Of a stretch of 64,000 bases of DNA, positions 1-64,000 are shown one piece after another. Location of the stretch: assembly GCA_958009085.1 (NCBI GenBank), contig OY253688.1:186001-250000 (forward strand), read 5' to 3'. Numbering within the stretch: the first letter of the stretch is position 1; each line of letters opens with the position of its first letter. Source of the stretch: Protoeuglena noctilucae (taxonomy: Eukaryota). The notes below the pieces were generated by a model. That model had not been told where the DNA came from. It ran no database searches and worked only from the letters and a program-made list of their open reading frames with translations. A program made the translations under genes and the position numbers.

Positions 1-1469
1 CTTGACCCCCGCCACGGCGTCCCCGTCCACGTCCGCGACGTCCATCAGCACCTCACGGGCCATCATGCTGAAGAAGACGAAAGCGGCGGGCCCGATGACG
101 ACCGGGTGCGCCAATGCCTGGCCGGCCGCCGCTGCCCCGGCGGCGATGGACGCCGCGATGGTCCCCGCAACCACGGCGTTCTTCAGGAAGGCGATGCGCT
201 TGAAGAGCGGGGTGTAGAGGAGCGTGGCGACGCACGACGCCGCGACGATGCCCCGCACAACCCAGCTGTCGAGCATGCAGGCGCCCGCCAGCACGGCCGA
301 GTAGAGGCCCAGGCACAGGAGCACCACGTGGTCCTTCTGGACCGTCCCGCGCACCAGGGGCTTGTCCGGGGCGTTGATGGCGTCGTTGCGCATGTCGAAG
401 TAGTCGTTGAGGGCGCACGAGGCGAGGGCCACCCCCGCAGAGCACCCCGCCACCACCCACACCTGCGGCGAGGCGAGCGCCGCCAGGCTCCGCCCGCCGC
501 CCGCCCACGCCCCCAGGATCGTCATCAGCACGCTCGGGCCGTAGTTCTTTGGCCGCGTGGTGCGGAGGAGGTCCCGCAGCACCGTGGACCCCTCTGCTCC
601 GGACCCCAGGTCCCCCAGGGGCACCGACAGCCCAGCCGTGGCACCCTGCGGTCAGGGGTGTGCAGGGAAGACGTCGAGGTCGCGTGAGTAACGACGCCAG
701 GTTTTGAAGGCTCGCAACGGTATGCATACGCACCACAGGGCTCATGGGACGGCTGGTGGGAAGGGGCCCCTCGTCGCCCAGGAGGCTCCCTAAGAAGCTG
801 CGCTGCACGGTGACCGTCGACGCGCGCCGCGACGACATGACGCTGCGAAGGGCGAACTGCGGGGCAGACGGAGCGGCCAAGGGCCGAGCACGTTTGCCAA
901 CGGAAAGCCGTGGGGCCACCTCTCACGGCGCAGGTCGCAACGAGGGCACCTTGCGGTCTCCGATGCGCCTGCCCGGACCGCGGAGGTCGCGCGACAGCCC
1001 GTCGCTGTGGGTAGCGTGGGGGGGTGCCCCGGCCTCCGAGAGCGTCAGGGGCGTGAGCTGGCACCGGGCGGGCCGAGAGCGCTCCCCGGGACCGCGGAGA
1101 TCGTCCCGTAACATCGTCCAGTCATCTCCCTCCGGACCAGGCACCCGCGCGCCGGCCGAGAAGGCGCTCACGCGGACGTCCGGCAGAGCCGCCGCGGGCT
1201 TGCCGCGCCGCACGCGACGACCCGGCCCGCGCAGGTCGGCTTGCAGACTGCGAGTGTCGGCGACGGGCGGGGAGGGTAAGGCCGCGATACGAGAGCCGGC
1301 GCGTCTGTCAAAGGACCGAGAAGCCGGCCGCACCTTCCCCGGCCCGTGGGTCCCGCGACGGCCGGACTCGCCGGCCCCGACGGCGGGCTTGGATTGGGAC
1401 GAGGGTTACCACTCGCGCCGGACGTCGCGCGGATGCGCAGCTCCAGGATCTCCTCCAAAATGGTCGCAT
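1..1469 (-). CDS. UbiA-superfamily prenyltransferase, DGGGP-synthase-like; 3' end lies outside the window
   Basis: The exon at about 1-645 reads LLRTTRPKN...ALNDYFDMRNDAINAPDKPLVRG...LYTPLFKRIAFLKNAVVA...MAREVLMDVADVDGDAVAGVK. This contains both Asp-rich UbiA motifs plus hydrophobic helices. Upstream exons splice in frame via GT-AG introns (about 646-732, 857-949, 1007-1171, 1248-1333) to an Arg/Ser-rich N-terminus. The start is uncertain (ATG at 1469, 1550 or 838). Confidence 0.8.
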
Positions 1470-2360
1470 GCGCCCGCACTGCGAACGATGTGCCCCACGG
1501 TCATTGCCATCGGAACGGCGAAGCGGTCGATCAGGGGAAGGCGAAGACATCACCGAAAGGAAAGGGGAGCGCGGTCTTTCCCTGGCGGCCCGTCGCCCGG
1601 GACGAAATACCTAAAAGGGCGCACGCGATGACATGCCAAAAAGTCTGCACCCCACGGAGCCTCGGGCGCAGCTGTTCAGAAATTAGAGACCCCGAAGATC
1701 ACGCGAGCTCCGACAGAGCGGCGTCGATGGCCCGCAGGCCGGAGAAATGCCGGGGGCGACCTCTCCAGTTTGGGGCCCCCGTTCGCTCGCAGCTGCGCGT
1801 GCCCTCGAGCGGGCAGGGCCACAGCCGAGCACGAAACCGGCGACAAGGCGATTGAGCGCTCCAAACGCGACGCGCGGGGCCCACCTGGCCGTTGGGGCGC
1901 GGGCCTCGCGAGGCTTCCCGCCCCGATCGAGGGGCTCGAGACGCGCATCCCTCTCCGCGGCGTCTAATTTGAAATGTCAGCGACCCGACACACTCCCGGT
2001 GAGACCTCGCGCGGCGTTTTTTGGGGGGAAGGGGGCTGAAGCTCCGGCCCTTGACGCGTGCGTGACCTCCTGATAGCAGCGCAGCGTGATCCGGTAGCGG
2101 TTTTGAGCGGCGAGAGCGACGCGGTGGCCCCAACTCGCCCGCGGTTGCCACGTCAGTGGGCGCCCGAAACTCTGTGCCGGGCGTCGACAGCACGGGAGGC
2201 CCATCCGCCTCCACACGACGGCTTGCATCGGTATCGACGCCCGGCGCAGCGAGTGTTCTTCGCGATTCAGTCGCTGGGGCAGCTGGACGAGCGAGATATC
2301 AGAAAGAGAGCCCGCGCACCGTGTCAGCGCGCGGCTGCGGGGCGTGGTAGCGCGGGACCG

Positions 2361-5281
2361 ATGAATGGGAAGGAGATGCGGCTGTCGGGGCTGGAGCTGG
2401 ACTCGGGGGCGCAGTACGACATGGGTTTGACAAGCCCTTCGCCGCGGCCCATGGGCGACCGCGACCGGATCCTCAGCGACCTGCGCGCCGTGTGCGCCGC
2501 GGATCCGCCTGCGCTGAGCGTCTCGCCTGTGGTCAAGCCGTACCTGATGCGGGCGCGGAGCATCCATGACAACGCGGAGGACTTCTGCGCCCCGGTTCCC
2601 AGCAACCTGGGGCCTGGGGCCAAGGCGAGGGGCGCGGGGGGCGGCATCGCGTTCGGGTCAGCGGAACGTGGGGACAGAAGCCTCACGATGGCGTCTGACT
2701 CGCCGCTTTGCTGCCCACTTGAGAAGGGCGTCACAGGCCGCTGTGGCCGCGCGAGCCCGAGACCCCGAGGTCGCGTTCCCCGTCGCTGCAGATGGCTGGT
2801 ATCGAGGCGCGACTTCAAGAAGAGCAGCAGATGCTGAGCAACACGTCTCTGCGGGGGTCCGCGCAGGAGATGCTCAAAGCCACCCCCAAGGGCACGCAGA
2901 CGCATTCGCGGCAGGGTGCGCGGCGCTCTGTGCGCTGCTGTTTCACATCAGGAATGTGTAGATGGATCGTTCGTGCGCTGTTGATCGCTGCACATTCTCC
3001 CCCCCGCCCCTCCACCGCTGTAGTGAACAAGAAGGCCTGCCAATTCCACGAGAACGACCTGGCGGAAGTCGTCATTGTGTGCGAGGTGACGCGAACGCCA
3101 CGGATGATTGAGACGTCGCGCGTGCCGGGCCTGCAGCAACCGCAATCCTCCCCTCCCACACCGCGTCTCTTCTGCGGCTCGCAGCCCGAGGGCGCGTCCG
3201 TCATGATGGGCGGCCTGCACCCGCGCTCGTCTCTCTTCGAGCGCCCCCTGAACCTCGCCCAGGCGCGCAAGCAACACGAGAACTTCCGTGAGGTCATGCG
3301 CACCATGGGCGTCAAGGTGCTCACCGTGCGTGACATCCTGAGGTGAGGAACCCGGCGCGGGTGTGCGGATATCGCACAGTGCGCGAGGGAGCTTATGGCC
3401 CTGACACATACCTCGTAGGTACGTGTCACCTGACTCGAGACGTGTGCCTGCAGGTATGCGGCGGAGCAGAATGTGCGGGCCAGGGTGGAGCTGGAGGAGT
3501 TTGCGCTGGGCGCGCTGCAGTACAAGCTCAAGGACGGCGTGGACGCCAGCGAGCTGGGGTCCGACCTGCAGTGGTACCTGTCGGACGACTACAAGCGCGA
3601 GGTGCTAGAGCAGATGTCCACCGACCAGCTGCTGGACGTCATCATGACGAACCCCACCGTGCACCTGCGGCCGAGCGGGAGGGACACAGGTGCCAGAAGA
3701 GAGGGCTGCGGGGCCGCGCGCTGTGCGTGTCGAGGAGGCGTGCAGACCCCAGTGTGCGTTCGGCCGTCCCTGCAGGTCTGAACCCCGAGTACACCTTCGC
3801 CCCGCTGGCCAACCTCATTTACAGCCGGGACCAGCAGATCACGACGGCCAAGGGCATCGTGATGGGCCGGCTGCGGTCGTCGCAGCGCCAGCGGGAGGTG
3901 GCCATCATGCGCCTGTGCTTCCTCAAGCTGGGGATGCCCGTGGTGGGCGAGATCGCTGCCCCGGGGTACCTCGAGGGCGGGGACTTCTTCCCGGCCGGCC
4001 CCGAGCTCTGCCTCATCGGCGTGGGCCTGCGGTCGAACATGGAGGCGTGCCAGCAGCTGATGGAGCGGGACCTGCTGGGCACGCGGTGCGTGGCGGTGGT
4101 GAGGGACGACTTTGAAAAGCACCAGGACCGCATGCACCTCGACTGCGTGTTCAGCATCCTGTCGGACGACTGCTGCATCATGCTGGAGGACATGATGGGG
4201 GAGACGTCGCCCACGCGGCGCCTGGTGGACGAGTACGTGCGCGACCCCATCTCCGGCAAGTACACGGTGAGTGGCGCAGAACGCATGGGGTGCCGCACAA
4301 CCTCTGGGTGGCGCCTGTGCCAGGGAGGTGCAGGGGCTATGGAGGTCATGCATGGCTTGATGACGCGGCAGTGGCGGAGAGGGGTGCCGGTGTCACGAGA
4401 AGACACCGCTGATGCCTTGATCGTGAGTCTGCTATCGTTCTTGCTTCGTCTCAGCTGGCCCGGTCGAACGTGGAGTTCAGCCGCTACATCCGCGCCAAAG
4501 GCTTTAACATCATCCCCGTCAGCGGCGCCGACCAGCTCAAGTACGGCTGCAACATCCTCAACCTCGGGCAGAGCACGATCCTGTCCGTGCACGAGAAGAC
4601 AGCGCGGCAGGTGAGGGGCGGTGTGGCACCTGGGTGGCAATCGCTGGAACATCCATCGACACGTCATGCGTGAGCCTGGCATTGGAATGCGTGCCTGAGT
4701 AGTAGTAGTGCCAACACGGTTGCGGTTGGCAGCCGCACATGAATGGCAGCACATGTCTCGCTGCCCCTGTGTGCAGATCACGCGGTCCCCTCACTTCAAG
4801 GGCGACGTCTTTTTCGTCGAATTCGACGCCATCACGAGCATGTACGGCGCGGCGCACTGCTCGAGCCAGATCGTCAAGCGATCAGGTGAGGGGCATGGCG
4901 ACCTGCATGGCTGTGCCACGAGGGGCTACCTGGGTCATTCGATGCAGCTGCCTGACACATTCGCAATGTCAAGCCATTTGCGCCCTCAGCAGAGGAGGCA
5001 GCGGCCTTGGAGATAAATGAACCAGTCTTCGTTCCCCATCGTTGCCTCACGATCACTGATCCTCTCTCGCCGCCCTCGCAGCGTCCCGGTGGGTGAACCG
5101 CGCCAAGCACTCCATGGCCTCCGGGATGTCGAGTGGGGGATCGGGGGCCAAGACGTCGGCCATGACGGTGCCCTTGGGGAACGGCAGGGCCACGCCCACG
5201 CGCGACGACGGCAACGTGTCCACGAGCGCGCCCTTAGACTTCAGCAGCCTGACGGAGGCCGCGGGGGAGCTGCAGCTGTGA
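2361..5281 (+). CDS. ADI1: Arginine deiminase (amidinotransferase superfamily), 9 exons
   Basis: Spliced product contains CQFHENDLAEVVIVCEPE, SLFERPLNLAQARKQHENF, NLIYSRDQQITT, LEGGDF, DRMHLDCVF and catalytic MYGAAHCSSQ. There are 8 introns; the first is GC-AG (2625). Confidence 0.9.
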
Positions 5282-5659
5282 CGACGATGACGATGACTGG
5301 GACCATACCACGACACCGCCCTGTGCTGGGCGTGGCGCCCTCAGGGCACCGTGACGAGAGATGAGGGCACCGCGATCGGTGCTTCCATACCCGGCCCTCC
5401 CCCAACGGCTGGGAATGCGCAGCGCCCCTCAATAGCAACAACGTAGCGCGCGCCGGCCGCTCGGGCCCTTTGTTTTGTGGGCGCCTGCCCTACTCCTGTG
5501 CCTGCGCCTGCCTTTTTTGACTCTTCCAGCCCATCTTGGCGGCCCCTTTGCGTGCACGCTCCGACGATGCTCGATGTCCACGCCCATAAGACCTTCCTGC
5601 CTTTTCAAAGAGGCATTCTCACACGCTGGCGTGCACGTAACGTCCGCACTCCATACACC

Positions 5660-7700
5660 CTAGGCCAGCGCGAACTTGAGCTTCCCGCCGTCCTTCTCGT
5701 ATCGCACTTTCTTGTCGGTCCGCACGGCCTGAATGATGAGAGCCTGGTCAGGCAGGGGGACGAGCACACGTGAGGGGACGGCCGAGACAGGTGAACGCCC
5801 CATGGACCATCCATGCACACGGAACAACCGCCCCCTCATACCATCTCTGCCTCGCGCACAGCAAGTACCCTTGCTACCGCATGTGAACTAACAGACGCCC
5901 ACCCTCTCCCTTCCACCCACCTTGAACGTCTCCTGGTGGTCTCTCCGCGACATGTCCAGCCCCAGCTCAGGCACCAACTCATCGCGGGTGAGCGGCCGCC
6001 CCGCCCGCCCCAGCACCCGCACGAGGTCCTCCACCGTCGCCCCCCGGCCCTCGCCCTCCCCCGCCCGGCGCTTCCGGGCTTTGCCCTCCCCGTCCTCTTC
6101 AGCCTCCCCGTCCCCGCGCCCCCGCTTGCCCAGCCCGGCCTTGGCAGCCCCAGACTCCTGGGCAGGTGCATTGGCCTGTGCCGCCTCTTCCTCTGCCCCC
6201 CCTTCCTCTTCCTGCAACAGCGACACGCACCAGGACTGTCATCTGTGGAGCTCATACTAAGCCAGGCCAGGCGCAGGTTAAGTGTGGCCGACGCCCCCAT
6301 GTGCCGCCACCGTCAGCCCCCAACGCGCTCACCTCCGCCTCCCCCTCATCGCCACTGTCTTCCTCCTCCCCTTCCTCTTCCTCGTCGCGCCCGTCGGCCT
6401 CCTCGCCCTCCTCCTGGGCCGCAAAGGAGCCAGTCTTGCAGCGTACATTTCACAGGAAACGCCAACGCTCGTTCTAGCCAGTGGGTGGCATGGGAACAAG
6501 CTAACAGGTAACTACGGCGACAGGATATCTGCCCACGCGCCACATAGTCACACTCTCGCTCCCGGCCCCACCCTGTCCCCACCTTGTCCACCTTGGGCGG
6601 CTTGGGCACCCTCCGCTCATCCTCATCGTCCACGTCCTCGTCCACATCCACCCGCACGCCACCCTCGGCCCGGCCCAGCTCCACGTCGTCGTCCGATCGC
6701 GCCATCTCGTGCTCCCAGTCCTCCTGCGCGCCCTCACAACCGACAGCTGAGGCACGAGATGGCAAACCCACGCGCGCGTCAGTCACATCACGTGCCCCGA
6801 CTGTGCAAGACCTGCCCTGCACAGTGACCTAGCCAAGCAGTTAGGCTTCAAGATCAAGACCCATACCGGCACCTCACCTCCACCTTAAACCCCATGATGT
6901 CCCCGTCCTCCCCCGTCCCCACCACCTCTTCCTCCTGCGCACCCATCACCCACTGACCCGCCCCGCCCTCATCCCCGTCGTATCCACGACCCCCCAGATC
7001 CTCCTCCCCGCCCCCGCCCCCGTCGCCCTCCTCATCTAACACCCCGCCCCGGCGTTGTCCGCGCCCGCTCTTGGCCGCAGCCTTGGGCTCCTCCGGTGCC
7101 CGCACGACCTTGGCGATGCGCTCCAGACGCCGCTGCTGCTCCTCCTCGCTGGGTCCCGCGCCTGCGGAGGGCTCCCGCGGCAGCGCGGCCGCGCGGAAGT
7201 TGTACCAAGCGTCGACAGGGGTGAGCGTCCACGCCTGGGCGTCCTTGCGCAGGACGAAGAAGACCGGCGCGTCGGCCGCGGACGACCAGAACCCCACCTC
7301 CCTCGATCTGCCCTGCTCGTGGTTGTCCAGGGTGATGATCTTGGGCGCGGAGACCTGCAATTGATCGCAGCGACGGAGCTTGTCTCCCTTCGATCCGCGC
7401 AGCCCTCCCCCGTTGCCGCGATGGACAGTGCGCCAACCGTGGTCACCGTCTCAGCCTCCGTCGGGGGCCTCTTCCCCTTGCGAGGAGGGAACTCCTCGAT
7501 GTAGGTCCAGCCCGTCTTGGCGAAGTCCGGGGCCCTGCGGGGTCTCGCGAGCGATGCGTGGTGAGTCTACCGCAGCTGAGACTGTCATCCAGGAGGTGCA
7601 TCGCACGCAAGAGGGCCAACCTTGTCGTGAAGGACGCTATCCGTGTCGTGGAGCCTTCGTAACCCCCGTCGGGGCCGTGCAAAGGCTCCTCCCTATCCAT
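5660..7700 (-). CDS. Transcription initiation factor IIF alpha subunit (RAP74)-like
   Basis: Contains FFVLRK...WTLTPVDAWYNFR, an acidic linker with DWEHEMARSDDDVE, and a C-terminal winged-helix-like segment (EDLVRVLGRAGRPLTRDEL). About 6 GT-AG introns join the exons in frame. Confidence 0.7.
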
Positions 7701-7999
7701 CGCGCACCACCTGCGATGCCCCGCAACATCTGAGGCGAGAATTGCTCGGAGCCACACATCATGTGGCGGCCAGGCCACATGCGCAGGAGGACTGACGCCG
7801 CACTCTGGTGTGCGACGCATGGCTTCTTCCACGCCGCAGCGCGGCACTATTCCTCGAGACCATTGGCTGCAGGGCCCCGCCTGGCACCCGTCGTTCCCAG
7901 CGTCGCTCTCTTGCTTCGCGCGGCGAGAGGCCTGCTCAGCGTGGTGCTTTGCTGTGACCTGGTCTCGCCGGCGCCGGCTTTCCAAGAGCATGGGCAGCC

Positions 8000-10900
8000 A
8001 TGTCGGACTCGGATGAGTTCTCCGTGGACGATTATGGGTACTCGTCGGCGGAGGACGACTTGCTGAGCCCCGAGGCCCCAGCCCAGGCGAGTACGGGGGC
8101 CCGAGGGGATAGCGGCCGCCTCTGCGATGCGCCGTCGATCTCGATTGGGAGCATGGCTTCCGTGGCAAATGCACGGCGCGCCTCGCGGTCGGCGAAGCGC
8201 TCACGGAGCACGGGCGATGGTGCGTGCTTTGCAGCGGGCTAGGTACCATGTGCTGGACAAGGAGCGGATGCACGAGGTCAAGGAGGGCGCAGTCGAGAAA
8301 GTCCAGGGCGTCTTGTGCGTAAGCCGTGACCAGGCGGTGCGGGTTCTGCGGCATTTCGGGTGGAATGTGACCCGGGCGAACGAGTCGTGGTTCGTCGACC
8401 AGGTGACGCGCGGTTCCGGCGAGGGCCTCGGTCGCGGGGCCTTGGCTCGACGTACGACTTGTGCGCGTGCCCTGGAGCCCCACGCGACCTGCTTTTCCCG
8501 CGCATTTCCTTTGCAGGAGGAGCTCTCGCGCAAGCTGGGCATCGTGCACGGGGAGCAGCTGCGTCGGACTCAAGTTTCGGGAACGTGCAACATCTGCTTC
8601 GAGACCACGGAGGCGCACAGGCTCCGGGGAGCGGCGTGCGGTCACTTCTTCTGCACCGAGTGCTGGACAGGGTACGTGGAGGCCAAGTTCACGGAGGGGC
8701 GGGCCCAGGTCCTCGACATGCGCTGCCCTCAGCCCGACTGCGGCTGCCAGGTGCGCTTGGGGATTCGTGCAGCGCGCAGGGGCTCGGTGCGCTGCCCCCG
8801 GGCAGCGGAGCGACCAGCTGCGTTGCGCTGGGATTCCGACGGCCTCGGGACCTCATTCGGTCCTTGATGTGAACTATACAACCTCCCGCAGGTGCTCCCC
8901 GACCTCTACCGGGACCTGGTGGACGCGTCTCTGCTGGGCAAGTATGAACAGTTTGAGACGGTGGACTTCGTCGAAGCGAGCAAGGACATGCTGCACTGCC
9001 CGAGGGCCGGATGTGACAACGCGGTGAAGTGAGCCCGGGGGCGTCGGGCGGCCTCTGGCCTTCGCTGCCGCTGCGACGTGACGTGACGCATGTGCGCCTA
9101 CTGCAGATTGGTGGACTACCTGGGGAGCTCAGGCACCGAGGCGCTGCCCGTCGAATGCGCGTGCGGGTACATGTTCTGCAGCCGGTGCCTGTCCAAGTTC
9201 AACGCCGAGGTGGAGCCGCACGGGCCGGCCTTCTGTGAGGACGTGCAGGAGTGGGCGCGGAAGAGCAGCACCGAGGCCGCGAACATCCAGTGGATCCTCG
9301 TCAACACCAAGAACTGCCCGAAGGTGACGTGCATCGCGCCATCGCGCCAAGTGGAGACGTGCCGTCCGACAGTGCCCGCAGCCAGCGCACGACATGCCGG
9401 GGGAGGGATTGTCCTGTGATTGCTGGCGTCGCCTCCCGACCTCGTGTGCAGTGCCACAAGCCGATCGAGAAGAACAGCGGATGCATGCACATGACGTGCG
9501 CCCAGTGCCGCCACGAGTTCTGCTGGCTGTGCCTGGGGGACTGGTCGCGGCACGGGGAGGGGTCTGGGGGCTTCTACAACTGCAACCGGTGAGGCCAGAA
9601 GCTAGGCATACCACGATCGCTGTGTGGGCGGTGTCGCGGTCGCGGCCACCCTCTCCAGGTCACCCGTCCTGACCATGCGTGCCCTGGTCGCCCTCGCTGC
9701 CGTCGCATGCCTGGCCCACACTCCCCCTGCATTCCCGCCACACCCCGCAGCTACGAGAAGGCCAAGCTGCGCGGCCAGTACACGGACGAGCAGCGCAAGC
9801 GGGAGAACGCCAAGGCGGCCCTGGACCGGTACGTGCACTACTTCGAGCGCTTCACCTTCCACGACAAGGGCATCCGTAAGGCGCGGGCGGACAGCGCGGC
9901 GGTGGAGCAGGACAAGGAGAAGATCGCCAACGTGACGGGGACGCCCCCGGGGCAGCTGCGGTTCCTCACGGATGCATGGGAGACGGTGGCGCAGGTGAGG
10001 GGCAGAGGATGGATGCGTGGGTGCATGGGAGACGGTGGCGAAGGTGAGGGGCAGAGGATGGATGCGTGGGTGCATGGGAGACGGTGGCGAAGGTGAGGGG
10101 CAGAGAGGCAGCTGCGGTGACCAATTGACATGGTGGAGGCAGTGTGGAGGAGGCGCTTGCCTGCGTATGCGCCGAAGACGTGCTGCTGTGTTGGACTGGC
10201 GAGAGGGTTGAGAAGCGCATGTGACGCCTGCTGAGTTCCTCTTGCTTTCCGTGTTTGCCCAGGGCGCGCGCACGCTCAAGTGGTCATACTGCCTCGGTTT
10301 TTCCAAGTTCACGGACACGGAGGGGGACGACGCCCGCAAGAAGGAGCTGTTTGAGTTCAAGCAGGTGGGCGGCGTGGCAGGGTGGTCTGAATGGTATCAG
10401 CTCAGCTCAGCAGGGAGTGGGGATGACACAGGCGGCACTGGCGACCCTCACGGGCGACTTCGGGTAAAAGATACGACACTTTGCGTTGCGTCCCTCCACA
10501 GGGCGACGCGGAGCTGTCGCTGGACCGTTTGCGCAAGTGCCTGGAGGACGGGGTGCGGAAGACGCTGGCGCGCCTGGACCACGACTCCCTGGACAGGCTC
10601 GCCACCAAACACGACGAGATTGAGCGGGAGTTCCACGCCCTCAAGTGAGCGGGGTCCAGGGGTGTGTCAGTATCACACCGTGTTAGTTGCAGGACATTGC
10701 CGAGCCTTTGTGGTTGTGTGCACACCCCGCCATCCGTCGTGCTGTGACGCGTGCAGGGTGGAGCTGATGAACCTGGACCAGACGACGCGCAAGTACTTCA
10801 CGGAGATGATGCGGGAGCTGGAGGGCGGGGTGGGGCAGATTGGGGGGCCGGAGGACTCGGGGGCGGCAGCGGGGCCGTCGGGGATGGGGCACCGGGGTGA

Positions 10901-11212
10901 GGGCAACGTAGGGCACGTGCACGTGTCGGCATGCGAGCTGTTTGCGTCGGGAAGTAGGGGAAGCAAGCAACGATCGACGCACGTCATGGGAGGGGTGGTG
11001 GGTTGGTGGGGGTCGGGGGCTAAGTATCAACGCACAGTTGCTTTTCTCCATGCCCCTCCGCAGGGACGGAGATTGCTCGGAAGCGCAAGTCGGCCAGCCT
11101 GACGGGCACCGCGGGGGGTGACGGGGCGGCCGCGGCATCGTCGATGGATGAGGGCGGCAGCAGCGCGTACGCAAAGCCCACAGGCACTCACGGGTCCCGG
11201 CATCGGCAGTGA
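8000..11212 (+). CDS. ARI: ARIADNE-family RBR E3 ubiquitin ligase
   Basis: Acidic N-terminus; UBA-like [12 protein letters not shown]1 CNICFE...[10 protein letters not shown]...CPQPDC; IBR HCPRAGC...[15 protein letters not shown]2 [33 protein letters not shown]; Ariadne domain [11 protein letters not shown]...RTLKWSY. There are 10 introns. Confidence 0.93.
9973..10105 (+). repeat. 49-bp tandem repeat (about 2.7 copies) spanning an exon/intron junction of ARI
   Basis: The unit gcatgggagacggtggcg(c/a)aggtgaggggcagaggatggatgcgtgggt starts at 9974, 10023 and 10072. Confidence 0.95.
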
Positions 11213-11379
11213 AGCGCGGGGTGCGGCCAGCGGAGCTGGCGGGTCTAACCCAGGCGCTGTTGTTTCATCGCCCTGTGGGCAGCTATGGCTGCGTGTGGGC
11301 CTCTCTATCCACTTCTGGGAGGAAGCACTTCAATTCCAATTGTCAGCTTGAAACAGGCAATTCGTTGTCGCCTCAGCGA

Positions 11380-12881
11380 CTACTCCTGTGCTGCCTCAGC
11401 CGCCGCCCCTGTCTCCGTGTCAGCCTCTGGACCCTTGCTGCCCTTGTCCGCACTCCCCTGCCCCCCATCCCCACCGCCTCCCTTCTCTCCCGCGCCGTCC
11501 TTCCCGCTTGCCTCCCGGCCCTTCTCCTTCCCCGTGTTCCCCTCCTCGACCCCAGCCAGCCGCCTCCAGTTGAGTTTCTTCAGGTCGTAGTACCGGGGAA
11601 ACACCGCCAGCAGCGCCGAGTTGCGGATCAGCGTGACGAGGATCACCTTGCGCGCATCGCTGAGGCTCACGGAGTGCGGGGGCGTGGGGACGAGGCGCGC
11701 CAGGCCGTCGATGACCGGGCCACGCAACGCCTTGTCTGCCGCGCTCGAGTTGAGCTCCACCGCCATCGTGAAGCCCTGCGGTGGGAGCAGCGAGCGTGGC
11801 GCTCGCTCGAAGAATCGAAAGATCCCTGCCAGGTGGCGGGCCACGTGCATGGCTTATGCAAGCAGCCTGGGTCCTTGGGGCCCAAGTAACACCCCATGAA
11901 ATTCCAGGGTCGTGCAAGCATAGCCCTGCCCTTCCCTCTCCGCGGTACAGTCATGCCCCTCCTCACCTCTCCCGACGAGGGGAACTCGCGCTGCACCATT
12001 GGCGTGGCCGCCTCTAGTATCTGCTGCACCCCAGCATAGCACGTCGTCTCCACAGGCGTCACGCGCAGGGCGTAGCGCGTGCGGAGGACCTTCGTGCGAG
12101 CCAATTCCTGCGGCGAGACCGCACACGGCTCGTCGCACCGGAGCACAGAGCACTGCCGCCAGTGCTGCTCCACAAAACTCCCCCGCACCTCGGCAATGCT
12201 CAGCATGATCGCGGTGGGCGTGGCCGCCCCTGAAGCGGCTTCCTTGTTCATCTCCACGAACACCAAGCCCCGGAGACCCGTGAGAATGTACCAGAATAGC
12301 TTCTTCTGCCTGTCCTGCTAGGGCAAGACGAGGGGCGCGAGGTCCGCAGGCGTGCAGGGCGACAGCACACACTCCGCCGACTCCTCACCATCGCTCACCT
12401 GCATCCCATCGAACTCTGCCTTGATCTCCGCAGCGATGTCCAGCTTGCCAGCATCGGAAGCCCCCCCCTCGGCCGCCCCACTGCCCGCCTGCCGTGCAAG
12501 CGCAGCATGGTGCTCCGTCACCACGTTGATGACCTCCAGAGCAGCCCGTGTCTCTTTCCCCCCCTCGCAGCTGACTGCGAAAGCGAGGGAGAGCCTTGGA
12601 CCCTTCCCATCGCCACTACACAGCCCAGGCAGCGCCACCGGTGCAGCTCCGGCCCTCGCCTAGGAACCCGCAGGCCGCCTTTGGGATTTGCCCGGACGCC
12701 TGACCTCCTCCCCCTTTGGATCGGCCCTTTCCACGCCGCGCCCCCTCCGCGCCTGCGCGCACATGGTTAGCAGCCGGTTGCAGGCACGACGGCCCGCCAT
12801 TCCTGAGCCTGGACAGGTGCAGCAGCCGCGATGCGCACCGTCATCGGTCTCTCGCGGCCTTTTCTCGCGGGCACCGGACAT
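11380..12881 (-). CDS. THUMP domain-containing protein (THUMPD1/Tan1-like)
   Basis: Spliced product contains GFLVSCEGGKETRAALEVI, DIAAEIKAE, TGLRGLVFVEM, TRYALRVTPVETTCYA and HSVSLSDARKVILVTLIRNSALLAVFPRYYDLKKLNW. There are 4 introns, one GC-AG. Confidence 0.8.
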
Positions 12882-13731
12882 CCCGCGGCCGTGCTTCAAC
12901 GAAAGCGTGGCGCGGGGGATGCAACGCCCACGAGCCGCCGCTTGGGTCTAGGGCAACCCCGTGCTGGTAATCCTGCGCCCCGCTGTGAGAATGGAATGCG
13001 ATGGACCCACTGAGTGGGTGGCGGTGCAATAGGGTCCACCTTTCCAACCTGACCTAAGGCAGCCTGACCACGCTGCTGACACGGACCCGCGTCCCCGGCC
13101 AGCGCGCGCTGAAAGGCCTCGCGCGCTCTCGCATATGGGAGTCTGCATATACGCCAATAGCCCCATTGTTTCGACAAAGGTCTCTGAATCCAATTCCTCG
13201 AGCTTCAAAAAGAACGCTTCAATCCAAAACCATCCGCTGGGCGGCTGAGCGTCGTTGCGTCGTATTCACTTTCTCTGAGCTGGCGAGAGGGTCGGCTGGG
13301 CGCGCGAGGCCCCGTCTGGGCCACCTCGAGGGGTAACTCAAGGGCCGGGCGAACTCTCTATCTGAGCCGCCAGGTCAGGCGACGAGGGGCCAACCCTTAC
13401 AAAGTAGATGGCCTCCACGCATCCGTCGCCGCGGAATAGCGTTTACGGCGTCGCGGCGGGAGGGAGCGTCTTTGCTGGTTTTGACTGGGGCACCCCGTCC
13501 TGCGCGTCCATCGTGCGCGTTAGTCGAGTTTGGCTTGGACCGGCGTCACCTGTTTCCGTCAGACTGGCTGGCCGCACGAGGTCCTGCGCCAGGCGGTGCA
13601 TCTCCTCATGGCAGATGGCGATGCCCTGCCTGCACGACCCTCGCTGTCGGGCGCGCTCTTGCCCGCCTCGTGGTCGCCCCCCTTGCCGCAGTTCCCCCCT
13701 TCTCGTCCGCTTACACAGAGCTGTGGTTACC

Positions 13732-15766
13732 ATGGACTCCGGCGACTCGGAGAGCGGGCACTCTGGCCCGCCCCCGCCGTACGAGAGCATCGTCCTGAGC
13801 CGAGCGGCCGTACGGTGCGGAAGCCTCGCTCGCATCACCGCCGCCATCGCTATCAGAGAGCTCTCGCTCGAAAACCTCGGCTGCTTCCCTCACGCGTGCC
13901 GCGACCTGGCCCATTGCTCGCAGGCCCCCCAGGATCCCAGGCCCTTCCGAGAGCGTGGTGCTGGGTCGCCCCGACATCGAGATCGATGTGGTCGACCCGG
14001 TCAGGCAGGGCGAGGGCGTGACGGCCTTCTGGGTCTACCGCGTCGTCACCCGCACGTCCCTGCCCCAGTTCGGCCAGCCGGAGCTGGCCGTCTTCCGCCG
14101 CTTCCGGGACTTCAAGTGGCTCCACGACCGCCTGGCGCAGCGGTACCGCGGCGTGGTGCTCCCACCGCTGCCGGAGAAGAACGCCGTGCAGAGCAAATTC
14201 CAGAGTGACGACCGCTTCATCGAGGCCCGGCGCCGCGCCCTGATGGTCTTCCTCAACCGGGTGGCGGCCCACCCGCTGCTGCTGCAGTCGGACGAGCTCA
14301 AGGCCTTCCTCTGTCAGCAGGAGGTGCGTCGGAGGCTGGGCCGGGTCTGACAGAGCCAGAGATGGGACGGGGCGTTGTGCATATACCGCAGCAACGCGAC
14401 GGGATGCTCGTGCCAGAAGGCATGCGCTGGGTCACGAGTCCGCTGTTGAGCTCTGCAACCGAAAAACAGTGCTTTGGTTTGCAGGACGCGTGGGCCTTCA
14501 CGGTGGCGCGGACGGCGGGCGAGACCTCGACAACCTCCACCGTCGTCAACAACGCCATGCAGTTTCTGCGGGGCTGGACGCACTCGGCCGTCAACCTGGT
14601 CCACGGCAGGCGAGAGTGCGGCTGCGTCACCGTTCCCTTCACTTTGCAGCAGGACCGTTTCGCCAGCGCTCGCGTCGCCCCTCACTCCCGCGCCGTCCGT
14701 GCCCGTGCCTCCTCAGGAGCGACGACGAGCAGGAGGACATCGAGTACCTCCGTTTCCGCGACTTCGTCAACATCCTCGAGGGCCACACTGCGGAGGTGCA
14801 CAAGCAGGCGGGGCGGCTGATCCGCAAGGAGGCCAAGGTCCTGTCGGTCATGAAGGACCTGAGCGACGCGGCCATGGGCCTGGCGCAGTTCGAGAAGGAG
14901 CCGCTGAAGCAGTGCCTGGGCATCGCGGCGGCGCGGTGCACGCAGCTGTCGTCGTCGCTCGACAGCTGCGTGCAGGAGATGGACGCGTCGCTCGAGGCGC
15001 CGCTCAAGGAGTCGGTGCGCGCGCTGCGCGAGGTCCGCAGCACGATGGAAGACAGGGCCCGGGCGCTGTCCAACCTCAGCCAGGCGCAGGGGGAGGTGGA
15101 GGTGCGGCGGTCGCGCCTGACCAAGCTGCGCAGCACCCCGGGCGTCAAGCAGGACCGCCTCATCATGGCGGAGCGCGAGCTGTCCGTGGCGCAGCAGACG
15201 GTCGAGGTGCAGCGGGGCGAGTACACGGCCATCGTCAACAAGATGGGCGGCGAGCTCGCACGGTGCGGGGCCGGCGCAGCCTGGCAGATGCAACGAAGAC
15301 GTGCGCGCCTGTCCTGGGGTATCAGCCTCTCCCAACTCGCGTGCCCGCAGCTTCCAGCGCGAGCGGTCGGCGGAGCTCGCGCAGGTCATGCGCAACTTTG
15401 CGCACATGCAGCTGGACATGGCGCGCGAGCAGGTCAAGGCATGGGAGACGGCGGTGGCAGAGCTGGATCCCGTAGTGGACCACTACCACGCGGAGCTCAA
15501 GGCCGAGGGTGGCGGTGAGGAGCGGTGGCAGGGAGGGCGCGTGTTGCGGGGTTGTCGTTGAGGGGTGCGACCGTGGAGGTGTGGAGGGTGCGGAGGGAGT
15601 GGCTAGCAGCTTGCTCCTCGCCGCGCCTGCAGACGTGCCCGGCCTTGCCGCGTTCCCCACGCCGACCCACACGGAAGCCAACGGCCACGCGTCCTTGCAC
15701 GGTGAGGAAGGCCATGCCAATGGGTTCCACGCCAACGGGGCCCACGCCAACGGAGTCCACGCTTGA
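13732..15766 (+). CDS. Sorting nexin, PX-BAR (SNX1/SNX2/Vps5-like)
   Basis: Contains PPPPYES, the PX domain (VFRRFRDFKWLHDRL...VLPPLPEK...FIEARRRALMVFLNRVAAHPLL) and a C-terminal helical BAR region ending ELARFQRERSAEL. There are 5 introns. Confidence 0.92.
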
Positions 15767-15906
15767 TTGATGGCCGCGTGCCGCATGCCTAGGCGCCTAT
15801 TCCACGCTCCGCTTGCTCTCCATGCTCTTCACACGCGCTACGCTGCTTGCTTGGCTGGCATCACAGCCTACCCGCCGCGCTGCGCCCGTCTACGGGCCAA
15901 AAAGTT

Positions 15907-16857
15907 TTAGAACGCCGGGCTGGCGTTCATCTTGCACGACTGCATGGCATCGAAGTATGGCTGGCAGATGCCCAGGTCCCCGTTGTTCTTGGACATGCAC
16001 TCGGCGAAGTACTTGCCCATCTCCGCGCAAGGATCCGACATCTGGCTCGTCACGGGCGCCTGCGAGCCCACGCGAAGAGGGTGACGTCGGCGTCGGGTCG
16101 CTGCACGGCACACCCCCGCCAGTCATACCCCTGCCAGCAGCAGCACTCGCCTGCTGCTGCTGCTGGGGCGCGGGGGCCGACTCGTGCTTGTTACCCGAAG
16201 AGAACAGCGACCCAACCGCCTCCCTGGCAATCGCCGTCCCCGTCCCCCACGCCGCGCCCTCGGCCATGGTGCGGCCCAGGCCCGCTAACAGGCCCCCGCC
16301 CTGCTGAGGGACCGCCGGCGGCGGTGCCGTCGAGTACGTCGCCGGAGGAGGCGGGGCCTGCGATTAGAGAGCGGAACGCTTTCGAGGCACGTGGCTGGGA
16401 ACGGACCTTCGGCCAGCCAGTTCCAGAAGCCGGCCCGCCGCAGCCGCGCCGCATCCGTCGCCCCTCCGAGCGCGTTCCGCAGCTCGCACCTGGTGACTAG
16501 AGCGCGTGGACGTCGACGAGCCGAACCCCGACGACCTCCCCGAGCTGCTCTTCGCGCTCGCTGCGAACAGTGGCAGGGCGCAGGGCGTGGGCGCCCCGGG
16601 CATGCGAAGACCCTGGCCCGGGCAGATCACATGCGCAACATGCGCCACGAGGCCCCCACAAACGAGACCGCACGCGCGCCGAGACGCCGGGGCAAGGTGC
16701 GCCACGGAGCCACGCGAGCCCCGCGCGCTCCGGCTCCCGACCTCGACAAGGAGCGAGCCTCGCGTGGAGACTAACAATTTGTGCACGGAGGACGCAACGG
16801 AGCAACAGATTCCCGCTTTCCTCCGCCGAACTCACCCCGCGACGAAGACCGCGGCAT
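15907..16857 (-). CDS. CHCH-domain mitochondrial protein (CHCHD2/CHCHD10/Mix17-like)
   Basis: Begins MPRSSSR, contains GLGRTMAEGAAWGTGTAIAREAVGSLF and a twin CX9C motif (DPCAEMGKYFAECMSKNNGDLGICQPYFDAMQSC). There are 3 introns. Confidence 0.9.
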
Positions 16858-17135
16858 TTGGCACGCCCTCGTGTGTTCTTCGCCAAAAACGAGGTGCTGG
16901 ACGGATTCTCGTGCGAGTTTTCTGCGCCGCGGCGAGCCCGCGTCACCCTGGAGGGAGCGCGATGTCCTCTTCTGACGTGTCGATGTCAGAGGAGTCGACC
17001 AGTTCGTGTTCTCGGACCCGCCTGACGGTATGCATTGCATGTCCGCGGTGCTGGAAGGCGCGAGGGCGCGGGGGATCATCCTGCGGGCCCTCCATCGCCC
17101 AGCGTCAGGGGGCGCATCGGCCCGGCGGTGCTAAG

Positions 17136-19426
17136 ATGCCGAGCCACGCCTCCTCGAAGGCGTGGGAGGAGGCTCGCGAGGCCGTGCGCTGGCGGGGCGT
17201 TGGGCTTCTCCTGTACGACCTCGTGGCCGTCCTGGGATTCAAGTTGGCCGTCGCCCTCGCCTGGTCGCGGTTGCGTTGGCCTTTGCTGCCGCCGGTGAGC
17301 ATCGCCGCCGCTGCTTTGGATCGCGCAAGTGCCAACAACTCTGCCTCACGCGCCATCGTGCCGCCCTTCCTCACCAGGTGGCATCCTACCCGGTCGCCCG
17401 AGCCACGCTGGCAGCCGCGTTGGAGCTGGCACTCCAGGCAGCCTACCTCTTCAGCCACGCCCGGTGCCTCATCTTCGGCTCGAGGCCAGCCGCCGTCCTC
17501 CCAATCAAGTCGGATGCAGGGCCGCTGGTGCAATGGCTGGCGTCCTGGTGGCGCCTGGCGTGGCCGTACCCGGGAGCCTCCCTGGCGGCGTCCTTGGCCT
17601 GGGCCGCAATCTCAGGCGCAGGGTCCCTGACCCTCCTTCATCTGCATCGCAAGATGGACCTCGGCCTCGCTGCGACGGCCACGATCGGGTGAGGGCTCCT
17701 CGGGTCACCGCGGGTGGGCGCCCAGTGGCTTACCCCGCAGCGACACGTGTCTAACCTGGTCTCCGCAGGGCCATCTTGGGGACATCGCATATCCTGGCGC
17801 AGCTCTGGCGGGGGGCCTTCCAGGTGCAGCTCCCAGCCGTGCGCTGCCGGCGCATCGTCATGGCGCGTCAACAGGTGCTTCCTGCCGTGGTCGACGGAGC
17901 CTCGACAATCTTCCTGACGATCGGGGTGGCCGCACTGATGGCCGCCATAGCTCCCTTCCTGCGGCCAGCCCTCAGGCAAGCGGGCGCCGTGGCGGTGCGT
18001 GAGGGTCGGTGGGCATGCCCTGCGAGGGACCTGTCCACCTTACGTCACCTGCATGCTCGCAGCGTCACGGCGCTCATATACCTTGTGCCGGCGATGGCGA
18101 CCTGCGCCTTTGGCTGGGCGTGGGCCGTGCGGGTGGCAGCGCTTGTGCTGACGGAGGACCTCCCTTTGCCCCCGTCCGAGGACATGTGGAGCCAGCTGGT
18201 CGCGGGCGCCACGTCGTCCGATTCTCAGGTGCGTGGCCCTGGAGTCACGGGCATGGCCAACCTGTGAGCGTGGAGCGGGAGCCATGCCAGTGCCCATCGC
18301 ATCCGCCATGTCTTGTACCGCACCCGCAGCTTTCCTTCCTAGCGCTCAAGGCCATTGCGGACCTCAGCGAAGGGCCGGAGAACCTCAAGGCCGCGCGGCT
18401 AGCGCTCTTCGCGGACCGGACAGGGAAGGCCTGGGAGCAGGTGAGACGCCTGAGAGGGCCATTTGGGAGCCAGGCGTAGGAGTTACACGAGTTGTGCCTC
18501 ATCCAGGGCGTGCCGAACATGCAGGTGGCGTCCCTGTGCATGGCGGAGATGGCGGTGGTCGCCCGGCTCTCGTCAGAACTGACCAAGGGAGGCGAGACCA
18601 GTGGGCCCGTGCTGCAGCAGACGGGCCCTGTGAGGTGGAACGTGCACAGCGGGCTGGCGACGAAGAGCCACCGCTTGGATAAGGACGTGCTGAGGCGGGA
18701 GCTGGCCTGCGGGCTGGTTGTGCGGCAGAGCCTGCGCATCGAGGTAGGTCGGACGGGTTGCGGTGTCTCATGGCGCGATCGGAGCGTCTGTGATCGACAA
18801 CCACGCTCCCCGCGGTCCTCTGCCTCGCAGCTCGCCGTCCGGACCCTCGCGGGCCTCATGGTGGCCGCGCGGAGTGAGGACACATACGGGCTGGTGCAGC
18901 TCCAGGAGCCGGGATTCGGGCGGCTCTTGTCGGAAGTGGCGTCCCTCCTCTTGGCAGCGAAGGCGCTCCAAGCGCAAAGGTGGGCCAGGCTGCGTGCGTG
19001 TGCCTGAGCGCGGCCAGATCAGCTGCGATGGGTCCGAGCAGCGCGTCGTGTGTCGGATGCAGGGCGGAGCGTGAGGGCCTGGCCCTGGCCTGGCCTTTGG
19101 TGTGGCTTGCGTCGTGGCTGGGACAGGTCCACGGCCGGGCGACCCGGTCCCTCCAGCTCGTGGAGGACACTGCCACTCAGGCCATCTACCAGATCGTCGA
19201 CACGTACGGCGCCGACGGGGCAGGGAAAGGTGAGGGTCACTGGCAGGGGTTGCATTTGATGGAGCACTTGCTGGGACCATGAGAGTAGGGCGATGGCGTC
19301 ACATGCCACGTGGAAGTATCGCCCGCAGCTATTCTGGAGGAGGTGTCCAAAACGAAGAAGCCCGCATATGGGACCGGGGGAGACGTCGTTAGCACCGTCA
19401 AGGCCGCTTTGAGTCGGCAGCTCTGA
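17136..19426 (+). CDS. NDC1: Transmembrane nucleoporin NDC1-like
   Basis: Several N-terminal hydrophobic helices, then FLALKAIADLSE...ARLALF...KAWEQVASLC, LAGLMVAARSEDTYGLVQ and AIYQIVDTYG, matching the NDC1 C-terminal motifs. An in-frame upstream exon from ATG 16962 is possible. Confidence 0.75.
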
Positions 19427-19533
19427 GCAGCGTTTCGTGCCGCATCTGGACATTCAACAACAAAGCTCTGTGGCGACTCTGGGCAAAGGGTCATGGTGGG
19501 ATGGGGCGCTCAGCGTCAGCCGCGAGCGAGCCC

Positions 19534-20833
19534 TTACTTCCGGCTCTTGGACTTCTCGCGCATCGCGTCGAGCTGGTTCAGGCCCGGGCCCAGCGCGTTG
19601 AAGGCCACCCAGCCGAGGACCGGCACGAAGAGCGACACGATGATCCCGAACCGGTTGTCCCCCTCCGCAATCTGCGGCGGGCCGAGAGGGTGACTCGTCG
19701 GCGGGGGCAGCTGCGACGCGCGGCAGGCAACCAGGGTGGCAAGCACCTCGGCCATCACCATCAGGGTTGTACGCACCTGGGCGATCTCGGCCGCATTCAC
19801 ACCCTGGGCGTGCAGCAGGCCAGCAAGGCCCGCGGCGCCGGCCACGATGGCGGCGCGGTTCTTCGACTTCTCGCGCATCGCGTCGAGCTGGTTCAGGCCC
19901 GGGCCCAGCGCGTTGAAGGCCACCCAGCCGAGGACCGGCACGAAGAGCGACACGATGATCCCGAACCGGTTGTCCCCCTCCGCAATCTGCAGGCATGGGA
20001 GGAGCGGAAGGTGGGTCCCGAGCCTGGGCGGAAGGGCAAAGGCTGAACAGCTCCCGGGCATTTGCTGACCTGGGCAATCTCGGCGGCGTTGACACCCTGG
20101 GCGTGCAGCAGGCCAGCAAGGCCCGCGGCGCCGGCCACGATGGCGGCGCGGTTCTTCGACTTCTCGCGCATCGCGTCGAGCTGGTTCAGGCCCGGGCCCA
20201 GCGCGTTGAAGGCCACCCAGCCGAGGACCGGCACGAAGAGCGACACAATGATCCCGAACCGGTTGTCCCCCGCCGCGAGCTGCGCAATCTCAGTGGCAGC
20301 GTTGGCGTTGCCCGCGGCGAACAGCGTCGCGGCCGCAACCAGGCCGTTGAGCGACCCCTGCGGGAAGGGAGAGATGGAAGACACTGGAGAAACCCCCGAG
20401 CAGCGCGCACGCGAGGCGCGCGAAGGCGAGGGCGGTCGCGATGGTCGAAATAGTACTAACGAAGGCCCAGGCGAAGCCCGGGGTGGGCAGAGCGCCGCGG
20501 AAAGTCAGCCAAAAGCCGTTCGGATCTCCGCGGGCCCAAGCGAGGTCGGGTGTGACAGGGAGCAAGAGCGGCGATGACTACGTCCATGGACGTCGCAGAG
20601 ACTGCTCCATCGCAGCTGCAGAGCCGCCCCCGGGCATCGATCGTATCCCGACACTCGCTATCCCCGCCCCTGCGCCGATGCGGGACGCCAGGCACCGCAC
20701 GCACCCGAACAACATCATCGGCCTTCTGCGCCTTGCAGACCACCGCGCGAGCGGGGAGGGCCGGCTTCCCCGCGCGAGCGCCCGCGCCGGGTGAGGCCAC
20801 GACGGGCCGGAGCGCCACGCGTGCCGCCAGCAT
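19534..20833 (-). CDS. PSBY: Photosystem II PsbY polyprotein with three PsbY units
   Basis: Transit peptide MLAARVALRPVV...AVVCKAQK, then three copies of GDNRFGIIVSLFVPVLGWVAFNALGPGLNQLDAM, each preceded by a hydrophobic signal-like linker ending A/V-N-A|A. Introns at about 20359-20703, 19987-20069 and 19672-19776. Confidence 0.92.
19545..20272 (-). repeat. Three near-identical direct repeats corresponding to the PsbY coding units
   Basis: 20070-20270 is nearly identical to 19777-19980, and both are nearly identical to 19550-19671 over the shared part. Confidence 0.95.
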
Positions 20834-21313
20834 GAGTTCAGAGATGATGAACGGAGGAACCTCGAATGGTCGCGGGGGGGCGAGCCCCACGCGCTTCACG
20901 AGCCGGGCCGTTGCCCGACGTCAGACACCTCCCTCGCGCGGTCGGAGCCTTTCCGCCCCGCACGGTCCCAGCTCGCCGCACTCTCGCTCCAAAGACCACC
21001 GGCTACTTGTTATAGTCTGGAAACTCCTCCGCTTTGCACAGCAACGGCACCCCTGCTGCGTGCGCTGCCGTCCCCACCCAGCTTGTTTCGGCACCGGACA
21101 CTGCTCTGCCTCTAGCTGGTTGCCGTCTCTTTCTTCTTCCGTCCCTTTCGGCAGCCCACGTCGCGGGGCGCGGGAGCGACCCTTTAGACCTAGGAGAAGC
21201 ACTCCTGCGCCGCACCCTGGCCTCCTCCCCGCCCGCTCGCCCGCCCTTCGCGAGGCTATCGCGACTTTCTCTGTCGTGCTCACGCTAGTTTCTGGCGGAC
21301 GGGTCCCTGGAGC

Positions 21314-23279
21314 ATGGCTGATGGAGCCGGGTTCTCCAGCGCCCTCAGCCATGCCGTCTCCTACGGCGACGACATGATTTCTAGCGTCAATCGGCTCGTG
21401 GGTGAGACAGCTGCGCATGGGGCGCGCGAGGGCGGGTCGAGCGGCCTCGGCCGCCGCGGGAAGCTCGTCCTCGTAGCACAGCACAGGCCCTTGCGACTCC
21501 TCCCTCCGCAGACTCGTACCGCCGCATCCTCCAGAACGTCGGTGGAGCGCACGATGCAGAGGTCGCACTGTTGCAGCAGGAGCTGGCGAAGCAGGTGGGT
21601 GTTATGTCGGGCAAAAGCGGTGCCTGCTGTGTGGCGCAAGCATGCTGCAAAGCCCATTGCTTTTCCATCTCCACGCAGAGGGACGCTTTGGCGGGAGAGA
21701 AGAGCCGGTTCGCTCAGGAGGAGGAGCGGCTGCGGCGGCAGCTGGCGGAGAAGCGGGTCGAGCTCGAGAGGCTGACGGACCAAGTGGATTTGGCGCGCGA
21801 GCAGAGCCAGGCATGGGAGCGGCAGGCGATGGAGGCGCGGCAGGCGCTGGCGGATCGGATCAGGGCGGATAACGAGAGGGCGGGGCACAGGGCGGTGGTC
21901 GAGGTGCAGACGGAGCTGGGCGACGGGGTGAGAAGCCAGTCCGCCTTTTGCACCATTGCACCATCGGTGTTGGGCTCACTCACGCCACTGTCAGCCGATC
22001 CGATCCATATTTGAGCGCAGGAAGGGAGCGAACATCGGGAGCTGTTGCAAAAGTACGACAATTTGCGTGCTGCCTACTCCAAGGTGTACATGAAACTGCA
22101 GAAGGCGCGGGACAAGAACGCCAAGCTGACGGCGAAGATGGCGGAGCTGGAGCAGGCGGGCCAGGGTGGCGTGGCGGGTGAGCAACAAATCATGGCGGAT
22201 CAGTGGGAAGCCGTTTGGGAGGGCTGTGTTTGTTTGGGTGCGCTGACGCAGCGCACGCGTCGCATTCGCAGAGGGCCGGCAGAGCGCCGAGGTGCAAGAG
22301 GCTCCGCGAGCTGGGCAGTCGGGGAGCGTCGGGCAGGACGCTGCTGACGCAACTGCACCCTCCGCGCCAACTCTGCGCGGGGGCCTGGCTGCCGACCGGG
22401 GCGTCAAGCCCACGCCAGCCAAGCGCCCGCGAGATGTGGGCGAGCCGGAGACCCCCGCGGTCCTCGCAACCGTGGGACTGACGTCGGGGACCGTGTCTCC
22501 ATACCCGCACCCAAGCGTGCTGGAGCAGGGCCAGGTCGCGGGTGCAGCAGCTGTCGATGCACGGGGCCCAGGTGGGGGCCCCTCGGGTCCGGGCATGCAG
22601 CACGGCCAGGGCGCCGGCGCTGCGCGTGCCCCGTCTGGAGCAGCTACGGGCGCGCGGACAGGTGGCCAGGGGTCCTGGCAGCCGCGCCAGCGCGTGGGGC
22701 ATCGGGTGAATGAGGCGATGGAGTCGTGGCTGGCGTCACCGCCGGAGAGTGCGCAGAGGGCCAAGAGACCGTCTTGGTGGCCCCGAAATGTGCAGGGGGG
22801 ACTCGCAATGAGTGCTACCAGGGGGCCGGACGGCCACCCCACATCGGGTGCCGGGAGTGGCGGCGGGATCGAGGGAGGGGCCCACCGACCGCCAGACGCC
22901 GCGGCAGCGGGGACAGGGTGGCGGCAGGTGAGGGTCAAAGCTGGGGCAGCAGCACCTCGGGGCTGCCTGGACGACACCGTCTGATCCATCAGCACCGCGC
23001 TGCCCTCTGCAGGCACCTGCGAACGGCGCAGTCCCTCGATTCCGCGACGCCATGCCGGCCCACGAATGCGAGCAGTGTAGGCGCTTCTACGAGGCGCTGG
23101 ACTCGTGGGGCCTCGGTGCGTCGGATGCCGCAGCGCACTTACGGTGTCCCGACCACGGCAGGCAGCGCGGCGGCCGAGGGCTGCTCCAGCATGCGGGCCG
23201 GCACAGGGCGGTCGTGGAGCCGGCTTTGACGCCGCCAGGGTTCTGGAACATGGGGTTCGCCGACGAGGACGAACTGTGA
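21314..23279 (+). CDS. COM1: COM1/SAE2/CtIP-like DNA end-resection protein
   Basis: N-terminal coiled coil and a low-complexity middle. The C-terminus AHECEQCRRFYEA...AGRHRAVVEPALTPPGFWNMGF carries the CxxC, RHR and TPPGFW motifs of Sae2/CtIP. Confidence 0.85.
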
Positions 23280-23305
23280 CGGGGCCACCTGCCATCTCCC
23301 CCGCT

Positions 23306-23348
23306 TGCACGTCGTTTGAAGGCCCTGCACGTCGTTTGAAAGCCCTGC
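23306..23348. repeat. 20-bp tandem duplication just downstream of COM1
   Basis: tgcacgtcgtttgaaggccc tgcacgtcgtttgaaagccc tgc. Confidence 0.85.
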
Positions 23349-23922
23349 TGTAGTGCCTGCGACATAGAACTGAACGATTGAATGCAAATGCGGTGGGACT
23401 GACGCCCGCACCGACATTGCGTGCTCGCCCCAGTCAAGTTGCTCACATCCCGCGCGCTTTGGAGCATTCCTGTTGCCGTGTGGATTGTAGTGTCAAGCTG
23501 TGCTCGCGGAGAACGCGCAAGAGCGGCTGTGATTGCGCGGCACCACTTACAAGTGGCAGCAACCGGGCCGCGCCCGCGTACAAGGGGTCGGGAGGTGGGG
23601 TCGGGAGGTGCTCACGACACATTCTCGAATTTAATGATGGAAAATGCAACGTCTGATCCAAAAAAGCTGCGCCGAAACTGCCCGCGCGACGAAAACGGGC
23701 GGAACAAACCTTCTAGCTCAGAATTCGCACCCATCGCACTCTTGGGCATGTCTGAGGGGCGAGCTGTAGCTGTCATTTGCTGCGGGCGGGATGGGTGTAG
23801 CGAGAAGGCTGGATGAGGGCTGGATGAGTGCTGCAATCGGTCGATGCATTTGCGGCCCTTTCTGTCGCGCCCAGGCCCGCTAAACTCCCTTTCAGACATC
23901 TACCCATCGCTGCAGGTTGAAG

Positions 23923-26877
23923 ATGGCGTACCCTCCGCCCCAAGAGAGCGCCATGTCCCGGAACGGGCTCCCCATCGTCACGTGTCCGACCATCTTTGCT
24001 GTCGAGGCCAGCGGGCCTCAGGTCGCGTACAGGCCCGTGGAGGTGCGTGGCCGATCTGATGTGCCGGGGCCCTTCTCTTTCTCCGCTGCGTGCCCGAAGG
24101 TCTTGTCGCTCTCCCGCGCTCGCAGCTCACGCAGCTCAGCGTGGCAGTCGACATTCACATCGCCACCGCCTTCGCCACGGTCGAGTACAGCTGCCGTGTG
24201 CCGGCGGGCGTGAAGAAGACCCCGGGCTTATTCTTGCTGCCGAAGCACCGGGACGGCGTCGTGACGGAGTGCAAGGTGCCGCTCCGCCTGGGCTCTCCGG
24301 GGGCCGCGCGCCTCTCATGCCTGATCCCTGACGCATGCTGTGCCTCTGCGATCCAGATCGACAACAAGACCAAGAACAAGACGTACATCACGACGGTGAT
24401 GCCTCGGTCCGAGGTCGAGCGCATGGCCAAGCGCGGCAAGCAGGACGGCGACCAGCCCAGCGCGAGCCCCACGGACCCCGAGCTCTTCAACCTTGACCTG
24501 CCCCAGATGAACTCTGGGGACGAGCTCTTCCTCACGGCGAGGCAGCGCATCAGCTAAACTCAGCACCGCTTGGCACGGCCTGGTGGATCCACAGCGGCTG
24601 GCGCTAGTGACTCCGCCGCCCCTGGCTTCGTGCAGGTCACGTGGTTCTGGCCCATGGACTTCCGCGCCGGCACGTACCAGACGACGGTGCCGACCATGTT
24701 CTCTCAGCCCATGGTGGGCGGCCGCTCCCTCAGTGACATCGCCAGCATCAGGGTCAACATCAACACGGGCTTCCCCGTGCCCGTCCGGTGGCAGTGCGCG
24801 AGCCACTCGCTGAGCATCCAGAACAACTACGAGGGCAAAGTCGAGCTCGTTGCGTGAGGGCCGCCGGGGTGGCATCGTGGCGGGCCAGGCTGGGTCGGCA
24901 TCGCAAAACGTATCCATGACCGGCCGCCGCCTGCTCGCAGGAGCCGCGCATCCAACTCCGCCCTCAGCATCTCCTACCAGTGCCCCAACCAGGGCGACAT
25001 CGGCGCCTCCGTCAACGTCCAGGTGGCGGCCCCCGACGACCCCGACCCCCGGGGCACGTTTGCCCTCAACCTCGCGCCGCCACAGGGCGCCCAGTCCTTC
25101 CCCCGCTCCGTGGTCTTCGTGATCGACAAGTCCGGGTCCATGACCGGGGACCCGTGGCAGAGCGCCCGCACCGGCATCACCGAGGCCCTGGGCACGCTGA
25201 GCAGCGTCGACGAGTTCACCGTCATTGCCTACGACCACGGGCAGTACCCGTGGAACGCGAGCCTGCAGCCCGCGACGCGGTCCAACGTCAACGACGCCAT
25301 CAACTTCGTGGGGCAGATCTCCCCCAGCGGCATGACAGACATCATGACGCCGCTGCACCTCGCCTTCCAGACCCTGTACCCCCCCAGCGGAGAGGGGCGC
25401 GCGCGTGGCATCCCCTACATCTTCCTCCTCACGGACGGCGCCGTCGACAACGAAAAGGACATCGTCAGGGTGAGGGGCGGCGCGTCGTGCATGGCCGCGA
25501 GCGCTTCGACGGCCCATGGTTCTGACCGCTCGTCGTGCGTGCCGCACGCACGCAGTGGGCGCTGGGGCTGAGCAGCCTCACGCAGAACATGGGCGTCCCG
25601 CTCCCGCGCATCCACACCTTCGGCGTCGGCATCTTCTGCAACCACTACTTTCTCAAGCAGCTCGCCACCGTCTCGCGCGGCCTCTCCGACGTGGCGCTCA
25701 AACCCTTCCAGATCTCCCAGCAGATCAAGGCATGGCCGCAGCTGTGTCCTGCGCTGGGGGGGAGGGGTGTTGACGGGGGTCCCAATGCGGTCACGCCCTC
25801 CCTTTGCGCTCGTGCATTGCAGGACATGATGTTAGCCGCAGAGAAGCCCGTGCTCACGGACATCGTGCTGGAGGTGTCGGGGCTCAAGGAGGTGGAGATC
25901 TACCCGTTCCCGATCCCCGACTTGTACTCGGGGCGGCCCCTAATCGTGTCGGGCAAGTTCATGGGCAGCTGGCCCGGGTCGGTGCGCGTGGTGGGCATGC
26001 TGGCGGACGGGCGCCAGTGGTCGAAGGAGGTGCTGACTTTCATGGAGGCCAGCGTGCCGCTCAACAAGGTCTTTGCCAAGCAGCGCATCGACCTCATGGC
26101 CGCCAAGGCGTGGATGGACGACGACCGGAAGCTCAAGGAGAAGGTGGTGGACCTGTCGGTGCGGGAGAACATCCCGTGCGTGCACACCATGGTGGTGGGC
26201 TTCGAAGCCGACCCTGGCAAGGTGGGGGGCGCCTCCCCACTTCCGTGCACGGACATGCCGCTCGCGTGTCGAACCTCGTTTGATGGTGGCGTGTCTGCCC
26301 TGTGTGCAGGTCCGGCAGTGGGAGAAGGAGAAGCGCATCAAGGGGGGCAGGATGAGCGGGGGCACGATCGCGGCGCTGGCTGTCGGGGGCGCGGTGGGGG
26401 TGGCGGCCGTGAGCGTGGCGGTGCTGGCGTTTGGCAGCGTGGCGGCCACCTCGGCCGGCACGCTCGCGGGCGAGGGGATGGCCATCCTGGGGACGATGGG
26501 TGGGGACCTGGGCAACATTCTAGGCAGCGTGGGCCAGGGGTGCTCGGGATGCTGCGGGGACATCGGCAACTGCTGCGGGGACGTCTTCAACGGATGCGAC
26601 ATCGGGGGTGCGTGCGGCGCTGTCGGGGACGCGTGCGGGAACATCGGCGACTGCTGCGGGAATGCGTGTGGCGACGTGGGGAACCTCTGCGGCGACATGG
26701 GGGGCATGTGCGGCGACGTGGTGAGTGTAGGGGCTGGCGTGGGTGCGAGCGGCCCTGATCTGCGCGCGGGTGCGCTTGCGCAGGGCTCATGACCGCCGGC
26801 CGCGCTTCTCGCAGTGCTCGATGTGCGGCAATCTCCTGGGCGGCATCTGCGATGCTTTGGGGGGCCTCAACTGCTGA
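23923..26877 (+). CDS. vWA-domain protein related to inter-alpha-trypsin inhibitor heavy chain (plant-type), with C-terminal hydrophobic segment and Cys-rich tail
   Basis: Contains FPRSVVFVIDKSGSMTG (MIDAS motif), IFLLTDGAVDNEKDI, RIHTFGVGIFCNHYFLKQLA and EIYPFPIPDLYSGRPLIVSG. There are 8 introns, 2 GC-AG. Confidence 0.88.
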
Positions 26878-26982
26878 AGTGCTGCGTGTTTCAACGCATC
26901 GATGGGAAAGGGGCGCTTCGAATTTCGGCACATAGCCGACGCTGTTAGAACCTCCAGTGCATTGCGCTGTTATGTGATCGCT

Positions 26983-27676
26983 CTAGAGCTTGAGCTCGGG
27001 CTGCTGCGTTGGAAGCAGGCCTGCGGAGAGGGACGGGTGAGGGGGGTCCCATGCCCAGGGGCGCAGCCGGCCGTAGATAACAACGAGGGTGAACTTGCGA
27101 TGGAGTCAGCTACCGTCGTAGCATAGCTACGTCCCCAAGGGGCAACCGCATGCCGATGCGGCGCCGTCGGACAGGGATAACAGTTGGTCATCGTCCTCCA
27201 TCAGTTGTGTCCACGCTCCACGATGGGAGAGCGCAGATGGCATGCACACGCTGCTGCGGGGAACATCCAGCGGCGCGGTGGCCGCTCACCGAACCGCTTC
27301 TTGCACGTGATGCGTTCCCGGGAGAACTTGTCGTCCGGGGAGAAGCGGGCGGGGTGCGCGGACTCCGTTGGCGTGCCCGAGGGATCCACCTTCTGCGAAA
27401 GCGGCAGAGACTCGCGGCGCTCGCGCACCAGCCGGCCGCGGCGGGCCAGCAAAAGACGCCGCTTCCCACGCCCCCCAGGTGGCCGGCCCCCGGGGCCCCA
27501 AGCAACAGATGCGTCTGGTTGCGACATTCAGAGAGCGAGGGCGCAGGCATCGGTGCGAGCTAAGGGCAGGTAGCGTTAGCTGGGGAGCCGGCAGCAGCCG
27601 CCGCCTCCCTCGGCCCCACCTTGAGCGTGTACACCCGCTCCCCCGTCGCCTCGTCGATGTAGTACATCAAGTACAT
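26983..27676 (-). CDS. NOP10: H/ACA ribonucleoprotein subunit NOP10
   Basis: Spliced product: [65 protein letters not shown]. There are 2 introns. Confidence 0.96.
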
Positions 27677-28040
27677 CTCCCTGACGCCTGCCTCCACCCC
27701 TGAACCCGCAGAAAGCGACCCCCGGCTCGCTTGTCGTGTGCTGAAGGTGACGAGGGAGCCGGTGATCAAGTCCGCGCATGTAGGTGCACATGCGAGCGTG
27801 ATCAGCGGGGAGCTCTGCGAGTGCGGAAAAGGCCGCCAAGCGAAAACGCCCGAATTTGGTGCCAGAACTCTGGGGCGCGCGCGCCTTCTTTCGACAGGGC
27901 ACGCCTGTTTCGGGACTGCTTCTCGTCAGCTCCCGGCGATCTGGACCGCAGGCACGCTAGCTGCACCAAACCTAGGTTTCAGCCACTTCCGGGCCCTTGC
28001 CCGCGTAGTCCAGCGTCTCTGAGACCCGGCTGCACCCACC

Positions 28041-30750
28041 ATGGACTCCCTGTCGCTGGAGCCGATCCACGACAAGGGTAGCGACGATGTCCTGATCAAG
28101 CGCACGTCGGAGCTGGGCTGGGGAGGCGTCATCGACGACTGGTTTGCGTTTGCGGGTGAGCGACGCTAAGGGTAGGAACCTGAGTCATCGCATGCTGTGT
28201 CCATATGCTCTCCTCGCTCCCAGGCTCGTGAACGCAAGCCCCAGCCAAGGCGTGCGTCTCCTGGCACGGTTTATATCCGTTTGCATCGCCATCCTGCCGC
28301 TGTGTATGGTATGAATGTGTCAGAGCTGAATCTGCACGGCGAATGGCGGGGCCAACAGCTGCACAGGCCATCGGGCTACGCGACGTGACTCGTCCCGTCC
28401 CCCGCAGACTCTGATGGGGACGGCAGGATCACCGGCCACGATGCCGTGTCGTTTTTCACTCGGTCTGGCCTGCCGAAGGACGTGCTCGCCAAGGTCTGGG
28501 CGCTGGCGGACCATGGGAGGCGCGGCTACCTCGACAAGCGCGCCTTCGCCAAGGCCCTCTTCCTGATCTCACTGGCACAGAGTTCGGACGGCGACATCTC
28601 CAACGTGAGCGCCGGGGTCTCTCTGGGGGCCAGAGACGACGCCTAGCCCGCAGCACGGCCAGCGTGGCCCAAGGGGTGACGTGCTGTGCTGTGCTCGCAG
28701 GAGGCATACTCACGGGCCATGCAGCGGGGCGGGGAGGGCCTGGAACTGCCGATGATGGAAGGGATGGACGGCCTGCAGCGCCGCAGCCGAGACTCGGAGT
28801 TCACGGCCCCCGCCGACACGACCTTCACGCACGGAGGAGTCGCCCGTCCCAGCGCCGCACAGCCCAGCCAGCCGACCAGCACACAGACCTTCATGGCACC
28901 CATTCCGTCCAGCAAGGTGACGGCTCCTCCAGCGTTCAGCGGGGTGCTCGGTGATGGTCGGTGGTGGTCCTGCCCTACGATGGAGCCAGCATCAACCACC
29001 AGCCCTGCCCTGCACCCCAGGATCTGCGGAAAGTCAAGAAAATCCCGAAGCAGGTGCCCATGCACGTCATCACGTCCATCACGGACGGCCTCCGCGCCAT
29101 CTACTTCCAAAAGGTCAAGCCCCTGGAGGACCTGTACAAGTTCCACGCCTTCTTCGGGGAGTCACTCAAGGACGGGGACTTTGACGCCAAGCCCCTGGTG
29201 CTCCTGCTGGGCGCCTACTCCACCGGCAAGACGACCTTTATCGAGCACCTGCTGGGGCGGCAGTACCCGGGATGCCACATCGGGCCCGAGCCAACAACAG
29301 ACCGCTTCGTGGTGGTCATGAGCGGGGAGCAGGACCGCACCACCCCAGGCAACACGCTCGCCGTGCAGCCGGACAAGCTCTTCCAGGGGCTACAGTCCTT
29401 CGGGACGGGCTTCCTGGGCCGGCTGATGGGGTCCCAGTGCCGCTCCAAGCTTCTGGAGGCGAGTGCTGTGGCGGCTGCTCCTGCTGCCACACCGCTGCGG
29501 GTGGGAAGCGCAGGGATGGATGGCCCATGCCTGGCACAGCGTGGTTCCCTCGCAGGAGGTGACCATCGTGGACACGCCGGGCGTGCTGAGCGGGAAGAAG
29601 CAGATTGAGCGTGAGTACCGGTTCCACGAAGCGGTGTCGTGGTTCGCGTCGCGCGCGGACGTCATCCTCCTGATGTTCGACCCGTACAAGCTGGACGTCA
29701 GCGACGAGTACATGCAGATCATCCAGATGCTGCACCCGCACAACGACAAGATCCGCGTCGTGCTCAACAAGGCAGACCAGGTGACCTGGGGCAGGCGCAG
29801 GCTGCAGCGTGGTACGTGTGTTGCATGTGGTGCCATGCCACACACAGGCATCTGGCAGCTGGCGGATGTGCCGGGTCACCGTGCGTTGCGCAGGTGGGCG
29901 CCCAGGAGATGATGCGCGTCTACGGGGCCATGATGTGGCAGCTGGGCAAGGTGTTTCGGACCCCGGAGGTCTGCCGCGTCTACATCGGCAGCTTCAATGC
30001 GCAGAGGACGGTCAGGGAGTGCGAGCTCAAGGGCCTGTTTGAGGCGGAGCAGGACGCGCTGCTCAAGGATTTGCTGAGCATCCCGCAGAAGTCTGGGGAC
30101 CGCAAGGTGAGCTGGGAGCCGGGCCGTGTGCCGTCACCTGACAGCCCGCCATCTCTGCGCGACACTCAGCATGCCGGGCCCCTCGCAGGTCAACGAGTTC
30201 GTCAAGCGCGTCCGTGCGGCACAAATCCACATCGCCGTCGCCTCGTCCCTGCGCAAGCAGCTGCCCGTGTTTGGCAAGCAGAAGGCCCAGGCCAAGCTGC
30301 TGGCGAACCTGGACGCGGAGTTCCTCAAAGTCCAGCGGGCATTCCGGCTGCCGGCGGGGGACTTCCCGGACCCGTACAGGCGAGTCTCCCCTTGCATGTG
30401 CCAGGTCCACGCAGGAGGGGGCGGTGACGATGGTGTCACCATTGTTGGGGACGAACGGATGTTGCGAGCCTGTCGGGAAAGGTGTGCTCGTGCACGAGAG
30501 ACTTACTGTTACCCGTTCGCAGGTACCGGGAGCTCACGAGCGCGTTTGACTTGCAAGCCGACTTCCCCAAGCCCAACCCGACGCACATTCAGATCATGGA
30601 GGATGTCCTGACGAACGACATCCCCCAGCTGCTCAAGGCACGGCGCTCCTGTGCACCCGCGAAGCCACTGCGGCAGCCCAGCCGCCGCCGTGGGCAGCGA
30701 GCCACTCCCCGCTTCGTCCGCGTCCCCAGGCATTCGACAACCCCTTTTGA
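28041..30750 (+). CDS. EHD: EH-domain-containing dynamin-like ATPase (plant-type EHD1/EHD2)
   Basis: N-terminal EH domain (WFAFADSDGDGRITGHDAVSFFTRSGLPKDVLAKVWALAD), P-loop LLGAYSTGKTTFI, IGPEPTTDRF, IVDTPGVLSG and VVLNKAD; ends AFDNPF*. There are 8 introns, 3 GC-AG. Confidence 0.95.
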
Positions 30751-30913
30751 ACCACGGACCCCGCAAAGCACCCCATGCTTGTCTACCAGCACTCGCGTAG
30801 TGGATTGAGACGATTCTACCACGCCCAGGCCCGCTCCCCTCAGCAAGGGCGTGAGCCAGCCCGGACGCACTTCCATCTGCGCCCTACAGACCTCCCTCTC
30901 CTAAGGTCTCGCG

Positions 30914-32559
30914 TCACTCGATGTTCCACTTGAAGCTCCGCTCCAGCACCTGCGACCCCGACAGCTTCCCTGCCATGGAGATCTGAAGCAGCCGCTGGTT
31001 GTCCTTCCTCCGCTCGACCGTGACGCTGCAGTCCATCTGCGGCGGGGGGCACCGAAGCAGCGCGGTTGGTGGGACCGTGGTTCTGTCCACGTGAGCCGTA
31101 GGGGCCGTGTCTCAAAAACCCTTCTGCCGTGCTGCACCGCGTTCGCCGCGCTCACCTTGTCCCCCGGGTTGACCAGGAAGACGTCCTTCCCGAAGTAGAA
31201 GGACTGCTGCCCCCAGTGCGTGGCGCCCGTGGCGTCCGGCCCCGTGTTGAGGATGACCGTCTGGTAGGCGGGGTGCTCGGCGCTGCCCTGGAAGGTCACG
31301 TCGAACCACCCGCAGAGGGCATCCACCTGGCCCCGCACATCGAACGTGAGGGCGCACCGCAGGTCCAGGGCCGCCTTGATCTCGTCCAGCGTCTGCAGGC
31401 ATCGTACATCTCTGATTCAATGTCACCGACCACGGTCTCATTGTAATGGAAATTTTGGCCAAGCTCAGCCGTCCCTCCTCGCCCCTCACCACGGCCTTGA
31501 GGTCAAACTCCTTCACCACCTGGGGCGGCCCCATCAGCTGGTCCGGGTGGACGTCCGTCCACTGCGCCGTGCACAGGAAGTAGTCCCGCTGCTCCTTCTG
31601 GAAAGACGCCGACAGCACCTTCATGTCCACGCCGTACTCGCTGTGCATGTCCTCCACGAACTCCCCCCACCCCGCCATGGCGTTGTCGTAGTCCCGCAGG
31701 CGGTGGTTCTGGCCGTTGTGGGTCCAGATCGGCGCAACGAACAGGCGCGCGTGCGATGGGTACAGCGCCCCGTCCGGCTTCAGGAAGCGGTCCCGTGCCA
31801 CCAACACCGAGTCAAGCATCGACTCACGGAGGAGGAAGTAGCCCATCCACTGCAGACGGCCAAAGGAAGCTCAGTTACACGCGGTCGTCGACATAAACGG
31901 GGGGCTCGGCAGCCGTCGCCATGCCCAACACGAGCTCTAGCCTCGGCCAGCACGCCCGGCCCCCTCGCCTCCGAGATGATGATGTCGACCTTCTCCGGAA
32001 TCTGAACCGTCTCGATGGTCCCCTGGATGACCTCGATTACGTCCGAGAAGCCGTTCTGGTCCACGAGCATCCTCGCGAACCGGGCCATGTCGGTCGCCTC
32101 CACCGCGTACACCTTCTTCGCCCCCGCCTGCGGGCAGCCGGGTGCCCACGCGTCGCATCCCTGCGCTTGCAAGTCATGCACAGCAGATAAGCCGTGGTGG
32201 CGGCGCACCTTCGCCGCGAAGATGGCCAGGATGCCCGACCCGGTCCCCACGTCCAAGACAACACGCCCCTCAAAGCACTTCTTGTTGTTCACGCACGCGC
32301 GGAAGTACGCGCTCGTCCGCTTGTGGTCCTCGAGCATGTCCTGCAAAGCGCACCGACGCGCAGATCTCAGGCATTCGCCTCCCGAGCTCCAGCACCTTTT
32401 GGAGGCGCTCCCCGGGCCTGTGGCCGCCCTTGCCTTCTGATGGTAGAGGTAGGCATACGTGCAGAAGTAGTTGGCGAAGTCCGTGGACTCGGGCGCGTCC
32501 CCGTCCAGGGGGGACAGCTTTTGGACGCTCTTTGCCGCGTCATCGGGCGAGCTGGACAT
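30914..32559 (-). CDS. PRMT10: Protein arginine N-methyltransferase, PRMT10-like
   Basis: Contains [54 protein letters not shown] and the THWGQQ loop. There are 5 introns, 2 GC-AG. Confidence 0.93.
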
Positions 32560-33333
32560 GGCGAAGAGCTGCGGCGGCGCGGGGGAGGGCGGGCTTGACA
32601 GGCCGGGCATCAGAGTCGCTGCGCCGCATTTCATAAATGCGGGAGGTGCGCACGGGACCCGCGAATGCACGATCTCCACGCGGATTGCCATGGCTGCGTG
32701 TGGGTGGCCGTGTCGATGGCCCGGCCGCCCCACGCTGCACGTCCCGTTCCTTGAAGCACACCACCAGAGTGTACATGATAGACGTGAAGCCTGGAAAACG
32801 TGCAGCGTGACATGCGCCTTCGCGATCAGCGCGCGCAGAGCACCACGGCAGCCACAGGGACGCACCTTGCGAGGGATGTGGGCCGCAGCCTGCAGACGCC
32901 TCGCCACTGCGGATGCTGGTCGAATGAACCCAAGCACGCCCGCGAGGCTCCGCATGCAGCGGGCCCGAGGAGAGGGGGATGCAAAAAACGCCCGCGCCGC
33001 AGTCGCCGTGTGCTGCAGCGTTCGCGACTGTCCAGCAGTGCCAACGGAACGACTTGGTCCCGTAGCGCAGCCGCGTGAGGGGGAACAGGGCAGATCGATC
33101 TGCGCCCGCGCGCTGACGGGCAATTCCGGTTGCCGCCAGCGACTGGCAGTTCGACGCGTGTGCTCAAATGCGTGTGCGACTGGCCCAGGCATCGAGTCGC
33201 TTCAATGTAGTGCGCTCAGCTGGATGGATGGCCGCTGGAGGCATGCTTGTCGTTTAGCTTGTCACTCTCAGGGCGCAGCGTCCCTGGGAACCCCTAGCCT
33301 GAGAGCGCCTGCCCGCCCCATGATCTATACCGA

Positions 33334-35077
33334 ATGTCGGCTCGGATTTTGGATGTGCTGAGCCCATCGGCGCTCGCTCTCGTCACCGTCGCGGTCACGC
33401 TCGTGTGCCATGGTGACCCTTCCAGCAGCTGGGCTGGAGCCGCGGGCGCTGCAGCCTAGCGCGGGCGGGGCCTCGCCGTCGAACGCGATGTTTGCTGAGA
33501 ACCCATGCAAATCATCTTTGCCCCCTGAAGGAAGCTACCGCGGCGTGGCGGGGACGGTGGGTTCGCGCCAGGGGACGCCGCCGCGCTCGGGGCGGGAATC
33601 CCCGCGTCCCGAGACTGTCACGCTTTCGACAGGACAAGCGTTGCTGGTGCGTGCGATGGCATTGTCAGGTGAAGCCCCGGAGCGTGCCTCTCTGCTTACG
33701 GTGACTCGTGCCGTACGTCGCAGTTCCCCCTGGTGGCAAGCGTCATCCTGCTCGCTATATTCTTCTACTTTGGCGCTGTGCACATCGTCCTCGTTATCGT
33801 CATGGCCATCACGGGCTTCACCTGCGCCAGCTTTGTCGCCCAGCCGCTCATCAGGCGAGGCGCGTTGCGCGCTGCCTGGGCGTGCCAGGGGACCACACAC
33901 TTCCACAGAGTATTGCGCGCCACTCCATCGTCCGCCGCTCGTCGTTCCTCTCTTGTAGGGGCGCGCTGTGTCGCCTGAGCAAGGCGTGGGGCCCATCGTC
34001 CACGCTCCCTAGCCAGGCCCCACCCTTGTCTTCCGCCCCCTTAAGCCCCGGCGCTCGGTTCGAGCCCCTCGTGCGTGTGTCTTTGTGCGGCCTTTTGGTG
34101 CTGTCCTGGCTCGTGACGGACCACTGGCTGGTCATGGACGCCCTGGCGTGCTGCATGGCGGTGACGGTCATTGCGACGCTCCGGGTGCCCAGCCTCAAGG
34201 TGGCCTTCCTCGTACTCACCGGCCTCCTCGTCTACGACTTTTTCTGGGTCTTTGTCTCACCTTACCTGTTTGGCGACAACGTGATGGTCGCCGCTGCCAC
34301 CAAGGCTGCCACCAACCCCGTCCAACGTGCTGCGGAGGCCCTGCACTTGCCAGGTGGGGCCGAGCAATGTGAGATGCTAGAAATGGCGACGGCGACGTGA
34401 CGCGATGGGAACGCGGCCAGCGACTCCCTTGCAACATGCAGGGGCGAGCTGGATCACTCCGCGCCTCGACATCCCCAACAAGATCATGGTGCCCCAGCTG
34501 TCTTCCCTGTTTTCCAACTCCTCCTCCGGCGTCCACTTCTACATGCTGGGCCTCGGCGACATCATCCTGCCGGGCCTGGCCGTGTGCCTGGCACTGGCGC
34601 TCGATGGCAACAGCCGCAAGAGGTGAGACGTGGTGGTGCAGAGGCCAAACGCGCTCGCTCGGCGCGTCGTGACTCGCTGACTCGGCCGCTCTTCCAGCAG
34701 AAGCGACGGGGAGGGCCGGTGGGACGGGAACGGGCTGTGGGTCGGCGAGTGGCGGACGCTGCACTATTACAAGGCGCGTCGGCCGCAGCGTCACGTCACG
34801 CCTGCCAGCCCCGAGCAGCGGCCGAACGCCTCCTCCCGCGCTGCCGCAGGGGGCCACAGCCGCCTACGCGTGCGGCCTGCTAGCGGCGTTCCTGTCGAGC
34901 ATCGCCTTCCATGCGGCCCAGCCTGCCCTCGTGTACATCTCCCCAGCAGTCCTCGGCACCCTGATTGCGCAGGCGTGGCGGCGGGGGGAGCTCCAGGAGG
35001 TCTGGGACCACGGCGCTGGCACTGGCGATGGCGATGCGCCGGGCTACGAGCTCGTGGGTCGGACCGCGGAACCTTGA
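33334..35077 (+). CDS. Signal peptide peptidase-like intramembrane aspartyl protease (A22B; SPPL1/SPPL3-like)
   Basis: Contains LLVYDFFWVF (YD), MLGLGDIILPG (GxGD) and AQPALVYISP (PAL), with multiple TM segments. There are 6 introns, 2 GC-AG. Confidence 0.92.
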
Positions 35078-35267
35078 AACGAAACACTGCCCAAAATCGG
35101 TCCGGCTACCTCGGAGCCTAGGCACGTCCTCCTACCAAACGAAGAGAGCGCAAGTGGGGGCGAGCACAGGGGGTGTCCTGGCCCAGAAAGGTTAGGGAAA
35201 CTACAAGCCTGCTGAGGACAGGAAATGAGCATACAGCCCCAGCAGCGCTGCTGGCATGGGCCGAGAC

Positions 35268-36216
35268 CTACTCGAGCGCGGCGCTCTCGGCCATCCCCGC
35301 CTTGCGGGTGGGCCTGCCCAGGCCGAGGTTCTGCATGACGGCCTCGACCCAGTTCTCCTGGTGGCCGACCCAGGAGAGGAATCCACTGCGGTGAGGGGGA
35401 AGAGTCCATGAGCACCCCTGCTTGCAGCACCCGGGTGAACGCGTCCTGCACGACACGCGGCCCGCACCTATCAAGCACTGAGGCGATGTTGACAACCATC
35501 AGCTGGTGTTTCACGGGAACGTAGCGGAAGTTGAACAGCTGGATGGGGGGCCAGATGACGAGCTCCGTGAGGTACGAGGACATGAAGTCCTTCTTCAGCT
35601 TCGTCGCCACGTCCTGCAGTCGAGGCGAGGTTGACACGTCTCGCGTTGGCGCCAGGCCGCCGCGCTGCCAGCTCGGGCACCCGTGCCGTGCTTCTCGCCT
35701 GCAGCGAGCCGCCCTCCAAGAGCGTCATGAAGGCGAAGTACGTGCCGACATGGACAGGGCCGAAAGCGAGCCCGTCGGCAAGGATCTTCGCCAGGATGAA
35801 CGAGCTCGACCCCGGGAGGAAGTGCTTGGCAGCAAACCTATCGAGCCAGAGGTACCACACGTGCCCCGTCGGTCCCACCAGCGTGGCGCCGTACGCTGCG
35901 GTCACAGCGGCCCGCAAGGGGTCCGCGCGGTGCCCCTCGATCTCCTGCGCAAACAGGTCTCCGATGCCCCAGAGGACCGACGTCATGAGCGACTGCGGCG
36001 ACGGGCGGGACGGTGTGAGACCCGAATGCCTCCCGATGCTCCAGCGGCGGAGCCACCGAACCTGGAAGCGGCACGCACTGGGCATGTATGACACAAACAA
36101 ACGCGGCGGAACCACTCTGCCACGGAAGAGGCGGCCACCTGGGTGAGGATTGGCCGGCGTCGCAGATTTTTCTCATAGGCCCGCCACCACCGGGACAGCC
36201 AGCTCCCTCTGCCCAT
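35268..36216 (-). CDS. Mpv17/PMP22 family membrane protein
   Basis: Contains YEKNLRRRPILTQ, GIGDLFAQ, GPTGHVWYLWLD, KILADGLAFGP and IWPPIQLFNFRYVPVKHQ. There are 3 introns. Confidence 0.93.
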
Positions 36217-36715
36217 GTTGAGTGCGACCGGCTTCAGCATTTCTTCCTGGCCGTCTCGTCTCGGGCACTGCTGAGCAGCTGCTCCTCTCGTGCCCCACGC
36301 ATCCAGCGTAGTAGGGGAATTCCGAGTGGAACGGCCCGCGCGCCCGCCTCGCTGCGCTAGCAGACCTACTCCTGCCCGCGGACAGGACTGATTCGCGCAA
36401 CCGGCGCGCCAGCAAAGCTTCCGTGCGCGGAACCCTGGGCTGATGCGAGCAGAATTGGCGAGTCCAGCTTTGAGACGATCAGATGGCAGAAACGCTCCAG
36501 ACTCAGCATTCGCGAGCCTCCTCGCGAGCGATCGCGCCATCGAGACAGCGTGTCACGCCCGAAATCTGCTGTCAGAGAAGGGCGCCCCCCGCTTTTAAAG
36601 ACTGAGTCTGGAGGACTTCGCTTGCTCGTCTGGGACCCCATCGCGGTCGGGAGCGTGGCTCGCCGTCCTTCTCTGGTGGCCCAACATGTTTTCCCCGTAC
36701 TACGAGTGAACTGCG

Positions 36716-39700
36716 ATGAACATGCAGTGTTTCGTGTCCCATTGGGTACCTGGAGCCAGCACGAGCGCGGGGTTGCGGAATCGTTCGCGCCCGGCGTCCG
36801 GATCCTTTGCTGCGGTGACGCGACCCGGCTCGTGCTCGCAAGCTGCGAAGGCCTTCTGCGGGAGGGACCCAAAGCTCCCTACCTTCACGAACCGTATCGG
36901 TAGCGACTCGCCGTCTCGGGGACGTCCCAACAGAGCTCTCAAGAAGTGGCTCGAGCAGGCGAGGACTTCATTGAACTGTGCGGGCAGCGCAGGGCCCGAG
37001 GGGAGACCGCGCGGCGTGTTTTCATAACCTGCTCCTCGGCTACTATGTCGTCATGCAGGTCGCACCGCCCGTCGCCGAGGCGGGGAGGGTCGTCTGGGAG
37101 GCAGGTGTGGGCCGTGGGGCGGTGGCCCACCCGCAGCAGGGCCCTGGGCCGGCCTGACCGCGACTTACCTAAATCCTCTCATTGCTCATGCAGTATGCAA
37201 GGCATGGCGGGCCCTGGTGGCCATGGTCCAGGCCTGCAACAGCGTGCAGGGGTACCGTCGTGCCGTGCGCAACGGAGCGCTCGCCCTGGGAGCCCTTCTG
37301 GCCGTGGCCCTCGCCGTGAATCACTGGGGCGTGAGGGAGGCTAACCGTGCCCTCCAGCAGCAGGTCGGGGCAGCGCGTGCCCCAAGAAAGGCCCCGAGGG
37401 ATGTCATTCCGTCCGCGCCCGCCACCGCTTGTTCTGGCCCCACCCGCAGGCTCTTCAGCCCCTCGCCACCTTGCTTGACCGCGACGTCAAGATCATGCGC
37501 GTCCGCCGCTTCAACATCCTGGGACTCGCCGGCGTCGGCCCTGTCGCTTCCGTGGAGGGAGTCCACGTGGGGCCGCGGCAGTCGGGCGCCGAGAGGAGCA
37601 GCATTAAGGCGAGGCTGTCCGGGAGGTGACACACGACGCATGGCTTCCTCTTTCCCCGCCTCACCTCGCCCTCCCCTCTCTGCAGGTCGCGACGGTCGAT
37701 GTGTGGGTCAGCCCCCTCGACTCGGTCTTGCGTGGCAAGGTGGCCCTCGGTGTGTCGCTCGCGCGGCCTGACGTCTCCCTGCACCAATGCGCCAACTTCT
37801 CATGGTTCGGGTACCCTCTGGGTGAGCCGGGGCGTGGGCACGCGGCCAGACATGGCCGGCCCTGCCGCATGTTAATGACTCTTCCAGCCTCGTCGTATCT
37901 GCCCGTCCCCGCAGACACGCCGGAGAACGCCCAGAACTTCGTCCCCGGCCTGTCGCAGCTGCAGCTGGCGGAGCGGCGCGAGAGCCACTCGGCTGCGTCG
38001 CCCTCCGGGGCTCCCCCGAGATCTTCAGCCCAGGCGGCAGTGGCTGCCGACGGTGGCAAGCCCGGGGGCCGCTTCCCAGCCTCCATCACAGGCGCGAGGC
38101 TGAGGGAGGCGAGGGAGGTGGCCCAGGTCAGCGACGCGCGGGGCCACGAGGGCGGGGGCCTGCTGTCAGGGATCACCAGGGCGGTGAGCGGGGCGTGGCA
38201 GTCGGTGTGGGGCGGGGACCGGGGGGATGCCGGGGCCGGGGCGGGGCGTCGCGAGGGGCCGCAGGCGGGGCCGGTGCGGCTGCCTGCGCCACGAGTGCGG
38301 AATGTGGCGCTCCACGTGAGCGCGGAGGACACGAAGGCGTTAGCGCGTCTGCGGGCGGGCCCGGGGGAAGGGCGACCGTCAACTGTGGAGCGGCAGGCCT
38401 CGCGGGCCGCGGTGCCGAAGTCCAAGGCCAAGTCGAAAGGCAAGGGGACCCGGGGGACGGGGAAAGGGGAGGGGACCGGGCGGGAGAAGGGCAAGGGGAG
38501 AGGCGTCAAGAAACGGCGGAAGGTGGCGCAGGGGCAGGAGGCGGGCGGAGAGAAGGAGGGTGCAGAAGCCATTGGGGCGGGTCAGGCGGTGGGGGCTGAC
38601 CATGGCACCCAGGGCCCTCACGTGCCCATAGAGGCACAGCGCGGGCAGGCGGCAGGGACCGAGACATCCGAGGGACCTGAGGATCTGCGATTGGAGAGCG
38701 GGGCGTTGACGAGCTCAGCCGGGGCAGGCGCGGTGGCGCAGGACACTTCACTGGCCATGCACGCCCCGGGCAGGGTGGCAGCGGGGGAGGAGGGGCCCGG
38801 GTCGGGGCTGGAAGCGAAGGCAGGATTGCAGGCCCAGGTGCCAGCGAGGGACAGCCACGTGGGTGTGACGGTGCCGATGGGCGAGGGGGCATCAGGGGAC
38901 CATGGGACAGTGTCCCAGGACAGCGGGGCCGAGGCGGCGCCAACGGGCGGGGATAATGCCTCTGAAAACAGTGGGAAGGGCGTGGAGGAGGCTGAAGAGA
39001 GAGCGATGGCCCGGGCGAGAGAGGGGGCCCTGCCGGCACCGGCACTGCCGACGCGAGAGGACATGGCGGCGGGGGTGCGGCGGCTGCCGGGCCTGGAGCG
39101 GGACGTGGTGGGTGCGGCGCAGCGGGTGCAGTCCGGTCTCGTGGCGCTGCAGTCGTGGCTGGAGGGGCGGTCGGGGGCGGGGGAGGAGGGCCAGGGGCAG
39201 GGCGGCGCGCTAGCTGCCAGGGCCGCTGGCTCGGGCGTGGCGCGCGGGGTACCCGGTCCCGCGGAGGAGCGGGCGCCTCGGGAGCGCCGGGCGGGGAGGG
39301 ACGTCACGGGGCCGGCGAGGGCGGCAACGCGGGCGCGGCCCTACCGAGCGCCGGCCCTGGCGCCCGTGTCCCCCTCGCCCCCGGCGTCGACCCCGGCGTC
39401 CCGGGCGGAGCACAGCGAGCCGAACGCCCTGCAGCGCGCGGCGATGGCGGTGGCAGGGTGGGTGGTGCAGCACGTGCCCCCGCCTGAGGTGGAGCTGGCG
39501 TTTGTGGAGATGCGAGACGGCACGGGCTACGTGTGGATTCACCAAGAGACGCTGCCGAGGATGCTCTACGACGTGCGGGGGCGCGTGTGGCTGGGGCCCA
39601 GGTGAGGCCCAGTGGCAGCTGGCGGCGCCGTGCGCTGTGGGGCAACCGCAGCGGTGACGCGCGTGCAGACACCTGCCGTGACGGTACGAACGGGGCTTTG

Positions 39701-42700
39701 CGCGCAGGTACCGCAGCTTGAGCGCCGACGTGCAGGCGCGCCCGGGCCGCCGCGACGACAGCCAGGTCAAGACGACCATGGTGATGCCGACGGCCAAGCG
39801 GCACCTGCGCTTCACGCTGCCCAAGGCCCGCGAGCATCACCTGCCCTTCCAGTTCCTCAAGGACCGGGACGGGCGCCCGCACGACGCCGTGCTGTCAGGT
39901 GACGGTGGCCAGCAGGCGCTGCCCTGCCGCACAGGGCGCCGAAGCTGTCAGGGGGGAGGATCGTTCGACGAGCCCACATAGCCCAGTTTGTTGTGTCGAA
40001 ACAGACCAGTGCGTGTCTCCTGCAGGGGATCCCCTGGCCGAGTACGACACCCTGTCGAGCCGCACACAAGCGCTCAAGCGGCAGTGGGGCCTGGCGGGGG
40101 ACGTGGACGCCCCCCGCGGGTCGACGCTGCGGGCCAAGGTCCGCTGCCGGAACATCGGCGTGCCTGGCCGCAGCCCTGACCTGACGGTGAAGCTGACGGC
40201 GTCAGACCTGCACGCCCCCATGGTCGAGCGGGTGCTGGAGCTGCCCATGGACGTGCACCGTGGCACCGTGGCGGGGGAGCTCGTCATCCGGGCCTTCGAC
40301 GAGGACACCTGGGCCTTCCCGCTCCTGGTGGGCCGCGTGCGCGTGCGCGAGTGCGACCTGCACTTCTGGGACGCGGCGGACGACATCTCGAGGTGTGACA
40401 TGGACCTGCTCTTCGAGGGCAAGCGGCTCTACTTCCACAACGCCCGGGGCTACTTCGGGGCCATCCCCGTCTACGTCACCGGCGACATGGACCTCAACCC
40501 AGAGACGGGACAGTACCGCATCTCGGCCGAGAGCCCCGGCGTGGAGCTCAACGCCCTGCGCTGCACCCTGGGCGTGCGGCCCACGCCCTTCCCCGCCGCC
40601 GGGGCCGCCAAGGGCATCCTGCACGTCACGGGCCCCCTCGAGAAGCCCATCTTCAGCGGCACGGTCATCGCCATGGCGCCCACGGCCGATATGCTGGCTT
40701 CCAGCCCCGAGTCTTGGGCGCAGGAGACCATGGAGGCCACGCCGGGGGCCGTGGCAGCCTATGACAAGGCGAGGGGCCGCGGGACCCGGGTACGCACTCC
40801 GCCTGGCTTGGCCACTCCCGCCGCAGTCTCTTCACCCCACATTCCCGCCCTCTCCGTCACGCAGGTCCCGCTGTCCCGCGCGAGCGTGGTCTTCACGCTG
40901 GACACCTCGTCCGAGATGCTCTACCTGCACGCGCTGCACCTGGAGCCCTGCGACGGGGGCTTCGTCAACGCCGCGGGCCGCCTGTGGGTGGCCCCAGAGG
41001 CGGAGGACCACCCGCAGGCGCTGCAGGTGCACGCGGAGGCCAACCACGTGCCGCTGGGGCCCCTCGCGCGGCGGTACCTGCCCCCCGGGGCGTCGCTGCC
41101 CCCCGCGCTGCACCTGGGTCTTGGCAACGCCAAGGTGGCGGCGCAGGGGTCGCACCTGGCCCCGGTGATCGAGGTGGACTGGGAGGCGCCCGGCCTGCAG
41201 GCGTCAGGGCGCGTGGCGCTCGACGCCAACCTGGCCCTGTTGCTGCGGTCGCCGGACCTGGACCTGGACGCGCACGCCGAGGCGGTCAAGGCGCCCAAGG
41301 AGGTGCAGCTGGCGGCCGTGACGCCCGAGGAGGCCTACTGGGCCGCGCAGCCCCTCTTCCGGGGCGTCTCTGTGCGGGCGCAGCTGAAAAACCTCGACCT
41401 GCTGCCCCTGGCGGCCGCGGCGCCCCCCTCGGCCCAGGACCGGCTGAAGGCGGTGCGGCTGCGGCTCAACGGGGCCGTGGCGGTGCAGGGGCAGGTGGCG
41501 TACGCGACCGAGGCGGGTGGGGCGCCCGTGCCGCACGAGGAGCTCCTGCGGCGGTCGCTGGGGATGGCGGACGGCGTGGCGGGGCAGCAGGACTACCGCC
41601 TGCCGGGGGCGCGGGGAGAGCCGCGGGGGAGCGCGCCGCGCTGGGCGGCCCTCCCCCGCGCGGTGGTGCCCGTGCTGTCGGGGCGCTGCGAGCTGCGGGG
41701 GCTCAAGCTCAACCAGATGGGCATCGCGCGCAACATGGCGGGAGACATGACGGCCTCGGCGCAGGGGTTTGCCCTGGCGGCGCAGGGGCACAGGCCCAGC
41801 GAGTCACTGCACGTGCAGCTGTCGACGATGCCCGCGCGCGCGGACAGCGCGGCGACGCCCGGCGAGGCGGGGGAAGGGGGGCCGGCAGCGGTGGGCGAGG
41901 AGGGCGACGGTGCGGGGGACAGAGCTGAGGAGGTGGAGGGGCCGGCGCCGGAGGAGTGCGGGCGCTTCCGTGTGCTGCGGGTGCCGGGGGCGCGGGTGAC
42001 GGGGACGGTGGTGGCCACGGCGCGGTTGCCGGGGGGTGCGACACAGGGCGCCCTCAAGGCCCCGGGGCAGCCCTCCGTGGCAGGGGCGCGGGGGTTGGGG
42101 GCGCGGGAGGAGGCGGGGGAGGGCGGCGGAGCTGCGTCGGGCGCCTCCGGTTCCCCTGCCACCCCCGCCGTGATGACGGGGGGCTCGTCGCTGAGCCTGG
42201 TGCAGGGCCCGATGCGGGTGGAGGTGGCGGTGAACGAGGCGGCGTCGCGCATCCGCCTCCAGGTGGAGAACCTGAGCCTCGACGAGCTGGAGCTGGGGTC
42301 GCTGCGTGGGCAGGTGCAGGAGCTGTCCTCGGACGTCAACTTTGAGGCCAAGGCGGGCCGGGGGACCCTAGTGGTGCAGCGGCCGCGCGTGAGCGGGCTG
42401 CAGGGGGAACAGCTGTCGGCGACGGCGCGGTGGGAGCGCAACATCGTGCGCCTGGAGCGCTCGGCACTCCAGCAGCGGCTGTCCCGGTACGAGGTCACGG
42501 GGGAGTACGTCATCCCCGCCGAGACGCCCCTGCCGGGGTCGGCGCTGGAGCTCAGCGCCACTGCCTCCGCCCTGGGAGCCGGCCCAGGCGCCGCCGCGCC
42601 TCCCTCGCCGCCCGCGCTGGGCCTGTGGCGGTGGCAGGTCAGCGTGCCCCGTGCCGAGCTGGAGGAGGTGCTGCCGGCGGCGCGGCTGCTGAGCCGGGCG

Positions 42701-45700
42701 GCGTCCGTGGCCCCCGCCGACTACGACCGGGCCAAGGCGGCCTTCATCGAGGGCATCTCCCGCGCGGGGGTGGCGGCCGAGGACGTGCGGGCGCAGCTGG
42801 AGGGGCTGGCCAGGCAGCGGACGGCGGCGGCCGAGCGGGGCCACGCCGCCGAGGCTGCTCCGGCCGGCGCGGGCAGGGAGGGCGCAGACGCGGCGCCGGG
42901 TGCCGGGGGTGGGCCGCTCCCAGCACTGCAGGTCAGTTGCTGATGAGATGAAGGCGCCTCACGTACGTGCCGGGTTAGGGTTAGGCGCTGTTGGCTAGCT
43001 TGGCTTTGTGGAGCGCATCGGCTCTGCTTTTGCGCCTGCAGGACCTGCGGGGCCACTGGCGGGGGCAGATCCAGGCGTACGGCGGCGGGGGTGGGGCGAG
43101 TGCCGTGGACTTTGACTTGGACGGCTCCGAGTGGCGGTGGGGGGAGTTTGCCATGGACAGCGCCACGGCACGCGGGCGCTTCCACACGATCGAGGGGTGG
43201 GAGATCGACGAGCTGGCGTTGAGTGCCGGGCGGGCCAGCTTCCGCCTGGGCGGCAACCTCCTGGGCCCGCGGCAGCAGGCGGAGTTCCACGTGAAGGAGT
43301 TCCCGGCCGAGTGGCTGCAGCCCATGATGCAGGCCCTGCCGCCCATGGTGGGCGCCGCGGGAGCACCGGCCCCGCGCCCGGCCATGGCGGGGCCGTCGCC
43401 GCCCCCCGACCGTGCCGGGGGACGCGAGCGGGAGCGGGGCCTCCTGGGCCAGCTGTACCCTCCGCAACTGCGCAATGCCGTCGACCGGCTGCCCTTCGTG
43501 GGCGGCGCCTCCACCCGCGTGGTCCCTGCCGGCCCCGTCAGTGGCCTCGTGTTCCTGGAGGGCAGGCTCAGTGGGTCCAAGGACGAGCCGCAGGCGAGGG
43601 TTGTGCGCGTGCCTCTCTTCTGCGCTGTAAGCACGGGATGCCCTTCTGCGCAGCGTCGTGCACGGGTGTTGCCAGCCCTGCCCGCTCCGACGCCGTGGCT
43701 CGCAGGGCAGCGTCCGCGTGCGTGTCTTGGACGGCAGCCTGGGTGGCGTGCTGCTGGAGCAGGCAGAGGCCACGGCGGACGTGGATGCCGACCAGCGCCT
43801 GCACTTCCGCGTCAAGGTGCTGCCCCTGGAGAGCCCGGGGCACCTCAAGGTCGAGGGGTCGCTGCCCATCCAGGAAAAGGCGAGCGAGCGCAGTAGACAG
43901 CGGGCGGGGCGATGCATTCAGCCCTTTCGCAGAGTCGGCCTCGCTGCCGCTGCTATGAGCATCTGGTCGCGCTTCTCACGTCTGCCCTGCGGGCCTGGGT
44001 CCCGCAGAAGCCCGAGGTGCCGGAGAGTCTGGTGCAGCGCCTGGCGGCCCCCGTGCAGCGCCTGGCGGGCCTGCCTGTGCGGGACCCGGACGCCCTGGAG
44101 GTGGAGGCGGGGGTGAAGGACTACGGGATGGCGCTGCTGACGGCGCTGGTGCCCGAGGTGTCGTGGCAGGGGGGCGGGGCGCAGGTGGTGCTGCACGTGC
44201 GGGGGACGATGCGGGCGCCCCTGGTCGAGGGGTTCGCGGACATTGAGCGCGGCAGCGTCAAGTGCTCGGTGGTCAAGGTGAGGCCTCTGCCGTGCGCGTC
44301 GCGAGCGCGCGGGCGTCTGTTCCCGGGCCCCAACGTCACTGGACATGCCACGTACGGCCGCAGGGTGACTTGGAGAACATCACGGCGTCCGTGTCCTTCC
44401 ACGACAGCGTGATTGACGTGCAGGAGTTGTCCCTGCAGACGGGCAGGGAGCCCGGCCGCTTCCTGCTCCCCAGCACGCAGCGGCGAGGCACCCTGACAGT
44501 GCGCGGGCGCCTCCCCCTCTTCAACCGCCCCCTGGGACCCACGATGCCCGTGGCACCCGACGTCATCCATGTCGACGTGCAGGACCTGCCGCTGACGGTG
44601 CGCAACCTGTACAGCGGCATGCTCGAGGCAGCCATCGACATCTCGGGGTCCGCGCAGGCCCCCGTGCTGGGCGGCAGCGTCAGGTGACGCTGGGAAGTCA
44701 CTGGTGGCCTGGATATTGCTTTGCAACCCAAGCGTTAACGCTTACCCACTGCACTGCACTTCCCACCTGTGTCGCAGGGCCACGCGCGGCACCCTCACGC
44801 TGTCTCCGCCGCCGTCGGGCAGCGGCGGTGCGTCCCCCGCACCCTCCCCTGACGCCTCCCTGCAGGCGGGGCTGGCCAGCATCTACACGAGCGCGAGGGA
44901 CCACCTCTCCGGCCGGGCCACGGAGCTCCTCAAGCAGGGGGCGCAAGGTGCTGACCGCTGGTGGCTGTTACGATGTGCATGCCCACGCTGGCCCGTGCGG
45001 CTCACGCTCAGCGTGCCCCCGTGCCTTCCCCGCAGAGGCCCCCGTGCACTGCAGTGGCCTGCGCATCCAGCTCGGCCCCGAGCTGACGGCGCAGTACCCC
45101 TTGGTGCTGCGCTTCCAGCTGGGCGGCGAGCTGGTGGTGCACGGCCCCGCCACGCCCGCGCAGCTGCGCCCCACGGGGACCATCTACTTGGACGGAGGGG
45201 AGGTGAACCTGGTGGCCACGCAGCTCAGCCTGGACCGGGACCATCCCAACCGCATCGTGTTCCTCGAGGAACAGGGCCTCGACCCCAACCTCGACATCTC
45301 CTTCCGGTGAGAAAGAGAGACCGTGAGCACAGGGGTGACATGACGGGTGCAAATGCGGGTGCGGTGGCGAGAGCGCTCCGCCTCTCGTGGCCGCAGCGGC
45401 GCGTCCAATCAACTCGTCTACACCATCCAGGGGCGGTCCAGTCGCTGGCAGGACTCGATCATCATCAACCGTGGCGGGGCCAGTGATGCGAACGACCGCC
45501 TGGACCCCAAGGAGGCCGCCCAGGTGAGGCGGGGCAGGTCAATTGGACAGAACCGACCTTCTTTCTTTGAGAATTAAGCAAGGGATTTTAAGAGACGATT
45601 TGTTGCAGACGAGTTGCCAACAGCGGGTGGGGGCATCCACACCTGCTTTCTAAAGGCAGCGCTGACGTTCCCGGGAATCCGTTGCCCCCAGGTGTTCGCC

Positions 45701-46156
45701 AAGCAGCTCGAGGCATCCTTCTTCCGCAACGACGGCCAGTTCACGCTCCCGTCCCTGGTCCCGACCGCCTACTCGGTCGCGCCGCGGATCGAGGTCCGGG
45801 GCGAGTGGGGCAAGACGCGGTACCGCTTCGTGTCCACGGCCTTCACGCCGTCGTGGTTCTCGCTCGACCCCAGCAGCGAGCACAGCGACGCCAAGCGCGG
45901 CTACTCCCCCATGGGCAGCCTCCTCAACGCCATCGGGGCCGAGGCCGAGATCCAGCTCGGCAAGTCCCTCCAGTTCACCCTCTCCCGCACCCCCAACGAG
46001 TCCCAGTCCAAGACGCAGTGGTCCTTCACGTGGAACTTCAACCCCAAGGTCCGCCTCCAGCTCAGCCAGGCCTGGGACAGCGTCCCCAAGGTACTCCTGG
46101 AGTACTCGGGGGACGGCAGCGCGCCCACCAGGGGAGGGACGGGCGCCATTCTGTAA
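36716..46156 (+). CDS. TIC236: TIC236/SSG4/EMB2410, a TamB-like chloroplast envelope translocon protein, about 17 exons
   Basis: Transit-peptide-like N-terminus and TM anchor, then QCANFSWFGYP, DLHAPMVERVLELPM, RLYFHNARGYFGAIPVYVTGDMDLNPETGQY, LDELELGSLRG, DLRGHWRG, VKDYGMALL and a DUF490-like C-terminus (GTIYLDGGEVNLVATQLSLDRDHPNRIVF...GLDPNLD). Splice phases are consistent by manual assembly. Confidence 0.9.
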
Positions 46157-46166
46157 ATCCCGGTGT

Positions 46167-46974
46167 TCAGTTGGCGCCCTGCGCCTGCGTCCAGATGTGG
46201 TCGGCTGCCGCACACACGCGCCGCACGTCCCGGCCCTCCATGTACCACTGCGGGAGACGGGGCGCTGCCGTCGCGTCGCTTTGAATGTCGTGTGTCGCGC
46301 AGTCAGGGCAGAGTCAGCGCCGCGTCCGTCAGCACCTTGACGGCGCCGTCGTGCAAGATGCACACGGCCGGCGCACGCGTGAAGGCGTACAGCTCGGCCA
46401 GGTCCGACAGCTCGTCGTATGCGTTCCTGATGTTGTGCTTCAGAAAGACTGGGCCCGATCCCGCAGCCCCTCGGCGCTTGCACACCGCCCTGCTCGTGGG
46501 TTCGAGGGCAGGTGGGGTCGCGTGCTGTGTCGCAGCGCTGCTCCCAGCCACTCCCCACCGCAGCTATTCGTCACCGTAGCTGCGCCTCGAGCTCCTTGCA
46601 CGCCCCGCATGCGTCGTTGTAAAGATCCACGACAAGCACGGAGCTCTCATTCCGCAGGTGGTCCAAATGGGCGGCGTCCCGGATTTCTCGCAGGCAGTCG
46701 ACGGAACAAGACCTGCGGGAGGTTCAAATTGACACATCTCAGCGTATGCAATGGATGCTACGGGCCCGCGTCGCTAAAACGGCACTTACGCGGCCTCCTC
46801 GTCCTCCTCGACCTTGCGCTGCTCTTGGCGCTGCCATGCGCGCTCCAGCGCCCCCCTTCGGTCGATGTGCAGTGCCGATACTCTCACATGCCGCGGTTGA
46901 ACCGCACCGGGGCCTCTTCGGAACGCCCCCCGCACGCATTTCCCCACAACAGCCGGGCATCGCAACCCAGACAT
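46167..46974 (-). CDS. Thioredoxin-like 4, chloroplastic-like (atypical CGAC active site)
   Basis: Spliced product contains CSVDCLREI...VLVVDLYNDACGACKELE...PVFLKHNIRNAYDELSDLAELY, resembling plant TrxL4. There are 3 GT-AG introns and a transit-peptide-like N-terminus. Confidence 0.8.
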
Positions 46975-47239
46975 GATGAACGAGCGGAGAGAGACTAGTT
47001 AGGCAAGAGATTATGTGACGACGTCACGGATATCAGGAGAGGGCTGGAGGAGGACGGCGGGGGCGTGTCACTCCGAGGTTGAGTCGGAACCAATCCGACA
47101 CTTGACAGTCGTCGCGTATTGAGTCATGATTGGCCCGTCAGAAAGATCGTCGAGTCCCTGGCGTCGGTGGCTCGTCTTTGTGGCCCCAGTTCACACCGCG
47201 GCGGGCGCGGTCTGCACGGAGCCCTGCCCTGGCGGGAGG

Positions 47240-48213
47240 ATGGCGGCGGGGTTGCAAGCCGCGGCCAGGAGTGGGGACTCAGAGGCATTGAGGGAGGCGC
47301 TCCGGGCGGAGGGGGTGGATATCGAGGAGCAGGATCAACATCAGCGACGAGCCATCCATCTTGCTGCGTGGTGCGCTTGCGCTGCGAGGGCGAAGCCGTC
47401 GTAGAAGCCGTCGAAGCGGCAGTTACATTCGTGGGCCTCTTCTCACGCCTTTTGCCCCGCCTCTCGCCAGGTCTGGTCACGTCGATGTAATCAAGCAGCT
47501 GGTGGACGCGGGATGCCAGGTGGACGCCCTCGCCATGGACGAGACGACGGCCCTGCACTTTGCTTGCATGAAGGGCCACGTGGAGGCCGCGAGGTGCGAG
47601 CCAGCCGCGCCTGACGGTCCCGCCGCGCGCTGATCTCGCGAATCAATATGCAAGCTACCCCCTGCCGTGGCGACGCGTGCGCAGGGCGCTCGTCAACGCC
47701 GGGATCGGCGTGAACAGGAAGAACCGGAAGGGGATGACTCCGCTGCATTTCGCGGCAAAGGGAAACTTTGCCTCCCTCGTGTCCTTCCTGCTGAAGCGCA
47801 AGGGGAACCCGTTGGCCCAGAACCGGGCGGGAAAGCTGCCATCAGAGCTGGCGACGGACGACGCCATCACGGCGGAGCTGCGGGAGGCCGAGGAAGCGGC
47901 GAGCGCGGTCCGGCGAGGCCCGGGTGCCGCGGGGGAAGCCGTCGTGCATGTCGAGCATGAGGAGGAGGAGGTTAGGGTGCCGGAGGACGCGGGCCCGGGC
48001 CGATCAGAGGGCACAGCTGCTGCCGAGGGCGAGCGCGGGAGCGTCACGCCAGGGGCCGGCGAGGGGGCCGGCGAGGGGGCCGGCGAGGGGGCGGACGCAG
48101 GGACTGGCGCTCTGTTCCGGAAGCGGAAGCGAGGCATTCAAGGCGGTGCGGGGGCACCTGAAGGCAAGCGACTGCTTGTGCCACCTGGGGCGCGCGTGCA
48201 GCCGCCGGGCTAA
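47240..48213 (+). CDS. Ankyrin-repeat protein
   Basis: Contains LQAAARSGD, AIHLAAWSGHVDVIKQLV, TALHFACMKGHVEAARALV and GMTPLHFAAKGNFASLVSFLL, followed by an acidic/Gly tail with GAGE repeats and RKRKR. The 3' end is uncertain. Confidence 0.85.
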
Positions 48214-48280
48214 GCACTCGCATGCACGACGTTGCTCTTTTCAACTCTGCCGAGTGTCGCATAGCGCGGCGGGCGCTACC

Positions 48281-50002
48281 CTAAAGCTCTATATGGTCCA
48301 CACCGCGCTCCGACAGCCCGTCGAAGATCAGCCTCTCGTAGTCGGCCTTCTCGTAGCACGCAACACACGTCTGTGGAGGAAAAGAGGTGCCGAGCCACAC
48401 GTTGGGCCGCAGAGGCAGGACAGTGCCGGAGACCAGCCCCAGTTGCATCGTACGTCACCTTGCCCAGGACGGTGAGCACCGCCTCCAGTTCCCCCCTGCG
48501 CAGGTGGCTCAGGTCGCCCCCCTTCTCGATGCGCAGCCCCCGAACGCACTCCTGCCCGCTGGCGAACCCCACGAGCCACTGCTGGATGCGGCCGGCGGTG
48601 AACTTGGACCCCTCGTAAGGGACGATGCGGTCGCCTTTGCCACAAATCGCCGCCACGCCAGCCCCCGTCAGCCCTGCCGCTGCGAGCACATCCCTCTGCG
48701 AACCAGGGCACGGGACGCGGTCAGAACCCCTCCCCCCCGCCGTCTCTCAGCGTAACCAGACTTCCGCGTCCCCGCATACGTGCCTGGCTTGTCTTGGCCT
48801 CCATGACGAAGATCTGGGACCCGAACCTGTAGGCCAGCGTCCGGGCCTGGGCGCTCGGGTCGCTCTTGGACGACATGAACAGCACGCAGATGTGCCAGTC
48901 CGCCTTGAGGCACTCGGCGTACAGCTGCTGGAGCTCGCTCGCCGTGCGCACGGCACGGACGTGGTCGGGGATGGCCGATATGCCCCACTTGGACAGCGCG
49001 GTGGCGGTGCGCGCCCCCCGGTAGTCGGCGGGCGTCCCGCCCACGACGGCCTTGATGGTCGGGTAGGACTCGACCCGCGCCGCCTGGCAGAGGGCCTTCT
49101 CCTTCTCGCAGTTGACCGCCGCCACCCGGACGATCCCGTCCAGGTTCTTTGCCACCTTCTCGAACTCGTCCTTGAAGGCCTTGCAGTGGGGGCACCACGG
49201 CGCGTAGAACTCGACCACCCACACCCACCGCGTGTCCTTGCTAACCTCCTCGTCCCACGTGTTCTTGTCCACATTCTTCACTGCGGCCGCCGATCAGAGG
49301 CAGCATGTAGTACACAACGACCACGCGCCCCCCTTGCCGCGCCCGCCCTCAGCCCCCGCCCTCACCTCGGCTCCCATCCTTGTACAGGTTGGCCGTCTCC
49401 CTTTGCGGCTGCTGCTGCTGCTGCTGCTGCTGGAACCCGAAGCCGCCCCCCGGGAAGCCGCCGCCTTGGAACTCGAAGCGGATGCCCCCAAAGTCGAAGC
49501 CCCCAGCCTGGAAGCCCCCAGCTCCGCCTTGGGGCCCCTGCTCCCCGTACGCGTCGTAGGCCTGCCGCTTCTCCGCGTCTGCAGCAAGGTGCGGGTGTGG
49601 GCGCCTTTGCGGCTCCGGCGACGCCATAGTGCGGGCCGCCAACGGCCAGGAAGCTGCACCGCGCCCCACCGCTCAGGACGTCGTACGCGTTGGAGATCTC
49701 GGCGAACCTCTTGGCCGCCGCGTCGCGCTCCTCCTCGCCCACGCGATCGGGATGGAACTGAACGGCGAGCTTCTTGAAGGCCTTCTTGATTTCGTCCTCC
49801 GACGCCGACGGGGCCACGCCGAGCAGGTCGTAGTACTTGGTGCTCCGGACCGCCCAAGACCCTGACGCCCAGCGACGCGGCGAATCGGTCACAAGCGCGG
49901 GCGTCGAGCGGCGAGTGCGTAGCACGACTCCACAGGGGAAAAGCTCACACCTTGGACCAGCAAGACCCACACTACCAGGAAGAGGACCAGGCCCACCCTC
50001 AT
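48281..50002 (-). CDS. ER-luminal DnaJ plus thioredoxin-domain protein (ERdj3A/TMS1-like) with C-terminal ARMET/MANF-like CxxC module
   Basis: Signal peptide [19 protein letters not shown] domain YYDLLGV...QFHPD; G/F-rich linker with polyQ; Trx motif [12 protein letters not shown]-terminal [10 protein letters not shown]...HIEL*. There are 5 introns. Confidence 0.88.
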
Positions 50003-50609
50003 CCTCGACGCCGCGAACACTCGGAGAGATGGCCAAAGCACCGAGGCCACGGACCGCCGATCAGGCGAGGCCCGCTCGCCAGCTCCTCGAGCGTGTCTAG
50101 AAAACGGCGGGTGCGGTCTGGGCTACCGACGAAGAACGCCCGCGGCGTGCAGCGCAAAGACGTCAGTTCAGCAAGAAGGAGGACGAGTAGCAAGTCAGGG
50201 AGCCGCAAGAGCCAAGATAGCCCCCCCTCGTTCCACGCCGGGAACGATGGGGCCCCAAAGGACGGGACAGCTCTGCTCTGCGCACCGCGGCAATGCGGTT
50301 TATCTGGCGTCGTCGAAGACGGCCGCTGAGAATTGGAATCGGCGATTGCCGGGCTGCAGCACTGGCGCCAGACACGTCATCGTCCTCTAAGGTTAGATCC
50401 GCGCAGCAAGCACGCGTCTGATCTCGCGTTGGGTCCATTGTCGCCTATGCCACCTCCAGCCTGATGCCCGCGTCATAACGGCCAGGGCCTCGTCCAGCAT
50501 TCTGGTGACCGGCAAGGATTGGAGCCGCCTCGCTTTGCGTGGCGCCCTGGCGTGCTCAGCACAATGCCAGCACGCTCCTCCACCCAGACGGACCATGCTG
50601 TGAGAGGGG

Positions 50610-51070
50610 ATGCACCCCGTTCTCCAGGAGCCCTTCTCGTGGGCGCTCGTGGCCTTTCACGCGCTGCTCCTCTCCCTCGTCGTCGCGCTGAGGGCCCAGA
50701 CGACTCTGCAGCTCGCCCTCCTCTGCATTCTGGCCCTGCTGCTCGTCCTGTCGCGTCGCCTCAACGAGTTTGGCAAGCAGAACTGGCGGCTGTTCGCTTC
50801 GCGGGACTACTTCGACAAGGGCGGGCTCTTCCTCACTGCTGTGTGGGCCGTCCCCCTGCTGCTCGTCATGCTCGTGCAGGTGGCCTGCGGTGATCCGTCT
50901 GTTCAAATGCGGCGCGCTCGAGCGCATGCACGTCGCGGAACTGGCAGCGTCGCGGCTATCGCGGGAACGGCTGGCCGCAGGTCGCCATCTACCTAAGCTG
51001 GGTGTCGCACGAAATGGTCAAGCTCAAAGCCATCGAGATGCGCGGGGGGCGGCGGAGGGGTCGGCAATGA
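50610..51070 (+). CDS. TMEM18: TMEM18 family membrane protein
   Basis: Contains EPFSWALVAFHALL...RLNEFGKQNWRLFASRDYFDKGGLF...PLL and a last exon VAIYL...MVKLKAIEMR. The 5' end is uncertain; an upstream exon is possible. Confidence 0.82.
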
Positions 51071-51102
51071 GCCCACGCCAAGGTCGCGCCACCGGGCCGG
51101 GC

Positions 51103-52708
51103 TCACTCGGAGCGGTTGGCGTAAGGCGTGAAGCCCTTCTCGCGGATGTCGATGCCGACCATGGGCTCCCCGAGATCGACGGAAACCTCGGCGATCACCT
51201 CGGGGTTGTTGTAGTGCGTGACGGCCTGCACGATGGCCCGGGCGCGCTTGGCCGGGTCCCCCGACTTGAAAATGCCCGACCCCACGAACACCCCGTCCAC
51301 CCCCAGCTGCATCATGAGGGCGGCGTCCGCAGGCGTCGCCACACCCCCCGCCGCGAAGTTGACCACGGGCAGCCGCCCCAGCGCCTTGGTCTGACGCACG
51401 AGCTCCACCGGGGCGCGGATCTCCTTGGCGTAGACGTACAGCTCGTCCTCGTCCATGGTCTGTTGGCCGAGATAGGAAAGGGCGCGGGTCATGCGTCCAG
51501 CTGGCATACTACTCGAGGGCAGTGGACACGCTGGTGCTACATGGAAGGGCCCAGCAAGCACGTCCCTTTGCCTGCCCCGCCTCCCCACACGCGGTGGGCA
51601 AGCCATCAATCACCTGCAGCATCCGGATGGCCCCGAGGACGGCCCGGCTGTGCCGCACCGCCTCGACCACGTTGCCCGTGCCCGCCTCGCCCTTGGTGCG
51701 GATCATCGCCGCGCCCTCCGCAATGCGGCGCAGGGCCTCGCCCAGGTCGCGGCACCCGCACACGAACGGAACCTTGAAGTTGTGCTTGTTGATGTGGTGC
51801 ACCTCGTCAGCCGGAGTCAGCACCTCGGACTCATCGATGTAGTCCACCCTGTGTGGGCGGCCAGGGTTCCGCACTGGTGGGGGGGATCCCCGGGGATTGC
51901 GGGGCCTCCTGGAGCAGCACCTGCGACTCGCTGCCCTCACCCGAGGGCCTCCAGGATCTGCGCCTCCACAAAGTGCCCGATGCGTGCCTTGGCCATGACG
52001 GGGATGGTCACTGCCTGCTTGATGGCGCGGATGATGCTGGGGTCCGACATGCGGGCCACACCACCTGCATTGCGAAGAGTCCAGCGATCCCTTCATGCTC
52101 CCGCAGCCCTGCAAAACCGCGGCTGAGCCCCAACTCCAGCGCCCACCACGACCCCCTCACCCTGCTTCCGGATGTCGGCGGGGACGCGCTCGAGCGCCAT
52201 CACCGCGACGGCCCCTGCCTCCTCCGCAATCCTCGCCTCCTCCACGCTCGTCACGTCCATGATGACGCCCCCCTTGAGCATCTGCGCCAGCCCCGCCTGC
52301 AGGGACGCGGACGAAGCGACGCGAATCATCGCAGGCAGTCGAAGAGCGTTCCGAAAAGCCCGCCGAACCCGCAGACCGCCGCCCCAGCGCCCATTCCGAC
52401 GCGAGCCCGCCTCCTCGCCACCCCGACCTCCAGCCCCGCCTCCCCGCGTCGTCCGGCGTGCGCGAGCGGCCCGTCCGTGACAGACGTTCCAGATCCGCCG
52501 TCTGCCGCCGCAGGAGCGTGCAGGACGACGCCCAGCGGCCAGCAGGCGCCACCGACACCAGCTGGCCAGGAGGCCTCGGCAGGCCGCCCCCGCCCGCCTG
52601 GAGTGTCGAGACCCCACCTCGGCCGAGCCACGCCCCACCACCGGTCCAAAACAGACCGGGCGCGCGTCCCACCTTGGTGGCGAAGGTTCCCGTCTGCGGG
52701 GCGGACAT
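51103..52708 (-). CDS. PDX1: Pyridoxal 5'-phosphate synthase subunit PDX1
   Basis: Contains [73 protein letters not shown] and [11 protein letters not shown]. There are 4 introns. Confidence 0.97.
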
Positions 52709-52997
52709 TTCTGCGCCTCCGGTACGGTATTCGGCGTGCTCCGCCAGTAACGTCCCCAGCCGACGTCGCGAGCGGGCCTCGAAGGAACAAACGAGTGCGG
52801 GGTCGCGAGCGACGAGCTCGGAGACGGCAGTCTCGCGACCGCGGTCAAGTCAGACTGGCTTACTGGCGAGAGGCCCGCCACGACCGGGCCGGGAATTCGC
52901 GGTCTCCTCGGCGTCGTGCGCGGCGAGATCGCCTGCCCCACGCGGGCCCCGCCTGCTGGGGTCGCTTCCACGCGCTGAACGGGCCGCGGAAGCCGGC

Positions 52998-55900
52998 ATG
53001 GCCGGTCACCTCGCCGCAGTGCACTCTGCCGCGGCTTCCCTGTGTGCGGGGGCTTCCACCGTGTCCCTGGGTCCGACGCGGGCGCACCTGCCCCTGTGCC
53101 CGAAGCGGTCAGGACTCGATCGACCACGGCTCCGAGCGCTCGCGTCCGGCGTGGACCAGCGCGGCCTCGCCGTCCCCAAATATGACGACCACCGGTTTTG
53201 CGGGGGTGACCTCCGCGGCGGGGAGATCATAGCCGTGGACTCCGCGACCGGGGAGTGGCAATTCAACTTCCCCGTCGAGCCCGCCGCGTTGGCAAGTCGC
53301 CGGGCCCCCGCTCAGCCGCGCGCCGGCGTCGCGACCGTCTCATCTGTGTACGCTGAACAGCGTCCCCTGGTCGTCTCCGCAGCTGGGGCTCCGGGGGCGC
53401 CGTGGTTACCTGGACCCCGAAATCGTCAAGGCGTACGAGGACATGGTGGCGTACCGGCCGCGGGAGGGGTACTCCGAAGAGGCGATGAAAAGCAGAGAGC
53501 ATCTGCTGGCGCAGGCGCGGGACGCGCTGGTGAGCGACGCTGCGCCGGCCGTCTGCTGCGTGGCATATGCCGGGGTGTGGGGTCGCTAGTCACTCACTCA
53601 CCGCACACGAGGCCGCGTGCTTCCGCAGCGACGGCCGGGCTCGCTGGGAAGGAGTGCTGCGTCGACGACTGTCTCCTGGGCCCATTTGCCGGGGGGCCTC
53701 GCGCTCCTGGTGGATGCGAGGGAGTACGACCTGGTGATTGAGATTGGCAACCGCGTCCTGCGCACGGGCCGCGCGGGGTCGGCCGAGCCCGATGTCGTCC
53801 TGGCCATCGCCCTCGCGCACTGCGCCCTCGCCCGCGACGCCCTCGACCAGGGCGGTAGGGTGGGCTTGGGCGTCGCCCGCCTCGAGGAGGCCCTCAGCGT
53901 CCTTCGTGCCGCGCGGCCTCCCCTGGCGCCGGGGCTGCAGCGAGAGGTGGGGTACTTTGCGACCGCCCGGTCTCGGCGCGTGGCTACTGGTTTTTGGAAT
54001 GCGCGGGTCCCACAGCGCGCCCCCTCGTCGCAGGTGGAGGCGGCTCTGGAGCGCCTGCTGCCCCACAGCCATGTGGAACAGTTGGGAGCGCCGATCAATG
54101 CCGAGACTCTGGCGGCGCGGAAGCAGGCCCTCATGTTCATCGCGGGGGCGCTGTCCCGGGGCAAGGCTGCAGAGGAGGGCGTGACGGACCGCGCCTTGCG
54201 CATAGCGATGGTGAGCTCGCTGATTCTCCTGGGGAAGTGCACTGCGTCGCCTGCCGGGCTGCTTCGCGCATGCCAGACAGCGCCATCACCCGCAGTCCAA
54301 GATGACGGCGGAAGAGGTCGTGAGCCTCGTGGACTGGGCCGAGGTCGCCGCCTCCCCTAGCAGCGTGCCGTGGATCTACCACGGCATCTTCGCGCGCGTG
54401 GTCCAGGCGCTGATCGTGACCGGGTTCAGCCGGCGCAGCCCGGAACACATCAACCAGGTGGGGTGTCCGCACCTTGCCAGGTCCATGCATGCCTTGCGGC
54501 TGTCCGAGCCCCCGTGTGGGTTGACCCGCGCGTGGCACCCTCGCCTCGCAGGCCAAGGAACTGGCGCGGTCCCCGCCTGATGGATCGACGCTGGAACTCG
54601 AGCGCTGCGTGTGCTACATCCTCCTGGGCGACGTGGACCGCGCCTTTGCCATCCTCACGACGGAGGAGCGCCGTCGCTCACAGCGGTCGGCCCAGTCCCT
54701 TGGTTCGGCGTCCCGGCCGGGCCTGGTCGCGCCCACGTCCGTGATGCGCTACATCCGGAGCGTGTCGAGTCCTGACGACCTGCTGCCGGGCTTGTGCATG
54801 TGGTGGTGAGACGCAGAGAGTCTCGAAAGTCACCTCGCTTGCTGCGATTGCACGATGCTTTGACCACTGCCATAGGCATGGGGCCCAGCCAAGTGTCCGC
54901 GTGGGCGTGCATGTCTCGCATGAGGCATGCAATCATCCCCGCCCCCTGCAGCGAGGACTGGCTGGTCGTGACGGGAGAGCGCTTTCGTGGGAGTGAGGGC
55001 CTCGACCCGTCCCTCACTGCGTACTTTGAGGACCCCCAGATGGCGCGCGTGCTCGCCGAGCTCTCCCACTCAAAGCCCCTCCGCACTCTGTGGGACTCCC
55101 TCTCCGACGCACAGGCAGCCCTGCGCAGAGTCATGGACAAGGTCTCGGGGCAGAGGGGCGGCAGGGCCTCGGGCGCAGGGCAGCCCAGGGACGTGGAGCT
55201 CGCAAGGAGGGCCGCGATCGCTGCGAGGGACAACGGGGGGGACGCCCGGAACCCCGACTCGCTGCTATCGCACGCCATGGGGAGCTTACAGAGGGAGGCC
55301 GAGGGTGGGGGCGGTCCAGATGCGGCGGATGCCGGACCCGCGACTGCGTCGGCTCACGCGTCTCCCGGCGGCAGCACAGGCTCTGCTGCCAAAGACCGAC
55401 TCGAGGGACTCCTGACGCGTTCGCGGAGTGTGGCCGAAGGGGCCTCCCCACGCGTCCCAAGGTTGCGCCTCCGGCCTGTCCACTTCCTCCTGCCTGCGGC
55501 GGCACTCGTGACCCTGACCGTCCCACTACTAGGCAGGCGCCCGTGGAGCCTGGGCCCGCTGCGCAGCGTGTCCTTTACCCTTCCCGCCGCATGGCGTTCC
55601 TCGGACACGCAGCGTGCCCAAGTGCGATCGGACATCGAGGCCGCCATCAGGTGCGCAGCCGGGCCCGGGTGCAGGCGCGTCACCATGCCTCCTGCGGGGA
55701 CCTGTTAGACGGCGCGCGATCACTGTGCCGCGCAGGTCCTGGCAGCGGATCAAGCACGGCATCATGGAGGGCAGCCTGTCGGCGAAGGAGCTGCCCACGG
55801 TCCTGGGCGGAGACTACCTCTCGTCGTGGAGGCTCAAGCACGCGCAGGCGGGGCACGATGCGTCCTGCACGTGGCGATACGAACTGCGGAGGCTCGACGT

Positions 55901-56192
55901 CACGAGTATTCGGCAGCAGCCGGATGGGCGCGTCGAGGTGCGTTGAGTCGCCAGCGCCACGTTGCTCGCCGCTCTGAGCATCGTCATGTGCCGGCGGTCC
56001 CGCCTCAAACCGAGCGCGATCTGTCATGTGCAGGCGGACGTCACCATCAACGAGAAGGCCACGCTGCACTTGGCAAATGGGACGGTCGCGGACACCTACG
56101 ACGGGCCCTATCGCATGACATACCAGCTGGAGAGGGGTGGGGACGGCTGTTGGAGGATCGTCGCGGGGCACGTGCGCTTTGGCAGCTACTGA
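52998..56192 (+). CDS. ARC6: ARC6/PARC6-like plastid division protein (J-like domain, TM, C-terminal DUF4101-like)
   Basis: Transit peptide, then IVKAYE...[57 protein letters not shown], a TM near 55490 and a C-terminal W.YELRRLDV...VTINEKATL...YRMTYQL...WRI. There are 8 introns. Confidence 0.85.
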
Positions 56193-56253
56193 GCCCGCGA
56201 GTAGAGCTTTGTCCGGGGCACGAATCGCTCACGGTTCAAGGTTAGCGCCCCTA

Positions 56254-58428
56254 CTACTGGCTGAACCTCGAGTTGATCAGCTTGTCCTGCCCCTTGGTGA
56301 CCTTCACGTACTCGATCGTATCCCCGACACGCATGTCCGACTGGGATGGCAGAAGCGTGGGGGTCGGGTGAAGGTGCTGGGCGCAGCTGTCGTATGGGCG
56401 TTCGCCCCTGTCAGGCACGCCGCGCACTCTCACCAGCAGCTCCTGGCCCTGCGTGATGTACCCGAACACGGCATACCTCCCGTCGAGGAGGTTGGAGCCC
56501 GTGGGCGTGAGCTCCGACTCCTTCAACAGGAAGAACATCTGCGACGACCCCGAGTTGGGCTCGAACTCGGCCCGCGCCACGGCCAGGGTGCCGAAGGCGT
56601 TGAAGGGCAGGGCGGGCAGGTCGTTCGCGCGTCCCAGCTCCTCGAGCGTGATGCCATAGACAGGCTCCTGCGGTCGCGAGCCCACGGGTCGCCTCGGGCC
56701 GCCACCAGGTTCGGGCCAGTTCGTTGGGGCATGCAAGGACTTCCATGGGTATGTAAGAGAGCTGCGTAGCCCTGCGTGCAACCGCACCTTGTCCATGGCC
56801 GGGCGGACCTCGAATGGGATGCGACGCACTTCCTTGGTGTCCGGGTCCACGAAGCCCTCTGCGGGCCCATCGGGGTCGCCAAACTGCACCACGAAGCCGT
56901 CCGCCCGCTGGATCGTCATGCCGTCGTAGAACTTGCGCAGCACCAGGTCCATGAAGTTGCCGGCCGAGACGGGGGCGTTGTAGCCGTCCAGCACAATCTG
57001 AGGGCATCCGACCCGGGCGCGGTCGCTGGCGCCCCGTCCCACGTTGTCATCGCGCTCTTGCCGCCACCCCTGCCACGCTCGCCTTGAAGACCCCTCCCGT
57101 GATGCCGTCCGACGCCACGTCCTTGAGACGGATCTTCATCTCCAGCTCCGCGCGGCCCCGGAGCTGAGGGAGGTTGCCGTACTCGGCCGGCACCTCGAAG
57201 GGGAAGCCCTTTACCATGGCCTCCTCGATCGCCGTAACTGCAGCGACCACAGAGGACGCCATGGCAGGTGCAGACCCCGCAAGTCAGCGTTGCATCCCAG
57301 GAGCTTGCACGTGTGACACGCACCTGCGCTCAGGCACTTGGCCTGCTCCAGCGGGATCTCCTGCTTCCTCTCCTCCTTGAGCACCACCTGCAAGCGGCCG
57401 GGCGGGGCAGGGGCCATGACGTCGACCCAAGCTCGCGGCCATGCCCGCCCCCACAGGCGACTCTCACGTCAAAGTCCTGCAGCGCTGCTTTGAGGTCCGC
57501 CAGGGCACGCTGCCCGTCCGCCTTCTTGTCATCGGCAAAGTCCCTGACGATCTGGGCCTCGCTCTTCTCCAGCGTCCGCTCCGCGTTGCTCACTGCCCGC
57601 CGGATGGGGCCGAGGGACTTGCTGCCTGCGGGGGGAGCCAGGGAGGGTCTTCTTGCTGTGAAGCTCCCGAGCAATGCTCCCCTCGCACCTGCCCTCGGCA
57701 GCATGACCTACCGGGGATGCGCAGCGCCTCGGAGATGGACTCCAGCTCCTTCTGGATCACGCGGATGGGCTTGTCGTCGATCTGGAGGGCGTACCGCAGG
57801 ATGGCCTGAGGGTTCTTCACCCCGCTGTTGACGGGGAGGGACGCCTCGGCGCTGAGACCCCCCACCACCGGCAGCGTCATCAGCCCCGCCAGGGCAGTCG
57901 ACAGCACTGCATTGCGCCAGGAAGGCGCACCCCCCTGCGGGCATCATCAGGAAGCTGGATGACGAGGATCCTCCCTCACGGCATTAGAACTCCAGCACCT
58001 GGGGCAGGGTCGGTGACATGCATCCCAAGCGCAGTATGTGACGCGCGGGAGTGCCCAAGCCACGCATCCAATGACGACGTCGCAAACGCGCTCAGGGCGG
58101 GCGTGCAGGGCCGCTGGCAAGTCACAGGAGACCGGGAAAAACGCGTTGGTCTTCCAGCGCCCGACCTGGGTGGGTCGCAGACAGCCGCGCTGGGCGTCTT
58201 CTCTTCTCCAATACCAAACAAGTCATCGCTTTAGCACGCACAGGGCCGCCATCGGCGCGGGGGACGCTGCCATCGGCGTCAAGCGCGCTGGCACGGAATC
58301 ATCGGGCCGTTGAGGCCCGCTCAGCGCCTCCTCGCCTGGTCTGCACGACCCGATGCGGCGCAAACGACACGTCGAGTGCGCTGGTGTAGATGGGACGCGG
58401 GGGGAGCGGGCGCAAGCGACATCGCCAT
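56254..58428 (-). CDS. CYP38: Thylakoid lumen cyclophilin CYP38/TLP40
   Basis: Contains [67 protein letters not shown] and [29 protein letters not shown]. The first exon MAMSLAP...RRVVCAASG joins in frame via a GC-AG intron of about 400 nt. Confidence 0.95.
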
Positions 58429-59224
58429 TTTGCTGGTGCAGAGCGAGCAGAGCGAGCGCTCCCGCGGCGGTCTCGCACTGGCCCCGTCGCGCTTTTCTTG
58501 ACGAGATGGGATTGGCTGGGCGCACTCGCGATCTCGGGTTGCGGTGAAGCCAGTCGGGCGGGCCCATACCCTACTGGCGCCTCGGGGAGTCGCGCTGGGC
58601 GGGCTGCGGCGCGTCGGATCCGCAGATCGGGTCAAGGAGTGGCCCCACAGAGAGCGGTAGGGCTTGGTTTGGTGAGTTGACATTTCGCCCCGACGCAGCC
58701 CGCTGCTGAGCCACAGCTCCAGCGGCGTGGGGACTTTCGCTTTCAACCACGGTGGCGAAGGCTCCCTGCCTCGAACGGGCCTTTGCGGGATCCGTTTTTC
58801 GTTCCCCCCCGCCGCGGACGAAACTTTCCGGTTTTCCAGTCGTTGACGGACGCCTTGTTGACGGGCGGGCAGCGGGAGCGAGGGCTCCGGCCCGCCCGGA
58901 GCCCACGGCCCGTCCTTGTGCGCCACCCTGTTCGCCGCGGTCGTTGAGCGCCGCGTGGTGCCCGTCCTGGCCTTTTCCGCTTCGCTGAGGCGCAACATTC
59001 CTCGAGCTAGCCTTGCGCTTGCCGCGGCGAACCCCGATGCAGCGCATGGCGGCGGGAGGGCGCCCCACAGTGCCGCAGGGTGGCCTGCGGCCTCCTGGGG
59101 CCTCTTGCCCCCTCACCTGGCCGTGCACCCTCATCTGTTGCGTGTCAAGCTGCAGTCCCTTCCGCAATCGCAGGATCGCCGCGCTCGCGAGCGCGGGAGA
59201 GCGGAGGGGATGGGCGACTCGGCG

Positions 59225-61111
59225 ATGGCGGACCCGAGCTCCCTGCTTGGGAGCACCATCAGCCTCATTTCCCAGAGCGACATTAGGTGCGCCGAAAGCC
59301 GCGAGCCCTGCGAGCCCCGCCCGGGGCGTTTGCCGGTGGTGAGCACGTGGCGGGCACCTGCGCAGGTACGAGGGCGTCCTATGCAACATCGACACGGCGG
59401 AAGCGACCATCTCTCTCAGAGACGTCCGCACGTATGGAACGGAGGGGCGGAGGAACGGGCGGGAGGAAGTCCCCGGGAGCCATGGTGCGCGTGCTCGACA
59501 GCGCTGCCCTGCGTGCACGAGGGAACCCGGGTCGACGCAACGGCTGCTGTTTTCTGGCCGGTGCAGAGGTGTACCAGTTTATCGTGTTCCGGGGCCCGGA
59601 CATCAAGGAGCTGCAGGTGGTGCAGCGGGCCCCTGAGCCCGCCCCGGCACCCAAGTTTGAGGACCCTGCCATCGTGTCCGCCGTTTCACAGGGGCACCGG
59701 GGGTACCCAGGGCAGCCGTTTGGCATGCCCCCCATGGGACCGGGGGGATACGGGTTCGGCTACGGTGAGGGCGGACGGCGTGGCAGGCCAGGCCAGGGGA
59801 TCTTCGTGGGCGGTGAGTGAGCTCTGACTTCTGCGCTTCTCTGCGCAGGTCCGGGGGGACCGAACCCGATGATGTACAACCCCATGGGCCACCCTGGCCC
59901 CATGCCGGGGGGGCCCATGCCCGGGGTGCCCATGCCCCCGTACGGGCCCGGCCCGGGCCCTCACATGGCGGGCCCCCCGCCCCATCACGCGGGCCCCGCG
60001 GCTAACGGGAGGTTATCGGGTCCCAACGCACCCCCAGCGCCAGCTGTGCCCGGCGCTGGGCACGCGCAGGCCCCGCCGGAGCACCCGAGGAAGCCTACGG
60101 CCCAGAAGGGGGAGCAGGCGCCCGCTGTTGCGAGCAAGGGCCCCATGGAGCCGAGGGGGGAAGCGGGCGGCCACAGCGCTGCCGATGGACGCACTCGGCA
60201 GCCGGCGAATGGCGCGGAGGGCGGACTGCGCGTGCCGCCCCCCCAGACCCCGCCTCGGCAGCCCCGCAACAGCCAGCCCAGGCCTCCCCAGGGGCCGCCC
60301 CCGGGCAACTCGGAGGGATCTTGGCGAGGACAGGTGGGCGGGGTCCTTTGAGATGTTGAGACGAGCGGCAGTGACGGCGTGGTGACGCAACCGCGTGCCC
60401 CGCCTGGCCCCGCAGGTCGACCCGAGGCCGGCGCCGACGGTGCAGGTGGTGAGCGCGCACGGCGGCAGGGGGGGGGCGGGCGAGGAGGGCGCGGGGCGAG
60501 GCCGGGGTCGGGGCCCGCGGCCCGGGCGCGGGCACGAAGGCGGGAACCCGGCAGCGTATGCCACCGTGTCGGTGGCCGGTCCCGCCCCGGGCCGCGGGGC
60601 CCAGGGCGGGGCCCGTGGCCGCGGCCGTCGCGGCTGGACCCCGAACGGCAACGTCATCGAGGCGCCCAAGGAGGACTTCGACGTCGAGGCAGCGAACGAA
60701 CGGTTCCAGCGTGAGGACGGCGGTCCGAACGGCGCGGGCGACACGCAGTCCGTGTACAAGAAGGCGAGGCGCACCCCGGGTGGCTTTGATGCGAGGGCGG
60801 ATGGCACTGGAGGGCGTCGTCCCTGCTCCTGGCCCCCGGTGAAGTCCGCTTGACTTTCCCCCTCACGGTCCGCCTCGCAGGACGAGTTCTTCGACACGCT
60901 GTCGTCGGAGCCGGCTCAGCCCATGCAGAGCCTGGACGTCCACCGCAAGGAGATGGCCGAGCGGCGTCGCGTGGACGTCGAAACTTTCGGAGACATCGCG
61001 GCATCCTACCGGTCCGCACACCTCAGGGGGCGGGGGAGGGGCCGGGGCCGGGGCCGGGGCCGGGGTGGTTGGGGTCGTGGCAACAACGGGCAGGGCGGAG
61101 AGCGCTTTTAA
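59225..61111 (+). CDS. DCP5: Decapping 5 / LSM14 (Scd6/RAP55) P-body protein
   Basis: LSm14 domain LLGSTISLISQSDIRYEGVL...YGTEGRR...YQFIVFRGPDIKELQV; FDF-like EDFDVEAANERF; FFD box YKKDEFFDTLS; TFG box VDVETFG; RGG tail. Confidence 0.93.
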
Positions 61112-61151
61112 AGGCAGTCGCGTGGAGGGTAGGGGTAGCTGGCGCCCCAGG

Positions 61152-61986
61152 TCAAAGTGCGTTTCCGTCGCGTGTGATGCGGCGCAGCAACACTTCGAAC
61201 AGGACCGGCTCGTCCTTGTGGGCCAGCAGCTGGCGCTGCGTGCTGAATGTAGGCGGTTGCGGCTCGGCGTCGGGGCGAGCTTGGTATCCCAGGGACGGTG
61301 GGACCAGAATCCTGCGCTTGCCACCCTTCCTCATCCCTTGAAGGCCCTGTGGACGGGTGCGTCGCGGTGCACATCATCCGGCGACAGGCCAGGCCCGGAC
61401 ATCCATGCTGCCGCGCGTGCCCCGCACCTCGCTGAGCCCGGCCACGGTCGGGGCGCCCACGACGAGGGACACGGGCCCGACGGGTACGTCGCTGGGCTGG
61501 AAGGACACGCCCTCGACCGTGCTGTAGATGAAGTACCCGTTCGATCTCCGCAGCACGTAATCGAGCAGGACGACGTCCCCCGGCTCGACCACTGCGCCGT
61601 CGCCGTCGGCGATGATTTGGACACGCACGCCACTCTCAAGCCGCAGGAACCTGGGCTGGTCCTCCGACTCCGGCACGGCCAGGCCAGGGCTCGTCCAATC
61701 CCCTGTGCACAAAGGAGCACATAGTACGGATGAGGTCCCCGGCACGACTGGACAAGCCAGCACCACCATGGCCTCGCTGACCTTGGCTCGGTTTCACCAC
61801 AGACTTCGCGGACGCAACCGGGACCCCCAGAAGTCCCGCGAGCGGCGCCCCGATGGCCACGAGCCTGCGATGAGCAGCGCATCCGCAGAAACGGCGCTGC
61901 ACCGGCGGCCTCTGAGGCGGTCCGGGGGCTGCACGACGGCAACACGCAGACCATGGCTTCGATCGGAGCAAAAGGATCCCGTCCAT
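61152..61986 (-). CDS. FKBP16-1: Chloroplast FKBP-type PPIase, FKBP16-1-like
   Basis: Twin-Arg lumenal-type signal, then LESGVRVQII.DG.G...GDVVLLDYVLRRSNGYFIYSTV, GMRKGGKRRILVPPSLGY and RQLLAHKDEPVLFEV. There are 2 introns. Confidence 0.85.
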
Positions 61987-62364
61987 CGCCGTCCCGCACC
62001 GCCAGGAACGCGCCACGACACCCACAGTTGGTGGAACGCAATGCGTGGTTGTCTTTTTACCTTCAACTTCAGGAATAGGACAAGGTACGGTCTGAGAGTA
62101 CCCTTTTGCTTCCATCTCAGAGAAGATGATCTCCAAATCCTCGCCGGTTCAGCGAGGAATGGCCGGCTAGCGGCTACTACCCGGGCTAGGGTTCTTGAGG
62201 GTAGCGTACCCACTTAGCCTGCTAGCCTGAGCTGCCTCTTGAAGCTCTCCCCGGCGGAAGATAAAGAAAGTCGCAGATTGCAGATTGCGTAGAGCTGACT
62301 GCGCACGACGTGGCCTCTACAGCGCGGAAAAGGCATGTCTTGAACACGCGCGACGCGGGGCGTC

Positions 62365-64000
62365 ATGACGGCCTCCCCTCCCTCGGCACTGCCCGGAGTC
62401 GCAGACTTGTTGCCGAAGAGCGCCACGTCGCTCAGATGGTGAGGCCATTTCAGCAACGCGGTGGCCACCGCTCGGCTTGGGCTTTTCACTGCGTCTCGTC
62501 GCGCTCTTTTCGCAGGCACCTCATCGCTGCCCTCGTCGCCGGCTTTGCGGTGTCGTGGACGGTCTCGAGGGTCTGGGACACGGCCTGCGCGGGGGCGAAT
62601 AGCCGAGGTGCTCTCCCTGAGCGGTGCCTGTGCGGCAGCGTGACCGAGGCGGACAGCGCGGGACGTCCGCGTGACGATGTAACAGTCAATAATCGCTTGT
62701 CCTTCCCCGCAGGCTGCGCGATCGTGTTGTGGGCGGCGTACCCGCTATGGCTCGTCTGGAGGGCCGCCAAATGGCTGGTGGTCGACCCGCTGACAGCGCC
62801 GATCGCGTCCCTATGGCGTCTGGTGTGTGTGAGTCTGGTGGAATACTTCGCAGCCCTGGACCCCGCGACGCAGCTGGTGGTGGCCTTTGTGGGCGGCGCG
62901 GCGGCGATGGTGGTGCTTTCGGCTGTCGTCATCGTCCGCTTCGTGCGAAGCATATTCCGGCCGGACCCGAACTCGGCACCGCTTGTGCCACGTCGATGGC
63001 TCAGGCATCGCCAGGAGGCGTTGCGGCAGGTCCTGGTGAGTCCACCACGGGACTGCACTGCGCTGTTCGGACCTGCTGTTCCGTCGTGGCGCGACTCGAA
63101 AGCAGCGGAGGAAAACGCGTGCGGGGAGCTCTATATGAGGGGAGCTTGACCCACCCCCACGTCTTGCATGCACTTCAGGAGACCAAGGGGGAGCACGCGT
63201 TCCCTCCACTGCCCTCCGTCCCTGGAGTCAAGCAGCCCTTCCTCATCGAGTACGAGGCGCACAGCCGCGCGGGTGAAATGCGCGGGTGGCTCTGGGTCAT
63301 GCTGGGCTCCGACTACGACGGCACCTTCAGCAAGACATGGCCGCCCCTTGCTGAGGCAAGTTAACTCTGCCGCCCAAATGTTGCCCAATGCTGCTGGCAG
63401 TGTAGTGCATCACATGCGTACCTTTCATCGCACTACGACCGGATATAAAGAGGGTCGCTTGCGGGAGATTTGCGTCGGCATGCTCCATGACTGCACGCAG
63501 ACACCCGATGCCCCTGCGCGGCGGTGGTATTGCACACTTCGACTGGCTGAAGGTCCCCCTATGGCGACCTCCGCGTCGGAGGAGGCTCCTGGCGTGGCCG
63601 TCCCAGGCCGCAGCCCGGGACCTGGGAAGAGGGAGCCGGCGGAGCGTCGCGGCCCTGTGCTCGTCCTTTCTGAGGTGTGAGGACCTGAGGAGGGAGCCCA
63701 TTCGACGGCTGGAATGCTTCAGACAGCGCGCGCTCGGACAATGTCGAGCGTGGACGCTTTCGTGACTGCCCTCTCACGGCCTGTTTGCATGCAGGTGCAC
63801 CCTGATGCGCCTGTCGCACCTGGCAAGCGCCCCTTGGAGATTTTCGTCGACTTGACAGAGTGCGAGGCGAGCATCTACCGGGAAGGCCAGATGGCGGACG
63901 CTTATGTCTTTCAGAAGCGCGGCCCAGTCCTGCTCTCCCATCCCCGACGCACGCTCCTCGGCTCCGATCGCGCGCTGTGTCTCTTCGCATACAATGCTGC
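62365..64000 (+). CDS. Membrane-anchored PH-like domain protein, probably TEX2-like (SMP lipid-transfer family); 3' end outside the window
   Basis: N-terminal hydrophobic helices, then MRGWLWVM, RRWYCTL...VLVLSE and VDLTECEA...QKRGPVLLSHPRRTLLG...LCLFAY, resembling the PH region of plant TEX2. Five introns splice in frame. Confidence 0.6.

Follow-up and report, generated by a model that had tools for sequence, protein, structure and literature searches.

The 27 genes of the window (the whole 64-kb stretch of DNA analysed here) alternate between the two strands almost without exception, and this alternation is both genuine and extreme. A gene map rebuilt independently of the preliminary description gave the identical order of strands (- + - + - + - + - + + - + - + - + - + - + - + - + - +), and the 25 strand switches among 26 neighbouring pairs counted there were recovered: 13 pairs are divergent and 12 convergent, leaving one tandem pair. 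The chance figure given earlier, about 4e-7, was likewise reproduced upon recomputation under random orientation (p = 4.0e-7). The sole tandem pair is CtIP (gene 10) followed by VWA (gene 11), both on the + strand, and the longest strictly alternating run comprises 17 genes (genes 11 to 27).

The map combined Pfam searches of six-frame ORFs with a splice-aware gene finder, and drew further on spliced RNA contigs and a single homologue search; no gene among the 27 rests on an open frame alone (Table 1). The Pfam searches covered 420 stop-to-stop ORFs of at least 100 aa from all six frames in a first pass and 122 shorter spacer ORFs plus nine selected ORFs in a second, and anchored the strand of 22 genes across the 64 kb; the matches of the LSM14 and thioredoxin-like genes fell below the Pfam cut-off. 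The gene finder was self-written and run on each strand separately, yielding 28 models with approximate start codons. Three of these are pieces of one Ariadne gene, merged because the IBR domain crosses the first break, which leaves 26 genes; the 27th (62436-63149, +) was added through its homologue P0122 from another organism (45% identity over query residues 154-265, E 3.1e-13). P0121 was discarded as support for this gene, since it is simply an ORF called from this very DNA. Two other versions of the gene finding were also abandoned, namely a codon HMM without splice sites, in which frames came out fragmented, and a version with self-trained splice matrices, which chained genes into giant models.

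Transcript evidence came from assembled RNA contigs of four runs of one study covering 4001-24000 (20 of the 64 kb), in which strand is readable through splice sites alone and transcript starts and ends are not readable; stretches of low contig depth were excluded as evidence. We examined 14 of the 47 splice joints in this region, and all 14 resolved to GT/GC..AG introns, on the + strand in the PX gene (six) and gene 8 (five), and on the - strand in the CHCH gene (one) and the PsbY gene (two). An additional 5' exon of gene 6 lies upstream of the model and ends at 13373, the translation of gene 7 carries two C-x9-C motifs, and part of a 1932-nt RNA contig falls within gene 10, at 22271-22923. 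For genes 3 and 5 neither a homologue nor a family was found (including a homologue search with an exon of gene 3), and in both the RNA contig pieces adjoin canonical - strand introns: those of gene 3 stop at 5742, next to intron 5744-5920, and those of gene 5, from three runs, at 11774, next to intron 11776-11966. A PDB search with the C-terminal ORF of the Ariadne gene returned no match.

Table 1. Genes of the window, with position, strand and supporting evidence.
Gene	Product	Position	Strand	Evidence
1	UbiA-family prenyltransferase	1..838	-	PF01040 E 3.8e-24 on ORF 1-651(-); score 86; extends past left window edge
2	Arginine-deiminase-fold (ADI family) enzyme	2361..5281	+	PF02274 E 4e-33, 5e-06 on two + ORFs; score 212
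3	Acidic protein, no Pfam family	5660..7780	-	Score 144
4	Ariadne-type RBR ubiquitin ligase	8000..11212	+	UBA_ARI1, RING, IBR (E 2.9e-15) and Ariadne domains, ordered on + ORFs
5	No Pfam family	11380..12844	-	Score 67
6	PX/Vps5 sorting nexin	13732..15766	+	PX E 1.9e-22, Vps5 E 1.2e-09; six RNA joints GT/GC..AG
7	Small twin-CX9C (CHCH) protein	15907..16267	-	RNA joint 16060-16150 = GC..AG on - strand only
8	Membrane protein, no Pfam family	17136..19282	+	Five RNA joints GT/GC..AG; score 72
9	PsbY polyprotein (photosystem II)	19534..20833	-	PF06298 E 2.3e-12; two RNA joints CT..AC = - strand
10	CtIP/Sae2-like	21314..23276	+	SAE2 C-terminal domain E 2.8e-08 on ORF 22932-23276(+); coiled-coil 5' exons
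11	VWA-domain protein	23923..26792	+	VWA E 3.6e-10; score 254
12	Nop10	26983..27676	-	PF04135 E 1.4e-15
13	EH-domain dynamin-like ATPase (EHD)	28041..30750	+	EHD_N, Dynamin_N, DUF5600
14	Protein arginine methyltransferase	30914..32610	-	PRMT_C E 6.4e-08, PrmA E 7e-06; score 179
15	Signal peptide peptidase (SPP)	33709..35077	+	Peptidase_A22B E 4e-25, 6.6e-14
16	Mpv17/PMP22 family	35268..35986	-	PF04117 E 2.2e-15
17	Giant TamB/TIC236-like, about 2480 aa, 15 exons	37223..46156	+	TamB E 2.3e-07 near 3' end
18	Small thioredoxin-like protein	46167..46723	-	Thioredoxin E 3.2e-04, 21.1 bits (cut-off 23.5), on 46574-46723(-); score 27
19	Ankyrin-repeat protein	47240..48213	+	Ank families E 1e-08 to 1e-06
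20	DnaJ plus thioredoxin protein	48281..50002	-	Thioredoxin E 2e-23, DnaJ E 1.6e-18
21	TMEM18	50610..51070	+	PF14770 E 8.9e-25
22	PDX1 (SOR/SNZ) pyridoxal phosphate synthase	51103..52329	-	PF01680 E 6.3e-43
23	ARC6/PDR-type plastid division protein	52998..56192	+	Arm_PDR E 3e-20, ARC6-like_IMS E 2.9e-08
24	CYP38-type cyclophilin	56254..57880	-	Pro_isomerase E 4.8e-21, CYP38_PsbQ-like E 4e-11
25	LSM14/Scd6-like	59210..61111	+	LSM14 E 3.3e-05, 24.3 bits (cut-off 30); score 77
26	FKBP-type isomerase	61155..61954	-	FKBP_C E 4.6e-07 on 61155-61373(-)
27	Small membrane protein, no Pfam family	62436..63149	+	P0122 homologue; weak + coding signal 62740-62980

The gene content is that of ordinary housekeeping and plastid genes.

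Since same-strand genes fused by the gene finder would conceal tandem pairs, the pattern could in principle be inflated by annotation error, either through such fusions or through small same-strand genes overlooked in the larger spacers. The gene finder does err, as the Ariadne gene was split in three, gene 2 received a 1-nt exon and the last exon of the SPP gene is doubtful (its end was set at the ORF stop at 35075-35077, given the low score of 3.8 for the extra exon predicted beyond it), and spacers of 1.2-1.5 kb are present in the window. On the other hand, the domain content of every multi-exon model suits one protein, and the EHD model is 99% identical, with two small length differences, to the transcript-derived protein P0001 (576 aa, from an assembled public run). 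In gene 17 (8.9 kb), which we regard as a single gene, the coding signal is unbroken and all introns measure 75-170 nt, too small to hold a promoter. The spacers, where additional same-strand genes would have counted against the pattern according to the preliminary description, yielded no further gene; a weak + strand coding signal lies at 63160..63940. Outside the gene models just four 150-nt windows score above 6 for coding, one being an SPP exon, two belonging to gene 27 and one lying in this tail; the 122 short spacer ORFs gave no credible Pfam family except for two that extend known genes, and no tRNA or Rfam family matched in the window. The unexplained tail signal (63.16-63.94 kb), which speaks for the annotation-error reading, has scores of 9.7 and 6.8 in two frames of the + strand, with no counterpart on the - strand. 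Neither a family nor a homologue was found for it (including ORF 63681-63998), and two Atlas look-ups with the tail ORFs returned no usable match or chance-level ones; it may represent a 28th gene, adding a second tandem pair. Even two or three added tandem pairs would still leave a switch rate above 85%, and we consider it highly improbable that annotation error accounts for the alternation.

A different concern is that the window was chosen post hoc among about 250,000 scanned and could be a chance extreme, noticed through mass screening, in a genome whose bias is no more than moderate, at about 65-76% switches. Even at 50% switches about 0.1 such window would be expected among the 250,000, and at 76% a single window reaches 25/26 with p = 0.007; a rate of this order is seen in three unrelated compact eukaryotic contigs, with 22/29 switches between Pfam-anchored ORFs. 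However, the window differs from these comparator contigs (Fisher p = 0.037), the one-sided 95% lower bound of its local switch rate is 0.83, and its 17-gene run exceeds the genome-wide maximum of 15 genes given for Nannochloropsis gaditana in the excerpted text of Jinkerson et al. (2013; PMC3566019). A chance extreme is thus quite unlikely.

The spacing of the genes differs sharply between the two kinds of pair. The stop-to-stop gaps of 11 convergent pairs measure 10-378 nt (median 140), and the twelfth, SPP/Mpv17, about 190 nt if SPP stops at its ORF stop, compared with a median of 668 nt for the divergent gaps (Mann-Whitney p = 4e-5). At the smallest convergent spacer, 46157..46166, the stop codons of genes 17 and 18 lie 10 nt apart, and five convergent gaps of 10-67 nt could not accommodate a 3' UTR of its own for each gene. 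RNA contigs link ADI with gene 3, Ariadne with gene 5 and PX with CHCH, extending from the final exon of one gene into the final exons, already spliced, of the convergent partner and carrying introns of opposite strands; the 140-nt spacer 15767..15906, for example, is spanned by contigs with the + strand introns of PX and the - strand intron of CHCH. Among the convergent pairs with listed contig pieces in these 20 kb, all three are spanned in this way, by assembled contigs that may combine separate molecules. The gap sizes and the spanning contigs make overlapping or abutting 3' ends of convergent pairs likely, in partial support of the shared or overlapping terminators of the preliminary description. 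TGTAA is the poly(A) signal of green algae, and it was lacking in the 400 nt that follow each of the 25 stop codons tested (the UbiA stop lies outside the window).

The 13 divergent gaps between coding sequences range from 219 to 1522 nt, nine being shorter than 1 kb and four longer, and the lone tandem gap measures 646 nt. Divergent pairs plausibly share bidirectional promoters. A hint in this direction is the placement of the 7-mer AGACCGC, with 10 of its 12 copies inside divergent spacers, a class covering 15.5% of the window (p = 3.9e-7); it ranked first among 3523 7-mers tested for such concentration. The paired genes have no obvious functional relation, and co-regulation is therefore not suggested.

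Taken at its most probable, the window is a normal piece of chromosome from a marine green alga with a compact genome rich in GC and introns, its genes being laid out in alternating pairs. The promoter region of both flanking genes would lie in the divergent spacer between them (about 0.2-1.5 kb from one coding sequence to the other, less between transcripts), and the convergent spacers would be too short for two 3' UTRs, so that the 3' ends of both transcripts would overlap. Neighbours in the same direction would have to fit terminator and promoter into one spacer and would face read-through; rearrangements creating tandem pairs would probably be selected against in a compact genome, keeping such pairs rare. 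The alternation, the short convergent gaps and the contigs spanning three convergent pairs are observed; that promoters are shared, that tandem pairs are selected against and that the bias extends beyond the window is what we infer. The source alga has no close sequenced relative. Scanning metagenomes with UbiA turned up no relative, scanning them with EHD gave 15 loci that all lacked synteny with the window, and neither scan yielded a contig of the source species.

The layout is known in kind, and the window is an unusually strict local example of it. According to the excerpted text of Jinkerson et al. (2013; PMC3566019), N. gaditana and other photosynthetic stramenopiles show a bias towards alternating orientation, weaker than that of the window, with many pairs less than 1 kb apart, and genome compaction and shared bidirectional promoters were proposed as its meaning. 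The window resembles this system in that divergent and convergent neighbours exceed same-direction ones (25/26 here) and divergent spacers are mostly below 1 kb (9/13 here). Nannochloropsis differs in being a stramenopile with few introns, and one bidirectional promoter was tested experimentally there (PMC3566019), whereas we infer bidirectionality in the window. The preliminary description did not mention this published bias.

Another known case is Micromonas, a marine green alga in which, in the excerpted text of van Baren et al. (2016; PMC4815162), 316/591 and 242/738 genes of the low-GC regions lie in convergent overlapping pairs (COPs) with tail-to-tail overlapping 3' UTRs and wider distances of 900-1255 nt to upstream neighbours. 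This parallel raises the possibility that the alternation is real but regional, belonging to a special compartment like the low-GC region of Micromonas in an otherwise ordinary genome, and the geometry is indeed the same, with tiny convergent gaps and the 668-nt divergent median. In Micromonas, however, COPs take up about one third to one half of the genes of a low-GC compartment, whereas 24/27 genes of the window belong to convergent pairs without a low-GC location, GC being 63-74% in each 2-kb bin and no sign of such a compartment being present. The genes are also ordinary housekeeping and plastid genes, and we consider a purely regional pattern unlikely. The best named matches in the EHD search were 66-68% identical, with no Micromonas or Ostreococcus among the species-named rows; judged by this search, Micromonas is not a close relative of the source alga.

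Ostreococcus tauri has about 8000 genes. Given that number, the about 2288 bidirectional pairs stated for it in the excerpted text of PMC4035068 come close, as a rough estimate, to the 25% expected at random. Together with the concentration of Micromonas COPs mainly in the low-GC region (PMC4815162), this is consistent with the earlier view that genes do not as a rule alternate so strictly, as far as the excerpted texts of both sources go. Overlapping opposite-strand genes do occur in Ostreococcus, where 148/1647 EST clusters were affected according to the excerpt of Lanier et al. (2008; PMC2367439), and the transcripts of opposite-strand neighbours overlap there so that their ESTs co-assemble, as the RNA contigs do in the window. 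We found no printed statement of strict alternation as a hallmark of Ostreococcus, and no report of near-strict alternation in a green alga in the article texts searched.

Whether the whole nuclear genome forms a nearly unbroken head-to-head and tail-to-tail chain with a switch rate above 0.9, stricter than in any described alga, can be advanced only tentatively, as a possibility we would not count on. With such a rate, bidirectional promoters and 3' antisense overlap would be the default mode of expression and same-direction neighbours close to forbidden. A genome-wide pattern would offer a natural extreme case for how gene orientation shapes transcription in compact eukaryotic genomes, bearing on promoter bidirectionality, termination of converging polymerases, antisense overlap and supercoiling, and could serve as a source of short two-way promoters for algal engineering. 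The present evidence adds a new lineage to a known layout, not a new principle.

The vertebrate CGCG element TCTCGCGAGA induces bidirectional transcription, according to the excerpted text of Mahpour et al. (2018; PMC6192621). It belongs to vertebrate CpG islands, and the algal sites are a resemblance only: its palindromic core CTCGCGAG is found five times in the window against 3.6 expected, no excess over chance, with three sites lying within divergent spacers and two at most 250 nt from a predicted 5' end.

The strand alternation described for the window was confirmed in a gene map made without the gene list of the preliminary description. The 27 genes follow the same order as reported there (- + - + - + - + - + + - + - + - + - + - + - + - + - +), and 25 of 26 neighbour pairs switch strand (13 divergent, 12 convergent and one tandem), the sole tandem pair being CtIP followed by VWA with a gap of 646 nt. 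Under random orientation at least 25 switches in 26 have p = 4.0e-7; the one-sided 95% lower bound of the local switch rate is 0.83, and the longest strictly alternating run in the window comprises 17 genes.

The strands come from Pfam, a gene finder, RNA and a homologue search. A first Pfam round on 420 stop-to-stop ORFs of at least 100 aa in six frames set the strand of 20 genes, among them LSM14, whose match was under Pfam's cut-off. A self-written, splice-aware gene finder with a three-periodic Markov coding model, G/GT or G/GC donors and CAG/ acceptors was run on each strand separately, with neighbours uncoupled, and returned 28 models, three of which were counted as a single Ariadne ligase, since the first break falls within the IBR domain; 26 genes were left after joining these pieces. 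The EHD model matches P0001, a transcript-derived 576-aa protein from a public run, save for two small length differences. Contigs from four marine metatranscriptome runs, all of one study and representing no more than three samples, were compared with positions 4001-24000, and each of the 14 joints listed has canonical splice sites on a single strand: six in PX (+), one in CHCH (GC..AG, -), five in gene 8 (+) and two in PsbY (-). For the minus-strand genes 3 and 5, both without a Pfam family, contig pieces stop where the adjoining predicted intron is canonical on the minus strand only. A second Pfam round, on 122 spacer ORFs of 45-99 aa and nine chosen ORFs, gave FKBP_C for gene 26 (E 4.6e-07) and, slightly under the cut-off, a thioredoxin match for gene 18 (E 3.2e-04), while a search with the gene 27 ORF against 1.84 billion representatives found a homologue from another organism (45% identical, E 3.1e-13).

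Introns are short and frequent in the window. Those with RNA support among the joints listed measure 80-398 nt (10 of 14 are 80-109 nt), and all start with G/GT or G/GC and end with CAG/; a GC donor replaces GT in three of the 14, a high share. The PsbY gene contains three near-identical PsbY units, and its RNA contigs use alternative joints, one contig stepping back 210 nt, which suggests that the repeat number varies or that splicing alternates between units.

Coordinates of the features discussed, as window positions
Feature	Context	Position
AGACCGC	divergent spacers	953, 1571, 16665, 16846, 37004, 47207, 50113, 52373, 52899, 58467
AGACCGC	inside genes	12116, 29299
Palindrome CTCGCGAG	five copies	1905, 7544, 17173, 36521, 59184
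GC-donor introns	RNA joints	14610-14716, 16060-16150, 17976-18062
PsbY gene	minus strand	19534-20833
PsbY alternative joints	RNA contigs	19672-20069, 19987-20069
Contig stops	gene 3; gene 5	5742; 11774
PX joint	gene 5/PX spacer	13374
Gene 27 ORF	plus strand	62265-63146
Coding score >6	outside models	63201-63350
Weak coding signal	plus strand, after gene 27	63160-63340, 63800-63940
Contig departure	gene 3 acidic region	7025 (site 7025-7026)

Extra same-strand genes in the spacers would tell against the alternation, and none were found by coding score, Pfam, tRNA or Rfam searches. Outside the gene models only four 150-nt windows scored above 6: two belong to gene 27, another lies just beyond it, and the fourth coincides with an upstream exon of SPP that Pfam recognises. 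The 122 spacer ORFs of 45-99 aa showed no credible Pfam family beyond two that extend known genes, and neither tRNA nor Rfam matches were present in the window. Searches with the weak plus-strand signal after gene 27 (63160-63940) gave no match above chance level; if it is a gene, there would be two tandem pairs in 27. The remaining risk for the switch count is that tandem genes were fused into one model. Every model's domain content is consistent with a single protein, and the TamB/TIC236-like giant gene has only introns of 75-170 nt.

The preliminary description had also proposed shared bidirectional promoters and shared or overlapping terminators, of which the overlap of 3' ends is supported, whereas promoter sharing within divergent pairs is inferred. 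Divergent gaps span 219-1522 nt (median 668) and convergent gaps have a median of 140 nt (p = 4e-5). In the gene 5/PX spacer an RNA joint places a PX 5' exon within the spacer, so that the untranscribed part is smaller than the coding gap. In 11 convergent pairs the two stop codons lie 378, 167, 140, 251, 190, 163, 10, 67, 32, 61 and 43 nt apart; for SPP/Mpv17, the twelfth pair, the distance is about 190 nt provided that SPP stops at its ORF stop, where we placed its end because the predicted extra exon scores 3.8 versus 10.9 for the Mpv17 exon there. Gaps of 10-67 nt leave no room for each gene to have its own 3' UTR of ordinary length. TGTAA is the usual poly(A) signal in many green algae; none of the 25 stop codons tested is followed by it within 400 nt, and the whole window holds only 16 copies on both strands. 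Three convergent pairs, ADI/gene 3, Ariadne/gene 5 and PX/CHCH, are crossed by RNA contigs in which the second gene of the pair is spliced, a co-assembly of opposite-strand neighbours like that of Ostreococcus ESTs, which an excerpt of PMC2367439 puts down to overlapping genes on opposite strands. Since assembled contigs do not prove overlapping molecules, we grade overlap of convergent 3' ends as supported rather than demonstrated.

Within the divergent spacers, which cover 15.5% of the window, lie 10 of the 12 copies of AGACCGC, the strongest spacer bias among 3523 7-mers tested (p = 3.9e-7, about 1e-3 corrected). The motif, frequently lengthened to AGACCGCG, is a candidate promoter element and points in no fixed direction with respect to the nearer gene. 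All five copies of CTCGCGAG lie within a divergent spacer or at most 250 nt from a predicted 5' end, a copy number not above chance for the window. This palindrome is similar to the core of the CGCG element of vertebrates, which is tied to bidirectional transcription in an excerpt of PMC6192621.

As a control, the Pfam-anchor method was applied to three metagenome contigs of other compact eukaryotes, with ORFs lacking a Pfam match dropped and unanchored genes thus missed. Switches numbered 10/13 (L003), 6/7 (L010) and 6/9 (L004), in total 22/29 (p = 0.004 versus 50%), so the method does detect tandem pairs. L008 was omitted because its gene order duplicates that of L004, and L002, with matches identical to those of L003, and ten other loci stayed outside the control. 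On this count a moderate alternating bias seems common among compact eukaryotic genomes, and the window is stricter than the control contigs (Fisher p = 0.037). L004:9019-18377 (GC 65%) and L008:3-9143 (GC 60%) have the common order EHD +, epimerase -, RING +, PsaL -, an alternating block that is conserved in a green-algal lineage other than that of the window. O. tauri has about 8000 genes, a number at which 2288 bidirectional pairs are near the random 25%. That count of pairs appears in an excerpt of PMC4035068, and a portion of PMC4815162 describes many convergent overlapping pairs and large upstream spacers in low-GC regions of Micromonas. For Ostreococcus, published work describes a compact genome with overlapping genes, but a printed description of strict alternation was looked for and not found. 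Near-strict alternation was described for no green alga in the literature searched; the layout belongs to a known kind, of which the window is a new, unusually strict member.

GC is 63-74% along the entire window, and Pfam shows a nuclear green-algal gene set including PsbY, ARC6, CYP38 and the TamB/TIC236-like giant gene. Searching with an EHD exon returned a transcript-derived protein at 99% identity and one protein at 79%, followed at only 66-68% by named green algae, including a pedinophyte, chlorophyceans and Chloropicon; none of the named species in the searched collection is therefore a close relative of the organism. In two scans of metagenomes neither a contig of the same species nor synteny with the window turned up. 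Within the acidic part of gene 3, contigs from each of the four runs depart from the window at one site with long loose ends; the environmental population apparently differs there in length or sequence from the assembled strain.

Follow-up and report, generated by a model that had tools for sequence, protein, structure and literature searches.

Frequent GC-AG introns in a GC-rich, intron-dense nuclear locus of a green alga

GC-AG introns account for about 1% of introns in plants and animals, a norm that the first-pass annotation of this locus gave correctly, though it omitted the published exception of GC-rich algae. That annotation put the local share at about 18% of roughly 145 introns and named 26 GC donors in the 64,000 nucleotides analyzed (the window). 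Are these junctions used in mature RNA, or do they reflect misplaced introns, and what would allow a spliceosome to accept so many of them?

The window and its GC donors

The window is nuclear DNA from an intron-dense green alga, with 67% G+C overall. The G+C fraction of its 4-kb stretches ranges from 0.647 to 0.742, the level of the GC-rich algal class (about 65% or more). In the window gene set, introns occur at a density of approximately two per kb, with many introns per gene. The nearest named proteins (at most 67% identity) belong to core chlorophytes or a pedinophyte, and not to Mamiellales or pelagophytes.

All 26 donor coordinates read GC on their assigned strands. Exonic AG precedes 24 of them, as the annotation described, the exceptions being 24537 (CG) and 53292 (TG). 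The reported prevalence of GCGAG (18/26) and GCAAG (4/26) is likewise borne out, as is the presence of weak donors, of which there are four (GCATGG, GCACGG, GCGCGT, and GCACGT). The GC donors correspond to the local GT consensus with its T changed to C: GTGAG and GTGCG become GCGAG and GCGCG, and AG/GTGAG becomes AG/GCGAG (the slash marks the splice site). Among transcript-fixed introns, GC donors read AG/GC(G,A)(A,C)G and GT donors AG/GTG(A,C)G, both in keeping with the local U2-type consensus.

The RNA is a marine environmental metatranscriptome (runs X1, X2, and X4) rather than RNA of the sequenced strain, and the DNA-like run X5 was used as a contrast. Such RNA reveals junction use, not which letter occupied position +2 in the expressing cells. 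Most RNA contigs matched to the window are at least 99% identical to it, with no letter differences among the matches listed. Run X4 also contains the transcript of a diverged relative. RNA mapping covered the 20 kb richest in claimed sites, both protein searches were aimed at genes with claims, and joint counts rest on the 15 of 41 splice joints listed.

GC-AG junctions in spliced RNA

Mature RNA shows GC-AG junctions in use. Spliced RNA fixes 8 of the 26 claimed introns as GC-AG; when all sequence-equivalent placements of these introns are enumerated, GC..AG is the sole reading of a known type and none is GT-AG. Three belong to an EHD-type GTPase gene on the plus strand (29459-29555, GCGAGT; 30380-30522, GCGAGT; 30638-30729, weak GCACGG). 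They are defined by P0001, a 576-residue protein from a 3309-nt RNA contig that is 100% identical to the window and whose exact spliced alignment contains five GT-AG introns in addition to these three. Similarly, P0126 (419 residues, transcript-derived, 100% identical) aligns exactly across three GT-AG introns and a GC-AG intron of a DnaJ-thioredoxin gene (48696-48783, minus strand, weak GCACGT). Both proteins match the window only once the introns are removed.

The other four introns are fixed by contig joints and ends. In an arginine methyltransferase gene on the minus strand, the intron at 31850-31968 (GCGAGG) is bounded by an X4 piece that ends at 31849 and by an X2 contig whose 13 loose letters after 31851 equal the window from 31971 onward, that is, the exon upstream of the donor. 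The intron at 32341-32433 of the methyltransferase gene (minus strand, GCAAGG) corresponds to joint 32339/32433, which is present in X1, X2, and X4, absent from X5, and has CT..GC on the plus strand as its sole canonical-type reading. Joint 34771/34848 in a signal peptide peptidase gene is fitted by the GC..AG placement alone (34774-34849, plus strand, weak GCGCGT), and none of the eight equivalent placements of joint 35612/35698 in an Mpv17/PMP22 gene is GT-AG (35614-35698, minus strand, GCGAGA). Each of these two joints occurs in three RNA runs and not in X5.

GT alternatives existed at 29437, 30398, 30651, 35680, and 48779, and all are ruled out by the spliced RNA. The case that the annotation had named as refuting, in which the junctions really lie at nearby GT dinucleotides or the stretches are retained, thus does not hold at these eight sites. 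Three of the eight (30638, 34774, and 48783) are spliced even though their donors mismatch at a second position on the intron side.

Contig ends and lengths fit three further plus-strand claims. For the VWA-domain gene intron at 25730-25822 (GCATGG), the piece of X2 record 7 that ends at 25468 is separated by 173 letters from the one that starts at 25821. This spacing fits exon 25556-25729 exactly and rules out a GT alternative at 25767-25841. In a TamB/TIC236-like gene, an RNA piece stops at 40766 while its contig continues for 243 letters. This position is sequence-equivalent to exon end 40768 (verified AG ambiguity), consistent with the intron at 40769-40864 (GCGAGG), and it rules out a GT alternative at 40790. 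Two RNA pieces stop at 43588, equivalent to exon end 43593 (verified CGCAG ambiguity), as expected for the TamB-like gene intron at 43594-43705 (GCGAGG); the GT alternative at 43603 is ruled out by these ends.

Homology is compatible with three more. The VWA-domain gene stretch 24537-24635 (plus strand, CG/GCGAGG) coincides with a 33-residue gap in three homologues, that is, 99 nt containing a stop codon. The gene finder finds no GT alternative for this intron. The signal peptide peptidase exon upstream of the plus-strand donor at 33855 matches Peptidase_A22B positions 12-60 up to its last residue, and RNA contigs start at 33957, in agreement with the acceptor TGTAG/ of the putative intron 33855-33958, whose 3′ end is inferred. 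The exons flanking the gene-finder intron at 56998-57082 in a CYP38-like gene (minus strand, GCGAGC) align to residues 144-182 and 192-256 of PDB entry 3rfy, an alignment compatible with the intron.

Six claims are supported by the gene finder, for which we quote the score lost when GC donors are forbidden. These candidates are found in a TamB-like gene (43880-44007, plus, GCGAGC, drop 9.3), a CHCH-domain gene (16060-16150, minus, drop 6.8, no GT alternative), a sorting nexin gene (14610-14716, plus, drop 6.2, with a GT alternative 6 nt downstream), an LSM14/DCP5-like gene (60764-60880, plus, drop 5.3, no GT alternative), an Ariadne-type RBR ligase gene (8087-8234, plus, drop 3.2), and an amidinotransferase/ADI-family gene (2625-2791, plus), where the drop is a weak 2.2 and a GT alternative exists at 2668-2822. 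The claimed plus-strand donor at 17976-17977 (GCAAGC) is used by the retrained gene finder only and has no Pfam match. Five claimed donors are unsupported: 36959-36960 (unused in either gene-finder run), 53292-53293 (TG/GCAAGT), and 63356-63357 on the plus strand, and 12658-12659 and 58334-58335 on the minus strand. At these the gene finder calls no gene and uses no donor, and there is no Pfam match. Conversely, it proposes a candidate absent from the earlier list, the AG/GCGAG donor at 37609-37610 (plus strand), which survives all GC penalties to a maximum of 10 as well as retraining.

Frequency of GC donors

In total, 26 introns are transcript-fixed, 18 GT-AG and 8 GC-AG, a sample biased upward by the choice of regions and genes. 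Over the window, the gene finder, whose splice matrices were trained on RNA-fixed introns, uses 25 GC donors among 120 introns at a GC penalty of 2 and 22 among 117 at a penalty of 4. After retraining the counts are 24 of 128 and 22 of 126, and the two runs recover 21 and 20 claims, respectively, out of 26. The resulting 17-21% agrees with the 18% originally proposed and, like the biased 8/26, is several-fold above 1-2%. The gene finder does miss some introns, for example an in-frame GT-AG intron at 24276-24356. The overall observation stands: no claimed site is contradicted, and RNA bears on 11 of the 26, fixing 8 directly and 3 indirectly.

Decoy dinucleotides provide a measure of specificity. 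At a penalty of 4, allowing GC yields 22 donors and a score gain of 97.8 over a GT-only model; six decoys yield 0-7 donors and gains of 0 to 9.6, about a tenth of the GC gain. At a penalty of 0 the decoys reach 15-29 donors, so the gene finder is unspecific without a GC penalty. Independently of any annotation, AGGCGAG occurs 32 times in the window versus 17.3 ± 4.2 times in shuffled sequences (0 of 100 shuffles reach 32), and AGGTGAG occurs 23 times versus 9.1 ± 3.1. Donors in one set or another account for 18 of the 32 AGGCGAG and 17 of the 23 AGGTGAG occurrences.

GC donors share every other local feature of GT donors, namely the AG/GYGAG or GYGCG context, a length of 76-143 nt, and a GCAG/ acceptor. 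In the transcript-fixed set the two groups are alike in length (76-143 nt) and G+C; acceptors read CAG/ in 26/26 and GCAG/ in 23/26. Exonic AG precedes 8/8 fixed GC donors versus 12/18 fixed GT donors, a trend only (Fisher P = 0.08). Window introns are not repeat copies, as all-against-all blastn among 130 of them detects no shared repeat family within the window. Its hits were confined to a pair of overlapping alternative models of a single intron and a chance match of 17 nt.

Origin of the GC donors

We consider it probable that these are ordinary U2-type introns in which the T at +2 has drifted to C under GC pressure in about a fifth of donors. A GC-biased substitution regime, with a direction and cause that we infer, would keep turning +2 T into C, and this may be the only change in the GT dinucleotide that a standard spliceosome still accepts. 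U1 snRNA pairs with the donor at -2A, -1G, +1G, +3G/A, +4A, and +5G. A C opposite the U1 5′ end could be tolerated provided that these remaining positions still pair, and redundancy may come from the shortness of the introns combined with a strong acceptor. Intron interiors have C/(C+T) = 0.63, and C at +2 amounts to about 20-30%, well below that value; GT would thus still be favored and C only tolerated. The interpretation in the first-pass annotation is partly supported: of its two mechanisms, GC pressure tolerated through donor pairing fits both the 65-74% G+C and the T-to-C correspondence of the donors. Compensation through U1 pairing, taken simply, accounts poorly for the splicing of the weak donors GCACGG, GCGCGT, and GCACGT.

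The other mechanism is an altered spliceosome, through a U1 snRNA with a variant 5′ end, an additional U1 species, modification of the base facing +2, or changed U1C, PRP8, or U6 contacts. Having co-evolved with the GC-rich genome, such a machinery would read +2 C nearly as well as T, and GC donors would need no compensation. This would explain splicing at 30638, 34774, and 48783, the fit of a fourth weak donor (25730) to the contig arithmetic, and the motif excess in the strongest context, AG/GYGAG, where C (about 15) does not fall short of T (about 14). RNA modification and U1 snRNP proteins were left open by the authors of the 2011 survey, in the available part of that paper (Iwata & Gotoh 2011, PMC3033335). 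The same part reports the canonical 11-mer as the putative U1 5′ end in two algae with a high GC-AG share, Aureococcus anophagefferens and Micromonas pusilla, which speaks against an altered U1. Moreover, a +2 C fraction of about 0.2-0.3, far under the neutral expectation, and the tendency of GC donors toward a better exon side both mark C as the poorer letter. We therefore regard an altered spliceosome as unlikely. No snRNA gene was found within the 64-kb window.

The remaining readings are less probable still. Expressing cells might carry GT, the GC alleles of the strain being recent, mildly deleterious variants; the RNA does come from marine metatranscriptomes, in which spliced contigs cannot reveal intron letters. 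Such a polymorphism would nevertheless require at least eight variants, all +2 T-to-C, in the conserved EHD, PRMT, SPP, Mpv17, and DnaJ-Trx genes of a single 25-kb stretch, and the near identity of most matched contigs to the window makes this quite improbable. Slightly less credible is an annotation artefact in which true donors lie at nearby GT dinucleotides, or the stretches are retained, and the real share is 1-3%. In its favor, GC is the commonest dinucleotide in the window (0.124 versus about 0.05 for GT-like ones), unpenalized decoys are readily picked, many claims have a frame-keeping GT alternative within 50 nt, introns often contain no stop codons (ORF P0138 runs straight through 43594-43705), and 5 of 26 claims are unsupported. 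Spliced RNA nonetheless excludes every GT placement at eight claims, including sites with a GT alternative. Furthermore, 3 of 13 short joints listed are GC-AG (P = 0.0003 if the true rate were 1%, and 0.006 even at 3%), and the AGGCGAG excess is annotation-free. As an account of the whole set an artefact is refuted, though single unconfirmed sites may still be such errors. Least credible of all is a special intron class, either U12-type or mobile introner copies carrying a GC donor. Introner elements are a known feature of Micromonas pusilla, one of the species with a published high GC-AG share, but no shared family is detected among the 130 window introns. The U12-type donor box, RTATCCTT, directly follows the splice site in 0 of the 26 claimed donors, which read GCGAG, GCAAG, and similar.

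Drift of ordinary U2-type donors under GC pressure also matches the known systems; as far as the available parts of the sources go, the window is a new instance of a phenomenon already published in 2011 for other GC-rich algae (PMC3033335). The figures given there are 39.6% GC-AG in A. anophagefferens (69.5% G+C), 22.2% in M. pusilla (65.9% G+C), 7.7% in Chlorella sp., and 1.3% over 61 species. By these figures, the algae of that survey resemble the window in high G+C (65.9-69.5% there, 67% here), in a GC-AG share roughly 10 times the usual 1%, and in otherwise standard introns; they differ in that the figures derive from early automated annotation and the genomes are mostly poor in introns, whereas the present locus is intron-dense and has eight RNA-fixed junctions. 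A report on pelagophytes gives, in its available part, similar shares of about 14-17% in Aureococcus strains and about 14% in Pelagomonas calceolata, versus 0.32% in the low-GC Aureoumbra lagunensis, and its authors likewise attribute the share to genome G+C (bioRxiv 10.1101/2024.10.30.620910). According to the same part, those values are predicted and come from stramenopiles with 0.1-0.9 introns per gene, in contrast to the present green alga, whose genes each contain many introns.

The GC-AG introns of plants and animals are, as here, U2-type with a 3′ AG, and their donors tend to match the rest of the consensus more closely, comparable to the exonic AG at 8/8 versus 12/18 donors. In the window such introns are approximately 15-20 times more frequent, and weak donors are spliced as well.

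GC–AG junctions in RNA and protein

The first-pass annotation, made from the sequence alone, placed GC donors at 26 positions, and all 26 coordinates do carry GC on the strand assigned to them. Exonic AG precedes the donor in 24 of the 26, and the donor words (18 GCGAG, 4 GCAAG and 4 weak variants) are as originally described. No U12 box resemblance is found among these donors.

Contigs from four runs, three of RNA and one DNA-like, were aligned to positions 24500–44499, a 20-kb stretch chosen for holding 14 of the 26 claimed donors, and 15 of the 41 splice joints obtained were listed. Two of these 15 are repeats, with long skips and sides of 20–21 letters, and are also seen in the DNA-like run. 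The other 13 skip 76–297 nt, occur in all three RNA runs and are absent from the DNA-like run. After every sequence-equivalent placement had been enumerated, 10 of these 13 listed joints are GT–AG and three resolve to GC–AG only: 32341–32433 (−), 34774–34849 (+) and 35614–35698 (−), all of them claimed. This count has P = 0.0003 under a GC–AG rate of 1% and P = 0.006 under 3%. The GC–AG intron 31850–31968 (−) is seen from a 13-letter loose end after 31851, which equals the window from 31971.

Two database proteins that are 100% identical to window exons, and for which spliced RNA is the only possible source, add further junctions. P0001 (576 aa) derives from a 3309-nt contig, and an aligned RNA contig is equally long; its exact spliced alignment gives the EHD gene eight introns, five GT–AG and three GC–AG (29459, 30380 and 30638). 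P0126 (419 aa) defines three GT–AG introns and the GC–AG intron at 48783 in a DnaJ-thioredoxin gene outside the aligned stretch. RNA pieces that end at 40766 and 43588 correspond to exon ends 40768 and 43593 by way of verified AG and CGCAG repeats, and downstream GT alternatives are therefore excluded. For the donor at 25730, 173 intervening letters in a contig are an exact fit to exon 25556–25729. In total, eight of the 26 donors are confirmed directly and three indirectly, and none of the 11 reached is contradicted. The alternative that such junctions use nearby GT donors was also checked: several confirmed introns have a frame-keeping GT donor 4–22 nt away, which the RNA bypasses.

Support of other kinds exists for three more claimed donors. 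At 24537 (+), three homologues show a gap of 33 residues over a 99-nt stop-containing stretch that begins at the donor. The match between the signal-peptide-peptidase profile and the exon upstream of 33855 (+) extends through the last residue of that exon, and the inferred acceptor coincides with the start of RNA contigs. The exons flanking 57082 (−) align with neighboring parts of the CYP38 structure 3rfy. The claims at 36959, 53292, 63356, 12659 and 58335 gained no support in any analysis run, and the gene model calls no gene there. Positions 36506–37839 have no RNA cover and were left out of the evidence. No identical transcript protein was found for the VWA gene in a search of proteins of at least 309 aa, and metagenome scans returned neither relatives' genomic loci with P0001 as the query nor a CYP38 transcript with a 30-nt exon pattern.

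A loose end at 29783 in one RNA run (X4) was considered as a conflicting junction and ruled out, its letters being the next exon of a diverged relative. The X4 transcript equals the window as far as an exon that ends near 29780 and continues with letters that resemble the next exon but are clearly different; it represents a diverged relative, or a paralogue, that shares this splice position. A further X4 loose end lies at 30309. Separately, over 26318–27394 a single RNA contig in each of the three runs spans the plus-strand GT–AG intron 26721–26814 and the minus-strand GT–AG intron 27021–27289. Because introns of both strands share one contig, the 3′ ends of the transcripts from these convergent neighbors either abut or overlap.

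Proportion of GC–AG introns

Spliced RNA or transcript-derived proteins fix the ends of 26 introns, of which eight are GC–AG, a share that is biased upward because we chose the region and the genes. A broader count was obtained with a gene finder built as a two-strand generalized HMM, with a 3-periodic coding model and splice matrices seeded on the RNA-fixed introns but neutral at +2. Early versions were dropped, having recovered two of 14 RNA introns or run away in self-training to 233–300 introns; the adopted version absorbs opposite-strand coding. With 22–23 genes called, GC donors make up 25 of 120 at a penalty of 2 nats and 22 of 117 at 4 nats. After one retraining (26 genes) the counts are 24/128 or 22/126, with 21 or 20 of the 26 claimed donors and 24 of the 26 fixed introns recovered.

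The choice of penalty was controlled with decoy dinucleotides. At zero penalty, the finder accepts 15–29 donors whichever frequent dinucleotide is offered, which makes this setting uninformative. At a penalty of 4, GC gains 22 donors and a score of +97.8 over the GT-only model, vs 0–7 donors and at most +9.6 for GG, CG, GA, CC, AC and TC. Word counts, which depend on no annotation, agree: AGGCGAG occurs 32 times in the window vs 17.3 ± 4.2 in dinucleotide shuffles, and AGGTGAG 23 times vs 9.1 ± 3.1, with no shuffle reaching either value. Donors in some set account for 18 of the AGGCGAG and 17 of the AGGTGAG occurrences.

The original observation holds, its figure of about 18% is about right, and our best estimate is 15–25%. 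The total of roughly 145 introns from which it was drawn is plausible, since introns are undercounted by the gene finder, which, for instance, misses the stop-free GT–AG intron 24276–24356 by reading through it.

Donor recognition and consequences for annotation

GT donors in the window read AG|GTGAG or GTGCG; 96% of the modeled ones carry G at +3, and the local donor word is thus GTGAG/GTGCG rather than GTAAG. GC donors (AG|GCGAG, GCAAG or GCGCG) are GT donor words with the +2 T changed to C. The acceptor is CAG| in all 26 fixed introns and GCAG| in 23 of them (e.g., 28156–28407, 31037–31155 and 48371–48458). The two classes have similar interior G+C, and lengths are 76–143 nt for GC and 78–297 nt for GT. 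Exonic AG precedes 8/8 fixed GC donors vs 12/18 GT donors, a trend only (P = 0.08); the modeled sets give 21/25 vs 57/95, although they are shaped by the scoring matrix. No repeat shared among the introns of the window was found.

The simplest account of the GC–AG introns is standard U2-type splicing under GC-biased substitution, in which +2 T-to-C would be the sole alteration of GT accepted by the major spliceosome and recognition of a donor would be carried by the pairing of its remaining positions with the 5′ end of U1; the shortness of the introns and the highly uniform GCAG| acceptor may lend further redundancy. The fraction C/(C+T) is 0.63 inside introns vs about 0.2–0.3 at +2, and C at this position is therefore tolerated, not neutral. 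These data support the GC-pressure half of the initial interpretation. Its other half, an adapted spliceosome, is less likely, but it stays in play because splicing also takes place at three or four weak GC donors, a fact that standard splicing explains poorly. A changed U1 is disfavored by published precedent: in PMC3033335, Aureococcus and Micromonas pusilla carry the canonical U1 5′ 11-mer, and the GC–AG share differs tenfold between two Micromonas species in which this 11-mer is identical. Its authors leave RNA modification or U1 snRNP proteins as possibilities. An Rfam search of the window gave no matches.

The phenomenon itself is known. For GC-rich species, Iwata and Gotoh (2011, PMC3033335) describe GC–AG introns as “extraordinarily abundant”, with shares of 39.6% in Aureococcus, 22.2% in M. 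pusilla and 7.7% in Chlorella sp. vs 1.3% over 61 species, and call their origin an enigma. A 2024 preprint (10.1101/2024.10.30.620910) reports 14–17% in GC-rich pelagophytes and 0.32% in a low-GC one, attributed to G+C. A full-text literature search on GC–AG in green algae, pedinophytes and Chlamydomonas gave nothing beyond these two sources, to which passages of PMC6310983 add nothing, and it returned nothing on this lineage. Whereas earlier cases come mainly from intron-poor algae and automatic annotations, the present alga is a new, RNA-verified and unusually intron-dense one. For these reasons it is a better system for asking how far donor recognition rests on +2 and whether GC-biased substitution is enough to set the GC–AG share. 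The abundance by itself does not reveal a new mechanism; conceptual novelty is modest and the weight for annotation practical.

Gene finders and spliced aligners that penalize or forbid GC donors would mis-model about one fifth of the introns of this organism; every gene fixed here has one or more such introns. Where an intron is stop-free, the error is silent. Protein P0138 (247 aa, 100% identical to 43153–43893 (+)) illustrates the point. Matched in a search with exon 43042–43593, it was rejected as splicing evidence, being an ORF on unspliced DNA that runs through intron 43594–43705 with no in-frame stop. Since stop-free introns are common in the window (another is 24276–24356), ORF-based protein catalogues of this organism contain intron translations.

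As a separate observation, CpG is not depleted over the whole window (dinucleotide frequencies CG 0.110, GC 0.124); speculatively, the GCG made by T-to-C at +2 of GTG donors might therefore face no obvious methylation-driven decay.

Gene content of the window

G+C is 65–74% throughout the 64 kb. Per-exon Pfam scans of the gene models name a PsbY polyprotein, an ARC6/plastid-division regulator, a TamB/TIC236-like giant protein, CYP38, PDX1 (SOR_SNZ), an EHD-type dynamin-like GTPase, a signal peptide peptidase, Mpv17/PMP22, an arginine methyltransferase, LSM14/DCP5, an Ariadne RBR ligase, a PX-BAR sorting nexin, TMEM18, a DnaJ-thioredoxin protein and a UbiA prenyltransferase, a set typical of green-plant nuclear genomes. 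The closest named proteins reach only 67% identity for an EHD exon and 51% for a VWA exon; in both cases Pedinophyceae sp. YPF-701 gives the best named match, with chlorophyceans and trebouxiophytes next. Of the words sampled from a 10-kb stretch, 40–50%, approximately the exon share, are present in four marine metatranscriptome runs, and all are present in four runs of one labeled organism. Gene names, nearest proteins and metatranscriptome word shares together identify the window as part of the nuclear genome of a green alga that is marine, GC-rich and intron-dense.

In the DNA-like run (X5), word depth climbs from about 255 to 330–590 over 37840–41841, and contigs break at 38023, 38267, 39223, 41716 and 41777, within the TamB-like gene, where the G+C of the window peaks (74%). 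The depth rise and recurrent breaks suggest repeated or duplicated sequence there. Loose contig ends at 42217 and 42695 occur in RNA as well as DNA runs. The nuclear PsbY polyprotein gene, 19534–20718 (−), has three PsbY repeats, one per exon, and in its 5′ part the gene finder puts an unclaimed GC donor near 20658 or 20731. Finally, the EHD gene (28041–30747) and the VWA gene (23953–26877) are neighbors, and their YPF-701 homologues, P0004 and P0121, each sit on a contig of 759,931 nt, which hints at conserved linkage and a relationship to pedinophytes.
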